Program-made: the position numbers and the translations under genes
Assembly: GCA_945870145.1 (NCBI GenBank)
Contig: CAMBQV010000001.1
Span: 495 to 64,494 of the forward strand
Length of the DNA stretch: 64,000 nt
Direction: 5' to 3'
Source: Akkermansia muciniphila
Lineage (GTDB): Bacteria; Verrucomicrobiota; Kiritimatiellia; RFP12; UBA1067
The notes under the pieces: generated by a model
Databases searched by the model: none
What the model was told of the DNA's origin: nothing
Seen by the model: only the letters and a program-made list of their open reading frames with translations
In this document: piece by piece, positions 1 to 64,000 of the stretch
Layout: each line of letters opens with the position of its first letter
Position numbering within the stretch: the stretch's first letter is position 1

Positions 1-1074
1 CTTTGGCGAGGTCAAGCCCAGATCCTTGATCAGCATGCCGGGACGGAAATCAAAGACTTCGCCAGACATCAGAATCTTCTCGATCTTCGTCTCTTCAATT
101 TTTCCGGTACCATACGTACTGACATTGATGCTCAGCGGCTTTGCAACACCGATGGCATATGCCACTTGAATCTCGCACTTTTCTGCCAAGCCAGCAGCAA
201 CGATGTTCTTCGCGACATAGCGTCCATAGTAGGCCGCGGAGCGGTCCACTTTCGAGGGATCCTTGCCGGAGAAAGCTCCACCGCCATGGGACCCGACACC
301 GCCGTAGCTGTCAACAATGATCTTACGACCTGTAACACCCGAGTCGCCGCAAGGACCACCGATGACAAAGCGTCCGGTGGGGTTGATGAAGAACTTGGTC
401 TTGTTCGTCAACATCCCTGTGTCTTTCAGGAGAATACGAGCATTCTCTTCCAGATCCTTACGGATTTTTTTAATGGAAATGTCGCGGGTCTGGTGTGAAA
501 CCACCACAGCTGTGATCTCCTTCGCCACCCCATCGTCATGCAGAACGCTCACTTGGGCCTTGGAATCGGGGCGGAGATAAGGGATCTCGCCGTTCTTGCG
601 CAGGGTGGTGAACATCTGGAGCAACTGATGGGAGAAGATGATGGGCGCGGGCATCAACTCCGGAGTGGAGGTCGTTGCATAGCCAAACATCATTCCTTGG
701 TCACCAGCACCTTGTTCTTCGAGCGTCTTCTTGTCCACGCCTTGGTTGATGTCAGGAGACTGTCCATGCAGCGCACTCACATAGTTAAACGTGTCAAAGC
801 TAAAGCCTTCGGAGGGATCATCATAGCCAATGTCGGCGACTACCTCTCGGGCGATGTTCTGCGGGTTGATCTTGTCCCAGTTCTTGCAGGTAACTTCACC
901 TACATTGACCACCAGATTGGTGCCGACAGCAGTCTCGCAACCAACATGTGCATTCGAGTCTTGCGCCAAACAGGCGTCCAGAATCGCATCAGAAATCTGG
1001 TCACAGACCTTGTCTGGGTGACCTTCCGACACGGATTCGGAAGTAAACACATGACGTGTATTCAACTTACTCAT
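1..1074 (-). CDS. metK: S-adenosylmethionine synthase (MetK), C-terminus truncated by window start
   Basis: Reverse-strand translation from ATG (revcomp of 1072-1074) gives MSKLNTRHVFTSESVSEGHPDKVCDQISDAILDACL...GYATTSTPELMPAPI...GGPCGDSGVTGRKIIVDSYGG...GAFSGKDPSKVDRSAAYYGRYVAKNIVAAGLA, canonical MetK motifs. The ORF runs off the window edge, so it is absent from the ORF track. Confidence 0.9.
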   Translation of the reverse strand, partial: MSKLNTRHVFTSESVSEGHPDKVCDQISDAILDACLAQDSNAHVGCETAVGTNLVVNVGEVTCKNWDKINPQNIAREVVADIGYDDPSEGFSFDTFNYVSALHGQSPDINQGVDKKTLEEQGAGDQGMMFGYATTSTPELMPAPIIFSHQLLQMFTTLRKNGEIPYLRPDSKAQVSVLHDDGVAKEITAVVVSHQTRDISIKKIRKDLEENARILLKDTGMLTNKTKFFINPTGRFVIGGPCGDSGVTGRKIIVDSYGGVGSHGGGAFSGKDPSKVDRSAAYYGRYVAKNIVAAGLAEKCEIQVAYAIGVAKPLSINVSTYGTGKIEETKIEKILMSGEVFDFRPGMLIKDLGLTSPK

Positions 1075-1340
1075 CTTATTCCTTTTTTTTGTTTAGTTCT
1101 GCACGCAACATGCGGGCAAAAAAGACAGTTTTCTCCTCAGCCAACAGAATAACGGTAGACTCCGTCCCCGAGAATTACGCAAAAAGAGCCCTTTTGAATA
1201 ATTCACAATCTGTTAACAATGAGAATGTTATAAACATTATAAACAAGGATTATCTCAACAGAAAATCCTCTGCTTTTCAGTGTTAAAATGTACCATAATT
1301 TGGCTTGTTTAGCAAGCAGAACTCTTTCAAATCTCCTGCT

Positions 1341-1369
1341 GACAAAAGCCATCACTTGTGATACTCTTT
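1341..1369 (+). promoter_or_regulatory. candidate sigma70-like promoter (CTGACA-N17-TACTCT) for the lipoprotein gene
   Basis: -35-like CTGACA at 1341-1346, 17-nt spacer, TACTCT at 1364-1369, then GGAGG RBS at 1380-1385 and ATG at 1390. Sequence-only prediction. Confidence 0.3.
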
Positions 1370-1389
1370 CTGACCTTTTAGGAGGTTTT

Positions 1390-1752
1390 ATGACTCATAT
1401 CGTATCCCTATTTCTACTCGCCCTGTTCCTGTTGTCGGCTGGCTGTATCACGTCAACACCTGTGGCTGACTCCCGTGAACCTGAAATTCAGGTCACCTCT
1501 TCAGGGGAGATTCTCTTTGAAGAACAGACGACTACACAAGAGAATATTCTTTCCTTTTTTAAGGAACGCCAAATTACACGCGACCAGACCATCTTTATCT
1601 TGGTTCCCTCGGATCCATCAGAACGAAACACTCAAGTCATGCGCTCGCTTGTCGCCACATTGAAGCGAGCCGGTTATGGGAGAACGGTCTTTACCACGCA
1701 CCGCAAGGCCGTCTCCAATCTGAAAGGGGAAAACACAAAAGTACCCCACTAG
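1390..1752 (+). CDS. hypothetical small lipoprotein
   Basis: GGAGG RBS 5 nt upstream of ATG 1390. N-terminus MTHIVSLFLLALFLLSAGC is a lipoprotein signal with lipobox Cys. The track ORF 1288..1752 is in the same frame with an earlier, less likely start. Confidence 0.5.
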   Translation: MTHIVSLFLLALFLLSAGCITSTPVADSREPEIQVTSSGEILFEEQTTTQENILSFFKERQITRDQTIFILVPSDPSERNTQVMRSLVATLKRAGYGRTVFTTHRKAVSNLKGENTKVPH

Positions 1753-1758
1753 TTATGT

Positions 1759-1933
1759 GCAGCGGCAGTTGGCAGTGGCAGTTGGCAGTTAGTAGACTCC
1801 GTCAACACTAGGGCTACGGAGGGCAGGCGAAAAGCCCGAAACTGTATTTGTCTCTGAGTGCGTTGACGACCAGTGAGCGACGCCGCCCCGCAAGTGAAGC
1901 TAACTGCCAACTGCTACTGCCGACTGCTACTCT
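1759..1933. repeat. intergenic hairpin with arms made of tandem GCAGT(N)GCAGT units (arms 1759-1797 and 1899-1933, about 100-bp spacer, no ORF inside)
   Basis: gcagcggcagttggcagtggcagttggcagttagtag is the imperfect reverse complement of agctaactgccaactgctactgccgactgctactc. The same unit family recurs at 4994-5030, 5434-5479 and 56226-56256. Confidence 0.6.
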
Positions 1934-1949
1934 CCATGAACCCTAATAC

Positions 1950-2939
1950 TTGAAGCCATCCACCTTTAACTTTATGAAGCCAAATCCCCTGCCCATGTTA
2001 GCGTCCTGTGACTTATGCCCTCGGGAATGTCATGTGGATCGGCTTTCCGGAAAGACTGGCTACTGCAAAGCTGGCATGAACCCCCGTGTCTTCCGTCATG
2101 GACCTCATTTTGGGGAGGAACCCCCAATCAGTGGGGCTCGCGGTTCAGGCACAATCTTCTTTTCTCACTGCACGTTACGTTGTATCTATTGCCAAAATCA
2201 CCCGTGGAGTCAGGCTAACCAAGGTGAGGATCTGACGATTGAGGATCTGAGGGAACTCTTCAAGGGAATAGCCCTTCGAGGCTGCCATAACTGGAATCTG
2301 GTCTCCCCTACCCCATGGCTCCCTCAGATAAAAGAAGCGGTAAAACCCTTAATTCAGGCTGGCATCTCTCTCCCATTTGTGTATAATACATCGGGTTTTG
2401 AGTCGCCAAAGGTCTTGGCTGCGTTTTCTGAGCTCATCGATATTGCGCTCGTGGATTTGCGCTATGCCACGGCCGAAGTGGCCTCGGAAGGTTCAGATGC
2501 TACTCACTATGTTGAGGCTTCACGTCAGACATTCCAATGGTTCTGGCAGAGGCTAGGCCCTTTGGTGACCAACGAAGAAGGGCTCGCCAAAAAGGGTGTG
2601 ATCTGTCGCATTTTGGCTTTGCCAGGGCATATTGAGGAGGCGATAGCTAACCTTCATTGGTTGGCAGACACCGTAGGAACCGAAGTGGCGGTGAGCGTCA
2701 TGTCGCAGTATACGCCGGTACATGTGGCGTGCCAGCGCGAGGGGTGGAACAGGAAAGTCTCGCCAGACGAGTATACGCGATTGACTGACGTAGCCGAAGA
2801 ACTCGGCTTCGAGAACGGATGGATACAGGATTTTGAGGGCGATGCGCCGTCCGACCTGCTAGGGCAAGCTATGCCAGCGGGGGAGGGTGTCGTCGGAAGA
2901 GGCGACGAACAACGAACAGGTGAGCAAAGTTTTAGATAA
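1950..2939 (+). CDS. radical SAM protein, PflX-like (COG1313)
   Basis: N-terminal CDLCPRECHVDRLSGKTGYC cluster followed by the radical-SAM CxxxCxxC motif (CTLRCIYC). Start ambiguous among 1950, 1977 and 1995. Confidence 0.7.
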   Translation: MKPSTFNFMKPNPLPMLASCDLCPRECHVDRLSGKTGYCKAGMNPRVFRHGPHFGEEPPISGARGSGTIFFSHCTLRCIYCQNHPWSQANQGEDLTIEDLRELFKGIALRGCHNWNLVSPTPWLPQIKEAVKPLIQAGISLPFVYNTSGFESPKVLAAFSELIDIALVDLRYATAEVASEGSDATHYVEASRQTFQWFWQRLGPLVTNEEGLAKKGVICRILALPGHIEEAIANLHWLADTVGTEVAVSVMSQYTPVHVACQREGWNRKVSPDEYTRLTDVAEELGFENGWIQDFEGDAPSDLLGQAMPAGEGVVGRGDEQRTGEQSFR

Positions 2940-2964
2940 CTGGCTCAAATAAGCGAGGAAGACG

Positions 2965-3726
2965 ATGAGCGGTCATAGTAAATGGGCAACGATTAAGCAT
3001 AAAAAGGGCGCGGCAGATGCCAAGCGCGGAAAAATCTTTTCGAAAATCGCCAAGGAAATGACGATTGTCGCTAAAAACGGTGGCGGTGACCCAGGGAACA
3101 ACCCGACGCTCCGCACGTTGCTCGCCAAGGCAAAGTCCGTGAACATGCCGAATGATAACATCGAGCGTGCTATCAAGAAGGGAACTGGCGAACTGGCAGC
3201 AGACGCACTCGAAGAAATTACGTATGAAGGTTACGCGAGTGGCGGGGTTGGATTGGTCGTTAAGGTTCTGACCGACAACAAGAACCGCGCAGCCTCAGAA
3301 GTTCGAAACATCTTTAAAAAGAATGGTTCCGATTTTTCAGGTCAGGGTTCTGTTTTCCGTAGCTTTGAACGCAAGGGAACTATCATGATCCCAGCAGCCG
3401 CAGACCTCACAGAAGACAAGATCATGGAGGTCGCTTTGGGCGCAGGGGCGGATGACCTTTTGACTGAAGAGGGTGGTTTCACCGTCACCTGTCAACCGAA
3501 TGCCTTTGCTGAAGTCAGTGCGGCCATCGAAGCCGCTGGTATTGCGTTTGACCGCGAAAATTCGCAGGTCGGACTAGTCCCTCTGACAAAAGCAAATGTT
3601 AAAGATGTCGCCGTCGCCAAGGCCGTCAATAAGTTCGTCGGAATGCTGGAAGAGCACGATGACGTACAGGATGTCTACTCCAACATGGAAGTTGATGACT
3701 CCATCGCCGACCAAGTGGATGAATAG
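2965..3726 (+). CDS. yebC: YebC/PmpR family DNA-binding transcriptional regulator
   Basis: MSGHSKWATIKHKKGAADAKRGKIFSKIAKE... full-length YebC signature; 253 aa. Confidence 0.9.
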   Translation: MSGHSKWATIKHKKGAADAKRGKIFSKIAKEMTIVAKNGGGDPGNNPTLRTLLAKAKSVNMPNDNIERAIKKGTGELAADALEEITYEGYASGGVGLVVKVLTDNKNRAASEVRNIFKKNGSDFSGQGSVFRSFERKGTIMIPAAADLTEDKIMEVALGAGADDLLTEEGGFTVTCQPNAFAEVSAAIEAAGIAFDRENSQVGLVPLTKANVKDVAVAKAVNKFVGMLEEHDDVQDVYSNMEVDDSIADQVDE

Positions 3727-3865
3727 CGGAATAGCTGGAATAGCGGAATAGCTGGAATAGTGGAATACTGAGAAGCTCCGCAATCGGTGTACAGTTGTCT
3801 GTACTCCATCGTATTGAGCTTTTTAAAATATTCCTACATTCCACTATTCCAACATTCCATAAACA
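3721..3865. repeat. intergenic hairpin with arms of tandem GGAATAG(C/T) units (3721-3770 and 3828-3865), no ORF inside
   Basis: gaatagcggaatagctggaatagcggaatagctggaatagtggaatactg pairs with ttcctacattccactattccaacattccat. A related one-sided copy is at 27037-27078. Confidence 0.55.
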
Positions 3866-3891
3866 TTATACTCAAGGGGTGCTGTCTCTCA

Positions 3892-4988
3892 TGCGTATTC
3901 TTTCACGCTATATTCTTCGTGAATTTTTGGTGCCCGTGGTATATTGCCTAACCATGTTTTTGGGCATCTATATCCTGTTTGATTTGCTTAGCTCTTTTGA
4001 TGAATTGCTCGCGGCTAAGCCACCCTTCCTCACTGTACTCGCTTACTTTATTGGATACCTCTCTCCCTACTTTATCTATCTCTTTCCCGCGACGCTGATG
4101 CTCTCAGCGCTCTACACGATGTGGAATTTCTGCCGTCACAGTGAAGTCACCGCGATGCGCGCAAATGGGATTGGGTTCATCGTCATTGTACGTCCTCTAT
4201 TACTCGTCGCCACCTGCGCCATGATTCTGGTCGCCGTCCTGAATGAGGTATACACGCCAGGGGCTGCGGAGTGGGCATCGAAATTCAAGCATGATGATTT
4301 CAAGCAGAACACGAAGACCCTCTGCGATTTCGTGGTCTACAAAAACCAGCTGGAACACCGTTACTGGACGATCAATCGCATGGATACCCAAAAACCCGGC
4401 ATCCTGGAGGGCGTAGTGCTCACGCTGCTCCGAGAGGACGGGAGCTTAATGCTGAAGATCACGGCCCGACGAGCTGAATATCTCGATGGCGTGTGGTGGT
4501 TCTTTAATCCCCAATATCAGTACTTTGATGAACTCAACGAGCCCGTCGCCAACCCTTATAAGGCTCTAGAGTCCCTCTCAATCCGTTCGTTCCCGGAGCT
4601 TTCCGAGACGCCTCGTGATTTTTTGGTCATGAATAAAAAACCCGAGCATAGCACAACACGGGACCTGTTGGTTGACCTAAAACAAAATTCACTTCTCAGC
4701 AAGCAGGAAAGATGTGTCAAGCTCTATGATATTGGAGCGCGTCTCATCGCGCCGTTTTCCTGTCTGGTCATCACGCTCTTTGCGATTCCAGCAGGGGTTG
4801 TCACAGGACGTCAAAGTGTATTCTTTGGTATCGTCTCTGCGGTGGCCATGTTTTTCTCCTTTTATGGGACGGTCATTCTCTGCGAAATCCTCGCAAAAAA
4901 CATGTTTCTCCCTGTCTCCTTTGCGGTCCTCTTCCCAAATCTATTATTCCTCTGCATCGGGATCTATCTCTTCTACCGCCAGCGGTAA
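3892..4988 (+). CDS. LptF/LptG family LPS export permease (YjgP/YjgQ)
   Basis: MRILSRYILREFLVPVVYCLTMFLGIYILFDLL... typical LptF/G N-terminus with 6 TM segments. The track ORF starts earlier at 3795 inside the repeat; ATG 3892 preferred. Confidence 0.8.
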
Positions 4989-4993
4989 AGGGT

Positions 4994-5479
4994 CAGTTGG
5001 CAGTGGGCAGTAGCAGTCGGCAGTGGCAGTTTTTATTACAACTTGTCTGAGCAGAGAACACCAAATTTCTCGGGGTGATCCATCATATATCCCAAAAGTT
5101 TTCCAACATCTCCATAACGGGAAGCGAGTTGCTCAAATTTTTCTGGTGTTATGTAACCGCAATCCTTTGCAAAGCGCAACCAAACACCTGTCTCACTTGC
5201 TTCGCCATCTGCATCTGTAAGTTTCGATAAGTAATGCTTCAGATAACTTCTCTTACGATAGGCTTCAGCCGTATTCGCGCATACCGAACGAGATGAACGT
5301 CGAATCTGATCAGTCAGCGAATACCTTTCCTCAACTGGAAAGTTTTTTGACAATTCAAAAATCTGCATTGCGCCTTCGTAAGCTAATTCAAAAACCTTTA
5401 ACCCTTCAACACCTTTTTGCATCTCTATCCTTTCACTGCCGACTGCTACTGCCAACTGCTACTGCCGACTGCTACTGCC
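4994..5479. mobile_element. IVS-like hairpin element: GCAGT-repeat inverted arms (4994-5030 and 5434-5479) enclosing a four-helix-bundle protein gene
   Basis: Left arm cagttggcagtgggcagtagcagtcggcagtggcagt is the reverse complement of right arm cactgccgactgctactgccaactgctactgccgactgctactgccc. The enclosed gene belongs to the 23S-rRNA intervening-sequence protein family. Confidence 0.5.
5036..5422 (-). CDS. four helix bundle protein (23S rRNA intervening-sequence protein / DGR Avd-like family, PF05635/TIGR02436-like)
   Basis: MQKGVEGLKVFELAYEGAMQIFELSKNFPVEERYSLTDQIRRSSRSVCANTAEAYRKRSY... The ERYSLTDQIRRSSRSVxANIAE motif is diagnostic. The track ORF extends to 5455 into the repeat; ATG at 5422 preferred. 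Confidence 0.8.
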   Translation of the reverse strand: MQKGVEGLKVFELAYEGAMQIFELSKNFPVEERYSLTDQIRRSSRSVCANTAEAYRKRSYLKHYLSKLTDADGEASETGVWLRFAKDCGYITPEKFEQLASRYGDVGKLLGYMMDHPEKFGVLCSDKL

Positions 5480-5484
5480 CTCCC

Positions 5485-6375
5485 TTACTCGACATTCTGG
5501 ACCTGTTCACGGGCGGCTTCTAGTCCAGCCTTAAAGACAATCACGAGGCGTGTAATTTCGGCATCATTTGCCTTCGAGCCTGTCGTGTTAATCTCTCGAA
5601 ACATCTCTTGGCAGAGAAAGTCGAGTGTGCGACCTGAGGCGTGACCTTCCAGAAGCGCCTTCTCGACTTGCACAAAGTGACTGGCGAGTCGGGTCATCTC
5701 CTCGCTGACATCACAGCGATCAGCAAACACCGCAACCTCGCGCGCGAGCAAGGCGGGATCGACCACGTTCTTTGTGCCGTCCCCCAGCAACTCTACCAGA
5801 CGCTTTTCAAGCGTGGACTGATACCGTTTGGGCACTGCCAAGGCTAACGGTGCAAGCGCCTCGCTCAAAACCTTCAGCTCTTGAAAACGTTGCTTTAGGT
5901 CCACAGCCAAGGCCTCGCCTTCATGGGCACGCATCTGGCAAAGCTTCTCTAAGGCAAGCTTGGTCGCCTTCTCAAGCAAACCCCACAACGCCTCTGGGTC
6001 TTCAAAAAGCGCGATGTTATTCATGGCCTCTGGAAGTTGTAAGAGAGACGTGATCGAGAGATCATCCGTGAGCGCCAGTTGGCCTGCAGCCTCTCGCAAC
6101 TCGGCGATCTGCGCCTTGACACGTTCCATATTCAAAAGGCGTGACGTCTGCCCCTCTTGCGCGGCCTTGACCATGACGTTCCCCTTCACATACCCGCGTG
6201 AGATCCTTGCATGCAACAGTGCATGAATCTTGGACTCCAGACAGCCCAATTCTCGGGGGAGCGAGAGCGAACAATCAAACTGTTTGCGATTCACGGTACT
6301 GAGCTCAACAACAACTTTAATCCCTTGCTCACTGATCTCGCCTCGCCCGAAGCCTGTCATGCTGATAATAGCCAT
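5485..6375 (-). CDS. yicC: YicC/YloC family endoribonuclease
   Basis: MAIISMTGFGRGE... N-terminal YicC signature plus C-terminal DUF1732-like region; 296 aa. Confidence 0.85.
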   Translation of the reverse strand: MAIISMTGFGRGEISEQGIKVVVELSTVNRKQFDCSLSLPRELGCLESKIHALLHARISRGYVKGNVMVKAAQEGQTSRLLNMERVKAQIAELREAAGQLALTDDLSITSLLQLPEAMNNIALFEDPEALWGLLEKATKLALEKLCQMRAHEGEALAVDLKQRFQELKVLSEALAPLALAVPKRYQSTLEKRLVELLGDGTKNVVDPALLAREVAVFADRCDVSEEMTRLASHFVQVEKALLEGHASGRTLDFLCQEMFREINTTGSKANDAEITRLVIVFKAGLEAAREQVQNVE

Positions 6376-6391
6376 ACGTTACCTCGAAGGA

Positions 6392-6429
6392 ATTGCCTTA
6401 TTGCGTGATTGCCTTATTGCCTTATTGAA
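6392..6429. repeat. tandem ATTGCCTTATTGC repeats upstream of kor operon
   Basis: attgccttattgcgtgattgccttattgccttattg. The same unit recurs at 36531-36613. Confidence 0.5.
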
Positions 6430-6573
6430 AATCCAAATACAACATTGGATGTGTTTTATATTTTAACTTTTTTTGATGGAGAAAGCCAATCTGAAAACAT
6501 AAAACAGGCTTGTTATTTTGGCTCATTTGCGTTAAGGTAGAGGTCTATTTTTTTATATCGGAGAACCGAAAAC

Positions 6574-6807
6574 ATGGCGAGTACGGAGACCCTGAGGACA
6601 GGCATTCCCCATCCCGTAATTAATGCAGATGAATGCAAAAGTTGCACGCGGTGTATTGTGGCCTGCCCAAAAAAATGTCTACGCCTCTCTGACCACCTCA
6701 ATCGTCGAGGGGTCAAGCCTGTCGAGTACAGTGGCGAGGGATGCGTCGGCTGTGGCATCTGCTTCTACACCTGTCCGGAACCGTATGTCCTTGTGATCGA
6801 GAAGTGA
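6574..6807 (+). CDS. korD: 2x[4Fe-4S] ferredoxin, delta subunit of 2-oxoacid:ferredoxin oxidoreductase
   Basis: Two CxxCxxCxxxCP motifs ([24 protein letters not shown]); 77 aa; immediately precedes the alpha subunit. Confidence 0.8.
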
Positions 6808-6812
6808 GACCT

Positions 6813-7862
6813 ATGACCAAGTTTATCAAAGGTAATGAAGCGGTCGTTATCGGAGCCCTCTATGCAGGGGCTGATGTCTATTTTGGGTATCCCATCACGC
6901 CCGCCAGTGAGATCGCTCATGCAGCGGCTGACTGGTTCCCGGCCTTGGGACGCGAATTCTTGCAAGCGGAGTGCGAGACCGCCTCGATCAACATGATGTT
7001 TGGGGCAGCTGCAGCGGGTAAACTCGCCATCACCGCCACCTCTGGACCTGGCATGAGCCTCATGCAGGAGGGGCTCTCCTACATGGCTGGTGCGGAACTT
7101 CCAGGCGTGATTGTCAACATCATGCGTGCTGGACCGGGACTCGGAAACGTCTATCCTGAGCAAGCGGACTACAACCAGGCGGTCAAAGGCGGAGGGCACG
7201 GCAACTATCAGTGTGTCGTCCTCGCACCCGCCAGCATTCAAGAAATGTGCGACTTTACCCAGCGCGCCTTTGCTCTCTCCTGTAAGTACCGGACGCCTGC
7301 TATTGTTTTGTCAGATGGCTTGCTCGGTCAGATGATGGAAAACTTAATCCTGCCACAGTCGATCATGCCGCGTCCAGACCTACAGGCTTGGGCCGTAGCG
7401 GGAACCGCTGAGACTCGCAAAAATCTCGTCAGCTCAATCTTTTTAAATGCACCAGAACAAGAGTTGCACAACCAGCGGTTACAAGCCAAGTACGACAGCA
7501 TGCGACCGGATGCGGCGCATGAAACCTACCTCTGTGAAGATGCGGAAGTCGTCTTGGTCTGTTATGGCATCTCCAGTCGCATCGCCCGCACGGCTGCTGA
7601 AACCCTTCGTTCAGAGGGCGTGAAGGCGGGTGTCTTTCGGCCCATCACGCTGAATCCCTTTCCTGCAGAGGCGCTCTGCAAAACCTTGGTAGGACGTAAA
7701 GCCTTAGCAGTGGAACTCAGTTGCGGCCAATTCCGCGATGATCTGCTGATGCATCTTGCTAAGGAAGGGAAACGTTATCAGGAGGTCGCCCTCGTCAATC
7801 ACATGGGGGGCATCGTCATGTCTGTTGAAGAGATCGTCGCTGCAGCAAAGAAGTTGCGATAA
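6813..7862 (+). CDS. korA: 2-oxoacid:ferredoxin oxidoreductase alpha subunit (KorA/VorB-type)
   Basis: MTKFIKGNEAVVIGALYAGADVYFGYPITPASEI...ATSGPGMSLMQEGLSYMAGAELPGVIV. ATG at 6813, 6 nt after the ferredoxin stop. Substrate (2-oxoglutarate versus branched-chain) not resolvable from sequence. Confidence 0.85.
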   Translation: MTKFIKGNEAVVIGALYAGADVYFGYPITPASEIAHAAADWFPALGREFLQAECETASINMMFGAAAAGKLAITATSGPGMSLMQEGLSYMAGAELPGVIVNIMRAGPGLGNVYPEQADYNQAVKGGGHGNYQCVVLAPASIQEMCDFTQRAFALSCKYRTPAIVLSDGLLGQMMENLILPQSIMPRPDLQAWAVAGTAETRKNLVSSIFLNAPEQELHNQRLQAKYDSMRPDAAHETYLCEDAEVVLVCYGISSRIARTAAETLRSEGVKAGVFRPITLNPFPAEALCKTLVGRKALAVELSCGQFRDDLLMHLAKEGKRYQEVALVNHMGGIVMSVEEIVAAAKKLR

Positions 7863-7897
7863 CCGTTGAAAGCCATTGAGAGGAATGTGAGAAAACG

Positions 7898-9304
7898 ATG
7901 ATCACGAAACAAACCCTTGGAATGTATAAGGTCTTCACCCGGGGCGGTGACGCCACCCGCGCAACACACTATTGCGCAGGATGCGGCCATGGCATCATCA
8001 ATAAACTCATTTCCGAAGCCCTCGCAGAGATGGGGCTTCAGGATAAGGCCATCATGGTCGGACCTGTCGGCTGTGGCGTCTTTGGTTATTACTACTGGGA
8101 TTGCGGTAACATCAGCGCGGCTCATGGACGAGCGCATGCCGTGGCCACAGGCGTCAACCGTGTTTTGCACGATTCCGTTGTCCTCTCGTATCAAGGGGAT
8201 GGTGATCTTGGCGCGATCGGCTTTAACAACGCATTTCAAGCGGCAAGTCGAGGGGAACACTTTGCAGCCTTCTTTGTCAACAATGCCACGTATGGCATGA
8301 CTGGTGGACAGATGGCGCCCACGACCCTGCTGGGTATGGAGACCCTGACCTCCCCGCTCGGACGTAGCGCACAACACGATGGGTACCCGCTTCATGTCTG
8401 CGAGGTCTTTAATCAGCTTGCCGGACCTGTTTATATCGAGCGTGTCTCTGTTGCAGATTCCACGCGTATTCTAAAGGCGAAGAAGGCGATCCGAAAGGCG
8501 ATTGAGATCCAGCGCGACAAAAAGGGATATGCCTTTGTCGAAATTATCGCCCCCTGCCCCACCAATATGGCGATCGACGCCATCAAGTCTGCTGAGTTTT
8601 GTATGACGGTCATGGAGAAGGAGTTTCCGCTTCACTGTTTCCGCGATAAGAGCGCAGAGGCACTTCCTCGTGAAGAAGCCCCGACGCCTCCTGACATCAA
8701 TACGTTTTTTGCCGCGGACCAAACCTTGGACGTTCCTGCGGCTTTAACAGACGACAGTTTTGGTGAAGTCCGTCTTAAATTTAGTGGTTTTGGAGGCCAA
8801 GGTATTTTAAGTCTGGGACACTTAGTTGCGGATGCCGCCCGCCTTGAGAGGCGCTTCACCTCTTGGTTTCCGACCTACGGACCTGAACAGCGCGGTGGCG
8901 CGGCAGCCTGCTCGGTCGTAATCTCGGGCAAGCCGATCGGCTCGCCCTCGGTTGACACCCCTGATGTCCTCGTCTGCATGAATCAGCCCTCTTACGAAAA
9001 GTTCGTGGGGAGTGTCGTGCCCGGCGGCACCGTGATCGTAGATGCGACAGTTACGCGCACCATCGAGCCGCCTGCAGGGGTAAAGCTGGTCGTGATGCCT
9101 GCCATCGACCTTTCGACCCAACTGGGCATGCCCAAAGCAGCAAACACTCTAATGCTCGCTGCCCTCTCCAAATATGGCGTGTCGCGTCTCAAACGCGAGA
9201 GTTTGCTCACGATTATGGCAAACAACTTCCGCAAGAAACCCGCCTTCGCCGAAAAAAATCTCGCCCTCTTTGAAGCAGGCGAGAAAAGCGTGGCGAACAC
9301 GTAA
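7898..9304 (+). CDS. korB: 2-oxoacid:ferredoxin oxidoreductase beta (TPP-binding) subunit fused to gamma subunit
   Basis: N-terminus has the TPP-domain CAGCGHG motif. C-terminal 180 aa (VRLKFSGFGGQGILSLGHLVADAA...) is a POR gamma-type domain. Confidence 0.8.
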   Translation: MITKQTLGMYKVFTRGGDATRATHYCAGCGHGIINKLISEALAEMGLQDKAIMVGPVGCGVFGYYYWDCGNISAAHGRAHAVATGVNRVLHDSVVLSYQGDGDLGAIGFNNAFQAASRGEHFAAFFVNNATYGMTGGQMAPTTLLGMETLTSPLGRSAQHDGYPLHVCEVFNQLAGPVYIERVSVADSTRILKAKKAIRKAIEIQRDKKGYAFVEIIAPCPTNMAIDAIKSAEFCMTVMEKEFPLHCFRDKSAEALPREEAPTPPDINTFFAADQTLDVPAALTDDSFGEVRLKFSGFGGQGILSLGHLVADAARLERRFTSWFPTYGPEQRGGAAACSVVISGKPIGSPSVDTPDVLVCMNQPSYEKFVGSVVPGGTVIVDATVTRTIEPPAGVKLVVMPAIDLSTQLGMPKAANTLMLAALSKYGVSRLKRESLLTIMANNFRKKPAFAEKNLALFEAGEKSVANT

Positions 9305-9317
9305 AACGGTATGACGG

Positions 9318-10364
9318 CTAGAAGTATTTCCTGACAGCTTGCTGGAACTGTTCCATGAATAGGGCCTTGAAGTAGGAAACATTGTTCTGTTCATAAAAGA
9401 GCAACATTCCTTTCTTATATTCCACTTCATCCACACTTCGATAGGACAAAGGACAATAATGGTATGCTAGCAAAAGGGCATTGCCAAGAATACGCGACGT
9501 ACGTTTGTTTCCATCTTCAAACGGTTGGATATACGAAAGCATCAGGACGGTGATAAGCGCCTTCTCTATCGGGTGCATCGTCTGATTGACAAGGACGCAT
9601 AAGTCACGCAGGGCCTCTTGGATTTGAAAAACATTATCCAATGGCCTATAGTTTGTCCCTGTAATGCGAACCAAGTTCTTGCGTATGCCATGCATCACCC
9701 CAAGATCTTTGACCAGCAAACGATGAACCTCCTCAATCTTTGCAACCGTGAGTTCTTTGAAAAGATCAGCGCTTTTGATGACAAAGTCCAACGCATCTTT
9801 GTGGTTCAGAATCATGATGGCCTCTTCCTTAGTCTTCCCTGTTGCTTCGACATGTTCTTTTAAGAGTCGCTCCGTATCGAGCAAGGTATAGGTATTACCC
9901 TCAATTTTTGAGGATTTCCAGGAGAGTTCAATGGTCAACCGCTCCAGCTCTTTCTGAAGTACGACAGGTGTGAGGGCCGCCCTGTTCTTCCGATATTGCT
10001 CATTCAGGAGGTCACTTTCACGCTTCTCCTCCTCTGTCAGCAACCCTGTTAAATGTGGCCAAATTTCAAAATTGAAGTTCTCGGATCGCAAGACACGTTG
10101 ATCAGACTCCTGCTCAAAGTAGGACTTCACATCCAAAGTATCGAGAAGGAGCGACCTTGCGGAGGGCTGATAGGTCGTTCCCCTACCCGCTCCGAACTTT
10201 ACAACAAGGCGATCTTCAATTAAAAGCTCCAAATCCCGCAATATTGTAATACGGGAGTTTTTTTCAGAAAAGGCTTTTGCTACAGCGCCCTCAAGCTCCT
10301 GCCGAGAGACCTTCTTTTGTGACTTGATATACCCAAGTATCCACTCTTGCCGTTTATTGTACAT
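9318..10364 (-). CDS. Fic/DOC family protein with N-terminal winged-helix domain and degenerate Fic motif
   Basis: Core IQPFEDGNKRTSRILGNALL aligns to the Fic motif HPFx[DE]GNGRxxR, with His replaced by Gln and the second Gly by Lys. N-terminal region ELEGAVAKAFSEKNSRITILRDLELLIEDRLV is wHTH-like. The track ORF extends to 10409; ATG 10364 (MYNKRQ) preferred because the upstream palindrome would otherwise be coding. Confidence 0.7.
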   Translation of the reverse strand: MYNKRQEWILGYIKSQKKVSRQELEGAVAKAFSEKNSRITILRDLELLIEDRLVVKFGAGRGTTYQPSARSLLLDTLDVKSYFEQESDQRVLRSENFNFEIWPHLTGLLTEEEKRESDLLNEQYRKNRAALTPVVLQKELERLTIELSWKSSKIEGNTYTLLDTERLLKEHVEATGKTKEEAIMILNHKDALDFVIKSADLFKELTVAKIEEVHRLLVKDLGVMHGIRKNLVRITGTNYRPLDNVFQIQEALRDLCVLVNQTMHPIEKALITVLMLSYIQPFEDGNKRTSRILGNALLLAYHYCPLSYRSVDEVEYKKGMLLFYEQNNVSYFKALFMEQFQQAVRKYF

Positions 10365-10378
10365 AGCTAAAAGCTCTT

Positions 10379-10420
10379 TCGTATCATTTTTGCACCCGAA
10401 TCGTATCATTTTTGATACGA
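10379..10420. promoter_or_regulatory. candidate operator: direct repeat TCGTATCATTTTTG x2 (22-bp spacing), the second forming perfect palindrome TCGTATCA-TTTT-TGATACGA
   Basis: Repeats at 10379-10392 and 10401-10414; palindrome at 10401-10420, about 40 bp upstream of the preferred Fic start. Confidence 0.35.
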
Positions 10421-10455
10421 AAGCGCAAGGTCTTTAGCTATATTTGGGGCGAAAT

Positions 10456-13212
10456 TTACGTAAAGAAGGTCTCCACGGAAGCGAGGAGTTCGTCGGGTGA
10501 GGTGATTTTGCGCACGGGGCAGGGCAGGCTGCGGCTGAAGACCGTTCCGTAGCCACGCGTGACGAGCCGCGGGTCAGCCACAATGACAACCCCCTTGTCG
10601 GTACAGGTCCGAATCAGGCGTCCAAAGCCCTGACGGAAACGGATCACAGCCTGCGGCATGGAGAACTCGCGGAAGGAGCTGCCACCTGCTTGGTCGATCT
10701 GCTCGCAACGTGCCTCGACAATAGGGTCCCCCATGGATAAGAAGGGCAAACGCGCCATCACCACACAGCTCAAGGCATCCCCTGCTACATCAACTCCCTC
10801 CCAGAAGGACTGCGCGCCTAAGAGCACACAGGGACCATCCTTGGCTCGGAAAAGACGGGTGATCTGATCCCGCGTGCCACTCGAACCATGGACCAAGAGT
10901 CGAATCCCAGCCTCTCGCAGCGGTGTCTCTAAGAGTTGAACCACCTTCTTCATCATCTCGTAACTGGTAAAGAGTCCCAAGGCGCGACCCTGGGTTTTAA
11001 TAAAGACATCAAGCATGAGCGCACTGAGTTGCTCGACATAACTTCCGCCATCGGATCCCGAGGGCTCCGGCAGGCAGGTCAAGGCATAGGTAGCGCACTG
11101 CCGCACATAATCAAAGGGACTCTCGGCAACACAGGTCACGATACGCCCCTCTTCAACCTTATCGAGTCCCAATCTTTTTCCAATAAACTCAAAACTTCCT
11201 CCCACCCGAAGCGTGGCGGAGCAAAAGATAATCGAAGTCTTCTTGGCATAGAGCCGTTCCGCCAGCGCCGTTGAAATCTTGAGGGGCGCTGCGACTAGGC
11301 TGGCTTGTCCATGCCAAAACCGTCCAGCGGGTTCCGCCCAGAAGACATACGAGGAATCCTGTGCATCCAAGACAAAATTGACCTCTGTCATAAAGCCTTG
11401 AAGCGAGGCGATCGCGCCTTCAATGTTTGAGGCTTGATCCCCATACAAAGCCAATTCGCCCTCAGAGGCTTGACGCAACGTGTCGGCCAGATAGGTCAGC
11501 TGCTCCGACGATTTCTTAACCGCGAGACGCAAGGCTTCACGCTCCTTGGCTAGAGCTTGTTCATCCAAGCGTTTCTCAGCGGAGAGAAAGGCTTTGTTGT
11601 TGAAGATCAGGCGTCTTAAGGGCGGGAGAGCGGACTCTCCAGTCAACATGGCGGGTGTTATTTCCATCCCTTCTGTTTCGCAGCGATATCGGGTGGCGTG
11701 ATTCTCCTCGCCAAGTAATCCAGAGAGGCGTTGAAAGAGCTGATGCGCAACATCATGCACGTCGGAGAGTGCCTGTTTGGAGCCCCGAATATGCTGACGA
11801 ATTTTTTGGGCAACGGTCTCATCATTTGTCAGCGCACCCTTTTCAAGATGGGTGTTCAGCACTTCGAGCGTCCCGCTGCTCCGCTTGCCTTTGGTTCTGC
11901 TCAAGCGATGGAGTAGCTGGCTGAGGCGATATGGCGAGACCTCGACCGAGAGATGGCGCGTGGCAGCCTCTTCCAAGTTATGCGCTTCATCAAAAACCAG
12001 TTGCGCATGCGGGGGAAGCATCCCGCCATCGGCTTGAAGATCAGAAAAGACCAACGCATGATTGGCCACGATGACATGCGCTGCCAAAGCCTTTGCGCGG
12101 GCCTTCTGTAAAAAACAACGCCGATAGAAGCGACAGGCACGACCGGTACACTCCTCACCAACAGAGGCGAGCTTTGACAAAAAAGCAGGTTCTGCATGAC
12201 TCGCCCCAGCAAAGGCATCCAAATCACCATCCGGCGATTGGATCGCCCAGGCGACCACCTCGGTAAAGAGTCTGAGCTCCGGACGATCCATCTCAAACTG
12301 CGAGTGTTCCAACAGGATGCTGAATTGACGCAAGCAGAGATAATTGGAACGCCCCTTCAGGACCGCCAAGCGTAACTGCGAACCCTCTTCCTCGCCAAAT
12401 TCAGCACGGATGGCTTCACGGACCATGGGAAGGTCCTTCTCGATGAGCTGGGACTGGAGATTACGGGTATTGGTGCTGACCACGACAGGCACATCGTTTA
12501 GACGCGCCCAGGCTGCTGCAGGAATGAGATAAGCAAGGCTCTTTCCTACACCTGTACCAGCCTCAACCACCAAATGCTTGCCTTCATTAAACGCACGGAT
12601 GACCGCTTTCAGCATCTGCAATTGTCCAGTCCGCGCCTCATACCCTTTCATGAGTTGAGCAAAGATGCCCCCAGGCATCAAATGGCTGGAGATGCGCTCA
12701 ATGGAGAGTGGTGAGCAGTCCTCATGCCGAGGCTGATCCTTGCGTTCATGATGACTCTGCTCAGCCTTAAAGGACTCCAGCCACGAACCACACTTTGCCC
12801 CTGACTGACGAACACGATGAGCAAAATCCCCAAAGAGTTTGGCCAGGGCTTTATCATCGAGATCACGCAACAAAAGCTCAATAGTCTCCAAAGCCCACAG
12901 CGGAAAAGTGAGCAGGCGTTTCTCAATCTGGAGCCAGACCTTCCAGAGCTCTTCGGAGCTCGGGGTCACCCCCTCCAAAAAGAGTTGTGAGGGCCGTTCT
13001 AGCGGAGCTTCTGGAAAGGCGTAAGCTCTCAACGTCATGATATTGATCATGCGCGCGTGACACTCGGGGAGGTACTCCTCAAACGCGGCGAGGTCATTCG
13101 TCAAATAAAAGGGCTGTTCAGGAGTTGGGGATGTTTTCTGAGGAAAAACAACGAACGCAGGTTTTTTACCTGCGTTTGTTGAGGGAATCCATACAGCCTG
13201 AACAGAGATCAT
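10456..13212 (-). CDS. ATP-dependent DNA helicase, DinG/Rad3 (DEAD_2) family, with about 150-aa N-terminal extension
   Basis: Walker A AGTGVGKSLAYLIPAA and DEAH box VFDEAHNL, with a Cys cluster (CLRQF...C...C). The C-terminal helicase domain ends 4 bp before the upstream gene. Confidence 0.8.
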   Translation of the reverse strand: MISVQAVWIPSTNAGKKPAFVVFPQKTSPTPEQPFYLTNDLAAFEEYLPECHARMINIMTLRAYAFPEAPLERPSQLFLEGVTPSSEELWKVWLQIEKRLLTFPLWALETIELLLRDLDDKALAKLFGDFAHRVRQSGAKCGSWLESFKAEQSHHERKDQPRHEDCSPLSIERISSHLMPGGIFAQLMKGYEARTGQLQMLKAVIRAFNEGKHLVVEAGTGVGKSLAYLIPAAAWARLNDVPVVVSTNTRNLQSQLIEKDLPMVREAIRAEFGEEEGSQLRLAVLKGRSNYLCLRQFSILLEHSQFEMDRPELRLFTEVVAWAIQSPDGDLDAFAGASHAEPAFLSKLASVGEECTGRACRFYRRCFLQKARAKALAAHVIVANHALVFSDLQADGGMLPPHAQLVFDEAHNLEEAATRHLSVEVSPYRLSQLLHRLSRTKGKRSSGTLEVLNTHLEKGALTNDETVAQKIRQHIRGSKQALSDVHDVAHQLFQRLSGLLGEENHATRYRCETEGMEITPAMLTGESALPPLRRLIFNNKAFLSAEKRLDEQALAKEREALRLAVKKSSEQLTYLADTLRQASEGELALYGDQASNIEGAIASLQGFMTEVNFVLDAQDSSYVFWAEPAGRFWHGQASLVAAPLKISTALAERLYAKKTSIIFCSATLRVGGSFEFIGKRLGLDKVEEGRIVTCVAESPFDYVRQCATYALTCLPEPSGSDGGSYVEQLSALMLDVFIKTQGRALGLFTSYEMMKKVVQLLETPLREAGIRLLVHGSSGTRDQITRLFRAKDGPCVLLGAQSFWEGVDVAGDALSCVVMARLPFLSMGDPIVEARCEQIDQAGGSSFREFSMPQAVIRFRQGFGRLIRTCTDKGVVIVADPRLVTRGYGTVFSRSLPCPVRKITSPDELLASVETFFT

Positions 13213-13216
13213 CTGT

Positions 13217-14599
13217 CTATGCCTTTAAGACCCAGCCATTGAACATGGGGGATGCCTTCAGCTTGTCAGCTTCGGGATCGTTCACAAAACACTCGGTCTT
13301 GGGATTCCACTGAATCTTGTTGCGTCCAAGGCGCAACCCGATATTGGCCAAATGCGCAATCGAGATCGAGCGATGTCCAATTTCACACGTGCAGATGGTG
13401 GGTTCGCCGCCGTAGATACAGTCAATGAAGTTGCCCTCATGGCGGGCGCTCTTGTAGAGGCGAACAGACTTGTCATCCAACTTGGTACGGATGAGCTCCG
13501 CGGGCGTGGTCTCAAGATTGCCACGTGTCACAAAGATCTTTTTTCCTCCCTCGCCGTAGAAAGTAATCCCATTCGTAAACGCATCACTCACAAAGACACG
13601 CGTCCCTTCCTCATAGACCACCTCAAAGGAGTAGTGCGCAGCAGTGTTTAGAATCTTGTCGCGAGAGGGCATGTCGCTCTTGAGATTTTCAATTGCGACG
13701 GGGCCCGAGTCATCCTTGCCCAAGGCCCACTGAACAATGTCCAAGTGATGCGCACCCCAGTCCGTAATTGCACCGCCAGAATAATCCAGATTATTACGCC
13801 AGGTCATGTTGCGATGCAAGGCAGGGATGTAAGGGCGTTTCTGAGCTGGGCCCAGCCACAGATTAAAGTCCGTCATCCATTCCGGTATGGGTGCCGGTTC
13901 TTGCGAAAAGTCTGCATCGCTCTTCTTCCAGCGGAAGTGGCCTCCTGGGAGACCGACCTCAATCTTCTCAAGTTTGCCGATCACGCCATTACGAATAAAT
14001 TCGCACGCCATACGAAAATAATTGTCAGAACGTTGCTGGGAGCCGACCTGGAAGGTTACTTGGTTCGCCTTGACCGTATCAGCCATATAACGGCCCTCGG
14101 CAATGCAATAGGACATCGGCTTCTGACCATAAATATGAAGGCCCTTGCTGGCGGCATAGACCGTCTGGAGTCCATGCCAATGATCGGGTGTGCTGATCAG
14201 CACGGCATCTAATTTTTCCTTTTCAATCATCTCTCGAAAATCAACGTGGGTGGTACAGGCCTTGTAGCCTGGCTGGTTTAGCTGTTTGGCATAAAATTCA
14301 TCAATGATTCGCTTTCCGGCAAGACGTCCACCCTTGCGGTTCGGATCTGAAGAATATCCATGACATCCTGTTTCGGAAACAGGATCCGCCACGGAGACGA
14401 CCTGAACCTTGTCGTTATTTAAAAAATTGCCGATGTTATCCCCTGCCATGGTACCAAATCCGATCACCCCGAGCTGGATACGTGCGGAGGGAGCGGGGCG
14501 TCCCTTACCCAAGGCTCCGATCGGAATGATATACGGAGCGACAGCAGCAGTCCCTAATCCTGAAACAAAGGAACGACGTGAAACATGTATTTGATTCAT
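13217..14599 (-). CDS. Gfo/Idh/MocA family oxidoreductase with twin-arginine (Tat) signal
   Basis: SRRSFVSGLGTAAVA Tat motif; Rossmann GxGxxG region; conserved STPDHWH, GxQxRS, VGLPGG and HHLDIVQW blocks shared with the other two paralogs in the window. Confidence 0.8.
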   Translation of the reverse strand: MNQIHVSRRSFVSGLGTAAVAPYIIPIGALGKGRPAPSARIQLGVIGFGTMAGDNIGNFLNNDKVQVVSVADPVSETGCHGYSSDPNRKGGRLAGKRIIDEFYAKQLNQPGYKACTTHVDFREMIEKEKLDAVLISTPDHWHGLQTVYAASKGLHIYGQKPMSYCIAEGRYMADTVKANQVTFQVGSQQRSDNYFRMACEFIRNGVIGKLEKIEVGLPGGHFRWKKSDADFSQEPAPIPEWMTDFNLWLGPAQKRPYIPALHRNMTWRNNLDYSGGAITDWGAHHLDIVQWALGKDDSGPVAIENLKSDMPSRDKILNTAAHYSFEVVYEEGTRVFVSDAFTNGITFYGEGGKKIFVTRGNLETTPAELIRTKLDDKSVRLYKSARHEGNFIDCIYGGEPTICTCEIGHRSISIAHLANIGLRLGRNKIQWNPKTECFVNDPEADKLKASPMFNGWVLKA

Positions 14600-14822
14600 A
14601 ACAGACTCCTGATAGGTGACACCCTTTTGAAAAAGAATCTTTTTAGTATGAACCTACAGCCCTCATAAATCAACAAAAAAGGGGAGTGAAAAACGGGCTC
14701 ATGCTTGTATTCACAACGGAAATACGTTATCCTATGGCACCTATGAACCTCTGTTTTATGACGCATAAAATGGAGTTGTGAAAAATTAACATGCGGAAAC
14801 CCGCATTTAGGAGGAAAACCCC

Positions 14823-16403
14823 ATGACAACACAATTTGCATGGTATGACGTGAGTGATGCAACGGTTGCATTACTCTTTGGATTGGCTGGTGTTCTGGGC
14901 GGTTTTGCGCTTCGGGGACTTATTGGAAAATGGCAAGCCAATACGATCGAGAAACAAGCCAAACTGAAGTTGGATGAGGTGGATGTCGAGGTCAAGAGCA
15001 AAATGAAAGAGGCCGACATCTTGGCTCGCGGGGAGGTCGTCAAGGCTAGAGAAGAGTTTGAAAAGGGCACCAAGACGAGACGCAAGGAGTTACAGGACAT
15101 CGAAGACCGACTCACGATCCGCGAAGAGAACATGGATAAAAAGGCTGCCCTCCTCGACAAGAAAGACCAGACCGTTACACAGAAGCAGGAAGAGGTGCTC
15201 CGAAAAGCCGAGGATATCCAGCAGAAGCGCCTAGAGACTGACCGTCGTGTGCAAGAGGCGGATGCCCGTTTGCAAAAATTAGCCAGCATGACGTACGAAG
15301 AGGCAAAGCGCGAACTCTATCATCGAGCTGAAATTGAGGTGAAGAGTGAGTCTGGCAACCTGATCCGAAAACTTCAGGAAGAGGCCAAAGAGACCGCAGA
15401 AAAAGAGGCCACACGTATCGTCACCATGGCGATCCAGCGATTTGCCATCGCTCATGCGAGCGAAACGGTCACCACGACGGTTCATCTTCCGAGCGACGAT
15501 GTCAAGGGACGCATCATCGGTCGCGAGGGACGTAACATCCGAACCCTTGAGGCGTTGACTGGTATGACCATGTTGGTGGATGATACACCCGAAGCCGTCG
15601 TCATCTCCGGCTTCGACCCGATTCGGCGTGAAGTGGCTCGCCAAACCCTTGAACTGCTCGTCGCAGACGGACGCATCCACCCGGCACGCATCGAGGAGAT
15701 CGTCAAGGATGTCACCGACAATTTGGACAAGACCATCCGTGAAGCCGGGGAAGCCGCTGCGTATGAAGCCCAAGTCCAAGGGGTTTCGGCTGACCTGTTA
15801 CAACATATTGGACGCCTCAAATTCCGTACTAGCTTCTCGCAGAATGTTCTGCGCCACTCCATCGAAGTCGCACACCTCATGGGACTGATGGCTGCAGAAC
15901 TGGGGCTCGATCCCGTCATCGCTCGACGCATCGGGTTCTTCCACGACATCGGCAAGGCTTTGGATCATAACGTAGAAGGCGCGCACGCGGTGATTGGCGC
16001 GGACCTCCTCCGGCAAAACGGCGAGAGTGAAATGGTCTGCACCAGTGTCGGAGCGCATCACGGTGACCTCCAGGCAGAGGGCGTCTATGGCGTGCTTTGC
16101 TCAGCCGCGGATGCGATTTCAAGTTCCCGCCCAGGTGCACGTAGCGAAAACATGGGACTCTATGTCCAGCGTCTAGAAAAGCTGGAGGCGATTGCCAATG
16201 CCTTCCCGGGAGTGAAAAAGACCTTTGCTGTCCAAGCAGGACGCGAAGTCCGGATACTTGTTGATCCTGTCCAAGTGAGTGATAACGACGCCATGGTGAT
16301 GGCACGCGAGGTTTGTCAACAGATCTCCGCAAACCTCCAGTTCCCTGGACAAATCCGCGTGGTGATCGTCAGAGAAACCCGCTGCGTTGAATACGCAAAG
16401 TAA
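14823..16403 (+). CDS. rny: ribonuclease Y
   Basis: N-terminal TM helix, coiled coil, KH domain (GRIIGREGRNIR), HD domain (HSIEVAHLMGLMAAELGLDPVIARRIGFFHDIGKA). Confidence 0.9.
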   Translation: MTTQFAWYDVSDATVALLFGLAGVLGGFALRGLIGKWQANTIEKQAKLKLDEVDVEVKSKMKEADILARGEVVKAREEFEKGTKTRRKELQDIEDRLTIREENMDKKAALLDKKDQTVTQKQEEVLRKAEDIQQKRLETDRRVQEADARLQKLASMTYEEAKRELYHRAEIEVKSESGNLIRKLQEEAKETAEKEATRIVTMAIQRFAIAHASETVTTTVHLPSDDVKGRIIGREGRNIRTLEALTGMTMLVDDTPEAVVISGFDPIRREVARQTLELLVADGRIHPARIEEIVKDVTDNLDKTIREAGEAAAYEAQVQGVSADLLQHIGRLKFRTSFSQNVLRHSIEVAHLMGLMAAELGLDPVIARRIGFFHDIGKALDHNVEGAHAVIGADLLRQNGESEMVCTSVGAHHGDLQAEGVYGVLCSAADAISSSRPGARSENMGLYVQRLEKLEAIANAFPGVKKTFAVQAGREVRILVDPVQVSDNDAMVMAREVCQQISANLQFPGQIRVVIVRETRCVEYAK

Positions 16404-16416
16404 GGAGGAGAGCCTC

Positions 16417-17190
16417 ATGAAAATATTATTTGTCGGGGATATCGTCGGCGGGCCCGGTAGAAGGATCTTTGCGGAGGTGGTGAAAAAGCTCCGTTCCGAG
16501 AATGCTGTGCATGTTGTCATTGCAAATGCCGAGAATGCAGCGGCGGGCAATGGTATTACGCTCGCCTTGGCCAACGAACTCTTTAAGGCTGGCGCGGATG
16601 TGCTGACGCTTGGCGACCATGCATGGGGACAGAAGGATTTGGAGGCAGGTATCAGCGGGGAGAAGCGATTGCTTCGTCCGGTGAACTATCCGCCCAATGT
16701 CCCTGGCAACGGGTGTGGCACTTACCAAACCTCTCTGGGGCCTATCTCCGTTGTCAACCTGCAAGGTCGTGTCTTCATGGGCCCAATGGACTGTCCTTTC
16801 CGAGCCATGGATGCTGTACTGAAGACGTTGCCGGCCAATGCCCCTGTCGTTGTTGACTTCCATGCAGAGGCAACCTCGGAAAAGATTGCTATGGGCCACT
16901 ACCTCGATGGCCGTGTCGCGGCGGTTGTGGGTACGCACACACACGTGCAAACCAGCGATGCCGTACTCCTGCCCAAAGGAACGGCCTACATGACCGACCT
17001 CGGCATGACAGGTCCTTCGCTCTCGGTCATTGGTCGTGAAATCGAACCTGTGACCCGAAAATTTCTAACGGGTATGTCGACCAAATTTGATGTGGCTGGC
17101 GGACCGGCCGTACTCGAGGGCGCTCTCCTCGAACTTGAAAATGGCACCGGCAAGGCCCTCTCGATCACGCCGTATCGCTTCAGGGAGTAA
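16417..17190 (+). CDS. ymdB: YmdB-like metallophosphoesterase (TIGR00282 family, 2',3'-cNMP phosphodiesterase)
   Basis: MKILFVGDIVGGPGRRI...ANAENAAAGNGIT...; conserved rny-ymdB gene order. Confidence 0.85.
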   Translation: MKILFVGDIVGGPGRRIFAEVVKKLRSENAVHVVIANAENAAAGNGITLALANELFKAGADVLTLGDHAWGQKDLEAGISGEKRLLRPVNYPPNVPGNGCGTYQTSLGPISVVNLQGRVFMGPMDCPFRAMDAVLKTLPANAPVVVDFHAEATSEKIAMGHYLDGRVAAVVGTHTHVQTSDAVLLPKGTAYMTDLGMTGPSLSVIGREIEPVTRKFLTGMSTKFDVAGGPAVLEGALLELENGTGKALSITPYRFRE

Positions 17191-17197
17191 CACTCTC

Positions 17198-18466
17198 ATG
17201 CACGAGACCCTCAAACCCCTCTCGATCACCGAACTGACGCAGCGCATCCGTTCTGCGGTTGAACCTTCGTTCAGTTCGGTCTGCGTAGAGGGGGAGCTCT
17301 CGGGCTTCAAGACCTATACGAGTGGCCACAGTTACTTTACACTCAAAGACGCCGGGGCTCTGCTAAACGCTGTTCTTTTCTCGAGCGCTCGTGCCAAGCT
17401 CCCAGCGGAGCTCGTGCTGAAAGATGGACTCAAGATCCGCGCACAGGGCTCCATCACCGTCTACCCAGAACGGGGCCAATATCAGCTGGTGGTCCGACAC
17501 CTTGAACTGGCTGGCGCTGGTGACCTGATGCAACAATTTGAGGAGCTCAAGAAGCGGCTTCAACAGGAGGGGCTCTTTGCGCCTGAACAGAAAAAGCCCT
17601 TACCTCTCCTACCCCAACGTGTTGGTATCGTGACCTCTCCCTCTGGCGCGGTTATCCATGACATCATCACTGTCCTCGGCAGGCGCTTTCCCAACCTCCA
17701 TATCCGCCTCGCCCCTGTCAAAGTCCAAGGCGAGGGTGCCTCGACCAGTATTGCCAATGCCATACGCTTCTTTAATGCGTCAACAGAATGGGTTCCTGAT
17801 GTCTTGATTGTGGGACGCGGGGGCGGGAGCATTGAAGATCTCTGGGCTTTTAACGAAGAGCCTGTTGTGCGCGCGGTTGCAGCATCGCGGATTCCGATCA
17901 TCTCCGCAGTGGGACATGAAACGGATTTCACACTCTGCGACTTTGCCGCTGACCTCAGGGCCCCAACACCCTCTGCCGCAGCGGAACTGGTGATCCTTCC
18001 TAAAACCGAGTTCCAAGCAAGACTCCAACGCCTGCAGGAAGACCTCCGCCAAGCCCTCTCCCGTCGTCAAGAGAAGAACATGCAGCGCTTGGACGACATA
18101 GATGGTCATCTACGCTCGGCGCTTCAACAAAAGGGCCAGCAATTCCGTAAGCGCGTCGAACAGGCTAGCGCACGCCTCGGAGTCTTGCGGGAACGTCAGA
18201 CGCGCACCTTGGAGTCACGTCTCGGACTTCACGAACAACGCCTAACACAAGCCGCACACCGGCAGATCGAACGTTCGCGGGCTCGCCTTGAGACCCTGAA
18301 ACGCCAGTTTGAGTTGCTGAATCCACTCGCTGTACTCGACCGCGGGTACAGTTTGACCCGCACGGCAGACGGACGACTCGTACGCTCTGTCAAAGATGTC
18401 TCCTCGGACACCCCCTTGCTGACGCAAGTTAAGGACGGCACTATCGCAAGCCGTGTCACACCATGA
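17198..18466 (+). CDS. xseA: exodeoxyribonuclease VII large subunit
   Basis: N-terminal OB fold (LSITELTQRIRSAVEPSFSSVCVEGELSGFK) and catalytic region (IVGRGGGSIEDLWAFNEE, AVGHETD); ATG at 17198. Confidence 0.9.
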   Translation: MHETLKPLSITELTQRIRSAVEPSFSSVCVEGELSGFKTYTSGHSYFTLKDAGALLNAVLFSSARAKLPAELVLKDGLKIRAQGSITVYPERGQYQLVVRHLELAGAGDLMQQFEELKKRLQQEGLFAPEQKKPLPLLPQRVGIVTSPSGAVIHDIITVLGRRFPNLHIRLAPVKVQGEGASTSIANAIRFFNASTEWVPDVLIVGRGGGSIEDLWAFNEEPVVRAVAASRIPIISAVGHETDFTLCDFAADLRAPTPSAAAELVILPKTEFQARLQRLQEDLRQALSRRQEKNMQRLDDIDGHLRSALQQKGQQFRKRVEQASARLGVLRERQTRTLESRLGLHEQRLTQAAHRQIERSRARLETLKRQFELLNPLAVLDRGYSLTRTADGRLVRSVKDVSSDTPLLTQVKDGTIASRVTP

Positions 18467-18870
18467 TCAGTCCTGGAACCATCGAGAAGATTAAAGAGCT
18501 CATGACCCTCGCAAGTCTCTTTGAGGAGGACCTGGAGGAGAGCTTCATCCTCGGTTCAGGTCCAGGCGGGCAGAAGGTCAACAAGACCTCCTCAACGGTT
18601 CGCCTCTATCATGCGCCGAGTCAACTCACGATCAAGTATGGGGCAGGACGGTCACGCGAGATGAACCGTTGGCTCGCCCGGCGCGAACTCGCTGAGAAGA
18701 TTTTAGAAAAGGAAAAATCCGCTCTCTCCTCGCGCAGGCAGGAGGTCGAGCGGATTCGTCGCCAAAAACGGCGTCGTTCACGTCGTCAAAAGGCCAAAAC
18801 CGTGGCTGAGAAGCGGATACATGGCGAAAAGAAGGTTGATCGCCAACGCGTCACCTCTTTTGACGAGTAA
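18463..18870 (+). CDS. arfB: ArfB-like peptidyl-tRNA hydrolase (RF-1 domain, GGQ motif) with basic C-terminal tail
   Basis: GSGPGGQKVNKTSSTVRL GGQ motif; Arg/Lys-rich tail; 135 aa. The ATGA start overlaps the xseA stop. Confidence 0.6.
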   Translation: MISPGTIEKIKELMTLASLFEEDLEESFILGSGPGGQKVNKTSSTVRLYHAPSQLTIKYGAGRSREMNRWLARRELAEKILEKEKSALSSRRQEVERIRRQKRRRSRRQKAKTVAEKRIHGEKKVDRQRVTSFDE

Positions 18871-18878
18871 ACGCGTGG

Positions 18879-19688
18879 TTACTTCGCGAGATAGTCGTTA
18901 TACCACTTCACGCATTCAGCGACTTCGTCCACCAGCTTGTCAGACATGTGCTCATATTCACAGGTCAGGACGCCATTGAACTTTTGACGCTTCAGTTCAT
19001 CCATCACCTTTGAAAGATCTGCGCAACCTTTGCCATAGGGTACGACACGTCCTTTGGCATCCAAACTTGCCACATCCACCAGATGCAATGTGGTGATGCG
19101 TCCTTCGAGCTTCTTAACACCCTCCAATGCGGGCTTGCCAGCATTGATCCAGTGTCCAACATCTGCGCCAGCGCCGATCGCGGGATACTTCGCCAGCACC
19201 GCAGCCATCGCGTCCGGGAAGCCGGCAGGCTGCTTATGATTATGCAGGGCGACCTTGATGCCAGTCTCTTTTGAAAGCGTGCTCAGAAGCTCCATATCTT
19301 TGTCGCTCTTGCCGACCTCGACTTGCAGTGTCTCGATGCCCATCTCCTTGGCGAAAGCAAAGAGCTGCTTCCAGCCCGCCTCATCCTTCGCGCCGCAGAC
19401 ACCGTAGTTAACCATCTTGATGTTCTGTTCCTTGAGGAAGGCTTTGATCTGATCCCGCGTGGCTTGGTCCATCGAGAACTGCGTGTTGCCCGTCATATCG
19501 CCACCTAGCTTCTGGCCAGGGTACGCCTCGACATATTCGAAGCCAATCTTTTTGGCTGTCTTGACGGCGTCCACGAACGACATGTTCCGGAACGAATAGA
19601 GCTGGAGCGCCAATTTTGGCTTCCAGGTTTCACACATGCCCGACAACGCCACACCAGCAACCATCATCCCCATGATTAAACGCTTCAT
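18879..19688 (-). CDS. secreted sugar phosphate isomerase/epimerase (xylose-isomerase-like TIM barrel)
   Basis: Signal peptide MKRLIMGMMVAGVALSG; QLYSFRN...GFEYVE...HNH...E motifs of the AP-endonuclease 2 / xylose isomerase-like fold. Confidence 0.7.
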   Translation of the reverse strand: MKRLIMGMMVAGVALSGMCETWKPKLALQLYSFRNMSFVDAVKTAKKIGFEYVEAYPGQKLGGDMTGNTQFSMDQATRDQIKAFLKEQNIKMVNYGVCGAKDEAGWKQLFAFAKEMGIETLQVEVGKSDKDMELLSTLSKETGIKVALHNHKQPAGFPDAMAAVLAKYPAIGAGADVGHWINAGKPALEGVKKLEGRITTLHLVDVASLDAKGRVVPYGKGCADLSKVMDELKRQKFNGVLTCEYEHMSDKLVDEVAECVKWYNDYLAK

Positions 19689-19815
19689 ACGAGTCTCCCC
19701 TAATCCTTTAATTTTTTAGCGAAACAAGGGGCGGCATCCAAAAAGCCACTCCCTTTATTCATCGTTGTCCAGTATAGTTAAAACCCTCTCCCCATTCGAG
19801 CCTTTTTTTAGCTCT

Positions 19816-20355
19816 TCACACCATCGGGCAGTCATTGCAATGTTTCTTGCGGTCGCAGGCGACACAGTGATCGCCACGCCACACCGCATCGAACTGCTCG
19901 ATCAGCGGGGTCAGAAGTGCAGCAGAGTCCGTCAAAATACCATTCTCAAAGTTCCGGCGCTTCACACTCTTGGCGCCCATACCTGCACCAGTGAGATTCG
20001 CACTGCCGAGATAGGCAATCTTGCTGTCGCAGATGACACACTTAAAATGGACCCTCGGACAGAGCATCCTTTCAAGTCCGTCAATGAGAAGCGGATATTT
20101 ATCAAAGTCCTCTCGAAAGGCTGGGCCTGGTTCCTTGGCATGGATGAGGCGAACCTCCACTCCCCGCGCAATCAGGTCAGCGAGAACTTCCAGAAACGGA
20201 ATCATCTTGCGCCCCTTCCCCGGATGCTCCGTATACATATCTTTAATATCCGCTGTCGCAATCCACAATTGACGTTCCACCTGCGGGACAAGATCCCGAA
20301 TCACTCGTTCAAAGATCTGTCGGTCTGAAACAAATTCGGTCATAGGCCCTCCCAT
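19816..20355 (-). CDS. phospholipase D-like (HKD) domain protein, Nuc-like
   Basis: Single HxK(x4)D(x6)GSxN motif HFKCVICDSKIAYLGSANLTGAG; 179 aa; C-terminal Cys cluster CVACDRKKHCNDC. Confidence 0.7.
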   Translation of the reverse strand: MGGPMTEFVSDRQIFERVIRDLVPQVERQLWIATADIKDMYTEHPGKGRKMIPFLEVLADLIARGVEVRLIHAKEPGPAFREDFDKYPLLIDGLERMLCPRVHFKCVICDSKIAYLGSANLTGAGMGAKSVKRRNFENGILTDSAALLTPLIEQFDAVWRGDHCVACDRKKHCNDCPMV

Positions 20356-20576
20356 TCAACGGGCCCACATCGTCCATCTCCCACTTGCGCATATCTTTTC
20401 CCTTTTGCCATAATGATAGGATAACCCAGTAATCGTGCATTGACAAGGTTAACCATTTTCAACGTGATTATTTCACACTTTTTACACTTGCCCCTGTGTT
20501 CCGTAGGGACTATACTTCTACAAGATATTCATGTTTTTAACATTCCTATTATTCACGAATAGAAGGGGAATTCATT

Positions 20577-21914
20577 ATGTCCACAGGTTACACTACAAGT
20601 CGTCGTTCATTGCTTAAAATGCTGGCCGCTTCAACAGCGGCGCCTATGATTGTACCTTCCCGCCTCTTTGGCGCGGATGCGCCTTCCAACAAGATCACAC
20701 TGGGCTGCATCGGTGTAGGCTGGCAGGGCGGCGGCAATCTCCATGCTTTTCTTGGTGAAGATATGTGTCGTGTCGTGGCCATCTGCGATGTGGATGAAGG
20801 CCACCTTAAGAGTGCCATTGACTCTGTAAACAAGCGCTATGGCAATCAGGACTGCAAGGGCTATAAGGATTTCCGCGAACTGCTCGCCCGCAAAGATATC
20901 GATGCAGTCTGCATCAGCACACCGGACCACTGGCATTCCATCCCGGCCATTGCTGCCGCCAACGCAGGCAAGGATATCTTCTGCGAGAAGCCGCTCTCGC
21001 ATACCCTGAACGAGGGCATCGCCATGGTCAATGCAGTTCAAAAGAACAATCGGATCTGGCAAACCGGCTCCTGGCAGCGCAGCCAAGGTCAATTCCGCTG
21101 GGCAGCTCAAATTGTCCAGAATGGCTTCCTGGGCAAGGTCACGAATGTAGAGGTTGGCCTGCCCTCGGGTCATGCAGATTTCGGGAAGACCGGCAAGGAC
21201 AAGCCTGACGGACCTGTTCCTGCTGGCGTAGATTATGATTTCTGGGTCGGTCCTGCGCAGATGATGCCGTTCAACCCCTGCCGCTTCCATAAGAACTGGC
21301 GCTGGAACTACAACACCGGTGGCGGCCAACTGATGGACTGGATCGGCCATCACTGTGACATTGCTCATTGGGGTCTTGCCAATCCGAAGTTCGGGTGCGG
21401 ACCCGATGACGCAATCGGACCCCTTGAGGTATCTGCAACAGCCGAGTACCCAGACAAAAACGCTACCTGGAACACCGCCACAAAATTCCGGCTTGATTGC
21501 AAATATCCAAATGATGTCTCTGTTGTCATTGCCGGTGGTCATAGCGAGATCAAGGGGGGCGCAAAATGGATCGGACCGAATGGCTGGGTACGCGTGGATC
21601 GCGGTACCATCGAGGCCTCTGACAAGCAGTTTATTCGCGACATACAGGATCGCGAAAAGAAGGGCGATCTTGATATCAAACTGTACAAGAGCCCGGGTCA
21701 CATGAGAGAGTTCCTTGACTGCATCAAGTCACGCAAACGCACGCTGACGCCTGTTGAGATTGCACACCGTTCGCAGACGCCCGGTCACCTGGGACACATT
21801 GCCGCAACGGTTGGACGTAAAATCAAATGGGATTCTGTCCAGCAGGTCATTGTTGATGATGCCGAGGCCACTAAGATGCTCTCCAAGAAGATGCGGGAGC
21901 CCTGGCAGCTCTAA
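20577..21914 (+). CDS. Gfo/Idh/MocA family oxidoreductase with Tat signal
   Basis: SRRSLLKMLAASTAAPMIV Tat motif; STPDHWH, GSWQRS, VGLPSGH and GHHCDIAHW blocks. Confidence 0.8.
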   Translation: MSTGYTTSRRSLLKMLAASTAAPMIVPSRLFGADAPSNKITLGCIGVGWQGGGNLHAFLGEDMCRVVAICDVDEGHLKSAIDSVNKRYGNQDCKGYKDFRELLARKDIDAVCISTPDHWHSIPAIAAANAGKDIFCEKPLSHTLNEGIAMVNAVQKNNRIWQTGSWQRSQGQFRWAAQIVQNGFLGKVTNVEVGLPSGHADFGKTGKDKPDGPVPAGVDYDFWVGPAQMMPFNPCRFHKNWRWNYNTGGGQLMDWIGHHCDIAHWGLANPKFGCGPDDAIGPLEVSATAEYPDKNATWNTATKFRLDCKYPNDVSVVIAGGHSEIKGGAKWIGPNGWVRVDRGTIEASDKQFIRDIQDREKKGDLDIKLYKSPGHMREFLDCIKSRKRTLTPVEIAHRSQTPGHLGHIAATVGRKIKWDSVQQVIVDDAEATKMLSKKMREPWQL

Positions 21915-21950
21915 GGCATGACAAAACACAAAACATTGCTTTGTTAAGAT

Positions 21951-22186
21951 TTTAACGCGAAAACCGCAATAAGAAGGGTGGTTATCACGTCTGCCTCACG
22001 CTGAATACAGCACGGCAGAACGGATAACCACCCAGATAAAGTGACTTTCATTTTCATCAGCAAAAAACGAGTTTTTTGCTGATGAAAATTAGTATGATTC
22101 AGCGCAAATGTCCGCTCCGCCGTCCATGTATTCATGGGTGAGGCGGGCGTGACATTTGCGCTCTTCTTTGCGGCTTTTGCGTTAAA
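21951..22186. mobile_element. MITE-like composite repeat, copy A (about 25-bp TIRs TTAACGC(G/A)AAAACCGC...; internal hairpin modules)
   Basis: 5' tttaacgcgaaaaccgcaataagaag versus 3' ctcttctttgcggcttttgcgttaaa are inverted. Internal 60-nt module gcgcaaatgtccgctccgccgtccatgtattcatgggtgaggcgggcgtgacatttgcgc is shared with copy B at 29830-30068. Confidence 0.6.
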
Positions 22187-22285
22187 GTATTCAGTCTTAG
22201 CTTAACACGTATGGGTTAGACCCCGACCATAGCACAGATGTAACCGTGCCCTCCATTACCACAACATCCTCTCACCGAAAAGGCT

Positions 22286-23767
22286 CTACTCCCGGATCTT
22301 CTTCGGGGTATAGACCTTGCGCTCATTGCCCGTGATCACCTTTTCGCTGTAGGGGGCGGATTGACCCGGTTTAAACGGGAACCCCCAACGGCTGAGGGCT
22401 TCACTTGCTGTCGGGAAGTCATCGCCGATACGCTTCAACTCTGCATCGAGTTGGGTTTCCAGTTTTGCACGCACGGAAGCAGTCGCCGGTTTTTCAGCAA
22501 GGTTATCCATCTGATGGGGATCTTTTTGATCATCAAACAAGAGCGTGTCACCGCCTTTTTGACGGATAAGGGTATACGAGGCTGTACGAATGGCACGATA
22601 CGGGGCAACATTGGAAATGAAGGGACTGACCTGCATATAAAGAGCGGCCCGGTCAGATTCAGAACCTGCGTTAATCAGCCCTGAGAGGTCTTCACCCTCA
22701 AGGGTTGTCGGTTTTGTAACGCCTGTCAACCCGAGCAAGGTCGGGAGGATGTCAGGTGTCGTCAGCGGTGTCGAGACCGTCCTCGGCGCAACAGACCCTG
22801 GCAGGCGCATCAAAAAGGGGACACGAGCCGATTCATCCCAGGCCACCTGTTTGGATGTGGGCCTTATGCCCTGCGAACCCATCATCTCACCATGATCAGA
22901 AGTAAAGATAAAGATCGTATTCGTGGTCAACCCCGTCGCATCAAGTGTTGTCAGCAGCTCCCCTACACACCGATCCAGCGCCGTACAGTGGGCATAATAT
23001 CCTTGTAACTCCGTGCGGATCTTCGTTTCATCACCCTTCACATTCGGCGCAAGACGCAGGGACTCCAGGGGGTACAGCTTCTTCATGTCTTCAGGCGCAC
23101 TATTATGGGGAAAATGTGGCGTGCCGTATGAGAGCATCAAAATAAACGGTTTATCCTCTTTAGTACGGGACTTGATATAGGCCTGGGCATCACGGGTTTG
23201 GGCATAAGCATCATATCCGTCCCAGAATTTTTTAACCTCTGAATCACCCTCATAGTAGTGCGAATTCTGATAGTTGTGGTCGCACTCTGCGACCTTCCAG
23301 TACTCCCACCCCTGGCGACGCTCGCGTGGAATAAAAGCGCTGCGACCTTGGCCATCCAGATGCCACTTGCCGATATAGGCCGTTGCATACCCTGCGGTTT
23401 TGAAGATCTCGGCCATACACAGTTCTTCGTCCGGCAGATGCAGATCGTTCAGAAACATACCTGTCGAGGTCGGGAAACGGCCAGTAAGGAGTGACGCCCG
23501 GTAAGGCGTGCAAACGGGGCAGACAGAGACTGTATTCCGGAAATTCAGTCCGTTTTTCGCCAGTCGGTCGAGATTTGGCGTCTTGATATTCGGATCGCCC
23601 TCATATCCCATAGCCTTCGCGCGCCACTGATCAGCAAGCACAAAAACGATGTTCTGTTGTTTGCCCGCTGGCGCATTCTGCGCAACGGAGGTCAGCGGCT
23701 GAAGAGCGATCATGGCTGTCACACAAGCTCCGCCCAGAATAAAGGATCGGCAATTTCTACCATTCAT
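22286..23767 (-). CDS. sulfatase (formylglycine-dependent arylsulfatase family), secreted
   Basis: CTPYRASLLTGRFP (C-x-P-x-R sulfatase signature), VFVLADQWRAK, signal peptide from MNGRNCRSFILGGACVTAMIALQ. The track ORF extends to 23818. Confidence 0.85.
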   Translation of the reverse strand: MNGRNCRSFILGGACVTAMIALQPLTSVAQNAPAGKQQNIVFVLADQWRAKAMGYEGDPNIKTPNLDRLAKNGLNFRNTVSVCPVCTPYRASLLTGRFPTSTGMFLNDLHLPDEELCMAEIFKTAGYATAYIGKWHLDGQGRSAFIPRERRQGWEYWKVAECDHNYQNSHYYEGDSEVKKFWDGYDAYAQTRDAQAYIKSRTKEDKPFILMLSYGTPHFPHNSAPEDMKKLYPLESLRLAPNVKGDETKIRTELQGYYAHCTALDRCVGELLTTLDATGLTTNTIFIFTSDHGEMMGSQGIRPTSKQVAWDESARVPFLMRLPGSVAPRTVSTPLTTPDILPTLLGLTGVTKPTTLEGEDLSGLINAGSESDRAALYMQVSPFISNVAPYRAIRTASYTLIRQKGGDTLLFDDQKDPHQMDNLAEKPATASVRAKLETQLDAELKRIGDDFPTASEALSRWGFPFKPGQSAPYSEKVITGNERKVYTPKKIRE

Positions 23768-23840
23768 TTTATGTCCCCCAAAAATCGAATAATACTCTTT
23801 TGCGGTTGGCTTGGGCAAGACGCAATTTCAAACTGTGATC

Positions 23841-24557
23841 CTATGCCAGGCGCTCGCGCAGATAGGCTTCAAGTTGTCGGACAAGGACAGGATCAGCGGC
23901 GGGGACATCGGGAAGTGGCAGGTCGCGTCCGAGGGCCTGATATTTTTCCGCGGCCATCGTGTGATAGGGCAACAGCTCGACCCGCTGAATACAGGTATAG
24001 GGTTTTAACAGGCGCGCCAAGGCATCCATCACCTCTCGCGTGTCGCTCCAGCCCGGAACCACCACATGCCTGATCCAGACAGCTTGGTGCTGTTCTTCAG
24101 CTTGCTGGAGAAGTTTTAAAGGCCCCTCGAGTCTGCCCCCGGTCAAGGCGTGGCATTTCTCGGAATCAGGATGTTTAATATCCAACAACAAAAGATCTGC
24201 TAGCCGAGCAGCCTCCAGTGCAGGAGCTGTCACGCACACGCCACTGGTATCAATCGCTGTATGAATGCCCTTCGCCTGGCAGGCCTTGAGGAGCTCGGCA
24301 ACCGCCTGAGGCTGCGCCAGGGGCTCACCGCCGGAGAGTGTCACCCCTCCCCCCGGTCCAAAGTACGGACGCGTCCGCTCGATTGTATGCATGAGCTCTG
24401 CAAGGGCCATCTCATGTCCACCCGCAAAACTCTGGGTGTCCGGATTCTGGCAATAGAGGCAACGCAGCGGACAGCCCTGAAAAAAGATGACACAACGCAC
24501 CCCGGGACCATCCACACCCCCGAGTGTCTCAATGCTATGGATACGGCAGTTGTTCAT
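23841..24557 (-). CDS. pflA: pyruvate formate-lyase activating enzyme (glycyl-radical activase)
   Basis: GGVDGPGVRCVIFFQGCPLRCLYCQNP radical-SAM motif; 238 aa; start codon abuts the pflB stop. Confidence 0.9.
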   Translation of the reverse strand: MNNCRIHSIETLGGVDGPGVRCVIFFQGCPLRCLYCQNPDTQSFAGGHEMALAELMHTIERTRPYFGPGGGVTLSGGEPLAQPQAVAELLKACQAKGIHTAIDTSGVCVTAPALEAARLADLLLLDIKHPDSEKCHALTGGRLEGPLKLLQQAEEQHQAVWIRHVVVPGWSDTREVMDALARLLKPYTCIQRVELLPYHTMAAEKYQALGRDLPLPDVPAADPVLVRQLEAYLRERLA

Positions 24558-26804
24558 TTAGAGTCCTGTGTGAAAGGTGCGCGCAATCACTTCATCCTGC
24601 TGTTTGCGGCTCAAGCGTGTAAAGTTGACTGCATACCCGGAGACGCGAATGGTCAACTGCGGGAAACGTTCCGGATGGGCCTGCGCCTCCAGCAGTTGTT
24701 TCCTATTCAAGACATTCACATTGAGGTGATGGCCAGCCTGTCCGAAATACCCATCGAGAATCTGAGTCAGGTTGGTCGTCTGTTCTGGAAGGACAGGACC
24801 GAGGCTCTCGGGTGTGATGGTAAAGGTGCAACTGATGCCGTCACGGCAACTATCATACGAAATGCCCGCCACAGAGTTCAGCGAAGCCAAGGCTCCGCGA
24901 CCATCGCGATTGTGCATGGGATTGGCCCCGGGCGCAAAGGGCTTACCCGCAGGGCGTCCATCGGGGGTCGCGCCTGTCGCGCGTCCATAGACCACATTCG
25001 AGGTGATGGTCAATACGGAGAGGGTGTGAATGGCATTGCGATAGGTGGAATTCTTTTTCAGTCCTTGTTCAAAGTCTTTGACCAACTCTTGCGCCATGCG
25101 ATCCACGCGCTCGTCATCATTCCCGTAACACGGGAACTCCCCCTCGATCCTGAAATCAATAGCCAGTTCACGGTCATCCTGCACAGGCGTCACGCGGGCA
25201 AAGCGAATGGCGCTCAAGCTGTCCGCCATGACCGAGAGACCTGCCAGTCCGAAGGCCATGAAGCGTTCCACGTCAGTATCATGCAGGCTCATCTCCAACT
25301 TCTCATACGCATACTTGTCGTGCATGAAGTGGATAATGTTCATGGTATTGACATAGAGCTCGCAAAGCCAGTCGGCATAGAACTGGAATTGCTCTTTCAC
25401 CTGCTCATAGTTTAGCTTTGCTCCTGTCAGCAATGGACGCTCCGGCGCAATCTGAAGTCCAGAGGGTTCATCCCTGCCTCCATTGATCGCGAGCAGCAAC
25501 ACCTTGGGCAAGTTACACCGTGCGCCGAAGTACTGCATCTGCTTGCCGATCTTCATGGCCGAGACGCAACAGGCGATGCCGTAATCATCACCGTATCGGG
25601 GACGCATCAAGTCATCATTCTCATACTGAATCGAATCCGTCTCGATGCTGACCTTCGCGCAATACCTGCGAAACGCGACGGGCAACTGCTTCGACCAGAG
25701 GATCGTGAGATTAGGTTCCGGTGCATGTCCAAGCGTATAGAGCGTATTCAGGAAGCGATACGTGGTCCGCGTCACCAAGGTACGGCCATCCTCGCCCATG
25801 CCTCCCAACGCCTCTGTAATCCACATCGGATCCCCGGCAAAGAGATCATTGTATTCGGGTGTCCGGAGCTGACGCGCCATTCGTAACTTCATCACAAACT
25901 GATCCACCAGTTCCTGTGCCTGAGCCTCCTGAAACAAACCATTTCGCAGATCGCGCGCAATATAGATGTCCAGAAATGAACTCACACGGCCGAGGGACAT
26001 CGCTGCGCCATTCTGCTCTTTAATAGCACCTAAGTAGGCGAAGTAAACCCACTGGAAAGCCTCTTGGGCCGTGCGGGCAGGAGTGGATATATCCAGTCCA
26101 TACGCAGCCGCCATCTCTTTGAGTTTCTGGAGGAAATCCATCTCCTTCCACAACTCCTCACAGCGCCGGATCGTCTCTTCGGTCATGGGTGTCGCAGCAA
26201 GAGTGTCTTTGTCCTGTTGCTTATCTTTGATCAACGCGTCAACCCCGTACAGTGCGACACGCCGGTAATCGCCAATGATGCGTCCGCGGCCGTAGGCATC
26301 CGGGAGGCCCGTGATATACCCATACTTTCGCAAGAGCAACATGGTTTGGTTATAGACATGAAACACGCCATCATTGTGTGTTGTCCGATAAGCGCACGCC
26401 CGTTCCACCTCTTCACCCAGCTTGTATCCATAAGCCTCGCACGCCTGGCGCGCCAGTCGCAGACCGCCAAAGGGATTAACGCCACGGCAGAGCGGCTTCT
26501 CAGTCTGCAGCCCCACAATCAGCTCATTCTCGCGATCCAGATACCCCGGCGTATATGTCAGGAGGGAGGAGACCACATTGACATTCACATCAAGAACGCC
26601 CCCTTTTGCAGCCTCCTGGCGCAAGAGCTCCTGAAGCTTCAGGTTCAAGGCCTGCGTACGGGGGGTCGGTCCGGAAAGAAAGGACTCATCACCCCCATAA
26701 GGGGTCACGTTTTGCTGGATAAAATCGCGGACGTCGATGGCGTGTTGCCAACCGCCGGAATGGAAGCCTTGCCAGGCTGTTTCACATACTGCCGAACTCT
26801 TCAT
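24558..26804 (-). CDS. pflB: formate C-acetyltransferase (pyruvate formate-lyase)
   Basis: 748 aa; glycyl-radical motif RVSGYAVNF near the C-terminus; PFL fold throughout. Confidence 0.9.
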
Positions 26805-27036
26805 GCTGGGCGTACTCCTTGTCTCTTATGACATTGATCAGGGCGCCCAGGCGGTCGGCAGTTAAACGATACAGTCCCTCGTGGTGTCAACCCACACACA
26901 ACATGTCGTTGCGTTTCCGCCAGTCCTGTATCGAAGAAATTGTTTTAAAGTGTACCTGATTTTCTCTTCGGATGCCACTCTTTTTAGGTGACAACCGCGG
27001 AACCATGATTTATCCTTAACCCCGACGAAAGATAGA

Positions 27037-27078
27037 CTGGAATATTGGGATGCTGGAACAATGGAATACTGGAAGAGG
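27037..27078. repeat. tandem (C)TGGAATA(T/C)TGG units just upstream of P-type ATPase start
   Basis: actggaatattgggatgctggaacaatggaatactggaagagg; same unit family as the 3721-3865 hairpin. Confidence 0.4.
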
Positions 27079-27094
27079 AGAGGTGGAGAGAACG

Positions 27095-29791
27095 ATGAAT
27101 AGCTGGCATACTTTGGATACCGAGGCCGCACTGAACCATTTGCAAACAAACATGCACCAGGGCTTGTCAACAGCACAAGTAACCGAGCGTTTAGCGAAAG
27201 ACGGCCCTAATGAATTGATTGAAAAAGGAGGGCGCACCCCCTTTCAAATTTTATGGGAACAGGTGACGGCAACCATGGTTCTGATCTTGGTTGCCGCTGC
27301 CGTCATTTCAGGTTTTCTGGGCGACACCAAAAATCTCATCGCCATCCTCTCGATCGTCGTCCTCTACGCCTTCCTGGGCTTCATCCAGGAGTACCGTGCC
27401 GAGCGCGCGATCGCGGCACTCAAGAAATTGTCGGTTCCCCATGTGCGCGTCAAGCGAAATGGACAGATCGTTGAATGTTCTGCAAGCGAACTTATTGCTG
27501 GTGACATCCTGTTGCTTGAAACAGGAAATCTCATCCCTGCGGATGTGCGATTGCTTGAAGCGGTCAATCTGCAGGTGCAGGAGGCAGCGTTGACAGGGGA
27601 GTCCGAACCCGTCGAAAAGCAGACCCGTCCGTTACCCGTGCTGGAACTTCCGCTCGGCGATCGCCGCAACATGGCATACATGGGGACCATCGTGACACAA
27701 GGACGCGGAGAAGCCGTCGTGGTGGCCACAGGCATGAATACCGAGCTGGGCAAGATCGCCAACTTGATCCAACAGGTTCCTCAGGAGGCGACACCGCTCC
27801 AGAAGCGACTCGACCGACTCGGCAAAAGCATGGCCTTGGTGGGTGTCATTATCGCAGGTCTTATTTTAGTTATCGGCCTCTGGCACGGCGATGATATCCG
27901 CCACATGCTGTTAACCGCAGTCAGCGTCGCTGTGGCAATCGTTCCCGAAGGGCTGCCTGCCGTGGTGACCATCACCCTGGCTCTCGGCGCTCAGCGCATG
28001 CTCGCACGGAAAGCATTGATCCGGAAGCTGCCCGCTGTCGAAACGTTGGGTTCCGTCACCGTGATCTGTTCGGATAAAACAGGGACCCTGACTGAAAACC
28101 GCATGACCGTCGTGGTACTCGATGTAGTCGGTCACTCCGTTGACCTGACTGAGGAGATGAAAAATTCAGGCAGTTTTCAATTCCAACGCTGGAGCACGCA
28201 ATCAGCCTCTGCTCCTGAAAGCGCATTGGATCTGCTTTCGGTCGGTGGCGTTTTATGTAATGACGCCAAGCTCATTGAGCAGACCGAAGGACGTTATCAT
28301 ACTTTTGGCGATCCGACCGAAAGTGCGCTGGTTGTCGCGGGCGCCAAGCGCGGCTTCTGGAAAGAGGAGATGGAAACTGATTTTCCGCGCGTCTCCGAGT
28401 TGCCGTTTGACAGCGATCGGAAGCGGATGACCACCCTTCACACCGTTGCCAAAAAAATACCCGCATGGGGAATCACCAGCCCGTATCTGGCCTTCACAAA
28501 GGGGAGCGCAGATGGATTGCTGGAGGTCTCCTCGCATGTCCGAGTCAACGACACGGTCGAGGTAATGGATGATCAATGGAAAGGACGCATTATCGCCTCC
28601 GTAGAGAAGATGGCCGCACGCGGCATGCGGGTCCTCGGCGTCGCTTATCGGACGCTTGATCAAATCCCTGCCCCTGCAGAGACAGAGAAAGACCTCATTT
28701 TTGTGGGGCTCTTTGCCATGATTGATCCCCCGCGGCCAGAGGTCAAAGATGCTGTGGCGTTAACCAAGAGCGCCGGAATCCGCACCGTGATGATCACGGG
28801 CGATCATCCGCTGACCGCGGTGGAGATCGGACGGCAACTCGGTATCTCAGAAAACAATCAAGCGCTGACCGGGGTGGAGATTGAGCGGATGTCCCCTGAA
28901 GAGCTCAAGGCCAAAGTCGCAACTGTGAATGTCTTTGCACGCGTCTCGCCCGAGCACAAGATTAAAATCGTCCAAGCCTTGCAGGAGCTCGGACATATCG
29001 TCTCCATGACAGGTGATGGCGTCAACGACGCCCCGGCGCTACGGCGTGCCAACATCGGTGTGGCCATGGGTATTACCGGCACCGATGTTTCAAAAGAGGC
29101 GAGCGACCTGGTGCTTCTGGATGATAATTTCGCGACCATCGTGGCGGCGGTCAAGGAGGGCCGCACCATTTACGACAACATCCGCAAGTTTGTGCGCTTC
29201 AGCGTGGCAGGAAATATCGGCAAGGTGCTCGTGATGCTGATCGCGCCCTTTTTGGGCAAACCCATTCCGTTGCTGCCCTTGCAGCTGCTCTGGCTAAACT
29301 TACTGACCGATGGCTTGCTGGGATTAGGGCTCGGCGTGGAAAAATCCGAGAAGGATACAATGCAGCGTCCCCCCTACTCGCCTGCGGAGGGCGTCTTCAG
29401 TCAGGGGTCCGGTCGCCAGACCCTTGGAACCGGACTCCTGATCGGTCTTTTGTGCCTCGGGATCGGTACGTGGTATTACGCCAACAATCGCGACGAGTGG
29501 CAGACTATGATTTTCAGTTCGCTCGCCTTTGCGCAAGTCGGGCAGGCGCTCTCCAGCCGTTCCAACCGTGAATCCCTTCTGCAACTCGGTTTAGGAAGCA
29601 ACCCGCTGATGACAGGCATGGCCCTGCTGGTCACAACACTCCAGCTCGGCGTGCTCTATATTCCGCCAGTGGCCTCCTTCTTCTCTGTCGTCCCTCTGGG
29701 ACTCCTCGATCTCGCAATTGCGTTGGGGGCTGGCCTCTTGGTCCTCGTCATCCTGGAGCTTTTCAAAGCCAGCCGAGCTGGAAAACTCTAG
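27095..29791 (+). CDS. cation-transporting P-type ATPase, Ca2+-type (type IIA-like)
   Basis: DKTGTLT phosphorylation site, [11 protein letters not shown] hinge, TM4 PEGLP motif typical of Ca-ATPases; RBS GGAGAG then ATG at 27095. The track ORF starts earlier at 27050. Confidence 0.85.
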
Positions 29792-29829
29792 TCTTTTTTT
29801 ATCACAGTTTGTCAAAAAACTGCTGAAGC

Positions 29830-30068
29830 TTTAGCGCAAAAACCGCTAAGAAGAGCTCAAATGCCTCGCCCGCCTCACCCGTGAATACACGGACGGCGGA
29901 GCGGGCATTTGAGCTGGCAATAAATCTTCTACATTTAATTACTGTGAACACTAGTCATGAGTAATTTAACGCTTTCTTAAACTTCCGCGAGGCTATCCAT
30001 TCCGCCGTCCATGTATTCATGGGCGAGGCGGATGAGATAGCCTCGCAAAATTTGCGGTTTTTGCGTTA
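29830..30068. mobile_element. MITE-like composite repeat, copy B
   Basis: TIRs agcgcaaaaaccgctaagaag and gcaaaatttgcggtttttgcgttaag. Contains the 60-nt hairpin module twice, once inverted (29851-29912) and once direct with a different stem (29984-30045). Lies between convergent ATPase and cstA ends. Confidence 0.6.
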
Positions 30069-30094
30069 AGATTTCTTAGAATCGCTAGCAGCCA

Positions 30095-31948
30095 TTAATC
30101 CGAAATCGTCACAGGAGGAGGTTCCTCCGGTTCAGGCGGATATTCAGCCATTCCTGGATTCCGCATGAGCCGTATCCACGCCACAATACTTTCAAGCGTG
30201 ACAATCACGACCAAGAGGATCAACAGCGCAGAGATAAACACGAGGAGATAGTTCTTCTTCGGCAGAAAATTATCGGTGATATTGAGTACCGCCGCCGTGA
30301 GCGTGACGACCAGCACAAAGGCCATCGGCAGGAGTGTGACCCACAGATACTTCGCCTTGCCGATCCGGATGAGAAATGCTGTGCCAACGCCAAAAGCGAT
30401 GATGGCCAACATCTGGTTTGCCACGCCAAAGAGCGGCCAAATCGTCTTCACATCACCCGTATACAGCAACCAGCCCCACGCACCTGAAAGGAGCGCGGAG
30501 AAGACGACAATATTTCCAATATGCGACTTATCCCCCAACGGCTTCCACAGGTGCCCCGCGAAATCCTGAAGCAGGTAGCGGCCTACGCGTGTCCCCGCAT
30601 CAATCGTCGTGAGGATGAAGAGCGCCTCGAACATGATGCAGAAGTGATACCAAAAGCCCATCAGCCGCTCCAGGTACGGAATCTTGTGGAAGATCCACGT
30701 CATTCCCGCAGCGAGGGTCACAGCCCCGCCTGGACGGCCCGCAAGTTCCTCCCCTGCTAGTTTCGAGAGTTCAGCGAGTTGCTCCGGCACCATGCCGAGC
30801 TTCGCAAAAGCCTCTGGACTGACGTTGATCGCGAAGTAATCAGGCATGGGGAGCACCACTGCGGCCACCAGCGCCATAATCGCGACAAAAGCCTCCAGCA
30901 ACATGGCACCATAACCAATGGGCAGAATATCGCGCTCGTTACTAATAAGCTTGGGAGTGGTACCCGAGCTAATCAAGGCATGAAATCCGGAGAGCGCACC
31001 GCACGCGATCGTCACGAAGAGGAAGGGGAAGAGCTTGCCCGGGATCACAGGTCCGCCACCGCTGATAAATTGTGTCAACGGTGGCATTTTGATTTCGGGA
31101 TGGACAATCAAGATGCCGATGGCCAAACCAAAGATCACCCCGAGCTTCATATACGTACTCAAATAATCACGAGGAAGGAGCAAAAGCCACACCGGCAAGG
31201 CGGCCGCCATGAACCCATACACAGCTAGCGCCACCGACATCGTCTTCTCATTCAAGGAGAGATAATGGGCCCAGGAGAGTTCTTTCACATAAGGACCAGC
31301 GGCCACACCGAACAAGATCAAGGTCATGCCGATCACCGTGGCCTCGACGATCTTCCCGGGACGGATGAACTTCAGGTAGAGTCCGATAAAGATGGCAACC
31401 GGGATAGTAAAGCCGACCGTAAAGGTTCCCCACGGCGAATCTTTCAACGCATTGACCACGGGAATGCCGAGGCCAGCCATGGCAATGATCAAGATGATCA
31501 GGATCGCGATGGATGTCACAAAGCCCATACGCGGACCAATAATCTCACGCCCGATCTCTGCAATGGAACGTCCTTGATGTCTCACCGAGGCGAGGAGAAT
31601 AACCACATCATGGACTGCTCCCGCCATCACCGCGCCGATAAGAATCCAGAGTGTTCCCGGCAGCCACCCGAACTGCGCAGCCAACACAGGTCCGATCAAG
31701 GGTCCCGCCCCTGCAATCGCGGCGAAATGGTGTCCCATTAAAACCCATTTATTGGTGGGCAAATAGTCATGTCCATCCTGATGCGTTTCAGAAGGCACCT
31801 TACGTTTAGGATCCAAGGCCAACACTTTCGCCGCCATAAAGGCACCCAAAAAGCGATAAGCAAGCACAAGCACCAGAGCCGAGACTAAGACCAGATAGAT
31901 TGAATTTATCATGTTGACAGTATAAGCATTCGGAGCTAACTTGGACAA
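30095..31948 (-). CDS. cstA: carbon starvation protein A (CstA family peptide/pyruvate transporter)
   Basis: YRFLGAFMAAKVLALDP...GHHFAAIAGAGPLIGPVLAAQFGWLPG and the rest are collinear with E. coli CstA. Alternative start at 31912 (MINSIY). Confidence 0.85.
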   Translation of the reverse strand: MSKLAPNAYTVNMINSIYLVLVSALVLVLAYRFLGAFMAAKVLALDPKRKVPSETHQDGHDYLPTNKWVLMGHHFAAIAGAGPLIGPVLAAQFGWLPGTLWILIGAVMAGAVHDVVILLASVRHQGRSIAEIGREIIGPRMGFVTSIAILIILIIAMAGLGIPVVNALKDSPWGTFTVGFTIPVAIFIGLYLKFIRPGKIVEATVIGMTLILFGVAAGPYVKELSWAHYLSLNEKTMSVALAVYGFMAAALPVWLLLLPRDYLSTYMKLGVIFGLAIGILIVHPEIKMPPLTQFISGGGPVIPGKLFPFLFVTIACGALSGFHALISSGTTPKLISNERDILPIGYGAMLLEAFVAIMALVAAVVLPMPDYFAINVSPEAFAKLGMVPEQLAELSKLAGEELAGRPGGAVTLAAGMTWIFHKIPYLERLMGFWYHFCIMFEALFILTTIDAGTRVGRYLLQDFAGHLWKPLGDKSHIGNIVVFSALLSGAWGWLLYTGDVKTIWPLFGVANQMLAIIAFGVGTAFLIRIGKAKYLWVTLLPMAFVLVVTLTAAVLNITDNFLPKKNYLLVFISALLILLVVIVTLESIVAWIRLMRNPGMAEYPPEPEEPPPVTISD

Positions 31949-32033
31949 GTCCAGAATTCTGCAGTGGCAAAATTCTCAAAAACACTCTAATCCAGAACCA
32001 TGCTCTGTGAGAACCAATGAGTTACGCTTTTCC

Positions 32034-32076
32034 GAAAACAAAAAAAGCCCCGCAGAGCACGAATGCTCGCGGGGCT
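32034..32076 (-). terminator. intrinsic terminator downstream of PFOR gene
   Basis: Minus-strand GCCCCGCGAGCA-TTCG-TGCTCTGCGGGGC hairpin followed by TTTTTTTGTTTTC. Confidence 0.6.
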
Positions 32077-32099
32077 TGTTCTTTTATAAGAGGTAGACC

Positions 32100-35000
32100 T
32101 TATGACTGGGGCATATTCGCCAAGTTCTGAAGCATGGTGTAGTTGTCCCTGAAGAGCGCCTCTGCATTCTTCAACATCGCTTCGCCATTCGGGTTGAGCG
32201 CGAGGAGCTGCTTAAAGCGGTTCTCCTTGAGTGCGGTCTCCGCGAAGGACTGGGTCGGCGCCTTGCTGTCCAACTGCAACGGATTCTTGCCTTCGGCCTT
32301 GAGTTCCGGATTGTAGCGATACAGCGGGAAGTGACCTGTCTCGACAGCGATCTTCTGGTGTTCAAAACCAGCGACCATGTCGATACCATGCGCGATACAG
32401 TGCGAGTACGCAATGATCAAAGCCGGACCGTCATACGCTTCTGCTTCTGCAAAGGCCTTGACCGTTGCAGCCGCATTGGCGCCCATGCTGACCTGCGCGA
32501 CATAGATGTTCTTGTAGGTCATGGAGATCATGCCGAGGTTCTTCTTCATCTGGCCCTTACCGGAAGCAGCGAACTTCGCGATCGCGCCGAGCGGCGTGGA
32601 CTTTGAAGCCTGTCCGCCAGTGTTGGAATAGACTTCGGTATCGAGAACGAGGATCTTGATATTACGGCCCGTCGCGAGCACGTGATCCAGACCGCCGTAA
32701 CCGATATCATAAGCCCAACCGTCACCGCCGATCGCCCAGACCGACTTACGGATGAGATAATCAGCGACACCCAACAGGTTCTTGCAGATTACGCAGTCAC
32801 AACCGCAGGCGCTGAGCTGCTTCTTCAGTTCAGCCACGAGTGCGCGCATCGCTTCAACACCTTCAGGAGCCGTTTGATCAACACCCTTGATCTTCTGTGC
32901 GACGTCCTTCAGAGCGGCAGGAGCCTTCTCTGTAGCAATCACCTGATCGATCAGCTCGAGCGCATAGACATTGAGCTTATCTGCAGTCAGACGCATACCC
33001 AACGCGAACTCTGCGTTATCCTCGAAGAGCGAGTTGGCCCATGCGGGTCCGCGTCCATCTTCGCGCTGGCAGTACGGCGTGGTGGGCAGGTTACCACCAT
33101 AGATTGACGAGCAACCCGTGGCGTTACCAATGAGCAACCGATCACCGACCAACTGGGTGAGCAGCTTGATGTAAGGCGTTTCACCACATCCTGCGCAGGC
33201 GCCCGAGAACTCGAAGAGCGGACGCTTGAGCTGGCTGCCCTGGATCGTGGTCGAACTGATCTTCGAGCCATCGGCTTCCGGCAGGGAGAGGAAGAAGTGG
33301 AAGTTGGCTGCCTCAGAGGCGCGGAGCGGGATCTGATCCGCCATGTTGATCGCCTTCTTCGTCGCATCAGCCTTGTTCTTGGCTGGGCAACGCGCTACGC
33401 AGAGTCCGCAACCTGTGCAATCTTCCGGAGCGCACTGGATCGTGAACTTCATACCAGGGAAGGCCTTGCCGATCACACCCTTTGCATCCACTGACTTGAA
33501 GGTCGCAGGTGCGCCGGTGAGTTTCGCCGGATCATAAACCTTGCCGCGGATTGCGGCATGGGGGCAGACCAGGGAGCACTGCGTGCACTGGATACAGGTG
33601 TCAGGATCCCAAACCGGGATCTCGGTGGCAATATTACGCTTTTCCCACTGCGTGGTTGCGGTCGGCCAGGTACCATCATTAGGCATCTGGGAGACAGGGA
33701 TCGCATCGCCACGCTGAGCCATAATCTCAGCCGTGACACTCTTGACAAAGGCTGGGGCTTCATCCGACACAACCTTCGGCATCTTGATCTTGCCAGCGGG
33801 TGTGGAGGGATAGCTGACCTTCTTCACAGCGTCAGAAGCAGCGTCGATAGCGTCCCAATTCTTCTTGACGACTGCCTCGCCCTTGCTTCCGTAGCTCTTC
33901 TTTGCAGCCTTCTTCAGGGCGTTGATCGCCTCATCTGGAGGAAGGATACCGGAAATCTTGAAGAACGCGGTCTGCATGATGGTGTTGATGCGTCCGCCAA
34001 GATTCAATTCATGATCGAGCTTGAGGGCATTGACCACATAGAAGTTGAGTTTCTTGTCGATGATCTGCTTCTCGATTTCGTCGGGCATCTTGTCCCAGAC
34101 TTCGTTCGCCTCAAAGGGCGAAGCGAGCAGGAAGGTGCCGCCGGGCTTGATGTTCGCGAGCATGTCATACTTCTCAAGGAAGGAGAAGTTATGGCAAGCC
34201 ACAAAGTCAGGCTTGGTGCAAAGGTAGGTGCTGCGGATCAGCTGGGGACCGAAACGGAGATGAGAAACCGTGATTGCGCCAGCCTTCTTTGAATCATAGA
34301 CGAAGTAGCCTTGAGCAAAGTTCTCGGTGTCATCGCCAATGATCTTGATCGAGTTCTTGTTCGCGCCAACGGTTCCATCTGATCCGAGACCGTAGAACAT
34401 GCACTCTTTACGGCCTTCATCCGCGAGGGTGAAGGGCAGAACCTTAAGGCTCAGGCCAGTAAGATCGTCGTTGATGCCCACGCAGAAGTGGTTCATCGGC
34501 GTTGCTGTCTTGGCATTGTCAAAGACAGCCTTGACCATGGCCGGGGTGAACTCCTTGGAGCCCAGGCCGTAGCGACCACCAAAGGTCGGGATCCAGGACT
34601 TGATATCCGCCAGCTTGTACTGCATGATCTCGCCCATGGCTGTACGGACATCCACATAGAGCGGTTCGCCGATGGAGCCAGGCTCTTTCGTGCGATCGAG
34701 AACGGTGAGCGTCTTGACGTTGGTCGGAAGCGCCATGGCGAAGGCCTTCGCATCGAACGGACGGAAGAGACGAACCTTGATGACGCCGACCTTCTCGCCC
34801 TTTTGGGTGAGTTCTTCGACGGTTTCATGAACGGTCTCAGCGCCGGAACCAATGATCACGATGACGTGTTCAGCATCTGCTGCGCCAACATAATCGAAAA
34901 GCTTGTATTGACGGCCCGTGAGCTTGGCAAACTTGTCCATCTGCTTCTGGACGATCCCGGCGGTCGCGTTGTAGAAGGTGTTGACTGTTTCGCGGCCCTG

Positions 35001-35675
35001 GAAATAAACGTCCGGATTCTGAGCCGTACCGCGGATAACAGGCTTCTCAGGATTCAGCGCGCGGGCGCGATGCGCGGAGATGAGGTTGTCGTCAATCATC
35101 GCGCGGATGGTCGCCTGCTCAACCTGATCAATCTTCTGCACTTCATGGGAGGTACGGAAACCGTCAAAGAAGTGAAGGAAGGGGATGCGGGATTCAAGGG
35201 TCGCCGCGTGGGAGATGGTGGCCATGTCCATGACTTCCTGGACGCTGTTCGAGGCCAACATGGCAAAACCGGTCTGGCGGCAAGCCATGACGTCGCCATG
35301 ATCGCCGAAGATCGAGAGACCCTGCATTGCAAGGGCGCGGGCCGTGACATGGAAGACGGTCGGCGTCAGTTCGCCAGCGATCTTATACATGTTCGGGATC
35401 ATCAGGAGCAATCCCTGGGAGGCTGTAAAGGTGGTGGTGAGTGCGCCGGTGGTCAACGCGCCATGCACTGCGCCAGCTGCGCCGCCTTCAGACTGCAACT
35501 CGATCACATGTGGCACGGAACCCCAGAGATTCTTCACGCCCTTGGCGGACCACTCATCGGACCATTCTCCCATGGGCGAGGAGGGGGTGATCGGATAGAT
35601 AGCAGCGACTTCACTGCATGCGAATGCGACTTCGGCAGCGGCTTGATTGCCGTCAACCATGATTTTCTTAGCCAT
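32100..35675 (-). CDS. nifJ: pyruvate:ferredoxin (flavodoxin) oxidoreductase, single-polypeptide PFOR
   Basis: 1191 aa; N-terminus MAKKIMVDGNQAAAEVAFACSEVAAIYPITPSSPMGEWSDEW; two ferredoxin CxxCxxCxxxCP motifs; TPP domain; AGGAG RBS. Confidence 0.9.
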   Translation of the reverse strand: MAKKIMVDGNQAAAEVAFACSEVAAIYPITPSSPMGEWSDEWSAKGVKNLWGSVPHVIELQSEGGAAGAVHGALTTGALTTTFTASQGLLLMIPNMYKIAGELTPTVFHVTARALAMQGLSIFGDHGDVMACRQTGFAMLASNSVQEVMDMATISHAATLESRIPFLHFFDGFRTSHEVQKIDQVEQATIRAMIDDNLISAHRARALNPEKPVIRGTAQNPDVYFQGRETVNTFYNATAGIVQKQMDKFAKLTGRQYKLFDYVGAADAEHVIVIIGSGAETVHETVEELTQKGEKVGVIKVRLFRPFDAKAFAMALPTNVKTLTVLDRTKEPGSIGEPLYVDVRTAMGEIMQYKLADIKSWIPTFGGRYGLGSKEFTPAMVKAVFDNAKTATPMNHFCVGINDDLTGLSLKVLPFTLADEGRKECMFYGLGSDGTVGANKNSIKIIGDDTENFAQGYFVYDSKKAGAITVSHLRFGPQLIRSTYLCTKPDFVACHNFSFLEKYDMLANIKPGGTFLLASPFEANEVWDKMPDEIEKQIIDKKLNFYVVNALKLDHELNLGGRINTIMQTAFFKISGILPPDEAINALKKAAKKSYGSKGEAVVKKNWDAIDAASDAVKKVSYPSTPAGKIKMPKVVSDEAPAFVKSVTAEIMAQRGDAIPVSQMPNDGTWPTATTQWEKRNIATEIPVWDPDTCIQCTQCSLVCPHAAIRGKVYDPAKLTGAPATFKSVDAKGVIGKAFPGMKFTIQCAPEDCTGCGLCVARCPAKNKADATKKAINMADQIPLRASEAANFHFFLSLPEADGSKISSTTIQGSQLKRPLFEFSGACAGCGETPYIKLLTQLVGDRLLIGNATGCSSIYGGNLPTTPYCQREDGRGPAWANSLFEDNAEFALGMRLTADKLNVYALELIDQVIATEKAPAALKDVAQKIKGVDQTAPEGVEAMRALVAELKKQLSACGCDCVICKNLLGVADYLIRKSVWAIGGDGWAYDIGYGGLDHVLATGRNIKILVLDTEVYSNTGGQASKSTPLGAIAKFAASGKGQMKKNLGMISMTYKNIYVAQVSMGANAAATVKAFAEAEAYDGPALIIAYSHCIAHGIDMVAGFEHQKIAVETGHFPLYRYNPELKAEGKNPLQLDSKAPTQSFAETALKENRFKQLLALNPNGEAMLKNAEALFRDNYTMLQNLANMPQS

Positions 35676-35869
35676 GTTCTATTTCTCCTTAGTTTAAAAC
35701 TGTAGGTCTATCTCTTTCGGTCCACGAAACATGAATTTTAATTCCGTCTCTTCTCCTGAATCCAGAACAAAAAGAAACCTATTTTTATAAAAAAAACGAG
35801 CTTATAAGTTACCCCAATTAGGGGGTAATGTCAATCTGCGAACCCCTGAAAAGGAGTTTTTTCGCCTTT

Positions 35870-36502
35870 TTAGCCTTGGACTCCCCTTTTTTTGCATATT
35901 AGCAAGAGGAGGCCGGAGACCAAGATGGCTGCACCAAAAGCAGGAAAGAAGGAGTCCGTCACTTTTCCCCAGGTCCCTATCGCGGCATAAACCGCTGAAA
36001 CTGTCAGGTTACCGATCGATGCCACCCCCATCACGTGCAGGAAGGGTTGTCGGGCCACCCCGCTGAAGAGCACAGAGGTTTCCGCCAACATCGGAACAGG
36101 GCGGAGGGCCAGCAGCATCCAGAGTCCGTAACGGTCATAAAAGGATGCCATCAGCCTCTTTTCCCGCTCGCCAAGCCAGCGCGTGGCCTTGCCTGAGGCG
36201 GCAACACCCAGCAGGTAACCGAGGATTGTGCTGATGGTCATCCCTAAGAACGAGGCGACCAAACCGCCCCAGAAACCCAACGCGAGGCCACACGCCACGC
36301 TTGCTAGGCTGGAGGGGACCGGGAGGAGAATGTCCAAGGCCAGCAGAGCCGTCAACCACCCACCCGCTTGCCACGGATGGGAGGAGGCTTGCTGGATCAC
36401 ACGGTCGGTCCATGCGTCAATCGCTGGACCATAGAGCCAAAAGGAAACCCCAATCAGGACAAGGATGACCAGAGCCATTAAAATTGTACGTTTATAAGGC
36501 AC
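35870..36502 (-). CDS. DedA/TVP38/TMEM64 family membrane protein
   Basis: 210 aa, multiple TM helices; LLPVPSSLASVACGLALGF resembles the SNARE-associated/DedA core. Confidence 0.65.
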   Translation of the reverse strand: MPYKRTILMALVILVLIGVSFWLYGPAIDAWTDRVIQQASSHPWQAGGWLTALLALDILLPVPSSLASVACGLALGFWGGLVASFLGMTISTILGYLLGVAASGKATRWLGEREKRLMASFYDRYGLWMLLALRPVPMLAETSVLFSGVARQPFLHVMGVASIGNLTVSAVYAAIGTWGKVTDSFFPAFGAAILVSGLLLLICKKRGVQG

Positions 36503-36530
36503 ATGCCCCTTCCCTATAACTTCGTTTAGA

Positions 36531-36646
36531 ATTGCCTTATTACCGCTTCGCTTTCGGCGTTCGCCTAATGGTTACGGCTACGTAACGAGCCTCATTGCCT
36601 TATTGCCTTATTTTTAACATTCGTGTGGTTCGTGCCATTCGGATGC
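36531..36646. repeat. ATTGCCTTATT repeats plus dispersed 34-bp repeat (inverted copy of 62586-62616)
   Basis: attgccttatt at 36531 and 36592-36613. cattcgtgtggttcgtgccattcggatgct (36617-36646) is the reverse complement of agcatccgaatagcacgaaccacacgaatg at 62584-62613. Confidence 0.45.
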
Positions 36647-36692
36647 TAAAAAAGTTGGCAGTCAGTTTGTCCCCGTTTGGCGAGCGGGGAGC

Positions 36693-38228
36693 TTACTTTA
36701 ATGGCGCGGCTTTTTCGAGTTCGCGGATGAGGGGCAGGAGCTTGTCGTAGATCGCGGCGGTCTCGGACTGAGGCAGGCAGACATCGCTCACAGGCGAGAA
36801 GGCCTCGGTCATCTTGGCCAGCGGGACGCCGTCAGCATGAGCAGCCATCATCGCGCCACCCAAAGCCGCAGAGTCAGCAACCGCGATACTCTCCACGCGG
36901 GCTTGGAAGACGTTCGCCAGTGTCTGGCGGATACCAGGACTCTTTGATGCGCCGCCGGTCACACGAATACTCTTGAAGGTACCGATCCAGGCTGCATGGC
37001 TCCTGAGGGCCAAGGCCTGGCCTTCCACAGTCGCACGGATACGCACCTCTGGCTTGGCTGCGGCAAAGTCAAAGTTCGCACGCAATCCAGGCGTCAGCAC
37101 AGGCGGGGTGATCTCGGCCTCGAACCAGGGCAGGGCCAATTGTCCGTTATTCCCGGCGGGGGTCAGCTCAAAGGCTGTCTTATCAAAGAAACTCCATTCC
37201 GCACCGGCCTCCTTGCGCACACGGTCGCGGGCCAGCGAACCATTCTTGAAGCAAGCGAGACTCATGCAACCACCGGCAGGATTTCCGAAGACGTGGCCAC
37301 ACCCCTCAGGATCCGTGCTAAACCGCTCTAACGAGGAGAAGAAGGTATCGCTCGTCCCAAGGCTGATCACGGCAACGCCAGCGCTCCAAGCGCCTGTACC
37401 AACCAAACTGGCGGGATTGTCACCCGTCCAGACCGCCACAGGGATACCGGCCTTGAGACCGTATTTTTCAAAATAGGGCTGTAACTTCCCTGCCACGCCA
37501 CCAGCAACAGGAGGCAACTTCGAAAGCAAGCCAGGGGCGGTAAACTCCGTAATCGCCGAATCCCACGTGTTGGTCTTGAGATTCAGAAGATTCATGCCTG
37601 CGCCGTCACCACGATCAATCGGCGCGTCCTTGCCGATTAGCACCGAGCAGAGGAAGGAGCTGACCAAGTGGATACGGGCGGTCTGCGCATAGTGTTCAGG
37701 CTCCTGCTTGGCGAACTTACGGATCTGGGGACCTGTAAAACGCTCAATGGCGGGAGACCCTGTATCGGCCTGGAGGCGCGCCCCAAAAGCCTTGTCCAAT
37801 TCGCGGCACTCGGCAGAGGTCGAGCTGTCCATCCAGATCGGCGAGGTCGGACGCGAGAGCGTTCCCGTCAACTGTTCCGACAGCGACGCACTTGAATTCA
37901 ACGTGGCCACAACCGTCGTGAAGGTGCTATTGAGATAGACTGAACCATGCTGCTGGCCGTCACCACCAATGGCGGCAATCTTCTCCATGGCTAGGCCGCT
38001 CTTCTGCAAACGGGACAACATCAGATCCAAGGCCGCCAGCCACATCATCGGATCCGAATGCTTCACCAGTGGATCCGGATTCGCGAGAACTCCATCCGGG
38101 CAATTGAAATGGGGCAGATCCGCCTTGAAGTTGACGCTTGCGCTACCGACGATTTTTCCTGCTGAAGGGTCAATGACAAGTCCCTTCAAACTCTGTGTGC
38201 TACTATCAATCCCTAAATAATATGACAT
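36693..38228 (-). CDS. D-xylulose kinase, eukaryotic XKS1/XYLB-like FGGY kinase
   Basis: GIDSSTQSLKG, GGDGQQHGSVY, PIWMDSSTSAECRELD, ERFTGPQIRKF, GMNLL, WTGDNPASLVG, SLGTSDT and CFKNGSLARD blocks are collinear with human XYLB and yeast Xks1 rather than bacterial XylB. Confidence 0.8.
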   Translation of the reverse strand: MSYYLGIDSSTQSLKGLVIDPSAGKIVGSASVNFKADLPHFNCPDGVLANPDPLVKHSDPMMWLAALDLMLSRLQKSGLAMEKIAAIGGDGQQHGSVYLNSTFTTVVATLNSSASLSEQLTGTLSRPTSPIWMDSSTSAECRELDKAFGARLQADTGSPAIERFTGPQIRKFAKQEPEHYAQTARIHLVSSFLCSVLIGKDAPIDRGDGAGMNLLNLKTNTWDSAITEFTAPGLLSKLPPVAGGVAGKLQPYFEKYGLKAGIPVAVWTGDNPASLVGTGAWSAGVAVISLGTSDTFFSSLERFSTDPEGCGHVFGNPAGGCMSLACFKNGSLARDRVRKEAGAEWSFFDKTAFELTPAGNNGQLALPWFEAEITPPVLTPGLRANFDFAAAKPEVRIRATVEGQALALRSHAAWIGTFKSIRVTGGASKSPGIRQTLANVFQARVESIAVADSAALGGAMMAAHADGVPLAKMTEAFSPVSDVCLPQSETAAIYDKLLPLIRELEKAAPLK

Positions 38229-38304
38229 CTTCTAGCTCCTTTTTTTAATGAGAATATGAGTTTTTATTGAAAAATACAAGTTCAGAGTCAGGGGGTGTCT
38301 GGTT

Positions 38305-39768
38305 TTAACCAAGCTCCTCAAATTTTCCTGACACAACGAGGAACTTCTTAAACAACTCATCATACTGCTGCGCAACAACCGAATCCGGCTGGTGACGTTC
38401 CGCTGGCTGGGCCAACGTGTCCATGATTGAGAAGTCCTTCCAGACACCCGTGCCAATTCCCGCCAAGACCGCTGCACCCAGCGCGGCACATTGTTGCCCG
38501 ATCGTAGTACGCATGACTTCTACGTTATAGATATCCGCCGTGAGCTGTCGTGTGAAGGCCGCGTTGGCCCCGCCTCCCACAAGAATGAGGGGCTCTTTGA
38601 CCTCTGTCAGCTTTTTCAACTCGGTCAGCACATTGCGCAATCCCAGTGCGATGCCCTCTTGGGTGGCGCGCAAAAGATCCGCGCGCGTGTGGCGAAGTTC
38701 GAGTCCAACAAAGCCCCCTCTACCCTTAGGACCTGAAAGCGTAGGTATGAAGAAAACCCCGTTTGCTCCAATCGGCGAGGTCGCGGACTCCGCATCAATT
38801 TCTTTGTAGCTCAGTTCTTTGGCCATGATGCCCTTGACCCAGTTGAAGGCCGTACCTGCCGAAAAGATGGCCAATGCGGAGACATACTGTCCGGGCGCAA
38901 CATGGTCAAAGACATACGACCGTTTCACATCGTCTAGGAGCGGCTTGGAATCGGAGACTGCGATCCAGCTCGACGACCCGAGCGAATTATAGGCGCGTCC
39001 GTCACGGAAGGCTCCTGCGCCCAAACTCATGCACGAGTTGTCCACACCACCTGCAACCACTTTGACAGACTGCGACAAACCCAACGCCTGTGCAGCTTCA
39101 GACGTCAGCGTGCCGAGCACCTGCGTGGAGGGGACGATCTTCGGCAAGACCGATGGCGGCAGCCCAGTCGCCGCAACCAAGCGCTGCGAATAGGCGCGCG
39201 CCTTTAAATCATAGACGCCACTGCCCGAGGCATACGATTGATCCGTGGCACAGACGCCCGTCAGTTTGTAGTTGATGTAATCCTTGGTGCCGAGCACAAC
39301 CGCAATCTTCTGAAACATCTCAGGTTCATGTTCCTGAAACCACATCAGCTTGAAAGCGGAATAGAGCGCGGCAGGGAAGCCGTTCCCCGTCATGCGATAC
39401 CACTCGATTTCTGGGATAGCCTTAAATACACGCTTGGCCTGTTCACCTGCGCGAGCATCCGACCAGATCGGCGTGCGGGCCCTCAGTAACATGCCCGACT
39501 TGTCCAAGGGGACGACCCCGAGGCTATGGCCTGAGATACCAATGCCGACAATCTGTTGTTTCACTTCTGCGGTAAGCGTGTCCAAGAGTTTACGGGTACT
39601 ACTCAACGTCGCTTGCCACCACGCCTCGGGTTCCTGCTCATGAAAGCCAGGGGCTGGATAATAGGTCGGGTAACTGTCGAAACCATCAGCGATGCAGGCT
39701 CCCTTTTCATCATAGAGCGAGACCTTGATGCCACCTGTGCCAAAATCATACGCCAAGAGATAGTTCAT
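38305..39768 (-). CDS. FGGY family carbohydrate kinase (pentulose/fuculose/gluconate-kinase-like; substrate unresolved)
   Basis: MNYLLAYDFGTGGIKVSLYD N-terminal ATPase motif and ILVGGGANAAFTRQL C-terminal motif. Confidence 0.75.
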   Translation of the reverse strand: MNYLLAYDFGTGGIKVSLYDEKGACIADGFDSYPTYYPAPGFHEQEPEAWWQATLSSTRKLLDTLTAEVKQQIVGIGISGHSLGVVPLDKSGMLLRARTPIWSDARAGEQAKRVFKAIPEIEWYRMTGNGFPAALYSAFKLMWFQEHEPEMFQKIAVVLGTKDYINYKLTGVCATDQSYASGSGVYDLKARAYSQRLVAATGLPPSVLPKIVPSTQVLGTLTSEAAQALGLSQSVKVVAGGVDNSCMSLGAGAFRDGRAYNSLGSSSWIAVSDSKPLLDDVKRSYVFDHVAPGQYVSALAIFSAGTAFNWVKGIMAKELSYKEIDAESATSPIGANGVFFIPTLSGPKGRGGFVGLELRHTRADLLRATQEGIALGLRNVLTELKKLTEVKEPLILVGGGANAAFTRQLTADIYNVEVMRTTIGQQCAALGAAVLAGIGTGVWKDFSIMDTLAQPAERHQPDSVVAQQYDELFKKFLVVSGKFEELG

Positions 39769-39831
39769 GCGTCATAGTATACGCGTTTGATGCGCTTATA
39801 TTCAAGGTGCATTTTTTCAATAAATCCGTAC

Positions 39832-41643
39832 TTACGTTGCCGGGATCAGGCGCAGGGCAGAGACGCGGATGTTTCTGCCCTCTGCGGTGGTCGGGCCGAA
39901 GACGAGTTGCTGCGCGCCGGGTTTCGGAAAGTCAATGACGCCCACGCGGGTGGTGCGGAAACGTGGCAAGGCACCGCCAAAGGCTTTGCGGGTTGCCCGC
40001 TCACCAGTGTCAATCAAGGGGAAGGTCACACGGGTGTCACCGCAGTTTATACCCCACTCCGAGTAATCGTCGTCAGCAGGGCAGGTGTACTCCACATCGA
40101 GGTAGAAGGAACCGGGTGCGACGGTATTGAAGTTCCACGTTACAGAAGGCTCGCTCCCTTTCCAGTCACCCACGCACTCCATGTGTTTCCAGTCGCCGAA
40201 CTTTTCCATCCAGTTGACAGCCTTTATTTCGCACCCCTTCAAGTTCGCCATGCCCATTTCCAGGGTATTGTGGCAGCCGTTCAGCACATACAAGTCACGG
40301 CGCGCATCGATGGGTCCTGACAGTTCCAATGTGATGACTGGAATGAGCGTATCAGGACGCAGCTTCGGAACGTGGAGGATGAGGAGTTTCTCTTCATGTA
40401 CGACCTTGATGATCTCCCCTTCCAGTGTCGCCCGCTTGACCTTGGACTGGAGTCCCGGCAAGATGAGCTTGCCGTTCGAGGGCCATTGGAATACATGCAT
40501 AAAAAGTGTGTTGCCGCGTGCGGTACACTCGCCCCAGGGGATCGGGCCGAAGGGGGTTGAGTCTGTACCGTGAATCGCGTCTTTATGCGCATGGACCCAC
40601 GTGCCGACCTCGCGCAGGATGCGAGCCGACTGCTCGGGGATGTGTCCCTGACCGTCAGGTCCGACATTCAGCATGTAGGTTCCGCCGCGGCTGACCACAC
40701 GGACCAGCCGTTCAGCGATCTCGCTGGGGCTTTTCCAGTTGCGGTCATACCAGGCGTAGCCCCAAGTGTCGTTGGCGGTGTCAGGTGTCTCCCACAGGCC
40801 GGGACGTGGGAGGCGCGGAATCTCCTGGTCGCCAAGCGTGTCGTAATCGCCAAGCCCGTTGCCGATGCGGCTGTTGGCGAGACACTGAGGCTGGAGTTTG
40901 TGGACAAGGTCGACGAGCATCTTGGACTCCTCGGGTGTGATGGGTCCTGGAGTGTCAAACCAGACGCCGGCAATCGGACCGTAGTTCTTCAGCAACTCCT
41001 CAAGCTGAGGAATCGCCTTGCCTTTGAGATAACGTTGGAAATCGGCTTCGCTCTCTTTAAAATCCCAGTCATTGCCGATGGCGTCGCGCTCATGCCAGTC
41101 CTGCGATTGCGAATAGTAGAAGCCCAGCCGCAGACCGCCCGTGCTACAGGCCTCAGCCAGCTCTTTCATGGGGTCACGCTTGAAGGGCGTGGCATCCACG
41201 ATATTGTAGGGGCTGGTAGCAGACTTGAACATGGCGAACCCCTCGTGGTGTTTCGCCGTGATCATGACGTGGCGCATCCCGGTGTCTTTCGCAAGCTGGA
41301 CCCACTCCTTGGCATCGAACCCAACGGGGTTGAAACGGGATGCCACCTTCTCGTATTCAGCGACCGGAATTCGAGCTCGTTTCATGATCCACTCGGCGAT
41401 TCCATACTGGGACGTGTTGTTCCATTTGTTTCCTAGTTCGGAATAAAGTCCCCAGTGGATAAACATCGCAAAGCGCGAATCCTTTAGCCACGCCCCGCGT
41501 ACGGTGTTGGTCATTGATTTCCCCGTGCCCCACATGGCTGTCGAGGTGCCATCCACGGAGATCACACGCTCAGCCGCGCAGGAAAAAATGCACGAGAAGA
41601 TCAGCAAGCCTGCTGTGGTTCGGAATAATAGATTATTGTTCAT
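39832..41643 (-). CDS. alpha-L-fucosidase, GH29, secreted, with C-terminal beta-sandwich domain
   Basis: Signal peptide; FAMFIHWGLYS, ITAKHHEGFAMF and GNDWDFKESE motifs typical of GH29; 603 aa. Confidence 0.8.
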   Translation of the reverse strand: MNNNLLFRTTAGLLIFSCIFSCAAERVISVDGTSTAMWGTGKSMTNTVRGAWLKDSRFAMFIHWGLYSELGNKWNNTSQYGIAEWIMKRARIPVAEYEKVASRFNPVGFDAKEWVQLAKDTGMRHVMITAKHHEGFAMFKSATSPYNIVDATPFKRDPMKELAEACSTGGLRLGFYYSQSQDWHERDAIGNDWDFKESEADFQRYLKGKAIPQLEELLKNYGPIAGVWFDTPGPITPEESKMLVDLVHKLQPQCLANSRIGNGLGDYDTLGDQEIPRLPRPGLWETPDTANDTWGYAWYDRNWKSPSEIAERLVRVVSRGGTYMLNVGPDGQGHIPEQSARILREVGTWVHAHKDAIHGTDSTPFGPIPWGECTARGNTLFMHVFQWPSNGKLILPGLQSKVKRATLEGEIIKVVHEEKLLILHVPKLRPDTLIPVITLELSGPIDARRDLYVLNGCHNTLEMGMANLKGCEIKAVNWMEKFGDWKHMECVGDWKGSEPSVTWNFNTVAPGSFYLDVEYTCPADDDYSEWGINCGDTRVTFPLIDTGERATRKAFGGALPRFRTTRVGVIDFPKPGAQQLVFGPTTAEGRNIRVSALRLIPAT

Positions 41644-41663
41644 CGAGTTTTATCCTTTGTCTA

Positions 41664-44126
41664 CTATTGGGTTTTCAGTCGCCATGTGGAGGTCGGTTTG
41701 TTGTCCAGCGGCAGATTGTAGGTCAAGCTGTAGGTTCGGCTGTCATCGTCATAGTCGGCCTGCCAAAAATCATTTCCGTGGACGCTCTGATCGAGCCGAA
41801 CCTCTTTGCCATCCACCACTTCCGACAGCACGGCATCCTTGATCGATGCGAGCCCTTCAATGCGGAGTGGTACATATCCGAGGCCGCCTGCGATGGTAAC
41901 CTCGACAGCGGGCTTTTCGGCCTGGATCAAAATTGGGTAGCGGTTCAAGAGCTTTCCACCGCGCGCCGTCACACGCAGGTCGTTTCCGATCGCCTCGCGA
42001 TAGGTCGTCTTCCAGGATGACGGATTTTCGACGAGATGTTTTCTGAAATTTTCGTTCGGGCCATAGTAGTCATCAGCCGTGCGGTGAAGGGTAATCCACT
42101 CGACATCCATCTCGATCATGTCGCCGGGTTTGAAGGCCGTGACCTCGCGTGGCGGCACGAGGAGAAGGTCCACGTTCGAAATCTCCATTTTGGGGCCGTG
42201 CACAGGTACGGAGACTGGGAAGGAGACCGTCGGCTGCGTATAGATCTTGCCGTTGATCATGGCCGTATAGGAGCGGATCACAAAGGCGCGGTAGCCGGTT
42301 CCCCAGTCACGTCCATTGGTGTGTTTCGCGCCCGGGAATGCGCCCCACCAGGGACCCTTTCCTTCCAAGGCGAGACGGTCGATGAAGCACTGGCCGGCCT
42401 TCAGGCCTAAGGGGACGTCCTGCTCGGCGAGGAGTCCGTCCCGGTTGCCGTAGGCGACTTTGGGCGTGGCGTACTGGCCTGTCTTCCCCTGTCGATAGAA
42501 GGAGATGTTCGTGTTTGCGACAGGCACGTTAAATGTGTATCGGAAGTGCTGGAAGGTCCGCGCATAGTCGTCCGTGCGCAGGGTGTGAACTTCAGCCTTC
42601 ATTGCAACTTCACGCTGTGCGCCATAGAATCCTGAGTAACGGACATCGGTGAGGCAGGGACCCTGCGACAGATAGGCGGTCTTGAGATCTTTGAACGCGA
42701 GCTTGTTTCCCTCCGCATCCAGCATCTCGAACCAGTCGCCGCCCCAGCCGGCATCGGTCCAGTTCCACTTCTGGCCATTCAGGCCGTTTCGTGCCATGAG
42801 CATGCGCACGTCCGTCACGACCAGATTCACAAGACTCATGTCCATATCGAAGCAGATCGTCTCGCCCCAGCAGCCGATGGCCAGCTGGTCCCAGCGTCCG
42901 TTGCCGCCTTTGTTGTGATAGCCAATCAGGGACAACTGAGCATGACTCGAAGAGGGCAGCGTGCCATAGAAGCCATACGCCACGCGCAGGAGGTACTCCG
43001 TACGTCCCGGCTTTACGAGCAGGGAGGTGTAGGCCATCAGATAGGCGCCCATGGCCTCATAATGCCAGTTCTTACTCAGTTGCACAGGGATGCCCGTGGG
43101 CCGTCCCTCCTTGTCGCAGAGCATGGGGCAGAGGCCAGTGATATTGGCCGGCGAACGGAAGTCGAGCAGGAAGGGAATCTCTTTTGTCTGCGTCTCCGTA
43201 CTGTCAACCGTAATCAAAAAATCGTCATAGTCCCGGATGTCCGTATACCCAGCCTTGAACGTACGCTTGATTTTTGGCGCCTTTGCTACAAAGCAACTCT
43301 TTGTCGGCTCATACGCCACAGGGAAGACGTTGTTCGTCCCTGAGGTCACTTGAACAGAGAACTTTTCCGTAGAAATGACTCTCCCAGGATATGCATACGT
43401 CAGGGTCACCGCATTCGTTATCGAAGGAAGCCATACGTCAGCAAATGCTTTTTCACTCCGGCAGTCAACGCCGCTTCCCTTGAGCTGAAAAGCAATTTTT
43501 GCATTGTTCCATCCAGCTCCGTCTCCTACGGCCGGCGCGAGTGAAGCGGTCAGCGTCAGGGAGTCCGGCCAGGCGACCAGGTCCAAGTTTGCTTTGCAGT
43601 TCAACGTTTTTCCTGAAGCGGTTTGAAACTTGAGATCTTCAAACTCGAAATGTTGAACAAAGCGTCCTGATTCCCACATTTTTGCGAAGCCGAGTCGCCT
43701 GGGGTCAGGATCTGTGCCTGCTGCGCAACTGACCGCGCGATACTGCTCGCCGTTCACCTCGAGCATGAGGAGTAGCTCTGGCGTGGGGAGCCGGTATAAG
43801 GGATCTGTACTGGCCGTCAGCATGGATGTGTAACTCAAAGGCCCTGCCACTTCGGAGGAGAAGCCCGCGTTTACAAAGTTGGCCATGTCCAAGGTAAAAG
43901 CATAGCAGCTGGCCTGGATCGCTAGAATCTCCGGGCTCTTATCCGTCTTGTACTTGCGCCAGCCGTTCAGCCAGCAGGCGTATGTGTAGCCGGAGGCACG
44001 CAGGGGTTGTATTGCCGGAATAGGTTCCGCTTTCTTTTCGATCCCTTGCTTGCATCCGAAAAACAGGCCTGAGAAGGAACCCAGAATAACAATCATCACT
44101 ACAGTCATTAAATAGTTTTGCCTCAT
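41664..44126 (-). CDS. hypothetical 820-aa lipoprotein, no recognisable family (possible novel glycan-active enzyme)
   Basis: Lipoprotein signal MTVVMIVILGSFSGLFFGC. Full-length ORF with no overlap conflicts, embedded between the GH29 and GH95-like genes on the same strand. Confidence 0.55.
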   Translation of the reverse strand: MRQNYLMTVVMIVILGSFSGLFFGCKQGIEKKAEPIPAIQPLRASGYTYACWLNGWRKYKTDKSPEILAIQASCYAFTLDMANFVNAGFSSEVAGPLSYTSMLTASTDPLYRLPTPELLLMLEVNGEQYRAVSCAAGTDPDPRRLGFAKMWESGRFVQHFEFEDLKFQTASGKTLNCKANLDLVAWPDSLTLTASLAPAVGDGAGWNNAKIAFQLKGSGVDCRSEKAFADVWLPSITNAVTLTYAYPGRVISTEKFSVQVTSGTNNVFPVAYEPTKSCFVAKAPKIKRTFKAGYTDIRDYDDFLITVDSTETQTKEIPFLLDFRSPANITGLCPMLCDKEGRPTGIPVQLSKNWHYEAMGAYLMAYTSLLVKPGRTEYLLRVAYGFYGTLPSSSHAQLSLIGYHNKGGNGRWDQLAIGCWGETICFDMDMSLVNLVVTDVRMLMARNGLNGQKWNWTDAGWGGDWFEMLDAEGNKLAFKDLKTAYLSQGPCLTDVRYSGFYGAQREVAMKAEVHTLRTDDYARTFQHFRYTFNVPVANTNISFYRQGKTGQYATPKVAYGNRDGLLAEQDVPLGLKAGQCFIDRLALEGKGPWWGAFPGAKHTNGRDWGTGYRAFVIRSYTAMINGKIYTQPTVSFPVSVPVHGPKMEISNVDLLLVPPREVTAFKPGDMIEMDVEWITLHRTADDYYGPNENFRKHLVENPSSWKTTYREAIGNDLRVTARGGKLLNRYPILIQAEKPAVEVTIAGGLGYVPLRIEGLASIKDAVLSEVVDGKEVRLDQSVHGNDFWQADYDDDSRTYSLTYNLPLDNKPTSTWRLKTQ

Positions 44127-44182
44127 TTTTAACCTTCCTTCTCCAGTGGCTCTCTGCGCGGATCATATCCCGACCAGAGATC

Positions 44183-47023
44183 TTAAATGGTTTGAGGCAC
44201 CTTAGCCTCCTTTAAAGAATGCATAGCTTCTTCCATGCCCATGACGATGACATCTTTTCTCCGCGCTTCTGGCGTGACCTTCAGTTCAGCCAGTTTCCCA
44301 TTTTGTACCCGGCCCTCGACAATGGTGTTCAACGGCGCGTGCAGCTTGAAATTCACATCCCACTCCTTCGGCCAGGCTGGCAAAAGACGGATGGTACCTC
44401 CGTCACACAGCATCAGCATGCGCTGAAGAGCGATGAGGGTGACGGAACCGTGGTCTTGATCCGGCGTCCAGTCGAAGTTCGGGCCCCAGAATGCAGGGAA
44501 GCGGGGCTCGACAGCCGGCCGGCCGGCCGGAGCTCTGTCGGTTGCGTTGATCACCACATAATCCTTGGCTTCCTGCGTCAAGCCGAGCATCGCGGCCTGG
44601 ATCGGGTCCTGCGTCCAGCCGCCTGTTCGCTTCACAAGCCTCCGGCGCCAAGTTTCGAGCGCACTTTTCATATCGGGTTTACCTACCGTATACGCCCGAT
44701 ACGGAAAGACCGCGTACAACTCGGGATTCTCGGAGTTTCTAAGATCCGAATAAACATGTGCAGGCTTGATCCATTTTTTGCCGTCTTCCTCGCCCAGGGG
44801 GATTTCCGGCAGTTCAGAACGGAACCGCTTCCAGCGTGCGCGCTGGTCCGGAACGGCCAGTGTTTCAGGAAGTTCGAGGAGTCGATCCAAGACCGTCATG
44901 AGTCCGGCAACGACAGGGAGGGGATTCTCGGCCGTATGCCAGGTTTCAAGACTTTGCGCTGGAGAGAAGAGCACCTTGCCCTGTGCGGTGCGTTTGTGGT
45001 GCTGGTCGTAGAACTTCACCACCTCATCGGCGAGCGGGATGAGCGTGCTGGTGACAAAGGCTCTGTCCTGAGTATGCGCATAGAAGTCAAGCATCATCAT
45101 GGAAAGCTCAAGGCCGCTGTCCCAGTAGTAACGGATGTAGGCATTGTTGGGATAAAAGCCTTTGTTGGCATAGCCGAAGTCGTGGTTGGCGTTGAGGCCC
45201 CAAGGATAGATCGTTTCAGAGCAGAAGATCCCCTCGTGGTTAAAGTACGTTTGGGTGCGCTCCTTCAGCATCGGCAGGGCGTCCCGGTACATCCGCCAAA
45301 GCGGCTCCATCTGGTCAAAGTCGCCGGAATAAAGCATCGACCAGTACGGCAAGCGCGTATTCTGAAACCAATAGCAGCCACCCCATTGACGGGCATCCGG
45401 ACCCAATTTCTGCACAGTTCCGTCAGCTTGGCGGTGGACATAATCCACGGTAAAAAGCGAACCGTTAAACTTGATGGGGGAGTTACCCCGCCCGGCGCAG
45501 GCCTGGATAAAGCGTTGCAGCACGTAGGCTCGCGTGACAACAAACGCCTCGTTTGGTTTTCCCACCGGACCACATCCGGCAATCCGCTTTCCATCTAGAT
45601 ACATTTCCAGACGCCCTGTCTCTGCGTCCACAGCCACCGCAACATGATGCCACTGGCCCGCTTTCAGGCAATCAGGAACAGAGAAGCGCCTCTCTCCGAT
45701 AATGAGCCGCAGGCTGTTACCAGGGTGGGTGTCCAACAGGAAGCCGTTATCTTTGCCCGGCGTAGAATTGTCAATGATTCGTGTACCAGGGTTATCGGAC
45801 GTCGGGTTGACCCACGCCTCCACCGTGAGTTGCTTTAAACTCGTCCAGATTGAGGATTTTCCGATCTCGCTATACAGCACCGGAGTGCCGCCATGCAGGA
45901 TCTCCGCCGGGGCCAATCCGCTGTCTGCCGCTTGAGTGCCCGCAAGCGTCTTGATTTCAGCCTCGGTCAGCGCGCGCTTTAAAATGGTCACTCTGCCGAA
46001 CTTGCCCGTGAAGCGATTGCCTCCATGGGTATCGCCTCCGATCCAGAAATTATTGTTATTGGTCGGGATCATAGAGGGCGTTAATCCATTTATGGCGCCC
46101 TTACAGGAGGAGATAAAGATCCAACTGCGGTTCCAGAAACTTGCCCAGTAGGCTTCGTGCTTCGCGCGAGTCTCTTTGACGGAAAGCCCCTCGACGCCCG
46201 CACGTTGGCCTTCTAACTTTTTCAGCCACTCCTCGGGAGTCGCTGTCTGGGCTGCCAAGGCGTGTACACGCAGGCGCAGGTTCTGCAACGGCTTTTTAGT
46301 AACGAGTGTCTTCGCGTCTTTGCTTGTTAGCCCCTCCCCGGAAATCAGGCAGCCGAAGGTTCTGTTCAGAAGCGGATCTGGATACTTCCCGATCAACTGC
46401 TCGAGATGCTGGTTCTTGAGGGTCTCATTAAAGATGCTGTGCGTATTACGCTGGTACCAACGGATTGAGTCCCCTTCCGCGGGCAGCACCACATCGGGTT
46501 CCGCCGCGCCGTACCGCTTGGCGTCAGCCGTGCGCCATACGTCCAGCGACACTTCTGCTGTGAACGCCGTTGAACGCTCGATCTCAATGTTGATAACCGG
46601 ATTATTGGCGTCGACCCAGAAGAGGATTCGGCCCGACTGTCCGCTCGCCGTAGAGCGAAAGGAGATGGAGGCTGATTTGAGATCCAACTCCTGCCGGAAG
46701 TCGGCTCTATCCGCCGTGAAGTCACTCTCAAGACGAATACGCACCCGGCCCAGTTTCAGAAGCTCCTGGGTTCCGCTCCAGCTATCGCTCTTAGAGAGAT
46801 AGAAGACAAGGTCACCCGTGGGCTCCAGCCAGACATTCGCTGCCAGATCACCGTTGCCGATCGGCATGGACCCATGACAGTCCTTGCTCGGTGAATCCCA
46901 GATAACGTTGTAGGCATCGAGCTGAGGAGATGAGGCAATCGCTTCTCCCAACCACCCGTTCAAAACTGCAAAAAAACAGCCGAAAGTCCCTAATGTGAAT
47001 CTACATGTTGAAAAATCTTTCAC
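44183..47023 (-). CDS. putative glycoside hydrolase with GH95-like N-terminal domain, inserted LamG-like (ConA-like) domain and (alpha/alpha)6-like C-terminal region
   Basis: SMPIGNGDLAANVW resembles the GH95 N-terminal motif. Residues about 300-480 carry WHHVAVAVDAETGRLEMYLDGKRIAG, a LamG_3 signature. GTG start at 47023 with RBS-like GAGGGG. Confidence 0.55.
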   Translation of the reverse strand: MKDFSTCRFTLGTFGCFFAVLNGWLGEAIASSPQLDAYNVIWDSPSKDCHGSMPIGNGDLAANVWLEPTGDLVFYLSKSDSWSGTQELLKLGRVRIRLESDFTADRADFRQELDLKSASISFRSTASGQSGRILFWVDANNPVINIEIERSTAFTAEVSLDVWRTADAKRYGAAEPDVVLPAEGDSIRWYQRNTHSIFNETLKNQHLEQLIGKYPDPLLNRTFGCLISGEGLTSKDAKTLVTKKPLQNLRLRVHALAAQTATPEEWLKKLEGQRAGVEGLSVKETRAKHEAYWASFWNRSWIFISSCKGAINGLTPSMIPTNNNNFWIGGDTHGGNRFTGKFGRVTILKRALTEAEIKTLAGTQAADSGLAPAEILHGGTPVLYSEIGKSSIWTSLKQLTVEAWVNPTSDNPGTRIIDNSTPGKDNGFLLDTHPGNSLRLIIGERRFSVPDCLKAGQWHHVAVAVDAETGRLEMYLDGKRIAGCGPVGKPNEAFVVTRAYVLQRFIQACAGRGNSPIKFNGSLFTVDYVHRQADGTVQKLGPDARQWGGCYWFQNTRLPYWSMLYSGDFDQMEPLWRMYRDALPMLKERTQTYFNHEGIFCSETIYPWGLNANHDFGYANKGFYPNNAYIRYYWDSGLELSMMMLDFYAHTQDRAFVTSTLIPLADEVVKFYDQHHKRTAQGKVLFSPAQSLETWHTAENPLPVVAGLMTVLDRLLELPETLAVPDQRARWKRFRSELPEIPLGEEDGKKWIKPAHVYSDLRNSENPELYAVFPYRAYTVGKPDMKSALETWRRRLVKRTGGWTQDPIQAAMLGLTQEAKDYVVINATDRAPAGRPAVEPRFPAFWGPNFDWTPDQDHGSVTLIALQRMLMLCDGGTIRLLPAWPKEWDVNFKLHAPLNTIVEGRVQNGKLAELKVTPEARRKDVIVMGMEEAMHSLKEAKVPQTI

Positions 47024-47103
47024 TTTTTTAACTACCCCTCGCTCGCTTCACAAACACCCCTTACTGTTCAGGAAGTTTGAACGCTCTGTCGAAGACCGAT
47101 AAA

Positions 47104-49902
47104 CTAACGCTTCAGTTTGGACCACACCTTGACGAGTAGCACCTTTTCTTTCCCTATATTAAACGGCCCCGGCGAGGGTGTTTCCGCATTCCTCTTCTCG
47201 CCGAAGTAGTCGGTGTCAAGCCGATAAGGCGTTCCATCTGGCTGCTCGAAAGGCGCATCCGAACGGGTTGCCTTGCCGAGCAGGGCGCTGGTGATGAGGG
47301 TTCGTTTGACCTTTTCCTGCCAAGAGGGGTCCACGTTCATCTCCAGCCACCAGCCATCGGCTTTCTCAACAAGTAGGATGTCTGGCTCAAAGGTTTCCGC
47401 AACAACCGCGTCCTTGTCTTGTACTGAAGGTTTGGCTCCTGCAAGAAAAACATTGCCGGTTGCCGTGATGGCGAACGTGTGTTCGTTGTAAACAGAGAGC
47501 TTTTTGGGATGGCTGAACAGATTGTTGTAGAACCGGTCGTCATGCTGATCAACCCCCACGCCGACCCCGCCCCACTGATCCATCAAGGCTTTACGGGACT
47601 CGGCAGTCACCACTTCGAAATCAGCGACAAAATCTTTCCAGGCCTCGCCGCCACAATTGATCCGAAGGGCAAAGGGCTTCGATGGCTCACGCTCTTGGGT
47701 TCCGACGACCTCAATCCCGGCAATGCTTGGAAATTCACGCTCCCGGATAAACCCGATGCGCAGCACCCCATCCTCAACCCGCACCTTCTCCTCGACAAGA
47801 TCAAGCGCCCGATTCTTGCCAGCTACTGCTATGAGATCCAACCCGTTCGTCAGGGTTCGTCCTTGGAGCGTAATCCCGAAGCGGCGTTGTCCTGGCTTGT
47901 TATAGAAGGGTTCGTTGAATTTGAGTGTCACGCAATAGAGCCCTTTGGGGACATCCAGACGGTAGCCTTCGCTTCCGTAACGAATGGTCTGATAGACTGG
48001 GTCCTGTTCTGTTTTCTCAACAGGCTCAGTAAAGAGCGCCTTCTGTCCGCCTAGTGCACCGAAGTTGCTTGATGCTAGTTTAGTACTCACGATATCTGTA
48101 CTGTGCGGTTTAAAAACAGGTGTTTTTCGCGCCGTGAGATCCGCCCAGATATCTTGTGTGCCGCGAATCAGATTATGCACATAAGCACCACCACCACTCG
48201 CATCCAATACGCCGCGATTGGAGAGGAGAATATTGTTGTCGATGAGCATCGGGCCATGATTCATCTCGAACATGAAGTCATTGCTGTTGTCATGCAACAG
48301 GTTGCCGGTCACGCGCGCGCCCTGCGCCATCCAGTCGAGCCAGAGACCGCCCCAGTGTCCGCAGCGGTAAATATGGTTTCGGCTGATGACAGTATCCACT
48401 GCGCCATGCAGCTTGATGCCAGCGGTTTCGCAACCTCCGTAGGGATGGTGCTGCGTGATGTCATGGATTTCGTTCCCTGTGATCAGTGAAAAACTACAGC
48501 CCAGGCTCCCGTTGATTCCACCTTGGTCGCAGTTGTAAATATGGTTGCCTCGTACAACATGGCTCCCAATGTTCTCGCGCATCCAGCCCTTTTCCAGGCC
48601 AAGACGGATCGTTCGGTTATAGTTGAAGGTGTTATCAAACTCGTCACCGTGCTTTCCGAGCGTCACGCCGACACACGTGGAAAAACGGACCGTGTTGCTC
48701 TCGATGATCCAGCCCTTTGACCAGTGCGTGCCGATCAAACCGATCTGCTCAGCGGTCGGCGGTGACCACGGCGTGGCAGCCTGCTCCAAGGTAAAGCCCC
48801 TGACCGTAATGTAATTCCGTCCCGGCTTGTCGGGATAAAAGACCGTCTTGCGCACATTGACCTCCACGAGCGCCTCGTTCGGGTCAACACCCTTGAACTG
48901 CGCCCAGAGGGTGGTGGTGTCCGTGTCGACCTTGGCAAACCAGTAGCCAGGATCGTTCGCACTGTTCGCCGGCGCGCTCGGTTCGGCCCTGCAAACCAGG
49001 ACAATCCTCTGCTTTCCGGCAACCTTTGTGATCGGCGTACGGAAGGATTGGAAATGAGTCCATTCCGCGGTCACGGTCGGACGGCAGATCCCCAGCACAA
49101 CGCCTTCGGGACTCTCTCGGCGGATCTCCAAAAAACCCCCGCCGACCGGTGAAGCGAGCGAGAGCGTCAGGAACTCCGTGCCGTTTCCACAGTCCACGTC
49201 ATCATAAGCTAGCCAGTTCCCGTTCTCTAGGTGTCCTACACAGCTCTTGCCCTCCGGCAACTCAAGAAACTTAACCTCCCCTTTCTTGGACGAAAACCGA
49301 GACGCCTGAACAACCCCCGATCCTTCCGGTTGAAGGGACACCACATTCAGCAGTTCCTGTTCGTCCTTGTCTGTGGCACCCGTGAGTGCGGACTTCACAA
49401 CAACGGACTTGCGGGCCGCCTCTTTGAGCCAGATGCCATTCACATACACAGCACCGGTGTGATAGGGCTGCCGGGTTTCATACCAATCCCCCTTGATCAG
49501 GTCGCGGCACGGATTGAAATCGCCGAAGAACCTGTTCGGGAGCGTGACACACCAGGTATCGTCCTCTACCTTCTTCCATCCTGTCACGCGCTCAGAGCCC
49601 TTGATGGTGACCTTTTCGCCAGGGGCCGCCTGATAAACAATACGCTTGTCATCAGATGTTCCGCCGCGAGGCGGATTGACGCGCTCGCGGTAAACCCCTT
49701 CGTGTATGGTGATCACATCCCCGGGTTGCGCCAGGGCCGATGCCGCGGAAATCGTCTTCAAGGGTGCCGATGCCCTCCCGTCATTGCCATCGCTGCCCGT
49801 GACTGATACGTGGTAGGTCTGTATACCTTCGGCTCCTTCTGTTGCACAGACGAACAGTGATAGGCTGGCTAGCACAGCCAGATTAAATAGCAGTCTCTTC
49901 AT
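47104..49902 (-). CDS. secreted right-handed parallel beta-helix protein (pectate-lyase-like fold) with C-terminal malectin-like carbohydrate-binding domain
   Basis: Signal peptide; N-terminal SVTGSDGNDGRASAPLKTISAASALAQPGDVITIHEGVY (beta-helix cap). Repeated NxxxxGxxxHN-type coils (GNHIYNCDQGGINGS, GNEIHDI, RNHIYRCGHWGG). C-terminal YRLDVPKGLYCVTLKFNEPFYNKPGQRRFGITLQG is malectin-like. Confidence 0.6.
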   Translation of the reverse strand: MKRLLFNLAVLASLSLFVCATEGAEGIQTYHVSVTGSDGNDGRASAPLKTISAASALAQPGDVITIHEGVYRERVNPPRGGTSDDKRIVYQAAPGEKVTIKGSERVTGWKKVEDDTWCVTLPNRFFGDFNPCRDLIKGDWYETRQPYHTGAVYVNGIWLKEAARKSVVVKSALTGATDKDEQELLNVVSLQPEGSGVVQASRFSSKKGEVKFLELPEGKSCVGHLENGNWLAYDDVDCGNGTEFLTLSLASPVGGGFLEIRRESPEGVVLGICRPTVTAEWTHFQSFRTPITKVAGKQRIVLVCRAEPSAPANSANDPGYWFAKVDTDTTTLWAQFKGVDPNEALVEVNVRKTVFYPDKPGRNYITVRGFTLEQAATPWSPPTAEQIGLIGTHWSKGWIIESNTVRFSTCVGVTLGKHGDEFDNTFNYNRTIRLGLEKGWMRENIGSHVVRGNHIYNCDQGGINGSLGCSFSLITGNEIHDITQHHPYGGCETAGIKLHGAVDTVISRNHIYRCGHWGGLWLDWMAQGARVTGNLLHDNSNDFMFEMNHGPMLIDNNILLSNRGVLDASGGGAYVHNLIRGTQDIWADLTARKTPVFKPHSTDIVSTKLASSNFGALGGQKALFTEPVEKTEQDPVYQTIRYGSEGYRLDVPKGLYCVTLKFNEPFYNKPGQRRFGITLQGRTLTNGLDLIAVAGKNRALDLVEEKVRVEDGVLRIGFIREREFPSIAGIEVVGTQEREPSKPFALRINCGGEAWKDFVADFEVVTAESRKALMDQWGGVGVGVDQHDDRFYNNLFSHPKKLSVYNEHTFAITATGNVFLAGAKPSVQDKDAVVAETFEPDILLVEKADGWWLEMNVDPSWQEKVKRTLITSALLGKATRSDAPFEQPDGTPYRLDTDYFGEKRNAETPSPGPFNIGKEKVLLVKVWSKLKR

Positions 49903-49945
49903 AAACTATTGTCTCGGACGTGGATGTTGCCAAGCAAGGTGCCGC

Positions 49946-52900
49946 TTATAAGAAACTGATCATCGTACCGACGGGCGAATACTTCAGGAGTAGCGCATTG
50001 CTGTTTGTCTCGACTTTGTAGTCCCCATGAGGACCCGCCAATGCGCTTTTGTCCACCACGAAACGGTCAGATGAGAAACCAATGATCCCGCCACTTGCCA
50101 CTGCCAGCGTCCATGTATAGCTCCGGCCTGAGGTAAAATTCGCCGGCTGGCCTGGCACGGCGCCATTTAGCGTCACCAGCTTGACGGTGCAGGTTGTGGC
50201 GGCGAAAAGATCCAGCACACCGTTGACGGTCATTGTGTCGTATCCCGTGCCTGCGGCACCTGTCGCATCATTCATCTCGCAGGTGAGTTTCCCTCCCGTG
50301 TTCCAAACCTGTCCGCCTGTCGTCAGCGTGCCGATGAGTGAACCGGGGGAGAGGGTTCCGCTGTTGGTCACGATCCCTGAAACCGTTCCGTTTCCGGTCA
50401 AGGTTCCCAAGGAGGTGATGAGCACGGAGCCGCTTCCCGTGGCGCTGCCTGCGGTATTGCTGACGCAAAGCATACCCCCACTGATCGTTGTCAGTCCTGA
50501 ATAGGTGTTGTTAGTGCCACTCAAGACAAGCGTGCCGGTGCCGACCTTGGTCAGCGCTAGCGTACCCGCGGTATTCTTGATCGCGCCGCCGAAGGTCGTG
50601 GTGTCGTTGTCGTTACCCACCGTCAGGGTGGCGACACCGGAGATCGTGTTATTCACCACGCTGCTGCCGGTGCCGCTGCTGGAAAGACCATTGATGGTTT
50701 CATTGTTTCCGGCAAGGTCGAAGGTCGCAGTATTGGGGCTGATGGGGTCGAAGGAGAGGTCGCCTTTTCCGGAACCGTCCGGAATGACGCCTGCCGCCCC
50801 GAGTTTCAACGTGCCACTAGCGATCCTGGTGCCTCCGGCGTAGGTGTTGGCGCCGCTTAGAACCTGGACAGATGCCCCAGCTCCCGCAATATACAACTCG
50901 CCTGGGCCGTTGATGGTTCCGCTGAAGATCGCCCCGCTGAAGTATGAGGGCATACTCAGCGACAGGCTGGAGCCTGAAGGCAGGTTACTCACGCTACCGG
51001 CTCCGCTGAGGTATCCAACCCCTTCGGCCTTGCTATTCAGGTCAAAGGTGCTGCCGACTGCGATGTCAACGCGCACGTAGTCGCTGATGCAGTGCTGATT
51101 CTGTGCCAGCTTGACGGTGCTGTTTCCTTTGACAAAAAGGGTCGCAGACCCGTTTCCATAGATACCTTCCATGAACTTGTTGTATCCCTCATACAAGAGA
51201 TTCAGGGTTCCGCCTCCGGTCACAATGACAGAGTAGTTCGGGTTCGCGACTGCCAGCTTTCGCGTAGTCAATGTCTGGCCGCTCGCAATGTTAATCGTCA
51301 GGTTGCCGGACGCGAGTTCCATGCGGTCGTCACCGCCCTCGGCCTGAGCGATCGTGGCGCTGGTATTGACAATAATGGACGGCCCCGTACCGCCAAAGGA
51401 GAGCGTATTGACCCCGGCCACCGCACTCTGGTCAATCGTGTAGTTTCCGGAACCCGGCGCGTTAAAAACGAGACCGTTGAGGGTGATGGTGCCGCTTTGG
51501 GTGATGCTTCCCGCTGCGCCGCTGTTAGCCCCGATAATTGCCACGTCCGTTATTGTGTTGCCCCAAGCACCGTATGTGGAGCCGTTGAGCCAGTTAGCGC
51601 CGCCTGAAGCGACCCAGGAACCAGCACCGTCATTCAACGGCGCCACGCCGTCTGCATCCCAGGTATACGCCTTCGGGCCGGTCTGGACTGTTAAGACCCC
51701 TGTGCCCTGAAAATACATATCGCTCTTGTTGTCGGCTGCGCTGGAGGTCGACCCCCAGGTGCCTGCTGCCTTCGGAACGCCATCGAGCATGAGCTGCTTT
51801 ACGGTCTGATTGATACTGCTGTCCAGATCCAATTTTCCGGGATAATCAATAGAGACTACTGTGGCCGGATTCAGGCTGGCTCCGGTGGCAAGCCGCAGCA
51901 CACCGTTATTGATCGTCGTTGCCCCGGCATATTGGCACAGACCCGAGAGCGTCTGCATGCCACTGCCCGTCTTCACAAGATTCATCACCGTGCTCAATGC
52001 GGCCGCATTCGTCACGATTGTTCCCGAAAACGTTCCGCTCCCATTGTCCACACCGACTGTAACTGTGACATTGTTCCACTGCTGCGCCTTGGTGATGATA
52101 CCACTTCCCGTAAGCGCATCGACATACACCGCATTCCCGTCCCGGAGATCGAACTTACCATCCACATTCATATCCGCGAGATTCTGCAAAAGCCTTATTT
52201 TTTGCCATTCCCCGTTGTAGAGTTCGCTGCCAGACTGAATGTCAATCACGCCGCCGGAACCGAGCGAGAGGTTAACAATGCCACCGTTACTACCTGCGAA
52301 CCGTCCGCCTGATATACGAAGCGTGCCGGAACCTGAAATTGTATGCGTGCCCGGCGGGGTCTGTCGATCACCTTCAAGATGTAACACCGACCCGGAGGCG
52401 ATCGAGTAGTTCAGAAACTTGTTGTTCCAATAATCCCACAAAAGACGTAGCGTCCCGCCTCCTGTAACAAAGGCGGTCGAATTCGCGTTGGCACCCTTCA
52501 TCCTTCGCGTGGTCAACGTCTGTCCACTGGCGATGTTCACCGTCAGTGTATCCCCAGCGAACGCAATGTTGTCGTCGTCTTCCCATTGATTCTGATCGAT
52601 CAAGGCGCTGCTATTGACTTCTATGGCCGGTGCCGTGCCGCCAAAGGAGAGCACATTGGCTCCTGGCGAGTACTGGCTAAGGGTGTAGCTACCGGATCCA
52701 GGGGCGTTGAACGTGAGTTTGTTGAGGATGTTGGTGCCGCTCTGCCAAATGGTGCCCCCAGCTCCGCTGCCCACCCCTATGATGGCTTTGTCCGCCGTGG
52801 TATTGCCCCAGGCGCCGTAGGTGGATCCGTTGAACCAGTTGGCACCGCCGGAGGAAACCCACGCGCCGCCACCGTCATTCAGGGGTGCCCCGCCGCTGGC

Positions 52901-52999
52901 ATCCCACGTGTAGTCTGTTGCCCGGATAGTCGAACTCACTGACAGAATAAAGAGTGAGCTAAGCGCCATACATTTCGTCTTTTGATTTCTTACGTTCAT
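49946..52999 (-). CDS. giant secreted autotransporter-associated beta-strand (PATR) repeat protein
   Basis: Internal duplication TDYTWDASGGAPLNDGGGAWVSSGGANWFNGSTYGAWGNTTADKAIIG / KAYTWDADGVAPLNDGAGSWVASGGANWLNGSTYGAWGNTITDVAIIG. Repeated GGGTLxL and GTLTL units. GGGAGGA RBS then ATG at 52999 (MNVRNQKTKCMALSSLFILS signal). The track ORF starts at 53149. Confidence 0.7.
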   Translation of the reverse strand: MNVRNQKTKCMALSSLFILSVSSTIRATDYTWDASGGAPLNDGGGAWVSSGGANWFNGSTYGAWGNTTADKAIIGVGSGAGGTIWQSGTNILNKLTFNAPGSGSYTLSQYSPGANVLSFGGTAPAIEVNSSALIDQNQWEDDDNIAFAGDTLTVNIASGQTLTTRRMKGANANSTAFVTGGGTLRLLWDYWNNKFLNYSIASGSVLHLEGDRQTPPGTHTISGSGTLRISGGRFAGSNGGIVNLSLGSGGVIDIQSGSELYNGEWQKIRLLQNLADMNVDGKFDLRDGNAVYVDALTGSGIITKAQQWNNVTVTVGVDNGSGTFSGTIVTNAAALSTVMNLVKTGSGMQTLSGLCQYAGATTINNGVLRLATGASLNPATVVSIDYPGKLDLDSSINQTVKQLMLDGVPKAAGTWGSTSSAADNKSDMYFQGTGVLTVQTGPKAYTWDADGVAPLNDGAGSWVASGGANWLNGSTYGAWGNTITDVAIIGANSGAAGSITQSGTITLNGLVFNAPGSGNYTIDQSAVAGVNTLSFGGTGPSIIVNTSATIAQAEGGDDRMELASGNLTINIASGQTLTTRKLAVANPNYSVIVTGGGTLNLLYEGYNKFMEGIYGNGSATLFVKGNSTVKLAQNQHCISDYVRVDIAVGSTFDLNSKAEGVGYLSGAGSVSNLPSGSSLSLSMPSYFSGAIFSGTINGPGELYIAGAGASVQVLSGANTYAGGTRIASGTLKLGAAGVIPDGSGKGDLSFDPISPNTATFDLAGNNETINGLSSSGTGSSVVNNTISGVATLTVGNDNDTTTFGGAIKNTAGTLALTKVGTGTLVLSGTNNTYSGLTTISGGMLCVSNTAGSATGSGSVLITSLGTLTGNGTVSGIVTNSGTLSPGSLIGTLTTGGQVWNTGGKLTCEMNDATGAAGTGYDTMTVNGVLDLFAATTCTVKLVTLNGAVPGQPANFTSGRSYTWTLAVASGGIIGFSSDRFVVDKSALAGPHGDYKVETNSNALLLKYSPVGTMISFL

Positions 53000-53103
53000 A
53001 ATCCTCCCTTTTTCGTTTCGGAATACCCGCTGCATTCTAGCCAGCATAAATAGCCCCATACGACTTTCTGTCAGTATCGCATAACCGTTCCTCTTTGAAT
53101 ACA

Positions 53104-53150
53104 GACAATTTGTGCAAATATCGGACAATTTGTGCAATTGGACGTGCAAA
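53104..53150. promoter_or_regulatory. direct repeats GACAATTTGTGCAA x2 (20-bp periodicity) plus partial third, in divergent promoter between PATR gene and XylR-like regulator
   Basis: 53104-53117 and 53124-53137 are identical 14-mers; GACGTGCAAA follows at 53141-53150. Direct-repeat half-sites are typical of AraC/XylR operators. Confidence 0.4.
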
Positions 53151-54310
53151 GTCTTCAGGGATCTGTTAGAGTAACCACCATCATAAAGAGGAAAACGTCT
53201 ATCCTGTTTCTACTCGCCTGGAATGATTATCGTATCTTTCAGGGGATCAGCCGTTATGCCCACCAGGCTGGGTGGCAGATGGATACGCGCCATTTTTTTC
53301 TGAATCTCTTTCCCAAAGATCGCACGTTCCAGGGCATGATCGCCATGTATCACAATGACCCTGCCGTCAGGGCTTACATCCGGGAGAAGGCGGAGCACGT
53401 GCCGACTGTGATCCTTGGGACCCAGAACCCCGGTGTCAAGGCACCTATGGTCATGCCGGATAATCGCGCGGCCGGTTGCTTGGCAGCTGACCATCTGTTT
53501 AATCTTTTCCATAAGCATTACGGATGGTTTGCCTGTGACTCCTGTCCGTCAGGCAAAGAGCGAAAGCTTGCCTTTGAGGGACGTCTTCGTGAACAAGGCT
53601 TCTCCTGTGTTGATCTTTCGTGTGGCAAAGCTCCTTTCAATGCAACAACGGTCATGCACAAACTGAAGCAGAGCCCTAAACCCTTAGGCGTGATGGCCCG
53701 TGATGACCATGACGCCGCCGTGCTGCTCGACCTCTGCCAGCGCGCCGGACTTTGCACGCCCGAAGAGGTCGCTGTGATCGGGGTGGGCGATCTAGAGTCG
53801 CTCTGCGCCTTCTCCCCCTTGCCGGTTTCCAGTATCAGCCTGAACATGGATGAGCTGGGCTTTCAATCTGCGGCGGTTCTCGATCAGCTTATGCGTGGCA
53901 AGCCTGTGCCTGATAAATCCGTCATCCCGCCAGGTCCGCTGACACAACGCCTCTCGACCGGATGTCTGGCTATCACCCATCCTGACCTGCGGGTCGCGGT
54001 CAACAAGATCGACAAGGAGTATAAAACACTCCTGACGATGGATGACCTTGCCCTAGCAGCCGGCATCTCCCGTCGCCAACTCTATCTGCTGTTCGAAAAC
54101 GAAATGCGCTGTTCGCCCTGTGATTATCTGCTAAACGTACGCCTGGAGTATGCCCGAAAACTTGTAACAGAAAACAAACTTCACTTAAATGAGATCGCGC
54201 AGGTGTGCGGGTTCAACACGCCGCGTACCCTCCACCGGGTCTTTCTTCAGCGCTTTGGGCTCTCTCCTTCCAAATGGGCAAAAAACTATGATCTTATCAC
54301 GCATACCTGA
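53132..54310 (+). CDS. XylR-like transcriptional regulator (periplasmic-binding-protein-like sugar-sensing domain plus AraC-type HTH)
   Basis: N-terminus KRKTSILFLLAWNDYRIFQGISRYAHQAGWQMD is collinear with E. coli XylR RITLLFNANKAYDRQVVEGVGEYL. C-terminus LAAGISRRQLYLLFENEM...LNEIAQVCGFNTPRTLHRVFLQRFGLSPSKW is an AraC HTH. The track start is a GTG inside the operator repeat; the true start is probably slightly downstream (for example GTG 53144). Confidence 0.75.
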   Translation: MQLDVQSLQGSVRVTTIIKRKTSILFLLAWNDYRIFQGISRYAHQAGWQMDTRHFFLNLFPKDRTFQGMIAMYHNDPAVRAYIREKAEHVPTVILGTQNPGVKAPMVMPDNRAAGCLAADHLFNLFHKHYGWFACDSCPSGKERKLAFEGRLREQGFSCVDLSCGKAPFNATTVMHKLKQSPKPLGVMARDDHDAAVLLDLCQRAGLCTPEEVAVIGVGDLESLCAFSPLPVSSISLNMDELGFQSAAVLDQLMRGKPVPDKSVIPPGPLTQRLSTGCLAITHPDLRVAVNKIDKEYKTLLTMDDLALAAGISRRQLYLLFENEMRCSPCDYLLNVRLEYARKLVTENKLHLNEIAQVCGFNTPRTLHRVFLQRFGLSPSKWAKNYDLITHT

Positions 54311-54560
54311 AAAAGTATTCGAAGTGGCTGGGGTCGTTATCGGTTTTATAGGGCCGATTCTGATCGCGCTCCAAATCCGTGTCGAGTGGCTCAGTCAGAC
54401 GCCCTCATCACTCTCTCCCGCCTATCTCGGAGGTTTTCTCTTGGTCTATTTCTTCTGGTTTCTCTATGGTGTCCGGTTCAACCGCTTTGCGGTCTGGTTC
54501 GGAAACCTTATGGGGATTATCTTACAAACGATCCTCTTAATCCTTGTGTTAGCACTCTGA
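54283..54560 (+). CDS. small 3-TM membrane protein, SemiSWEET/PQ-loop-like (tentative)
   Basis: MILSRIPEKVFEVAGVVIGFIGPILIALQIRVEWLSQTPSSLSPAYLGGFLLVYFFWFLYG... 92 aa; WFLYG matches the SemiSWEET WxxYG motif; ALQ sits in place of the PQ motif. Overlaps the 3' end of the xylR-like gene in another frame. Confidence 0.4.
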
Positions 54561-54610
54561 CTACCGCAACAATTCTAATTATGGCGTGGGATACGGATAC
54601 GCTATACCCA

Positions 54611-55294
54611 TTAATAACTGTCACCGCTGGTTACAGCGCCTTCGAGAATCGCACGGGCGGTCCGTACGCCGATCCCGAAGCGGCGGACACCTCGTTCGTA
54701 CATCGCGAGGAGCGTCTGGAGATCCTTCACGCCACCCGCTGCCTTGACCTGACAGCGGTCACCTACGGCCTGCTTCATCAGAGTCACATTCTCCAGTGTC
54801 GCACCTGTAGGTGCCCAGCCTGTACCGGTCTTCACCCAGGAGGCGCCTGCTTCGACACACCATTCGCAGGCCCGGACAATCTCGTCAGGCGTCAACCAGT
54901 GACACTCCAAAATGACCTTGACTGGCAGACCCCTGGAAGCTTGTATCACGGAGCGGACATCGTTCACGTAGGCACCTTTGTTATTGGCCTTGAGCCAGGC
55001 GATATTATTGACCATGTCAATTTCCCGACACCCCATGGACACAAGCTCCTTCGCGACGACCACCTTGGTCGCAGTGGTTTCTGCTCCGCCCGGAAATCCG
55101 ACTGCTCCTCCAGCAAAGACTGTACTCCCGCCCAATTTTGAAATCAGGTAGGGCGTATGTGCCGGAAGCGCGAAGACGCAGATACAACCATACTGCTTGG
55201 CCAGCTCAGCAGATTCTTTGATCTCTTCCATCGTACTATCCGCGCGCACCGCGCTGATATCCATCAGCTTCGCAATCTCATTCGTTGTCATCAT
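54611..55294 (-). CDS. deoC: deoxyribose-phosphate aldolase (DeoC/LacD family)
   Basis: LMDISAVRADSTMEEI..., ...VKTGTGW..., catalytic-Lys region VKAAGGVKDL; RBS GGGGAGA then ATGATG. The track ORF extends to 55336. Confidence 0.8.
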   Translation of the reverse strand: MMTTNEIAKLMDISAVRADSTMEEIKESAELAKQYGCICVFALPAHTPYLISKLGGSTVFAGGAVGFPGGAETTATKVVVAKELVSMGCREIDMVNNIAWLKANNKGAYVNDVRSVIQASRGLPVKVILECHWLTPDEIVRACEWCVEAGASWVKTGTGWAPTGATLENVTLMKQAVGDRCQVKAAGGVKDLQTLLAMYERGVRRFGIGVRTARAILEGAVTSGDSY

Positions 55295-55341
55295 CGTCTC
55301 CCCAACTAACGCACTAACGCAATAACGCACTAACACACTTC

Positions 55342-56076
55342 TTAAATCGCCGTATACCCGCCATCAATAATCAAATCACTCCCCGTCATATACCCAGAAG
55401 CATCGCTTGCCAAATAAATGAAGAGGCCTGTCAACTCATCTGGCTTTCCGAGACGGCCCAAGGGAATGCGCGGTTTCCAGATCGCATGATAGTCGGTGAG
55501 GGGTTCGACCAGTTCGGTCATGATATAACCGGGGCTGATGCTGTTGACGCGGATGTTACGGGTAGCCAACTCGATGGCCAACGCCTTCGTCAACATCAGC
55601 ACGGCCCCTTTGGAAACACAGTAGTGACCAATGTCCTGAGGCGTGTTGACCACATGTCCTGACATCGAGGCCGTGACAATGATGCTCCCGCCTGACTTCA
55701 TCTCTTTCGCACAGGTTCGTGCGACAAGGAAGACACCTGTCACATTCGTCTTTTGGACGCTTTCAAACTCCTCCACTGGCATATCGCAGAGTTTCGCCAG
55801 CGTGACAATGCCGGCATTACAAACGGCAACATCAATTCGACCCCACTTCTTCATGACCAAAGCGACCATGGAAGCAACCGAGGCTTCATTTGTCACATCA
55901 CACGATACAGCAAAGGCGGACTCACCCAACTCGTTTTCAGTGTCCGTCAGTTTCGTCGTGTCGCGCGCAACCAGCGCGACCTTGGCACCCATCTTGACAT
56001 ACGCCCGCGCCACAGCCTTGCCAATGCCACTGGTCGCGCCCGTCACAATCGCCACTTTATTCGTCAGTTCAAACAT
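55342..56076 (-). CDS. SDR family NAD(P)-dependent oxidoreductase
   Basis: VAIVTGATSGIGKAVA Rossmann motif; NAG; YxxxK (YCVSKGAVLMLTK). Confidence 0.85.
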   Translation of the reverse strand: MFELTNKVAIVTGATSGIGKAVARAYVKMGAKVALVARDTTKLTDTENELGESAFAVSCDVTNEASVASMVALVMKKWGRIDVAVCNAGIVTLAKLCDMPVEEFESVQKTNVTGVFLVARTCAKEMKSGGSIIVTASMSGHVVNTPQDIGHYCVSKGAVLMLTKALAIELATRNIRVNSISPGYIMTELVEPLTDYHAIWKPRIPLGRLGKPDELTGLFIYLASDASGYMTGSDLIIDGGYTAI

Positions 56077-56114
56077 AGTTCTCTCCTTAACCTATAACTT
56101 GGCTAAATTATCTC

Positions 56115-56275
56115 GCACAAAGCCACGAAGCCACAAAGAATATGAGACTGAAGCTTCATTTCTTAACTTTGTGGCCTTGAGTCTTTGTGCGATACAGTTA
56201 TTCATTCGTTTATTCCCGGGTCTTAACTGCCAACTGCTACTGCCGACTGCTACTGTGCCGCCCCCAGGCGGCACG
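56115..56275. repeat. intergenic hairpin with CCACAAAG-unit arms (56115-56139 and 56166-56190), then a GCAGT-family tandem repeat (56226-56256) and GC hairpin GTGCCGCC-CCCA-GGCGGCAC (56254-56275)
   Basis: cgcacaaagccacgaagccacaaag pairs with ctttgtggccttgagtctttgtgcg. ctgccaactgctactgccgactgctactg belongs to the same family as 1899-1933 and 5434-5479. Confidence 0.45.
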
Positions 56276-56276
56276 A

Positions 56277-57074
56277 TTACCCCTGATATCCAAAAATGCG
56301 TGAGATTTTCAAAGCCCCGTCCCGAATCTGTTCACCAATGCTTGGATACTGGCTCGGCGTGACACGATTATCCGGACCCGTCACCCAGATCGCCGCAATC
56401 GGAAACCCGTTACGGTCAAAAATCGGGGCCCCTAAGCAGTAAATGCCAGCGTACTCCTCGCCATGATCAATCGAATACCCTTTTTCGCGCACAGTCGTAA
56501 GCTCCTGCTGAAACGCCTTGAGCGAGGTGATCGTGTGATTGTTGTACTTCACAAACTTGATATTCTGAATTGTGCGATCCCGTTGATCCTCTGGCAGAAA
56601 TCCCAGCATTGCCTTGCCAGGCGCAGAGGCATGGAGACCGATCCGGTGTCCGGCAGTCAATGAAAACCGAAAGAGATGCGAGCCCAAGACGCTTTCGAGC
56701 ACAATGATTTCCATCGCATTCAGCACGCCCAAGGCGACTGTATCCTGCAAGGCATCACGTAGCTTACGCATGGTGGGCAACGCATTGCCCACCAGGTCAA
56801 TCTCCGAGATGGCCTTCTGACCCAACATCAGCAGCTTCATCGTATGACGAAAGGCTTTAGTCTGCGGATTGCGGATCAGATATCCCGCCTTTTCGAGGCT
56901 CAGCGTCATGCGAAACACACTGGCAGAGGGGCATTTCAACGCCTCCGCAATCTCATTTTGGGTCTTGCCTTCAGGATGTTCCGCAAGGTATTCCAAGATG
57001 GCCAAGCCCCGTTCGAGTCCGGGCACCGAATAGGTCGTATCAGATTTCTTTTTTTTACTGCTTGTCGCCGTCAT
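56277..57074 (-). CDS. IclR family transcriptional regulator
   Basis: LERGLAILEYLAEHPEGKTQNEIAEALKCPSASVFRMTLSLEKAGYL HTH plus C-terminal IclR effector domain. ATG at 57074 (MTATSSKKKK) overlaps the upstream gene end by 20 nt. The track ORF extends to 57194. Confidence 0.75.
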   Translation of the reverse strand: MTATSSKKKKSDTTYSVPGLERGLAILEYLAEHPEGKTQNEIAEALKCPSASVFRMTLSLEKAGYLIRNPQTKAFRHTMKLLMLGQKAISEIDLVGNALPTMRKLRDALQDTVALGVLNAMEIIVLESVLGSHLFRFSLTAGHRIGLHASAPGKAMLGFLPEDQRDRTIQNIKFVKYNNHTITSLKAFQQELTTVREKGYSIDHGEEYAGIYCLGAPIFDRNGFPIAAIWVTGPDNRVTPSQYPSIGEQIRDGALKISRIFGYQG

Positions 57075-60015
57075 AGATCTTCTTTCCGGTTCGAATAGCT
57101 TCATAGATTTTACTTTCAGCCGCAAGCCGTTCCTGATAACGGCGCTCACGCACCAGATCCGCTTCACAAGGCTGAAAGCCAGGTGCGTCAGCATCTGGCT
57201 TTTCGGCGAGACGCTTTTTGCCTTCGCTGATCAATGCGACAGCTTTCTTGTAGTTTTCGGAAAGTGGATCCATCTTGCCAAGCATGCGGCTCTTCTCCGA
57301 ACGCGTAAAGCTGATTTGTGAACGCTGCCGCGCACCATGACTGCCGGCAACCTTGCCACCTGTCAATCCTGAAAGGGTTTTGAGCTCACCACCCGTGAGT
57401 GGTGAACGGCCCCCCGGATTGCTCGGATAGGCACACTCATAGCGCGGATAGTAGGGCGCATTGATATCTACCCACGTAATAAGCCGGTCCATCTCCTCTG
57501 TCGACAACTTCACACCGTGATGACCCTTCTTCAGTACCTGAATCAGCGGCGAGAGGTGACTACCCCAACTGTAGGCTTCCTGAAGTTCAGCGAGTCCGCC
57601 CCCTACACACTTGACCATGTTCAAGGCCCAGAGATCCACATACGAGGTGGCAAAATAGACATCGCGATCCCCTGCGAGGTTGAGTTTTTCGCCTTCCTTC
57701 TTTCCATAGTCGTGACAAGTGATGCAGTGCTTGTTGAAGACAGGCTGGACCTCCTGCTGAAAACTGAAGAGGCGTGCGGGTCCGTACCACCCATTCAACT
57801 GATCCGCTTTGCGTGACAACGCCTTGGGCTTCTGCTTCACGGGCGGAATATCCCCTACTCGGTTCTCATGGCAACCCACACAGCCGTAGGTCTCGCCGGG
57901 TTGCACATAGATGCCTGAGCGCATAGACTGGATCAGCATGCCATCCTTGTCGAGCGCCTGAAAGTAAAGGTAAGTGTTGCCGGGTGCTGCGAAATAGGCG
58001 CTGCCATCGGCCTCCACAGGCACTATCCCTAAGATCCGCTTATTCTCAAAACTATGCCAGTTCATGGCGGCTGCCTGCGCTCCTTGCCCTCCCCAATCGC
58101 CCTGAGACCAGCTACGTTTCTCAGGGGATTCGACCACGCGTAAAAATTTAATCGCCCCTGGCTCTACACCCTTCATATGTGTCCCGATGGCCGCATTCTG
58201 AACATAAAAATAACCCGCTCCATTTACATCGGAGAAATTACGGCGCGTCGGTTGCACAGCCGGCTTTTTGCGCGGACGTATCGGCATCGGGTCATAGCAG
58301 CCGGGAGCTTCCGCAACCACCAACACCTCATTGCCATGGAGGTCTAAATAATAGATGCCCATCTCCTCGCCCTTGCCCGTCATACGGGAACAGAGAAAAT
58401 GTTCATCATCTAAAGGGATGGGGTCTTCGTATTTAATCTTGAGCCTGCCTGGCGAATCAAAGTTCTGTCCCTTCGTCGAGATCTGTTCGCGAAACTCAAC
58501 CGGCCATGTCCTGAGTACAGGCTCCTTGCCGTCCACACCCTTTGAACGGTCAATGAGGCCCAAGGCGCCCCAGGGACGGTCATGGCAAGCCGCAAGGACT
58601 GCGATACAGAGATTGGCCTTTGAAAGGGTCCGCGCATCAATCACGCCGCCGGGGCTTGTGGTGTTGTTGCCCCAATAAATGGCATGGCCTGTTCCATCCG
58701 GGTTGCAGACCCAAAGCCCCTGGGCGTCCCCGAAGTTGCGATCTACATACTCCCAACGGTCATAGAGGATACGTCCATCGGGCATTACGGAGGAATGACC
58801 CTCAAACAAGGTGGACTTTCCGATCTGGTGGATGTTTGCACCGTCTGGCTCCATGCGATAGAGATTGCACATGATGTGGCGGTTGCACATGCAATATTTG
58901 GGTTCACGCGAGCTGGAGAAGAGGATGTGGCCGTCCTGCAACCAAATCGGATCAATATCCGAGACTTGCGGCTTCGAGGTGAGCTGTTTTGCCTCCGGCT
59001 TCTCAAGTGAAAGCGTATAGATGTGATAATCATCTGTCACGCTCTTGCGCATTGAAAAGACAACCTTCTTCGCATCAAAGTCCACGTCCGGGTCACGGAC
59101 CGTCATTCCTTTGCCTGGCGCAAACAGTGTTGTGACCATGTTGGAGCGCACATCCAGAATCTTCAAGGCGCCCTCGGTATCATATTTTGGGGTATTGATC
59201 TCCTGAGTCTGAAACATCGTCTCGGTATTGTGATGATCGGAACGATACTGTTTGCGTGTGACAAAGAGGATGGGGGCACTATTGACAATCGGATTCAGCG
59301 TCACAAGCGCCTTGCGCTGGAAAGACGCGAGGTCCTGGGTCGTCTCCAACTCCTGAAGCAGTTGAGCAGCAGGATACTGCGGATAGAGCCGTCCCAACTC
59401 CTCAATCGCGGCCTTCGTCGGCGCCAAGACCTTGGCACTCAAGGCAGCCTTCTGCTGGGCAACGCGCTCCGCCATCTGGGTCGCATCAACTTTTCCGGAG
59501 CAGGTGATGTCATCCACGATAATATGTCCCCACCCTCCTGTAGCATGATCGACGACGCGGAAAAAGAGCGGCTTGCCCAGAGCTTCAGCCGGTACTGTCC
59601 AGCTGACCTGCTCCATCACCTGGTTGTCTTTACCACGGGCATAGAGGATCTCCTTTCCGTCGCTCGTGCAGAGCGCCACATAGACCTCCTGAGCGCTCCC
59701 CCCGCACACGCGCAACTTAACCGTGGGCGAATCGAGCATGACGATTGGCGATTCAATGATGCCCGTAAAGTCATCACTAGGGCCGTTCTGTGTATCCAAG
59801 GTCGAGAGAAAATAGGTGCCGGCCTTACCAAAAGGCGTTGCAGTCTGGTACTGCGTCTTGCGGTCGCTGATCAACTTGCCAAAACTCCCCTCAACAATCT
59901 GCCAACCCTGCAAATCGCCAGTCTCAAAACTAAAGTTTACCTCCGCTGCGCTGCAGACCTGCGCGAGGCAAAACAAGACGCTCATGGCCAGTACCACTTT
60001 TTTCATAAGTAACAT
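57055..60015 (-). CDS. secreted multidomain protein: N-terminal ConA-like/LamG-like domain, TolB/PD40-like beta-propeller region, C-terminal di-heme cytochrome c region (two CXXCH; PSCyt1-like)
   Basis: Signal peptide MLLMKKVVLAMSVLFCLAQVCSA. CVGCHENRVGD and CITCHDYGKKEGEKLNLAGD, the latter matching the Planctomycete cytochrome C (PSCyt1) CxxCH...L.L.D pattern. Propeller-like repeats DGHILFSSSRE and DGRILYDRWE. Confidence 0.6.
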   Translation of the reverse strand: MLLMKKVVLAMSVLFCLAQVCSAAEVNFSFETGDLQGWQIVEGSFGKLISDRKTQYQTATPFGKAGTYFLSTLDTQNGPSDDFTGIIESPIVMLDSPTVKLRVCGGSAQEVYVALCTSDGKEILYARGKDNQVMEQVSWTVPAEALGKPLFFRVVDHATGGWGHIIVDDITCSGKVDATQMAERVAQQKAALSAKVLAPTKAAIEELGRLYPQYPAAQLLQELETTQDLASFQRKALVTLNPIVNSAPILFVTRKQYRSDHHNTETMFQTQEINTPKYDTEGALKILDVRSNMVTTLFAPGKGMTVRDPDVDFDAKKVVFSMRKSVTDDYHIYTLSLEKPEAKQLTSKPQVSDIDPIWLQDGHILFSSSREPKYCMCNRHIMCNLYRMEPDGANIHQIGKSTLFEGHSSVMPDGRILYDRWEYVDRNFGDAQGLWVCNPDGTGHAIYWGNNTTSPGGVIDARTLSKANLCIAVLAACHDRPWGALGLIDRSKGVDGKEPVLRTWPVEFREQISTKGQNFDSPGRLKIKYEDPIPLDDEHFLCSRMTGKGEEMGIYYLDLHGNEVLVVAEAPGCYDPMPIRPRKKPAVQPTRRNFSDVNGAGYFYVQNAAIGTHMKGVEPGAIKFLRVVESPEKRSWSQGDWGGQGAQAAAMNWHSFENKRILGIVPVEADGSAYFAAPGNTYLYFQALDKDGMLIQSMRSGIYVQPGETYGCVGCHENRVGDIPPVKQKPKALSRKADQLNGWYGPARLFSFQQEVQPVFNKHCITCHDYGKKEGEKLNLAGDRDVYFATSYVDLWALNMVKCVGGGLAELQEAYSWGSHLSPLIQVLKKGHHGVKLSTEEMDRLITWVDINAPYYPRYECAYPSNPGGRSPLTGGELKTLSGLTGGKVAGSHGARQRSQISFTRSEKSRMLGKMDPLSENYKKAVALISEGKKRLAEKPDADAPGFQPCEADLVRERRYQERLAAESKIYEAIRTGKKIYDGDKQ

Positions 60016-60097
60016 CCTCTTTTATTGATGAAAAGATGGTACACCGATTACTCTAAGAATTCAAGCGGATTTTTGTCTCAAGACGAATCAAATATCA

Positions 60098-61160
60098 CGT
60101 CTGATCGATTGAGCGACTGAACGATTGAACGAGGAAACCCAAACTGGCGGCCTTGGACCAAGGAACAGCCGACCTACTTTGTTTCCACATTGCGAAGGCC
60201 GTTGCACTGAGGATATTTTGAGCACCCCCAGAATTCGCCTCCCGCATTCTTGCCGGCTTTTGCTTTCCGCTTACGCATGGGCGCTCCACACTCTGGACAC
60301 ACAGGCGCCGCCTCCTGACCAGCCAAGTTCTGACGGCGAGCCACCGAAAGCTTCTCCCTAAAGCCACCCTCTTCCCTAAATGTTTTCCCTAATGATTCGA
60401 GTTGCCGATTGAGCATCGTAATAGCTCGCTCGATCATAATGAGCAAAGCATTTGCAACCACCACATCATCTTCCGCATCTAACCACTGGACAAATTTCTT
60501 TCTCTGCGTAAGAACATGCCGGCAAGCATCGTGTAGCACATCATCGCCATACTCGGCTCGGTCGAGCTTGAGTGAAAAGACCTGCCTCGACATCTCCGTT
60601 TGCTTAGACCACGGCACCTGATTGAGTTTCATCAACCAGTTTAAGTAATCACCCTGTAACTCTGCAAAGGATGCACGGGCTACATCAATTAATTTCATCT
60701 CACTTTCCTTAGATGTCATGCCACGTGAAGAACCTTCTGCAATATTTGCCACACCTGAGCGCGCAGCTTGCGTCATCTGATCGTATTGCCGTCCTTTCGG
60801 ATCACTTTTGAATGTCAGGAAAGTTTCACAAAAGCGTTGTGTTCCCAACTGAATGAGGTTGGCCATCACCCATGAGTCGAGCCTGAAATGGCCGACCGTG
60901 CCGCCGAACATGCCCATTGTCACTCCTTATTTTCGACTGACCGATTAAACGACTGATCGATTGAACGGAACGACCCACGCTCCGTTTTTCGCTCTTTTTT
61001 CGAAGTATTTCAAAAGCTCGCACTTCAGACAAGCCCATTTTTATGTTCACTCGTCTTTAGCGCGTATTTCCTTAATCGTTCAGTCGATCAGCCATTCAGT
61101 CGATCAGTCGTCTCCCTCACACTCGTTCAGTCGCTCACTCGATCAATCGTTCAGTCGCTA
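60098..61160. mobile_element. IVS-like hairpin element: CGATTGAACGACTGA-family inverted arms (60098-60132 and 61074-61160, extra direct copy 60926-60968) enclosing a four-helix-bundle plus zinc-ribbon gene
   Basis: cgtctgatcgattgagcgactgaacgattgaacgag pairs with aatcgttcagtcgatcagccattcagtcgatcagtcg...cgatcaatcgttcagtcgc. Confidence 0.45.
60174..60923 (-). CDS. four helix bundle protein (Avd / 23S-IVS protein family) fused to C-terminal topoisomerase-type C4 zinc ribbon
   Basis: QMTQAARSGVANIAEGSSRGMTSKESEMKLIDVARASFAELQGD matches the 4HB ANIAEG motif. C-terminus CPECGAPMRKRKAKAGKNAGGEFWGCSKYPQCNG matches the zf-C4_Topoisom pattern. Confidence 0.7.
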   Translation of the reverse strand: MTMGMFGGTVGHFRLDSWVMANLIQLGTQRFCETFLTFKSDPKGRQYDQMTQAARSGVANIAEGSSRGMTSKESEMKLIDVARASFAELQGDYLNWLMKLNQVPWSKQTEMSRQVFSLKLDRAEYGDDVLHDACRHVLTQRKKFVQWLDAEDDVVVANALLIMIERAITMLNRQLESLGKTFREEGGFREKLSVARRQNLAGQEAAPVCPECGAPMRKRKAKAGKNAGGEFWGCSKYPQCNGLRNVETK

Positions 61161-61240
61161 TTTCACCTTCTTTTTACTCGCCTTCAAAAGCCCTTTCGTC
61201 TTATACTAAGCTCTTATTATTTAACAAGGGAGTCACACTT

Positions 61241-62587
61241 ATGAAGAGTTCACGTCGCACATTTCTAAAGACAGCCGGGGCAGCCATCACATTCCCGACG
61301 ATTATTCCTTCCCATGTCTTAGGGGAGAATGCACCTAGCAAGACGATTGCGCTCGGCCAGATCGGGTGCGGACGCATTGCACGCGACATGGACATCTCGG
61401 GCCTCATGAAGTGCAAAGGTGCCCGTTACGTCGCTGTGGCAGACTGTGACATCACTCGCGCAAATCTGGCGAAGACGCTCACCAAGTGCGAGAAGTCCTA
61501 TCAGGACTACCGCGAGCTCATCGCCGACAAGAGCATTGACGCTGTCGTGATCTCGACGCCCGACCATTGGCATGCACAGCCTGCTATCGAAGCCTCCTTC
61601 GCCAAGAAGGATGTCTACATGCAGAAGCCCACCTCCCTCACCATTGACGAGGGACGTTGTTTCGCGAACGCCATGGCACTTAACAAAACCGTCTTCCAGC
61701 TCGGTTCCCAACAACGCTCCACCTCGCAATTCCAACGCGCCTGCACCCTGGTGCGCAATGGCCGTCTGGGCAAGGTCCACACGATTGAGATCGGACTCCC
61801 TGGCGACCCCGGTGGTGGCAAGACGGATAAGATGGCTGTCCCTGAAAATCTGAACTATGATTTGTGGCTCGGCTCGACACCTGATGTGTTCTACACAGAA
61901 GATCGCGTCCATCCGCAAAAGGGATTCAGCCGTCCCGGCTGGCTTCGTTGCGAGCAGTTCGGCGCCGGCATGATCACAGGCTGGGGCTCCCACCATCTCG
62001 ACATCGCTCACTGGGGTATGGGCTGGGAAGCCATGGGACCTGTCACCATTGAGGGCAAGGGCGTGTTTCATACAACAGGCCTTTGGAATGTACATGGCGA
62101 TTATGATATCACCATGACCTATCCTGGGGACGTGAAGATGCATATCTGGGAGAAGTTCCCGAACGGCATCCGCTTCATCGGCGAAAAGGGCTGGATCTTT
62201 GTAAGCCGCGGTGGTGCAAAGATGACGGCCTCTGATCCGACCTCTCCGGGCAAGGCGCTCAAGGCTCTTGATGCCAGCGATCCAAGTCTCCTCGCCAGCG
62301 ATCCCGCCTCGGAACTGATCAAGCTCAACTGTTGGAGTGGTATTCACCAGCAGAACTGGGTCAACTGCATCAAGACCCGTGAAGAGAGCAACGTTCCCGC
62401 CGAGACAGCTCATCGCTCCTGCTCGGCTTGCCTAGTCGCCCATATCGGCATGAAGCTGGGACGCAAACTGACCTGGGATTACAAGACCGAGACCTTTGTC
62501 GGCGATGAAGCGGCCAACAAGCTGCTCAAGCGCGAAGAACGTGCCCCCTACGGCGCACGCCGCGCCTTTGAGAGACTTTCCTCTTAG
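61241..62587 (+). CDS. Gfo/Idh/MocA family oxidoreductase with Tat signal
   Basis: SRRTFLKTAGAAITFP Tat motif; STPDHWH, GSQQRS, IGLPGD and GSHHLDIAHW blocks. Confidence 0.8.
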   Translation: MKSSRRTFLKTAGAAITFPTIIPSHVLGENAPSKTIALGQIGCGRIARDMDISGLMKCKGARYVAVADCDITRANLAKTLTKCEKSYQDYRELIADKSIDAVVISTPDHWHAQPAIEASFAKKDVYMQKPTSLTIDEGRCFANAMALNKTVFQLGSQQRSTSQFQRACTLVRNGRLGKVHTIEIGLPGDPGGGKTDKMAVPENLNYDLWLGSTPDVFYTEDRVHPQKGFSRPGWLRCEQFGAGMITGWGSHHLDIAHWGMGWEAMGPVTIEGKGVFHTTGLWNVHGDYDITMTYPGDVKMHIWEKFPNGIRFIGEKGWIFVSRGGAKMTASDPTSPGKALKALDASDPSLLASDPASELIKLNCWSGIHQQNWVNCIKTREESNVPAETAHRSCSACLVAHIGMKLGRKLTWDYKTETFVGDEAANKLLKREERAPYGARRAFERLSS

Positions 62588-62620
62588 CATCCGAATAGCA
62601 CGAACCACACGAATGAAAAA

Positions 62621-62660
62621 CATCGAACATTCAACATTGAACGTTGAACGTTGAACTTTT
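62621..62660. repeat. tandem (CA)TTGAACG units
   Basis: catcgaacattcaacattgaacgttgaacgttgaac; related to the repeats flanking the 60174-60923 gene. Confidence 0.4.
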
Positions 62661-62676
62661 AATAGGCAATTCTCTT

Positions 62677-63711
62677 ATGACACAGACACACTGGGAACAA
62701 CTCATCGCCGTGGTCAACGGACAACGGCTTGATAAACCGCTCTGCGGGTTCATCGCGGACAGCCCCTGGCTGCCAGGATGGACCAAGAAATATTCGATCC
62801 TCGACTACTTCACCTCGGACGAGATCTGGTTCAAGACAAACCTTGAAGCCATCAAGACCTTTCCCGACGCGATCTTCCTGCCGGGCTTCTGGTCCGAGTA
62901 TGGGATGTGCACGGAACCTTCCGCCTTTGGTTCGAAGCTGATCTGGCATGAGAACGAACTGCCCTTTGCCGCACCGATCGCCCCTCCTGGCGAGAAGGCA
63001 CTCGTTCTTGAAAAGCCGGATGTGACCTCCTCAGGGCTCCTGCCCTTCGCCCTGCGTCGCTTGGTGCGGATGCGTCCTGCTATCGAGGCTGAGGGACATG
63101 CCATACGCTTCGCCGTGGCGCGGGGTCCGCTCAACATCGCCTCCTTCCTCATGGGTACGACTGAGTTTCTGATGGCGATGCAGTTTGATCCTGAAGGCAC
63201 GCATGCCATGCTCAATGTGATTACAGCCTTCCTCGAGGATTGGCTGAAGCTTCAGGCCAAGAGCATCCCGACGATCAAAGGCACGATGTTGCTGGATGAT
63301 ATTGTCGGCTTCCTCGGACCAGAAGATGTCGAGACCTTTGCGGTCCCCTACCTGAAGCGCGCCTTTGCCGCAATTGACAGTGACGTACGGCTCTTCCACA
63401 ACGATGCGAACGGCACGAGCTGCGCGTCGCAAATGGGCGGCTGCGGCATCAACCTCTTCAACTTCGCCTTTGACCATCCCATCCAGGAGATGCGCGAATG
63501 GGTCGGTCCGAAGGTGTCGCTGCTCGGCAACATCCCGCCCCGGGACGTGCTGGCCGCAGGAACACCTGAGGATGTGCGCAAGGCAGTGGCAGCGATGAAG
63601 ACCGCACTGGGCAACGACTATTCCCGCGTGATCTTCTCCTGTGGCGGCGGCATTCCGCCAAATGTCTCTACTGCGAACATGAACGCCTTCCTCGCGGAAT
63701 CTATGTTGTAG
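62677..63711 (+). CDS. conserved hypothetical protein (possibly URO-D/MtaA-like TIM-barrel; function unresolved)
   Basis: 345-aa ORF with strong coding periodicity; no canonical HemE PVWxMRQAGR motif seen. The track ORF starts at 62644 inside the repeat. Confidence 0.4.
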   Translation: MTQTHWEQLIAVVNGQRLDKPLCGFIADSPWLPGWTKKYSILDYFTSDEIWFKTNLEAIKTFPDAIFLPGFWSEYGMCTEPSAFGSKLIWHENELPFAAPIAPPGEKALVLEKPDVTSSGLLPFALRRLVRMRPAIEAEGHAIRFAVARGPLNIASFLMGTTEFLMAMQFDPEGTHAMLNVITAFLEDWLKLQAKSIPTIKGTMLLDDIVGFLGPEDVETFAVPYLKRAFAAIDSDVRLFHNDANGTSCASQMGGCGINLFNFAFDHPIQEMREWVGPKVSLLGNIPPRDVLAAGTPEDVRKAVAAMKTALGNDYSRVIFSCGGGIPPNVSTANMNAFLAESML

Positions 63712-64000
63712 CAGGCCCTAATCCAGAAGAGATTATACCGCCCCCCAGAAGGCAGTCGCCGTCGTAGAGGACGAGGGACTGGCCGGGGGTGATGCCGAAG
63801 ACGGGCTCGGCGAAGCGGACGCTGACGTGGTCGGCCTCCTGTTTTTCCAGGATCGCGGAGACGGGTTTCTGGCGATAGCGGACTTGGGCCATCAGGGCTG
63901 TCCCGGGGGGCGGGGGTTCGCATTGCCAGAGGAAGTCGTTTGCCGTGCAGGCACTGCCCATGACCGCATCGGGTCGGCTGCTGATGACAATGGTTCCGGT
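63701..64000 (-). CDS. mnmA: tRNA 2-thiouridine(34) synthase MnmA, C-terminal part (gene continues beyond window end)
   Basis: C-terminus VRYRQKPVSAILEK...VRFAEPVFGITPGQSLVLYDGDCLLGGGII is collinear with the E. coli MnmA C-terminus (TRYRQ...[29 protein letters not shown]). Confidence 0.8.
   Translation of the reverse strand, partial: TGTIVISSRPDAVMGSACTANDFLWQCEPPPPGTALMAQVRYRQKPVSAILEKQEADHVSVRFAEPVFGITPGQSLVLYDGDCLLGGGIISSGLGPATT

What the first reader, a model, noticed from the sequence alone, without database searches (positions are those of the whole stretch)
36693..53150. Roughly 17-kb same-strand cluster for a fucosylated (possibly sulfated) glycan, rich in unassigned giant secreted proteins
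The minus-strand run contains a PATR autotransporter-like giant, a beta-helix plus malectin protein, a GH95-like protein with LamG insert, an 820-aa lipoprotein of unknown family, a GH29 fucosidase, an FGGY kinase and a eukaryote-type xylulokinase. A divergent XylR-like regulator sits beside it, and a sulfatase (22286-23767) and three Tat-Gfo/Idh/MocA paralogs are nearby. Only the GH29 and the kinases can be assigned with confidence. The three roughly 900-aa proteins are candidate new CAZyme families or adhesins for fucoidan- or mucin-type substrates.
Basis: partly seen in the sequence, partly recalled or inferred. Interest (0 to 1): 0.6.

Follow-up and report, generated by a model that had tools for sequence, protein, structure and literature searches.

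The report
Fucose/xylose glycan-degrading island in a PVC bacterium
A 15-kb strain-variable gene island encodes exported enzymes that trim fucose, methyl-fucose and xylose from a complex glycan; most of the "unassigned giants" belong to recently described enzyme families, so the locus is useful but not a new kind of system.

Summary
The minus-strand gene run is real (seven ORFs, 36693-53149, gaps 20-80 bp), but it is a composite. A metagenome contig 96.5% identical in DNA joins deoC directly to the FGGY kinase gene. Window 39770-54636 is therefore a ~14.9-kb accessory island inserted into a conserved IclR-SDR-DeoC-kinase operon, and both kinases lie outside it. The island holds a XylR-type regulator, a SemiSWEET-like ORF and five exported proteins.

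- GH29 is an alpha-L-fucosidase.
- The "GH95-like + LamG" protein is GH139 (520 bits to PDB 9HMB), with the catalytic Gln-Asn and Glu intact.
- The "beta-helix + malectin" protein is GH120 (433 bits to XylC), with both catalytic residues conserved, plus CBM6 and malectin inserts.
- The 820-aa lipoprotein has no Pfam, NCBIfam or PDB sequence match. It belongs to a large, mostly PVC family (1153 clusters at 50% identity). It is 30% identical (E 1e-60) to GenBank WKR37939.1, "glycoside hydrolase" of Wenyingzhuangia aestuarii, probably the GH187 endo-fucanase founder; I could not verify that identity.
- The PATR protein lacks an autotransporter barrel.

The same gene set recurs in another PVC genome. 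A fucose-rich glycan target is supported. Sulfation is not shown for this island, and "three new CAZyme families" is not supported.

The parts
39770..54636 (.). Accessory glycan-utilisation island (~14.9 kb) inserted into the deoC-kinase spacer
   Evidence: Contig L086 (96.5% DNA identity) aligns to window 59053-54637 and then continues at 39769-38360. In L086 the deoC stop is followed by GGAGCAGCAC and the kinase ATG. L087, L122 and L130 also lack the segment. No junction repeats were found, and GC is 0.556 against 0.54-0.55 in the flanks.
49946..52999 (-). PATR (autotransporter-associated beta-strand repeat) protein, first gene of the operon. It has a signal peptide and an internal duplication, and no beta-barrel domain.
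   Evidence: Three PATR repeats and no other Pfam hit, so no PF03797 barrel. Residues 68-424 and 485-900 are 49% identical. A 59% orthologue heads the related locus L166.
47104..49902 (-). GH120-family beta-helix glycosidase (beta-xylosidase family) with CBM6 and malectin inserts
   Evidence: 433 bits, E 2.5e-128, to XylC 3VST. XylC D382 and E405 (catalytic roles from my own knowledge) align with query D523 and E546. Pfam finds GH120_ins, CBM_6, Beta_helix and Malectin.
44183..47023 (-). GH139-family (2-O-methyl-alpha-L-fucosidase family) enzyme with a Laminin_G_3 insert (about residues 306-495)
   Evidence: 520 bits to 9HMB and 351 bits to 9HYQ. Q554-N555, the acid E693, W803, D852, N764 and E766 are conserved. 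W162 is replaced by A173, W490 by Y630 and N729 by D856 (PMC12282258).
41664..44126 (-). 820-aa lipoprotein: all-beta, mutarotase-like supersandwich core, large PVC-wide family, probable GH187-like glycoside hydrolase
   Evidence: No Pfam, NCBIfam or PDB sequence hit. More than 870 homologues, 371 species genomes, 1153 clusters at 50% identity. AF2 pLDDT 82.6, all-beta, with supersandwich fold hits only. 30% identity, E 1e-60, to WKR37939.1.
39832..41643 (-). GH29 alpha-L-fucosidase with a C-terminal extension
   Evidence: Pfam Alpha_L_fucos 261 bits over nearly the whole profile. 465 bits to GH29 structure 9RZY. GH29 genes lie directly next to homologues of the 820-aa protein in 11 of 81 loci.
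53132..54310 (+). XylR-type regulator (periplasmic-binding-protein fold + AraC HTH), divergent from the operon
   Evidence: Pfam Peripla_BP_3, HTH_18 and HTH_AraC. Orthologues of 73-87% identity lie beside homologues of the 820-aa protein in L003, L004 and L084.
54288..54560 (+). SemiSWEET-like small membrane protein (candidate sugar transporter), inside the island
   Evidence: Pfam MtN3_slv, E 1.2e-4, 22.5 bits (cut-off 23.7), profile positions 12-79 of 87. A 62% identical ORF follows the XylR orthologue in L004.
38305..39768 (-). FGGY kinase K2: flanking gene, the downstream half of the split IclR-SDR-DeoC-kinase operon, not an island gene
   Evidence: XylB-like at 354 bits, below the cut-off of 380. 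deoC lies directly upstream of K2 homologues in 30 of 40 loci. The junction is shown.
36693..38228 (-). Human-type D-xylulokinase K1: flanking core gene
   Evidence: 329 bits to 4BC2. Its 90%-identity cluster has 72 members, annotated xylulokinase. It does not follow K2 in L087 or L088.
54611..57194 (-). Upstream half of the split operon: DeoC (54611-55336), SDR (55342-56076), IclR regulator (56277-57194)
   Evidence: TIGR00126 deoC 187 bits, above the cut-off of 117. Pfam adh_short_C2 and IclR. Collinear with L086 and L087.

Best explanation
Window 39770-54636 is a strain-variable, PUL-like island of an anaerobic PVC-superphylum bacterium (Lentisphaerota/Verrucomicrobiota-like). It has landed in the 12-bp spacer between deoC and an FGGY kinase gene. 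One arm carries a XylR-type sugar-sensing regulator and a SemiSWEET-like transporter ORF. The divergent arm is a five-gene operon of signal-peptide proteins that together take apart a fucose-rich, xylose-decorated glycan (an algal or microbial fucan/FCSP-type or pectin-like heteroglycan). The proposed order of action is as follows. The PATR beta-strand-repeat protein sits at the surface and binds or scaffolds. The 820-aa lipoprotein acts as the backbone-cleaving hydrolase, on the strength of its homology to a probable GH187 endo-alpha-1,3-fucanase. GH120 removes beta-xylosyl decorations, guided by its CBM6 and malectin modules. GH139 removes alpha-linked (2-O-methyl-)fucose-type caps by an inverting mechanism (Asn555 base, Glu693 acid). 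GH29 removes remaining alpha-L-fucose. Shown here: the gene content, the family assignments, conservation of the catalytic residues, the island boundaries, and recurrence of the gene set in another genome. Inferred: the substrate, the endo-acting role of the 820-aa protein, the roles of the PATR and SemiSWEET proteins, and co-transcription. The adjacent kinases are not island genes. K1 could still handle xylulose derived from released xylose.
For: Family assignments: with residue mapping against PMC12282258. Island boundaries. Conserved gene set: in GCA_964584205.1 the order is PATR 59%, GH2, GH139 79%, GH120 73%, GH2, XylR 73%, URO-D-like, GH29 40%, 820-aa protein 58%. In L003 the order is XylR, GH106, DLH esterase, 820-aa homologue, GH29. 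In L083 it is PATR, LamG protein, sulfatase, GH29, 820-aa homologue. Family-level context of the 820-aa protein over 81 loci: GH29 in 21, sulfatase in 35, DLH/AXE1-type esterase adjacent or fused in 12 or more. Fusions occur with NPCBM, F5/8-type-C, LamG, BD-FAE, PATR and T9SS tails. Homology to WKR37939.1 'glycoside hydrolase [W. aestuarii]': E 1e-60. The all-beta model fits the statement that GH187 is beta-sheet dominated (PMC12534559). SemiSWEET.
Against: No sulfatase, endo-fucanase of GH107/GH168, fucose isomerase, fuculokinase, fuculose-phosphate aldolase or fucose permease lies in or next to the island. That WKR37939.1 is Fun187A is circumstantial: organism, size, submission type and, from my own knowledge, accession date. 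Identity to it is only 30%, so the activity may differ. The only GH139 activity known is on RG-II chain B, and the closest solved homologue was inactive (PMC12282258). Sulfatases are very abundant in PVC genomes, so 35 of 81 loci may be near background. Co-transcription was not tested, and the promoter/terminator scan was uninformative.
Confidence: 0.65

Rival explanations
1. One reading: a single ~17-kb operon, kinases included, for a sulfated fucoidan- or mucin-type glycan, whose three roughly 900-aa proteins are new CAZyme families or adhesins.
For: Same-strand run with short gaps. GH29 is present. A sulfatase is in the window. The 820-aa family is often next to sulfatases elsewhere.
Against: The kinases lie outside the island. 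GH139 and GH120 are established families. The sulfatase is 16 kb away behind housekeeping genes. No mucin-type enzymes (GH33, GH20, GH84, GH89 and the like) were found in the window.
Confidence: 0.1
2. The island targets plant pectic side chains (RG-II chain B-like 2-O-methyl-fucose, xylogalacturonan beta-xylose) rather than algal or microbial fucans.
For: The only characterised GH139 activity is a 2-O-methyl-alpha-L-fucosidase acting on RG-II (PMC12282258). Related loci add GH2, GH106 (rhamnosidase) and an esterase. GH28-like neighbours occur in some loci.
Against: The Trp triad needed for the RG-II chain B oligosaccharide is not conserved (W162 replaced by A173, W490 by Y630, PMC12282258). 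None of the other RG-II families (GH78, GH127, GH137-143, GH28, PL1) is in the island. Family-wide neighbours are sulfatases and GH29/GH95 in marine fucan degraders such as Pontiella, Lentimonas, Rhodopirellula and Rubritalea.
Confidence: 0.2
3. The 820-aa lipoprotein and the PATR protein are non-catalytic surface glycan-binding or scaffold proteins (functional analogues of SusD/E/F), not enzymes.
For: Only beta-supersandwich fold matches, and that fold is often an accessory domain in GHs. The protein is a lipoprotein. The PATR protein has no catalytic domain.
Against: The 820-aa family keeps at least 50% identity across phyla, with invariant polar and acidic residues (H355, E422, D439, D520, E676 and others). 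It is itself fused to CBMs (NPCBM, F5/8-C, LamG) and to esterases, as catalytic modules are. A homologue is deposited as 'glycoside hydrolase'. The supersandwich is catalytic in GH186 OpgG/OpgD.
Confidence: 0.2
4. The 820-aa family is not GH187 but a still unclassified enzyme family (WKR37939.1 being some other W. aestuarii protein).
For: No held paper links the accession to Fun187A. No Pfam or NCBIfam model and no solved structure matches.
Against: The submitter's name is 'glycoside hydrolase'. The record is a stand-alone direct submission from the species that yielded Fun187A. Its size fits 101 kDa after removal of the signal peptide and T9SS tail (PMC11943901). GH187 homologues are reported in Rhodopirellula-type Planctomycetota, where this family also occurs (PMC11685898).
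Confidence: 0.3

Closest known systems
CAZy GH187 endo-alpha-1,3-L-fucanases (founder Fun187A, Wenyingzhuangia aestuarii OF219)
   Same: The core of the 820-aa protein (residues 305-808) is 30% identical, E 1e-60, to W. aestuarii 'glycoside hydrolase' WKR37939.1. The predicted fold is all-beta, as reported for GH187. The genomic company is GH29, sulfatases and esterases.
   Different: Identity of the accession with Fun187A is unverified. The window protein is a PVC lipoprotein without a T9SS tail. Identity is low, so specificity may differ. The island has no sulfatase.
GH139 2-O-methyl-alpha-L-fucosidase BT0984 (9HYQ) and Verrucomicrobium sp. GAS474 SDT91673.1 (9HMB)
   Same: DUF5703_N beta-sandwich plus (alpha/alpha)6 toroid. 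Gln-Asn, Trp and Asp of the -1 subsite are conserved. Unlike SDT91673.1 (Thr551), the window protein keeps the catalytic acid Glu (E693).
   Different: A 190-residue Laminin_G_3 domain is inserted between the N-domain and the toroid. Two of the three Trp-triad residues are missing. N729 is replaced by Asp (D856), as in GH95. The genomic context is not an RG-II PUL.
GH120 beta-xylosidase XylC (Thermoanaerobacterium saccharolyticum, 3VST)
   Same: 433-bit match across the beta-helix. The residues aligned with XylC D382 and E405 are conserved as D523 and E546.
   Different: A CBM6 insert (about residues 163-310) and a malectin insert (about 607-786). It carries a signal peptide and so is exported. 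Length is 932 aa against 638.
Fucoidan/FCSP PUL-like clusters of Verrucomicrobiota and Planctomycetota (Lentimonas CC4; strains 892/913, PMC11685898; PMC8857213)
   Same: No SusC/D pair. Exo-fucosidases combined with uncharacterised hydrolase-like proteins. AraC-type regulators. PVC host.
   Different: Small (15 kb). No sulfatase, GH95, GH141, GH107 or GH168. The host is an anaerobe (PFOR and PFL in the flanks). GH120 is included.
GH186 OpgG/OpgD beta-1,2-glucanases
   Same: Best fold-level matches to the conserved core of the 820-aa protein (probability 1.0, about 300 aligned residues). This is a precedent for a catalytic beta-supersandwich.
   Different: TM-score at most 0.39 and 5-9% identity. 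No sequence relationship.

Membership tests
GH29 | Full-length match to the Alpha_L_fucos catalytic domain and to solved GH29 enzymes | tested here: met
   PF01120, 261 bits, profile positions 23-343 of 345. 465 bits to 9RZY and many other GH29 structures.
GH29 | Catalytic nucleophile Asp and acid/base Glu | tested here: inconclusive
   The VWFD(230)TPG motif aligns with the same motif in 9RZY. That this Asp is the nucleophile rests on my own knowledge of GH29. The acid/base residue was not mapped.
GH139 | DUF5703 N-domain plus (alpha/alpha)6 toroid homologous to BT0984 | tested here: met
   PF18961 231 bits. 9HMB 520 bits and 9HYQ 351 bits.
GH139 | Catalytic base Asn (N412), helper Gln (Q411), catalytic acid Glu (E561), and -1 subsite W683, D723, N639, E641 | tested here: met
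   Query N555, Q554, E693, W803, D852, N764, E766 (numbering from PMC12282258).
GH139 | Trp triad (W162, W403, W490) linked to recognition of the RG-II chain B oligosaccharide | tested here: not met
   Only W403 is kept (W547). A173 and Y630 occupy the other two positions. This marks a subgroup specificity, not family membership.
GH120 | Beta-helix catalytic domain homologous to XylC, with catalytic Asp and Glu | tested here: met
   E 2.5e-128. LWLD(523)W and FMFE(546)MNHG align with XylC D382 and E405. The residue roles are from my own knowledge of XylC.
GH187 | Significant sequence similarity to the catalytic domain of a GH187 member | tested here: inconclusive
   Clear homology to WKR37939.1, 'glycoside hydrolase' of W. 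aestuarii. That this record is Fun187A/GH187 could not be checked. No CAZy or dbCAN library was available.
GH187 | Endo-alpha-1,3-L-fucanase activity on sulfated fucan | not testable with these tools
   Needs an enzyme assay.
Type V autotransporter | C-terminal beta-barrel translocator domain (PF03797) | tested here: not met
   Only PATR repeats were found, even at E up to 1. A few distant PATR proteins do carry PF03797, but this one does not.
XylR (E. coli type) | Periplasmic-binding-protein-like sensor plus C-terminal AraC HTH | tested here: met
   Peripla_BP_3 at residues 119-276 and HTH_18 at 306-384. The ligand is unknown, and no NCBIfam XylR equivalog hit was found.
Bacterial xylulokinase XylB (TIGR01312) | Score above the equivalog cut-off | tested here: not met
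   K2 scores 354 and K1 scores 219 against a cut-off of 380. K1 instead matches human xylulokinase 4BC2 at 329 bits.
SemiSWEET (MtN3_slv) | About 90 aa with a single three-helix MtN3/PQ-loop unit | tested here: inconclusive
   22.5 bits against a cut-off of 23.7, E 1.2e-4. Conserved next to the XylR orthologue in L004.

The most novel reading that the evidence does not exclude
The PVC clade of the 820-aa family holds at least 371 species and keeps at least 50% identity across phyla. It is only about 21-30% identical to its Bacteroidota relatives. It could be a functionally distinct, still uncharacterised glycoside-hydrolase (sub)family whose catalytic domain is a mutarotase-like beta-supersandwich. 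It would work hand in hand with GH29 on fucose-containing glycans, including in non-marine anaerobes that lack sulfatase partners. On this reading WKR37939.1 is either not GH187, or GH187 is far larger and more diverse than the few marine endo-fucanases characterised so far.
Probability: 0.35. Interest if true: 0.6.

Novelty: new member of a known kind. Interest (0 to 1): 0.4.

Why it matters
Fucose-rich glycans (fucoidans, FCSPs) are among the most recalcitrant marine and microbial polysaccharides, and PVC bacteria are their specialist degraders. This locus offers three things. First, a compact, conserved five-enzyme set suitable for biochemical reconstitution. Second, a GH139 from outside Bacteroidota that keeps its catalytic acid, unlike the only solved verrucomicrobial homologue, which could reveal a second substrate for that family. 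Third, evidence that the family of the 820-aa protein, invisible to Pfam and NCBIfam, is very widespread in PVC genomes and tightly linked to GH29. If it is GH187, annotation pipelines are missing over a thousand sequence clusters of putative endo-fucanases. The clean insertion into an operon also documents strain-level gain of a glycan-degrading island.

Tried and rejected
- Pfam at E up to 5 on 44 family members gave nothing consistent. The profile search against PDB sequences gave 0 hits at E up to 10.
- The promoter/terminator scan did not differ from shuffled sequence.
- The island junctions show no direct or inverted repeats and no GC shift, and no integrase or transposase is present, so the insertion mechanism is unknown.
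- Literature searches found nothing for DUF5703, for locus tags of family members, for PDB codes 9RZY/9RZX, or for WKR37939. The GH187 founding paper is not held, and the supplements of PMC11685898 are not held.
- I considered K2 as a fuculokinase and rejected it: 142 bits to the fuculokinase model against 354 to XylB, and it belongs to a DeoC-kinase pair.
- I considered GH174 for the 820-aa protein and rejected it provisionally. A GH174 structure is reported solved (cited in PMC12534559), yet no PDB sequence or fold match appeared. I could not confirm that the structure is deposited in the PDB copy searched.
- I could not decode the substrate of the SDR-DeoC-FGGY kinase operon. Its neighbours elsewhere are mixed: by eye they look like Zn-ADH, TIM-barrel isomerase, OYE, VOC and ABC-transporter proteins.

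Full report
**Observation.** Pfam confirms each descriptor: two FGGY kinases, a GH29, a DUF5703_N + Laminin_G_3 + GH95-like protein, a Beta_helix + Malectin protein (which also carries a GH120 insertion domain and CBM6), three PATR repeats in the 1067-aa ORF, and no hit for the 820-aa protein. The divergent regulator has the XylR architecture, a periplasmic-binding-protein fold plus an AraC HTH. The sulfatase and the three Gfo/Idh/MocA paralogues with twin-arginine signals are present but scattered. The rest of the window is housekeeping for an anaerobe: PFOR, PFL with its activase, CstA, a P-type ATPase, RNase Y and exonuclease VII.

**Two of the "unassigned giants" belong to known CAZy families.**
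- The 946-aa protein matches PDB 9HMB (520 bits) and 9HYQ (351 bits). These are the two GH139 structures of McIver et al. 2025 (PMC12282258).
  - I mapped that paper's residues through the HMMER alignment. The helper Gln and catalytic-base Asn (Q554, N555), the catalytic acid (E693), and W803, D852, N764 and E766 are all conserved.
  - The window enzyme is closest to the verrucomicrobial homologue SDT91673.1, which was inactive and has Thr in place of the acid. The window enzyme keeps the Glu.
  - Two of the three Trp-triad residues tied to the RG-II chain B substrate are replaced (A173, Y630). N729 is Asp (D856), as in GH95. A LamG domain of about 190 residues is inserted.
- The 932-aa protein matches the GH120 beta-xylosidase XylC (3VST) at 433 bits. 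The residues aligned with XylC D382 and E405 are conserved (D523, E546). CBM6 and malectin are insertions.
- The GH29 is unremarkable.

**The PATR protein.** It has a signal peptide if translation starts at Met51. It contains a 49%-identical internal duplication, three PATR repeats and no autotransporter barrel. Its homologues are the generic "autotransporter-associated beta strand repeat" proteins of PVC bacteria. Only three are full-length relatives.

**The cluster is a composite.**
- A search for relatives of kinase K2 in metagenome contigs showed that a deoC gene sits directly upstream of K2 homologues in 30 of 40 loci. In the nearest relatives the order is IclR-SDR-DeoC-K2.
- Contig L086 is 96.5% identical in DNA. 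It aligns to window 59053-54637 and then jumps straight to 39769-38360. In L086 the deoC stop codon is followed by GGAGCAGCAC and the K2 start codon.
- Window 39770-54636 (14.9 kb) is therefore an insertion into that spacer. It carries the XylR-type regulator, a small ORF, and the PATR, GH120, GH139, 820-aa and GH29 genes.
- Three more distant relatives (L087, L122, L130) also lack the segment, so insertion here is more parsimonious than deletion there.
- No junction repeats, mobility genes or GC shift were found.
- K2 and the human-type xylulokinase K1 (4BC2, 329 bits) are flanking genes. So is the DeoC-SDR-IclR block at 54611-57194.
- The small ORF inside the island (54288-54560, + strand) is SemiSWEET-like: MtN3_slv at 22.5 bits, just under the cut-off. 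It is conserved after the XylR orthologue in L004.

**The island genes are a functional unit.**
- On a 28-kb contig of another PVC MAG (GCA_964584205.1) the order is a PATR orthologue (59%), GH2, GH139 (79%), GH120 (73%), GH2, the XylR-type regulator (73%), a URO-D-like gene, GH29 (40%) and the 820-aa homologue (58%).
- In a 6.1-Mb genome (OW818680.1) the order is XylR, GH106, DLH esterase, 820-aa homologue (89%) and GH29 (91%).
- In a Lentisphaeraceae MAG the order is PATR, LamG protein, sulfatase, GH29 and 820-aa homologue. That block sits immediately upstream of SDR-DeoC-K2. This second, independent juxtaposition with the same operon is unexplained.

**The 820-aa lipoprotein.**
- It has no Pfam, NCBIfam or PDB sequence match, even with a 44-sequence profile or at E up to 5.
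- The family is large. There are more than 870 hits, with the best 120 all at least 50% identical. It occurs in 371 species-level genomes, and the 80 loci returned are all PVC apart from one Pelolinea MAG and a few records with no phylum named in the title. It forms 1153 clusters at 50% identity.
- Invariant motifs include SKNWH, WDQ, WGET and DYYGPN.
- AF2 gives a confident all-beta model (pLDDT 82.6, pTM 0.86). Foldseek against PDB finds only galactose-mutarotase-like beta-supersandwich domains: OpgG/OpgD of GH186, the GH36 N-domain, the YidC P1 domain, GH38 and LacZ domain 5. TM-scores are at most 0.39, for the whole protein and for the conserved core alike.
- Over 81 loci the recurrent neighbours are GH29 (21 loci, 11 directly adjacent), sulfatases (35 loci) and a roughly 640-aa DLH/AXE1-type esterase that is adjacent or fused. 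GH95-like and GH28-like genes also occur.
- Fusion partners are CBMs (NPCBM, F5/8-type C, LamG), esterases (BD-FAE), PATR repeats and T9SS tails. That is the behaviour of a catalytic CAZyme module.

**Link to a known family.**
- Searching with a T9SS-tailed Bacteroidota member retrieved GenBank WKR37939.1, "glycoside hydrolase [Wenyingzhuangia aestuarii]". It is 1059 aa and exists only as a stand-alone nr record.
- Residues 305-808 of the window protein align to residues 343-855 of that record at 30% identity, 210 bits, E 1e-60. Nineteen of the polar, charged and aromatic residues invariant across PVC, Bacteroidota and other clades are R155, Q349, S351, K352, W354, H355, Q397, W412, E422, D439, R441, W456, R517, D520, R523, E676, Y688, Q780 and Q789.
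- W. aestuarii OF219 is the source of Fun187A (101 kDa), the founder of the GH187 endo-alpha-1,3-L-fucanases (PMC11943901). GH187 is described as beta-sheet dominated (PMC12534559). GH187 homologues are reported in Rhodopirellula-type strains (PMC11685898), a group in which this family also occurs.
- I could not obtain the Fun187A accession, so membership in GH187 is probable (about 0.6-0.7) but unverified.

**Synthesis.** My best model is a strain-variable island that degrades a fucose-rich, xylose-decorated glycan. It would use a probable endo-fucanase-like hydrolase, three exo-glycosidases (GH120, GH139, GH29), a surface PATR protein, a sugar-responsive XylR-type regulator and perhaps a SemiSWEET importer. 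Sulfation of the substrate is suggested only by family-level context elsewhere. The island has no sulfatase, and the window's sulfatase is unlinked. No fucose catabolic genes are nearby. An RG-II or pectin target remains a minority alternative.

Noticed in passing
window 38305-39768 and 54611-57194; loci L086-L127: A widely conserved deoC + FGGY-kinase gene pair, often with an SDR and an IclR or GntR regulator, of unknown substrate. deoC lies directly upstream of K2 homologues in 30 of 40 loci. The neighbours vary and by eye look like Zn-ADH, TIM-barrel isomerase, OYE, VOC and ABC-transporter proteins. GH29 + 820-aa clusters have landed beside or inside this operon twice, independently (this window and L083).
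   Followed up: partly
window 54288-54560 (+): A 90-aa SemiSWEET-like ORF overlapping the end of the XylR-type gene, just under the Pfam MtN3_slv cut-off. It is conserved next to the XylR orthologue in L004.
   Followed up: partly
window 62644-63711 (+); L084 6888-8147: A URO-D-family gene lies immediately upstream of GH29 and the 820-aa homologue in a related locus, and another lies about 8 kb from the island in the window, next to a Tat-Gfo/Idh/MocA gene. URO-D-like proteins include corrinoid methyltransferases, so a link to methylated sugars such as 2-O-methyl-fucose is conceivable but was not tested.
   Followed up: no
window 41664-44126, protein residues 387-429: The most conserved stretch of the 820-aa protein (YGTLPSSSHAQLS...WDQLAIGCWGETICFDMD) is the least confidently modelled part in both AF2 runs (pLDDT below 50). 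It may be an active-site or ligand-dependent loop region.
   Followed up: no
window 57055-60015 (-): A 986-aa protein with a hydrazine-synthase alpha middle domain (PF18582) whose ORF overlaps the start of the IclR ORF by 140 bp. It is conserved upstream of IclR in L086 and L087. Its function is unknown.
   Followed up: no
window 13217-14599, 20577-21914, 61241-62587: Three Tat-signal Gfo/Idh/MocA oxidoreductases. Two of them show weak similarity (118-139 bits, cut-off 750) to the BT_2158-family glycoside 3-dehydrogenase model. They may be periplasmic sugar oxidoreductases.
   Followed up: partly
window 39776-39805 (-): A sigma-70-like match (TTGAAT, 18-nt spacer, TATACT) lies at the island's edge, just upstream of K2, which lost its tight coupling to deoC through the insertion. 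The scan overall was not above chance.
   Followed up: no
window 44183-47023, residue D856: The GH139 has Asp where BT0984 has N729. This is the position of the Asp that activates the catalytic Asn in GH95 (D766 of AfcA), so the enzyme may have a GH95-like catalytic arrangement.
   Followed up: partly

What the first reader, a model, noticed from the sequence alone, without database searches (positions are those of the whole stretch)
41664..44126. 820-aa lipoprotein with no recognisable family embedded between GH29 and GH95-like genes
It has a clean lipobox (LGSFSGLFFGC) and a full-length ORF with no internal stops. It is tightly packed between two glycosidase genes on the same strand (20-bp and 56-bp gaps). 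I could not match any conserved glycosidase, lyase or esterase motif by eye. It is a prime candidate for an undescribed glycan-active family.
Basis: inference. Interest (0 to 1): 0.55.

Follow-up and report, generated by a model that had tools for sequence, protein, structure and literature searches.

The report
Unclassified secreted enzyme in fucan-degradation operons
This gene encodes a lipid-anchored, all-beta secreted protein from a large, highly conserved and so far unannotated family that sits beside or is fused to fucosidases, acetyl-esterases and sulfatases, so it is most likely a missing enzyme for breaking down sulfated, acetylated fucose-rich polysaccharides such as fucoidan.

Summary
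An 820-aa ORF lies at 41664-44126 on the minus strand. It has a Shine-Dalgarno-like site, a signal peptide and a lipobox Cys25. It sits 20 bp from a GH29 gene and 56 bp from a DUF5703_N/LamG/GH95-like gene. It has no hit in Pfam, NCBIfam or PDB sequences.

It belongs to a large family: at least 1,153 clusters at 50% identity and at least 371 species genomes. Most are Planctomycetota, Verrucomicrobiota, Kiritimatiellota and Lentisphaerota. A distant branch reaches Hydrogenedentes, Armatimonadota and organisms with type IX secretion. Every named member is labelled "hypothetical" or "LamG domain-containing".

The AlphaFold model (pLDDT 84) is all-beta. Its central domain is a galactose-mutarotase-like supersandwich that carries the invariant polar residues: K352, N353, H355, E422, D439, R441, D464, R517, D520, R523 and Y687.

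The commonest directly adjacent genes are GH29, CE7-like esterases and sulfatases. Fusions exist to esterases, a GH29-like domain and carbohydrate-binding modules.

Best reading: a secreted glycan-cleaving enzyme for acetylated, sulfated fucose-rich polysaccharides. Hydrolase or lyase is unresolved. I could not test whether the family is CAZy GH187 or the Luteolibacter Fct114 fucoidanase, so "undescribed" is unproven.

The parts
41664..44126 (-). Target gene: 820-aa secreted lipoprotein of an unannotated, conserved family (called T here)
   Evidence: ORF and translation. No Pfam, NCBIfam or PDB hit. More than 1,100 homologous clusters.
44133..44144 (-). Shine-Dalgarno-like GGAGAAGGAAGG; the AAGGAAGG part ends 6 nt upstream of the ATG
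   Evidence: Read directly from the sequence.
44052..44126 (-). Signal peptide with lipobox (residues 1-25, ...LFFG-C25)
   Evidence: Sequence. A lipobox is present at the same place in the 14 closest homologues; the more distant ones have no lipobox but hydrophobic, signal-peptide-like N-termini read by eye. Low pLDDT for residues 1-37.
43278..43994 (-). N-terminal beta-sandwich region (residues ~45-283). It is the more variable part. In the ~1,000-aa relatives a Laminin_G_3 domain lies between the N-terminal region and the core that starts near residue 190-196
   Evidence: AF2 secondary structure. Two-stretch matches and LamG positions in the ~1,000-aa variants.
42057..43229 (-). Central galactose-mutarotase-like beta-supersandwich (residues ~300-690), the putative catalytic domain. 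It carries Q349, K352, N353, W354, H355, E422, D439, R441, D464, R517, D520, R523 and Y687-Y688
   Evidence: AF2 models. Foldseek hits to PL26, GH36 N-domain, YidC P1, OpgG/OpgD and aldose epimerases. Conservation across subfamilies.
41985..42053 (-). Two short helices (residues 692-714) that link the central and C-terminal domains
   Evidence: AF2 secondary structure.
41670..41975 (-). C-terminal beta-sandwich (residues 718-819), conserved across the whole family
   Evidence: AF2 secondary structure. The alignment extends to the C-terminus at 27-32% identity.
39832..41643 (-). GH29 alpha-L-fucosidase, 20 bp downstream on the same strand; the most frequent direct neighbour of the family
   Evidence: Pfam PF01120 E 2e-77. 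Neighbour censuses.
44183..47023 (-). DUF5703_N + Laminin_G_3 + GH95-catalytic-like protein, 56 bp upstream
   Evidence: Pfam. The same gene is upstream on the independent contig L088. DUF5703-type neighbours occur in 5 loci.
47104..49902 (-). Multidomain beta-helix protein (GH120 insertion domain, CBM6, Beta_helix, malectin) on the same strand
   Evidence: Pfam.
49946..53149 (-). PATR (autotransporter-repeat) protein, first gene of the same-strand run
   Evidence: Pfam and NCBIfam.
36693..39768 (-). Two tandem FGGY sugar kinases (xylulokinase/fuculokinase-like) downstream of GH29; probably catabolism of the released sugar
   Evidence: Pfam and NCBIfam. An FGGY kinase also lies downstream of T in L007.
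53132..54310 (+). Divergent periplasmic-binding-protein/AraC hybrid regulator. The same regulator type sits upstream of the orthologous cluster in L001
   Evidence: Pfam. L001 gene table.

Best explanation
The gene encodes a secreted, outer-surface or periplasm-anchored lipoprotein. I think it is a carbohydrate-active enzyme of a family that has no model in Pfam-A or NCBIfam and no relative among PDB sequences. The mature protein is built only of beta domains: an N-terminal sandwich region, a central galactose-mutarotase-like supersandwich, and a C-terminal sandwich. The central domain carries a strictly conserved set of acidic, basic and aromatic residues and is the probable active site. The most likely function is cleavage of glycosidic bonds in O-acetylated, sulfated, fucose-rich polysaccharides (fucoidan-like glycans). 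It would act in sequence with a CE7-like deacetylase, sulfatases and the adjacent GH29 exo-fucosidase. Released sugars would then feed the downstream FGGY kinases. I favour hydrolysis, with E422 and one of D439, D464 or D520 as the acid/base pair, over beta-elimination. Shown: the gene, the signal and lipobox, the family's size and conservation, the fold class, and the neighbour and fusion statistics. Inferred: catalysis, the substrate and the chemical mechanism.
For: 1. Export: signal peptide plus lipobox, conserved in close relatives.
2. Conservation typical of an enzyme: about 50% identity over roughly 780 residues between Kiritimatiellota-like and Planctomycetota members. Q349, K352, N353, H355, E422, D439, R441 and Y687 are invariant, and D464, R517, D520 and R523 are at least 90% conserved, in a 32-sequence alignment that reaches 21-29% identity. 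They are also retained in a member from a type-IX-secretion organism.
3. Fold: confident all-beta model (pLDDT 83.7, pTM 0.85). The central domain matches galactose-mutarotase-like supersandwiches. In some of the matched proteins this fold is the catalytic domain, by my recollection of OpgG/OpgD (GH186), the PL26 rhamnogalacturonan lyase and the aldose epimerases.
4. Genomic association: of 67 directly adjacent same-strand neighbours in 80 loci from different species, the top Pfam families are Alpha_L_fucos (10), DLH/AXE1 esterase (9) and Sulfatase (8), followed by GH28, GH95 and beta-helix. GH29 and the esterase peak at gene offset -1/+1. 53 of 82 loci have at least one of the three within 10 kb. 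The same association appears in Lentisphaerota/Kiritimatiellota-labelled, Verrucomicrobiota and Planctomycetota loci and independently in a locus with a hybrid two-component regulator and type-IX-secretion tails.
5. Fusions: to DLH/AXE1, BD-FAE/Abhydrolase_3 and GDSL esterases, to a GH29-like domain, and to NPCBM, F5/8-type-C, CBM_4_9 and LamG modules.
6. The partner esterase resembles CE7 acetyl-xylan esterase/cephalosporin-C deacetylase.
7. The literature says fucoidan breakdown combines GH29, GH95, GH141, CE7 and S1 sulfatases with endo-fucanases (PMC11685898). The Luteolibacter fucoidanase works on deacetylated fucoidan (PMC8997789, PMC6017418).
Against: There is no biochemical evidence and no recognisable catalytic motif of any known GH or PL family. 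Foldseek similarities are weak (TM 0.35-0.42, RMSD 5-17 A) and are to a fold that is often non-catalytic, as in the GH36 and GH38 accessory domains and YidC P1 (by my recollection of those proteins). The most conserved segment (residues ~385-460) is modelled with only 54-77 pLDDT, so the active-site geometry is unknown. Many family members, especially in Planctomycetota, Hydrogenedentes and the distant subfamily, sit in uninformative neighbourhoods. Sulfatases are spread evenly through these loci rather than peaking next to the gene. Some neighbours point to other glycans: GH28 and GH106 (pectin/rhamnose type), a GH63-like protein in a freshwater Akkermansiaceae MAG, and PF05426/heparinase-like proteins in Planctomycetota loci. 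The substrate may therefore be broader than fucoidan. Several members come from MAGs whose names suggest lake or soil surveys.
Confidence: 0.55

Rival explanations
1. It is a polysaccharide lyase. The supersandwich domain would cleave next to a uronic acid (for example glucuronic-acid branches or a glucuronomannan-type backbone in fucoidans) by beta-elimination. K352, H355 or Y687 would act as base/acid and R441, R517 or R523 would neutralise the carboxylate.
For: The best Foldseek hit of the central domain is the PL26 exo-rhamnogalacturonan lyase (E 5.5e-5). The invariant set is rich in Lys, His, Arg and Tyr. Heparinase II/III-like and PF05426 'alginate lyase'-like genes occur in several Planctomycetota loci.
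Against: The PL26 match is weak (TMq 0.35, RMSD 15-17 A), with E-values similar to those of the GH36 N-domain and YidC P1. No GH88 or GH105 unsaturated-uronyl hydrolase and no PL family is listed among the 25 commonest Pfam families of the 67 directly adjacent neighbours. Strictly invariant E422 and D439, plus D464 and D520, fit a hydrolase equally well.
Confidence: 0.17
2. It is a non-catalytic surface glycan-binding or scaffold lipoprotein (SGBP-like) that captures fucose-rich polysaccharide for the neighbouring enzymes.
For: It is lipid-anchored and all-beta. The matched fold is frequently an accessory, non-catalytic domain (my recollection of GH36, GH38 and YidC P1; hits). Frequent CBM-type additions such as LamG and NPCBM show a glycan-binding context.
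Against: Binding proteins usually diverge fast. Here about 50% identity holds across phyla, and a fixed constellation of Asp, Glu, His, Lys and Arg persists at 25-30% identity. Members already carry separate CBMs, which would be redundant for a pure binder. Repeated fusion to esterases and to a GH29-like domain is typical of catalytic modules.
Confidence: 0.12
3. It is not a new family. It is a member of CAZy GH187 (endo-alpha-1,3-L-fucanase Fun187A of Wenyingzhuangia aestuarii) and/or the family of the unclassified Luteolibacter algae H18 fucoidanase. This is a rival on novelty, not on function, so its confidence overlaps the other readings and the figures are not meant to sum to 1.
For: GH187 is described as dominated by beta-sheets, and homologues are reported in fucoidan-degrading Planctomycetota, some outside PULs (PMC12534559, PMC11685898). 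Fun187A is 101 kDa, which is compatible with a ~775-residue core plus a secretion tail. The target family reaches organisms with type-IX-secretion tails in a sulfatase/GH29 locus. Luteolibacter MAGs encode a 1,010-1,011-aa LamG variant with an esterase nearby, and the H18 enzyme needs deacetylated substrate. The gene name fct114 and the size of about 114 kDa are my recollection only.
Against: No sequence of either enzyme was available, and no source names any of the hundreds of members listed as a fucanase or fucoidanase. The NCBIfam 2026 and Pfam 2025 libraries have no model that hits it.
Confidence: 0.35
4. It is a non-hydrolytic sugar-converting enzyme (mutarotase or epimerase-like) that acts on released fucose or oligosaccharides.
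For: The central domain matches the aldose-1-epimerase fold. The gene sits next to GH29 and sugar kinases.
Against: There is no Pfam Aldose_epim hit. An 820-aa lipid-anchored extracytoplasmic protein fused to esterases and CBMs is not how mutarotases are built. The epimerase hits are among the weakest (probability 0.2-0.97, TM 0.16-0.34).
Confidence: 0.04

Closest known systems
CAZy GH187 (Fun187A endo-alpha-1,3-L-fucanase) and the unclassified Luteolibacter algae H18 fucoidanase
   Same: Same predicted biological niche: depolymerisation of sulfated fucans or fucoidan. GH187 is reported to be beta-sheet dominated and present in Planctomycetota. The H18 enzyme needs prior deacetylation, which matches the esterase adjacency and fusions seen here.
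   Different: Not comparable here, because no sequences or structures were available. No member of the target family carries such a name in any source. Identity, or the lack of it, is the main open question.
GH186 (OpgG/OpgD beta-1,2-glucanases)
   Same: A galactose-mutarotase-like beta-supersandwich followed by a smaller beta-sandwich. In GH186 the supersandwich is the catalytic domain (my recollection). Foldseek TM is 0.36-0.42 with RMSD 5-6 A over about 300 columns.
   Different: No sequence similarity (no PDB HMM hit at E<=10) and 6-8% identity in the structural alignments. The target has about 250 extra N-terminal residues and a different genomic context (osmoregulated periplasmic glucan synthesis versus sulfatase/fucosidase loci).
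PL26 exo-rhamnogalacturonan lyase (PDB 5xqo) and, by recollection, PL4
   Same: A large (~900 aa) multidomain all-beta carbohydrate-cleaving enzyme. It is the best Foldseek E-value for the central domain (5.5e-5).
   Different: Poor superposition (TMq 0.35, RMSD 15-17 A), 9% identity and no sequence-profile hit. Nothing here shows uronate chemistry.
GH174 endo-1,3-fucanases
   Same: Fucoidan context, beta-rich fold and presence in Planctomycetota.
   Different: GH174 enzymes are smaller (54-80 kDa). A GH174 structure has been published, yet neither PDB sequence searches nor the top 50 Foldseek hits returned any fucanase.
Accessory supersandwich domains of GH36, GH38 and GH95, and the YidC P1 domain
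   Same: Same fold class.
   Different: By my recollection, in those proteins the domain is non-catalytic and attached to a TIM-barrel, (alpha/alpha)6 or membrane domain. The target has no such partner domain and concentrates its invariant polar residues in the supersandwich.

Membership tests
Any Pfam-A / NCBIfam family | Profile-HMM match above or near the curated threshold | tested here: not met
   0 families at E<=0.01 in both libraries. Precomputed Pfam is '-' for nearly all homologues except where domains are fused.
Bacterial lipoprotein (Lol/Lgt substrate) | N-terminal signal peptide ending in a lipobox with an invariant Cys | tested here: met
   MRQNYLMTVVMIVILGSFSGLFFG-C25. The -3 position is Phe (non-classical). 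A box at the same position occurs in the 14 closest homologues. No dedicated predictor such as SignalP or LipoP was available.
GH174 endo-1,3-fucanase | Sequence or structural similarity to the solved GH174 enzyme | tested here: not met
   No PDB sequence hit at E<=10 with the sequence or the profile. No fucanase in the top 50 Foldseek hits of either model. Caveat: that the GH174 structure is in the PDB copy is inferred from the citation in PMC12534559.
GH187 endo-1,3-fucanase | Significant sequence similarity to the Fun187A catalytic domain | not testable with these tools
Luteolibacter algae H18 fucoidanase family | Sequence similarity to the cloned fucoidanase; activity on deacetylated Cladosiphon fucoidan | not testable with these tools
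   A search with a Luteolibacter MAG member returned only 'LamG domain-containing' or 'hypothetical' names.
GH186 (OpgG/OpgD) | Sequence homology to OpgG/OpgD, including the catalytic Asp (D361 in OpgG, D388 in OpgD) | tested here: not met
   No HMM hit to the OpgG/OpgD chains in the PDB. There is only fold-level resemblance: TM 0.36-0.42 and 6-8% identity.
PL26 / PL4 rhamnogalacturonan lyases | Sequence homology and a superimposable multidomain architecture | tested here: not met
   No sequence hit. Foldseek E 5.5e-5 but TMq 0.35 and RMSD 15-17 A.
Aldose 1-epimerase (galactose mutarotase) | Pfam Aldose_epim match and a cytoplasmic enzyme of about 300-350 aa | tested here: not met
   No Pfam hit. 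The protein is exported and 820 aa. Foldseek hits to epimerases are weak.
Carbohydrate-active enzyme of a polysaccharide-utilisation gene cluster (generic) | Conserved co-location or fusion with known CAZymes, export signal, and demonstrated catalysis | tested here: inconclusive
   Co-location, fusion and export are met. Catalysis cannot be tested computationally.

The most novel reading that the evidence does not exclude
The protein founds a glycoside hydrolase (or lyase) family that is not yet in CAZy. Its catalytic centre would lie in a galactose-mutarotase-like beta-supersandwich. It would be specialised on deacetylated, sulfated fucose-rich polysaccharides. It is widespread (more than 1,100 clusters at 50% identity) in PVC bacteria and reaches Hydrogenedentes, Armatimonadota and type-IX-secretion organisms. 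It would be a missing step in fucoidan and FCSP turnover.
Probability: 0.35. Interest if true: 0.7.

Novelty: new variant of a known kind. Interest (0 to 1): 0.52.

Why it matters
Fucoidan and related fucose-containing sulfated polysaccharides are among the most recalcitrant marine glycans and matter for carbon sequestration. The papers read here say their degradation pathways are still largely uncharacterised and that endo-acting enzymes are the bottleneck (PMC11685898, PMC12534559). This family is large and very well conserved, and it is tied by adjacency and fusion to the GH29, deacetylase and sulfatase core. It has no hit in Pfam-A (2025 copy) or NCBIfam (June 2026 release), the only annotation libraries I could test. 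That makes it an obvious expression target. It could add an enzyme class to fucoidan-degradation models, improve CAZyme annotation of PVC genomes, and supply a tool for making defined fuco-oligosaccharides. If it turns out to be GH187 or the Luteolibacter enzyme, the value is smaller: a fold assignment, candidate catalytic residues and a much wider phyletic range for a barely characterised family.

Tried and rejected
- PDB sequence searches with the single sequence and with the 47-sequence profile gave nothing at E<=10.
- Re-predicting the central domain alone (residues 290-700) to sharpen Foldseek gave the same fold class and no specific family. TM stayed at or below 0.42.
- Looked for uronate-catabolism neighbours to support a lyase. 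The Rhodopirellula-type upstream genes are a PfkB kinase, an SDR, a methyltransferase and DUF3419. These are lineage synteny, not a uronate pathway.
- Other recurrent neighbour clusters appear, from reading their representative sequences, to be housekeeping genes (trigger factor, ClpP/ClpX, RibF, malate dehydrogenase, transaldolase, acetolactate synthase). I take this as lineage synteny inside marine Akkermansiaceae.
- Contexts of three distant-subfamily members were uninformative.
- tblastn against the plasmid collection gave no match.
- BLASTP of the target against all other window ORFs found no paralogue and no relation to the DUF5703 neighbour.
- Literature: the GH187 paper is not held. 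No supplements are held for the two Nature Communications papers. The Akkermansiaceae study used dbCAN v12, so the absence of GH187 there says nothing. A search on PL44-47 terms returned only noise. The Thalassobacterium paper and the 'Bait-and-Switch' preprint were irrelevant.
- The promoter/terminator scan of the operon was not above shuffled controls, so the operon structure is inferred only from the short same-strand gaps.
- The third Foldseek job (viral library) was not used because I judged it uninformative.
Full report
OBSERVATION

The ORF is real and lies on the minus strand at 41664-44126. It encodes 820 aa from an ATG start with no internal stop. An AAGGAAGG Shine-Dalgarno-like sequence ends 6 nt upstream of the ATG.

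The N-terminus is MRQNYLMTVVMIVILGSFSGLFFG-C25, a signal peptide ending in a lipobox. The -3 residue is Phe, which is non-classical. Even so, the 14 closest homologues have an equivalent [L/F/C]-x-[G/A]-C box at the same place. The more distant members lack a lipobox and start with hydrophobic, signal-peptide-like N-termini, which I read by eye without a predictor. Export therefore looks general in the family, and lipid anchoring is specific to this clade.

Downstream is a GH29 alpha-L-fucosidase (PF01120, E 2e-77). Upstream is a DUF5703_N + Laminin_G_3 + weak GH95-catalytic-like protein.

The identical protein, with the same upstream gene, also occurs on an independent ENA metagenome contig.

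NO KNOWN FAMILY BY SEQUENCE

Pfam-A and NCBIfam give no hit at E<=0.01. The PDB sequence library gives none at E<=10, either with the single protein or with a 47-sequence profile.

THE FAMILY

- A word-indexed search found at least 870 homologues. The top 120 were full-length matches at 50-89% identity.
- An exhaustive profile search of 1.84 billion cluster representatives found 1,153 with E<=1e-3 and 516 with E<=1e-30.
- A scan of one genome per species confirmed 371 places that encode a relative. Of the 80 best, nearly all are labelled Planctomycetota, Verrucomicrobiota, Kiritimatiellota or Lentisphaerota; the exceptions are one 'Pelolinea' contig and a few unclassified MAGs. Labelled genera include Rhodopirellula, Aporhodopirellula, Fuerstiella, Rubritalea, Luteolibacter, Lentimonas, Thalassobacterium and Pontiella, and higher taxa include Pirellulales, Phycisphaerae, Sedimentisphaerales, Akkermansiaceae, Opitutales, Puniceicoccaceae and Victivallales.
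- A second subfamily at 27-32% identity keeps the full-length architecture. It occurs in Hydrogenedentes, Armatimonadota, Sedimentisphaerales and Verrucomicrobia.
- Two long members carry type-IX-secretion sorting tails, so the family also reaches Bacteroidota-like organisms.
- Every name any source gives is 'hypothetical protein', 'LamG domain-containing protein' or similar.

STRUCTURE

AlphaFold2 with the family alignment gives a confident model (pLDDT 83.7, pTM 0.85) that is almost entirely beta. Its parts are:

- an N-terminal sandwich region, residues ~45-283;
- a central domain, residues ~300-690;
- two short helices;
- a C-terminal sandwich, residues 718-819.

Foldseek against the PDB finds no full-length relative. 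The best hits are partial matches to galactose-mutarotase-like supersandwiches: the GH38 Ams1 beta-domains, OpgG/OpgD, aldose epimerases, YidC P1 and GH36 N-domains.

I re-predicted the central domain alone (pLDDT 75). The top hits were then the PL26 exo-rhamnogalacturonan lyase (E 5.5e-5, TMq 0.35), GH36 N-domains, YidC P1 and OpgG/MdoD (TM 0.36-0.42, RMSD 5-6 A over about 300 columns). The fold class is therefore clear, but no specific family is indicated.

From memory, not tested here: this fold is catalytic in GH186, PL4, PL26 and the mutarotases, and it is accessory in GH36, GH38 and GH95.

CONSERVATION

Between phyla the protein keeps about 50% identity over roughly 780 residues. A 32-sequence alignment spans both subfamilies at 21-29% identity to its first member. 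In it, the invariant polar residues are Q349, K352, N353, H355, E422, D439, R441 and Y687. At 90% conservation or better are D338, H395, D464, R517, D520, R523 and D669. The type-IX-secretion member keeps the same set except D413.

All of these residues lie in the central domain. The segment that holds many of them (residues 385-460) is the least confident part of the model, at pLDDT 54-77.

GENOMIC CONTEXT

In the window the gene lies in a run of same-strand genes separated by 20-190 bp:

- a PATR protein;
- a GH120-insertion/CBM6/beta-helix/malectin protein;
- the DUF5703/GH95-like protein;
- the target;
- GH29;
- two FGGY kinases;
- a VTT/DedA protein.

A divergent PBP/AraC regulator sits upstream. 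The window also holds a sulfatase, pyruvate formate-lyase and PFOR, which suggests an anaerobe.

The 89%-identical orthologue, on a 6.1-Mb chromosome, lies in the order regulator, GH106, CE7-like esterase, target, GH29.

I called ORFs in 82 loci and clustered them. The results were:

- A GH29 gene, a DLH-type esterase or a sulfatase is directly adjacent on the same strand, or fused, in 29 of 82 loci. At least one lies within 10 kb in 53 of 82.
- GH29 and the esterase peak at gene offset -1/+1. Each is found 8 times among the 68 genes at offset -1, against 0-3 times at any offset from 2 to 6. Sulfatases are spread evenly across offsets.
- An unbiased Pfam census of the 67 directly adjacent same-strand neighbours gives Alpha_L_fucos 10, DLH 9 (6 of these proteins also match AXE1), Sulfatase 8, GH28 3, GH95_cat 3, Beta_helix 3, DUF5703_N 2, GH106 1 and BD-FAE 1. 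No GH88, GH105 or PL family appears among the 25 commonest families listed.
- A cassette of sulfatase, sulfatase, GH29, target and sometimes esterase recurs in Pirellulales and Sedimentisphaerales MAGs. One Pirellulales locus adds GH95, two more GH29 genes, a beta-helix protein and heparinase-like genes.
- The locus of one of the two type-IX-secretion members independently contains a BD-FAE esterase, a hybrid two-component regulator, five sulfatase genes (one of them a 154-aa fragment) and two GH29 genes around the family member.

The partner esterase resembles CE7 acetyl-xylan esterases and cephalosporin-C deacetylases.

FUSIONS

Family modules are fused to:

- N-terminal DLH/AXE1 esterases, about 1,420 aa;
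- DLH/AXE1 + NPCBM + LamG + family module + BD-FAE, 2,101 aa;
- a GDSL esterase and a GH29-like domain;
- further esterase/LamG/NPCBM combinations;
- F5/8-type-C, CBM_4_9, CHB_HEX_C and PATR modules.

In the common ~1,000-aa Verrucomicrobiota variants a LamG domain lies between the N-terminal region and the core that starts near residue 190-196.

INTERPRETATION

Five things together make a catalytic carbohydrate-active role the best explanation:

- export;
- enzyme-like conservation;
- a fold that can be catalytic;
- specific adjacency to GH29 and a deacetylase;
- many independent fusions to esterases, CBMs and a GH29-like domain.

The partner set (GH29, GH95, beta-helix, CE7, S1 sulfatases) is the one the literature assigns to fucoidan degradation (PMC11685898). 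The likely substrate is therefore an acetylated, sulfated fucose-rich polysaccharide. It is probably not only brown-algal fucoidan, because some members come from MAGs whose names suggest lake and soil surveys and from apparent anaerobes.

The repeated physical coupling to acetyl-esterases suggests that deacetylation precedes cleavage.

Whether the enzyme is endo- or exo-acting, and whether it is a hydrolase or a lyase, is not resolved. I favour hydrolysis for two reasons: the carboxylates are invariant, and no unsaturated-uronate hydrolases appear among the commonest neighbours.

COMPARISON WITH KNOWN FAMILIES

- GH174, which is beta-rich and has a published structure, is excluded as far as the PDB searches go.
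- GH186, PL26 and the epimerases share only the fold class.
- I could not test GH187. Fun187A is 101 kDa, is described as 'dominated by beta-sheets', and has homologues in fucoidan-degrading Planctomycetota.
- I could not test the unclassified Luteolibacter algae H18 fucoidanase either. It acts on deacetylated fucoidan alongside a dedicated fucoidan deacetylase.
- I recall the H18 gene as fct114, encoding a protein of about 114 kDa. That would fit the 1,010-1,011-aa LamG variant found in Luteolibacter MAGs. This is a recollection, not a test.
- I put the chance that the family coincides with one of these two at about one third.

VERDICT

This is an ordinary kind of thing, an unclassified enzyme in a polysaccharide-utilisation operon. 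It is an unusually strong and widespread candidate with clear experiments to follow.

Noticed in passing
window 26838-26937 (-): ZMP/ZTP riboswitch (pfl motif, RF01750, 55 bits against a gathering score of 39). It lies immediately upstream of the pyruvate formate-lyase gene 24558-26804 (-). A 238-aa ORF follows at 23841-24557, possibly the activating enzyme; it was not annotated.
   Followed up: no
window 44183-47023 (-): The upstream neighbour combines DUF5703_N, Laminin_G_3 and a weak GH95-catalytic match (E 6.5e-11). It is itself an uncharacterised GH95-like architecture. Its start is ambiguous: 946 aa from a GTG here, against the 894-aa gene called on contig L088. Similar proteins lie near the target family in Pontiella loci L021 and L022 and in L038 and L065.
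   Followed up: partly
window 47104-49902 (-): A 932-aa protein with two GH120 insertion-domain matches, CBM6, a right-handed beta-helix and a malectin domain. It is probably another uncharacterised glycosidase or lyase of the same operon.
   Followed up: no
window 57055-60015 (-): A 986-aa protein whose only Pfam hit is the hydrazine-synthase alpha-subunit middle domain (HZS_alpha, E 2.9e-34). The window also encodes pyruvate formate-lyase and PFOR, which suggests a fermentative anaerobe. Function unknown.
   Followed up: no
window 36693-39768 (-): Two tandem FGGY kinases downstream of GH29. The first scores just under the xylulokinase equivalog cut-off (354 against 380 bits). The second is more divergent. 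Locus L007 has an SDR, a DeoC/LacD aldolase and an FGGY kinase downstream of the target family, which hints at a linked deoxy-sugar catabolic route.
   Followed up: partly
L007, L021, L073, L080: Several genomes carry two paralogues of the family in one locus. L021 has a divergent pair. L007 has an 830-aa copy plus a 1,062-aa copy. L073 has a 2,123-aa esterase fusion plus a 1,394-aa copy. L080 has 1,142-aa and 1,137-aa copies.
   Followed up: no
L086 (ENA ERZ25039514 contig_71825), gene 10001-14065: A family member of 1,354 aa with an F5/8-type-C module and a type-IX-secretion tail. It sits in a locus with a hybrid two-component regulator, five sulfatase genes (one a 154-aa fragment), two GH29 genes, GHL15 proteins and a BD-FAE esterase. 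This is a Bacteroidota-style sulfated-fucan locus.
   Followed up: partly
window 49946-53149 (-) and 53132-54310 (+): The PATR-repeat ORF, called from a TTG start, overlaps the divergent regulator gene by 18 bp. The TTG start is probably over-extended.
   Followed up: no
L033-L035 (Aporhodopirellula/Rhodopirellula), L018: A PF05426 'alginate lyase'-like protein (386 aa, or 724 aa in L018) recurs next to the GH29-target pair in Planctomycetota. In L018 it is followed by a heparinase II/III-like protein.
   Followed up: partly

Follow-up and report, generated by a model that had tools for sequence, protein, structure and literature searches.

The minus strand of the window, the 64-kb stretch of DNA analysed here, encodes a large exported protein whose residues ~240-986 are, as judged from its structure model, a full-length structural homologue of the alpha subunit of hydrazine synthase (HzsA); it is not a hydrazine synthase, and we see about an even chance that it works in the periplasm as a haem-dependent redox enzyme, or as a relay, in the catabolism of glycans or deoxy-sugars. 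The top Foldseek match of the model was HzsA of Kuenenia stuttgartiensis (PDB 5C2V chain A, 5c2v_A; E=5e-30, 788 columns, TM 0.60 on the target, 17% identity), and the family profile recovered the same chain at E=3e-18, with both CXXCH motifs aligned to the haem alpha-I and alpha-II motifs. The two proteins, both exported, share the propeller, the haem I middle domain at the propeller interface and the C-terminal c-type haem domain; in the model, the two haem domains and the propeller together account for all three domains of the hydrazine synthase alpha fold. In contrast to HzsA, the query carries an additional jelly-roll resembling carbohydrate-binding modules (CBMs), a helical linker and a C-terminal helical extension, and its gene lies in a sugar-catabolic operon of a fermenter, with neither an HzsB/HzsC partner nor anammox genes nearby (Table 1).

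An earlier note on this DNA had described a 986-aa protein encoded at 57055-60015; the length of 986 amino acids is that from the first ATG. This frame is real, and its strand had to be corrected: a reading-frame check of both strands found it uninterrupted on the minus strand, and the plus-strand translation of the same interval contains many stops. The true start is more likely the ATG at 60006, giving a protein of 983 amino acids; this codon is preferred because GAGG lies 9 nt upstream and because the database protein P0001 and the orthologue at locus L084 have the same start. The predicted secretion was borne out by a Sec-type signal, judged by inspection from a KK pair, a hydrophobic core and SAA followed by E; in the L084 orthologue, an identical signal is fused straight to the linker. 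The N-terminal domain is confidently modelled (pLDDT 96.4) as a jelly-roll, a fold that the model confirms, with a loose superfamily placement: Foldseek matches included gingipain K2/K3 adhesin, MAM, CBM27, CBM35, CBM4, and porphyran- and alginate-binding CBMs, the best structural neighbours (cleaved-adhesin, MAM, CBM27, CBM35, CBM4) reached TM 0.5-0.63, and no Pfam family, ConA and LamG included, matched the domain. Of the ConA-like jelly-roll proposed earlier, the jelly-roll thus stands, and its nearest structures are those just named and not ConA/LamG proper. The domain is dispensable, since the 93%-identical L084 orthologue lacks it; it also occurs in a GH116 protein and alongside a GH32.

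Table 1. Positions of the HzsA-like gene, its domains and motifs, and neighbouring genes in the window
Feature	Position	Strand	Basis or remark
HzsA-like di-haem protein gene	57055..60015	-	first ATG gives 986 aa; stop codon 57055-57057
Sec-type signal peptide, residues 1-24	59944..60015	-	MLLMKKVVLAMSVLFCLAQVCSAA followed by E; read by inspection
Beta-sandwich jelly-roll, CBM/MAM/cleaved-adhesin-like, residues 25-177	59485..59943	-	optional module; model and Foldseek
Three-helix linker, residues 178-240	59296..59484	-	DSSP of model
Six-bladed TolB/PD40-like beta-propeller, residues ~245-610	58186..59283	-	profile and structure
HZS_alpha middle domain (PF18582), residues 620-717	57865..58158	-	profile match; haem I motif at its end
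CXXCH-1, C712-V-G-C715-H716	57868..57882	-	aligned to HzsA haem alpha-I motif
C-terminal cytochrome c-type helical domain, residues ~745-860	57436..57783	-	profile and structure alignment
CXXCH-2, C764-I-T-C767-H768	57712..57726	-	aligned to HzsA haem alpha-II motif
His832, candidate distal ligand of haem II	57520..57522	-	conservation and profile alignment
C-terminal helical extension, residues ~870-986	57058..57408	-	DSSP of model
IclR-family regulator	56277..57074	-	start at 57074
SDR oxidoreductase, sugar-dehydrogenase-like	55342..56076	-	downstream of IclR
Deoxyribose-phosphate aldolase (DeoC)	54611..55336	-	TIGR00126 187 bits, cut-off 117
14.87-kb glycoside-hydrolase island	39769..54635	.	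between DeoC and FGGY
FGGY sugar kinase, xylulokinase-like	38305..39768	-	86%-identical orthologue of the L003/L084 kinase directly after DeoC
Second FGGY kinase of operon	36693..38228	-	after the first FGGY kinase
GFO/IDH/MocA oxidoreductase, TAT signal	61241..62587	+	divergent from HzsA-like gene; recurrent family neighbour

The TolB-like propeller that had been read from the sequence is supported by a sub-threshold PD40 match (16 bits, cut-off 20.9) and by the fold search, in which TolB came second to HzsA (Foldseek E~1e-9, TM 0.51). The modelled propeller has ~23 strands, compatible with six blades, and some homologues have precomputed matches to PF07676 and PF26549; D353, R370, C377, D413, R420, W421, D425, D440, H478 and D489 are conserved throughout the family. 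The modelled fold is that of TolB and PD40 propellers, whereas TolB itself lacks haem domains and differs in its N-terminal domain. The middle domain, for which an HzsA-middle-like match had been suggested as a check, matched PF18582 along its whole profile (positions 1-98 of 98) with 118 bits and E=2.9e-34, above the gathering score of 26.6 bits. The generic cytochrome c models of Pfam, by comparison, gave no cytochrome-domain match above threshold (Cytochrome_CBB3 19.4 bits, cut-off 27; Cytochrom_C 14.6, cut-off 21.3), and PSCyt1 (PF07635), proposed earlier as the context of the second motif, was absent from the query even at E<=1; PSCyt1 resembles the query locally around CXXCH-2 (F..E.QP.F...C..CH...K.G.KL.L), and the domain aligns instead to the haem alpha-II domain of HzsA. 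Of the supposed di-haem module, the two conserved haem-c motifs stand, placed in two separate domains and not in one cytochrome module.

Amino acid composition alone would yield 0.009 CXXCH motifs in this protein, and only 2 of 20,000 shuffles produced two or more. Both motifs occur in all 120 close homologues (120/120), where the conservation on which the earlier reading had been staked thus holds, and distant representatives of 50%-identity clusters keep the two motifs in 118/119 and 113/113 cases. Conserved CXXCH motifs in an exported protein mark the query as a predicted c-type cytochrome, which would carry its haem covalently. For haem II, HzsA has the distal ligand His772, and the query has an invariant His at or beside the equivalent position: His832, the candidate distal ligand, aligns within one residue of alpha-His772 when the profiles are compared, beside an indel, and is invariant among close homologues and present in 88% of distant ones. 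At haem alpha-I of HzsA, Tyr591 binds the iron, and the CXXCH His together with Cys303 binds zinc; the query continues after CXXCH-1 with ENRVGD, and neither it nor the family consensus has a Tyr there, so that haem I is expected to have an ordinary His ligand; C377 is a possible counterpart of Cys303. The 64-kb window contains no cytochrome c maturation genes (Ccm or Ccs) and no other cytochrome; among cultured Kiritimatiellia, K. glycovorans has no cytochromes (PMC5148204) and Pontiella has several (PMC7356697).

The HzsA-like gene heads an operon with IclR, SDR, deoxyribose-phosphate aldolase and FGGY kinase genes. As the earlier note had described, IclR, SDR and DeoC lie downstream and a four-helix-bundle/Zn-ribbon gene upstream; the IclR gene begins inside the end of the HzsA-like gene, with 20 nt common to the two, an overlap that is identical in L003 and L084, and the order HZS-IclR-SDR-DeoC-FGGY-FGGY2 is unbroken in L084, a 93%-identical strain. 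The glycoside-hydrolase island that separates DeoC from the kinases in the window (an AraC regulator, a PATR protein, GH120-like and GH95-like genes, an uncharacterised 820-aa protein and a GH29 fucosidase) is an insertion into this ancestral operon. Since the operon has no transporter and no isomerase, no complete pathway can be drawn. The gene set of the window is fermentative, with PFOR and PFL present, and the non-respiratory context surmised earlier is supported.

The query belongs to a sister family of HzsA with ~1,400 clusters at 50% identity (E<=1e-30), and its architecture is, as had been suggested, typical of PVC bacteria and functionally uncharacterised. At least 16 of ~80 loci, or roughly 13 once near-identical relatives are collapsed, place the family member beside an IclR/SDR-or-FeADH/DeoC/FGGY module on the same strand, and these loci come from several deep clades across Kiritimatiellia, Lentisphaeria and Planctomycetota, Thermoguttaceae and Phycisphaerae among them. 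In single polypeptides, the core is fused to GH43, GH123 plus GDSL esterase, GH28, GH2_N, NPCBM, LamG, F5/8 type C, 3-keto-disaccharide hydrolase and FGE-sulfatase domains. These fusions and contexts fit the glycan half of the glycan- or sulfur-processing role conceived earlier; for the sulfur half there are sulfatase neighbours at a few loci and one FGE-sulfatase fusion, a thin showing. The kinase/aldolase module is found in about a fifth of the loci only, and the remaining contexts are heterogeneous; tandem paralogues of HzsA-like genes are common.

On the sugar-redox reading, the HzsA-like protein would serve a carbohydrate catabolic operon under IclR control by carrying out its redox step outside the cytoplasm. 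A glycan-derived sugar may bind the propeller face beside haem I, whose ligand would be an ordinary His; haem II, probably bis-His coordinated (H768/H832), would exchange electrons to or from a periplasmic partner; and the product, once imported, would be handled by the co-transcribed SDR (Fe-ADH in other species), the FGGY kinase or kinases and deoxyribose-phosphate aldolase. The active-site geometry assumed here is drawn by analogy from HzsA. Several of the findings above run against this reading: the lack of maturation genes and of other cytochromes in the window, the sub-threshold generic cytochrome c models, the presence of the kinase/aldolase module at only about a fifth of the loci, and the missing transporter and isomerase. 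In addition, the substrate of the aldolase (DERA) is no obvious glycan product, and no electron sink in the periplasm is evident for a fermenter with PFOR and PFL.

Other functions can be imagined for the same protein. It might be purely an electron carrier; as a di-haem cytochrome in the periplasm, it would re-oxidise or reduce GFO/IDH/MocA sugar dehydrogenases that are exported by TAT and bind NAD(P) tightly, and its non-catalytic propeller would merely dock partners or glycans. TAT-exported GFO oxidoreductases are indeed frequent neighbours of the family, at times overlapping the gene; in the window, one with a TAT signal is the divergent neighbour of the HzsA-like gene, 16/76 loci have GFO genes within 10 kb, directly downstream or overlapping in L012, L023, L076 and L026, and L085 and L087 are also GFO-linked. 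In two members, the fusion partner is a 3-keto-disaccharide hydrolase domain, part of the GFO-type 3-keto-glycoside route, and M698, conserved in 98% of distant representatives, could render haem I six-coordinate. We nevertheless consider this function unlikely: GFO adjacency carries little weight because GFO paralogues are very abundant in these genomes (three in the window) and chance adjacency is probable, the family is linked most strongly and most specifically to DeoC/FGGY rather than to GFO, and ~10 propeller residues are 90-99% conserved superfamily-wide, beyond the needs of a docking surface. In a slightly less probable proposal, the propeller is a haem-independent hydrolase or lyase that attacks an unusual linkage in a glycan, and the haems are left over from the HzsA-like scaffold with a structural or redox-sensing part. 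The conserved Asp/Arg/His/Trp/Tyr set looks like carbohydrate-active sites, PL22 propeller lyases are among the fold matches, a GH116 fills the operon slot held in L003/L005 by a second family member, and the core is fused to glycoside hydrolases and has a variable CBM-like N-domain. However, both CXXCH motifs and H832 are as strictly conserved superfamily-wide as any propeller residue, whereas structural relics should have decayed in some lineages at least; the resemblance to PL22 is a generic one (E 2e-7, TM 0.43, compared to 0.51 for TolB).

The relationship to HzsA invites two further explanations. The protein could detoxify or convert small nitrogen or oxygen species (NO, hydroxylamine, peroxide) by a chemistry inherited from the hydrazine synthase/cytochrome c peroxidase lineage, with a linkage to the sugar operon that is regulatory only; homology to HzsA agrees with this, and so does the fusion or adjacency of some members to CCP_MauG-type di-haem proteins, as in HzsBC. 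Only 3 of ~76 loci (L048, L056, L050) have an HzsBC-like gene next to the family member, with a fused one in two further members, and a CCP_MauG-type partner is absent from the window and from the Kiritimatiellia loci. The HzsA-specific ligands are missing from the alignment, as in other homologues (PMC12758564), and the CBM-like module, the glycoside hydrolase fusions and the DeoC/FGGY linkage would be left unexplained, so that we rate this function as improbable. A genuine hydrazine synthase alpha subunit of a cryptic anammox bacterium, for which the shared fold and the HZS_alpha domain are the only arguments, is scarcely credible: the HzsA equivalog model NF052339 scored 49.8 bits against a cut-off of 800 and matched the middle domain alone, identity to HzsA is 17%, no Tyr follows CXXCH-1, and the open reading frames of the window, with their fermentative gene set, include no hzsB or hzsC (or fused hzsBC), hdh or hao. 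Hydrazine synthase identity was rejected given the score far below the equivalog cut-off, the missing Tyr-type haem ligand and the lack of HzsBC nearby; the same conclusion has been reached for other non-anammox homologues (PMC12758564).

Those homologues, from anaerobic Planctomycetota and relatives and with no function assigned (PMC12758564; PMC10732223), include the hzs-like genes of Suarez et al. 2023 (PMC10732223) and the clades I-IV of Hagglund et al. 2025 (PMC12758564), which were chosen for co-location with a fused HzsBC-like gene, have a canonical haem I pocket without HzsA-specific residues, and were judged not to be hydrazine synthases; haem II is absent from clades II-III and the distal His from clade I. 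The query family has the fold, the canonical haem I pocket and the lack of HzsA-specific residues in common with clades I-IV; unlike them, it retains both haems and the distal-type His, is mostly unpartnered, is linked to IclR/SDR/DeoC/FGGY and is fused to CAZyme modules (clades as in PMC12758564). Hydrazine synthase is among the strangest enzymes of the nitrogen cycle, and the present locus supplies a much larger HzsA sister family with a testable context in the form of an IclR-controlled kinase/aldolase operon, glycoside hydrolase fusions and carbohydrate-binding modules. Quite tentatively, HzsA-fold di-haem propellers might form a large, unrecognised haem-c "auxiliary activity" class of anaerobic PVC-type bacteria from which HzsA was recruited, and which would oxidise or reduce glycans or unusual sugars in the periplasm, upstream of a deoxy-sugar kinase/aldolase pathway. 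If so, haem-c redox chemistry would be one more means by which bacteria of gut, rumen and sediment degrade polysaccharides anaerobically, and it would be known what kind of enzyme gave rise to hydrazine synthase. Modular redox enzymes acting on carbohydrates combine a propeller dehydrogenase with a cytochrome and a CBM, for example the fungal AA12-AA8-CBM1 pyranose dehydrogenase, and quinohaemoprotein dehydrogenases are also of this kind. The AA12-AA8-CBM1-type enzymes follow the same logic as the query (secreted; CBM, propeller and cytochrome), a functional analogy for which homology is not claimed; in contrast to these and to the quinohaemoprotein enzymes, the query has no Pfam match to PQQ families and no PQQ-type repeats, and its predicted haems are c-type in an HzsA-type arrangement.

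The minus strand of the HzsA-like gene is filled by a single uninterrupted reading frame that encodes 986 amino acids from its first ATG, and translation of the plus strand is riddled with stops; the reading frame with two CXXCH motifs described in the earlier note is therefore present, with its strand corrected to minus. A later ATG, 9 nt past a GAGG, is the start of the 983-aa database homologue P0001 and of the near-identical strain at locus L084 (P and L numbers denote homologue proteins and fetched homologue loci), which makes a 983-aa protein more likely than a 986-aa one; residue numbering follows the 986-aa form. By inspection, the N-terminus MLLMKKVVLAMSVLFCLAQVCSAA, followed by E, is a Sec signal, and the protein is predicted to be exported. 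Composition alone would yield 0.009 CXXCH motifs, and two or more arose in only 2 of 20,000 shuffles. Promoter and terminator sites between 53000 and 61400 were no more numerous than in shuffled sequence.

The encoded protein has an HzsA-type fold and belongs to the family of hydrazine synthase alpha (HzsA). Its sole strong Pfam match is the HzsA middle domain PF18582, one of the profiles suggested for checking in the earlier note; the match spans the whole profile (118 bits, cut-off 26.6 bits; E=2.9e-34). An AlphaFold2 model built from 60 homologues was confident (pLDDT 86, pTM 0.80), and its top solved-structure match was Kuenenia HzsA (5C2V chain A; E=5e-30, 788 aligned columns, TM 0.60 on target); the family profile also matched 5c2v_A (E=3e-18), placing CXXCH-1 on the haem alpha-I motif and CXXCH-2 on the haem alpha-II motif. 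TolB (E~1e-9) and other propellers were far weaker fold matches; the PD40/TolB-like blades claimed previously fit the TolB fold match, but by sequence PD40 stayed below the Pfam threshold, as did Cytochrome_CBB3 and Cytochrom_C. Neither PSCyt1 (PF07635) nor any ConA/LamG model matched in Pfam even at E<=1, and the PSCyt1-like context proposed for CXXCH-2 was rejected. A PQQ quinohaemoprotein identity was likewise ruled out, as Pfam gave no PQQ matches, and kinship with PL22 oligogalacturonate lyases was rejected as a generic propeller likeness weaker than that to TolB.

Positions of features in the window, in the HzsA-like protein and in homologue loci
Feature	Sequence	Position	Strand	Remark
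HzsA-like gene	window	57055-60015	-	
Probable start (ATG)	window	60006	-	
CXXCH-1, CVGCH	window	57868-57882	-	encoded motif
CXXCH-2, CITCH	window	57712-57726	-	encoded motif
IclR gene start	window	57074	-	
FGGY kinase	window	38305-39768		
Insertion relative to L084	window	39769-54635		14.87 kb
820-aa protein	window	41664-44126	-	
Four-helix-bundle/Zn-ribbon gene	window	60174-60923	-	
GFO/IDH/MocA_C2 paralogues	window	13217-14599, 20577-21914, 61241-62587		
URO-D/MtaA-like gene	window	62644-63711		
Jelly-roll presence/absence	window; L084	59413-60000; 10007-10120		
Signal peptide	protein	1-24		
Beta-sandwich jelly-roll	protein	25-177		AlphaFold2 model
Three-helix linker	protein	178-240		AlphaFold2 model
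Propeller	protein	~245-610		AlphaFold2 model; about 23 strands, consistent with six blades
All-beta middle domain	protein	620-717		AlphaFold2 model; CXXCH-1 at its end; PF18582 match
Helical cytochrome c domain	protein	~745-860		AlphaFold2 model; contains CXXCH-2
Helical tail	protein	~870-986		AlphaFold2 model
HzsBC-like genes	L048; L056; L050	12270-14111; 13274-15112; 450-2357		
TAT-exported GH116	L008; L029	4391-7495; 3984-7106		
Sulfatase	L064	8480-10483		
Nine-CXXCH cytochrome	L047	4593-5588		

A word-indexed search returned more than 2,900 homologues, very few of which carry a name other than 'hypothetical'; those few come from Kiritimatiellia or Lentisphaeria MAGs. When 1.84 billion cluster representatives were searched exhaustively, 6,599 matched at E<=1e-3, and 1,435 of these reached E<=1e-30. 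Query residues ~240-982 form the conserved unit, and the N- and C-terminal extensions are variable. Both CXXCH motifs, whose conservation in orthologues the earlier note had named as a test, are retained in 120/120 close homologues and in 118/119 and 113/113 distant representatives (33-60% identity). Strict conservation extends to the probable distal histidine H832 (invariant among close homologues, 88% among distant ones), which aligns within one residue of the HzsA distal ligand His772 and is followed directly by a W-x-D motif conserved at 100%. No tyrosine follows CXXCH-1 (CHENRVGD), so that the Tyr591 ligation of HzsA is not reproduced and ordinary histidine ligation is expected; the same lack of Tyr591-type ligation was found in other HzsA homologues by Hagglund et al. 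(PMC12758564). The propeller residues D353, R370, C377, D413, R420, W421, D425, D440, H478 and D489 are 90-99% conserved superfamily-wide, and the middle-domain residues D670, D689, M698 and E708 97-99%; this pattern fits a predicted functional pocket at the interface of propeller and haem I, as in HzsA.

The HzsA-like gene is co-transcribed with an IclR gene, whose start overlaps its final 20 nt here as in relatives, and is linked in an operon to an SDR resembling sugar dehydrogenases, a bona fide deoxyribose-phosphate aldolase (DERA, DeoC; TIGR00126 187 bits, cut-off 117), both downstream on the same strand, and an FGGY sugar kinase. The gene order in L084 is HZS-IclR-SDR-DeoC-FGGY-FGGY2-VTT-PFOR (HZS being the HzsA-like gene), and the window is collinear with it save for a jelly-roll indel and an insertion that separates DeoC from the kinase in what was ancestrally one operon; the latter is an 86%-identical orthologue of the kinase directly after DeoC in L003, a relative with a second HZS. 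The insertion carries genes for an AraC/PBP regulator, a PATR protein, a GH120-like/CBM6/malectin protein, a DUF5703+LamG+GH95-like protein, a GH29 fucosidase, and an 820-aa protein without a Pfam family or a sequence match to solved structures, which is a candidate for an undescribed enzyme acting on glycans. A TAT-signal GFO/IDH/MocA oxidoreductase (GFO) and a URO-D/MtaA-like gene lie upstream in divergent orientation. The IclR, deoC, SDR and four-helix-bundle neighbours listed previously were all found beside the gene. The remaining window genes are those of an anaerobe living by fermentation (pyruvate formate-lyase and its activase, two PFOR systems, a sulfatase, more TAT-GFO paralogues), and the 64-kb window holds no cytochrome c maturation genes or other cytochromes.

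This linkage recurs across the family. In a survey of 80 loci from species-representative genomes (of which more than 564 exist) and seven from metagenome look-ups, an IclR / SDR-or-Fe-ADH / DeoC / FGGY module stood on the same strand next to the HZS gene in at least 16 loci (roughly 13 once near-identical relatives are counted as one), typically in the order IclR-SDR-DeoC-FGGY-HZS; carriers include Kiritimatiellia and Lentisphaeria (L008, L010, L013, L016, L019, L027, L029, L085), Thermoguttaceae (L064), Planctomycetaceae (L075) and Phycisphaerae (L074). Since DeoC is normally a single-copy gene, this recurrence would lie far above chance. The haem protein often has tandem paralogues; its neighbours are otherwise heterogeneous (scattered GHs, sulfatases, PAS kinases), and when 115 unlabelled operon neighbours were scanned in bulk against Pfam, no further dominant family emerged, none occurring in more than three members. 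Two candidate assignments were rejected: a membrane protein encoded upstream of the operon in L074 as RhaT-like, and an L064 protein, in fact a sulfatase, as an HZS-like paralogue.

Independent fusions of the HzsA-like core are overwhelmingly with carbohydrate-active or carbohydrate-binding modules. Among 37 long family members these were Laminin_G_3 (3 members), NPCBM (2), 3-keto-disaccharide hydrolase (2), GH43, GH123 with a GDSL esterase, GH28, GH2 sugar-binding domains, a GH59 lectin domain, FGE-sulfatase and PATR repeats; one further member carries an F5/8 type C domain. The N-terminal domain of the query, modelled by itself (pLDDT 96.4), is closest to gingipain K1-K3 cleaved-adhesin, MAM, CBM27, CBM35 and CBM4 structures and to binding modules, solved recently, for porphyran, for alginate and of the pectate-lyase-associated type (TM 0.5-0.63 throughout); these neighbours identify a CBM-like jelly-roll, for which the earlier term ConA-like holds in a loose sense only. 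The jelly-roll is an optional module: in L084, with a 93%-identical core and nearly identical upstream DNA, the signal peptide is joined straight to the linker, a clean difference between the two strains, and many ~820-830-aa homologues also lack the domain. Used as a single query sequence, the N-domain retrieved fragments only; used as a profile, it retrieved mostly N-terminal fragments and one copy in a fragment bearing a GH32 domain.

Another copy resides in a GH116 enzyme located inside the IclR-...-DeoC-FGGY-HZS operon of L008 and L029, in the slot held by a second HzsA-like paralogue in L003 and L005; its closest solved relative is the exo-beta-D-arabinofuranosidase 8ic6 (E=6e-80). As 2-deoxy-D-ribose and 2-deoxy-D-arabinose are one and the same compound, this arabinofuranosidase-like enzyme offers a lead to a possible link from glycan to DERA substrate. 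The N-terminus of the GH116 proteins is unusual in being rich in Cys (CCSGNCGCG, preceding SRRDFFK); a reading of these proteins as deeply divergent HZS-like paralogues was ruled out, as they lack CXXCH and share only the jelly-roll with the query.

The HzsA-like protein would bind two haems, of which haem II (H768/H832) may serve as an electron relay and haem I may face the propeller pocket, where a glycan-derived sugar would be oxidised or reduced; the product would then pass into the cytoplasmic SDR/kinase/aldolase route. This sugar-redox reading is weakened by the lack of a transporter or isomerase among the operon genes. The observation in the earlier note is confirmed, and its interpretation, a conceivable redox-active periplasmic role in glycan or sulfur processing, is partly supported.

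In practical terms, a true hydrazine synthase is excluded by 49.8 bits on the NCBIfam hydrazine_alpha equivalog (cut-off 800), by 17% identity to 5C2V chain A, by the neighbourhood and by the ligand mismatch. That the haem protein is purely a cytochrome partner of periplasmic GFO dehydrogenases is unlikely: GFO genes occur in 16/76 loci and at times overlap the HZS gene (L012, L023), but they are so abundant in these genomes that adjacency is weaker evidence. A haem-independent propeller enzyme, for which the conserved propeller residues might speak, is quite doubtful for a family that keeps both haem motifs. Small-molecule N/O detoxification, a role that HzsA kinship might bring to mind, appears improbable for a gene set among those of carbohydrate catabolism.

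The sugar-redox proposal concerns a known but uncharacterised protein family. Non-anammox hzs-like genes have been reported, and a broader family with other substrates was suggested (PMC10732223; PMC12758564); the Pfam label for such proteins is already 'HZS_alpha domain-containing'. The 2025 study selected homologues for an adjoining HzsBC-like gene, found haem II or its distal histidine lost, and named no function (PMC12758564). In contrast to those homologues, the present family has both haem sites intact, mostly lacks a partner gene and shows a link with carbohydrate catabolism. A ~614-aa protein of HzsBC architecture (seven-bladed propeller, CCP_MauG, cytochrome c; two CXXCH) lies directly downstream of HZS in only three loci, two Sedimentisphaerales and one Armatimonadota, and an HzsBC-like module is fused to the core's C-terminus in two further members (P0147, P0197). 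Literature searches found no paper tying the HzsA-like family to carbohydrate catabolism, and nothing relevant on hydrazine-synthase-like proteins with polysaccharide use or on DeoC+FGGY+IclR clusters. The finding gives relatives of hydrazine synthase a testable functional context.

Several minor observations concern the surrounding genes. A 23S-rRNA-intervening-sequence four-helix bundle and a topoisomerase-type Zn ribbon are combined in one gene, which lies between the divergent GFO and haem protein genes in the window and L084 but not at that position in L003 and L005. Of the three GFO paralogues, the one starting at 61241 bears a clear twin-arginine signal; a sulfatase is encoded near one of the three and a xylose-isomerase-like TIM barrel near another. 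In L047 ('Verrucomicrobia bacterium UBA1200'), a membrane-anchored 332-aa cytochrome is encoded 4.4 kb upstream of the family member, and at least some carriers thus make multihaem cytochromes. Locus L086 (1-22976) has the order HZS - radical SAM - URO-D - RhaT transporter - second HZS with F5/8 type C - transposase - FGGY, with ThuA, a B12-binding protein, URO-D and CobW upstream; URO-D/MtaA-like genes also flank the window HZS gene and its relatives. The presence of such URO-D/B12-type genes in these neighbourhoods hints at a corrinoid-dependent methyl transfer whose substrates might be O-methyl sugars. Finally, the closest genome-collection relative (L015, CAYWNP010000115.1; 88% identity) bears the name 'uncultured Akkermansia sp.', whereas every other close relative with a name falls in Kiritimatiellia or Lentisphaeria; faulty binning or taxonomy is the probable source of that label.
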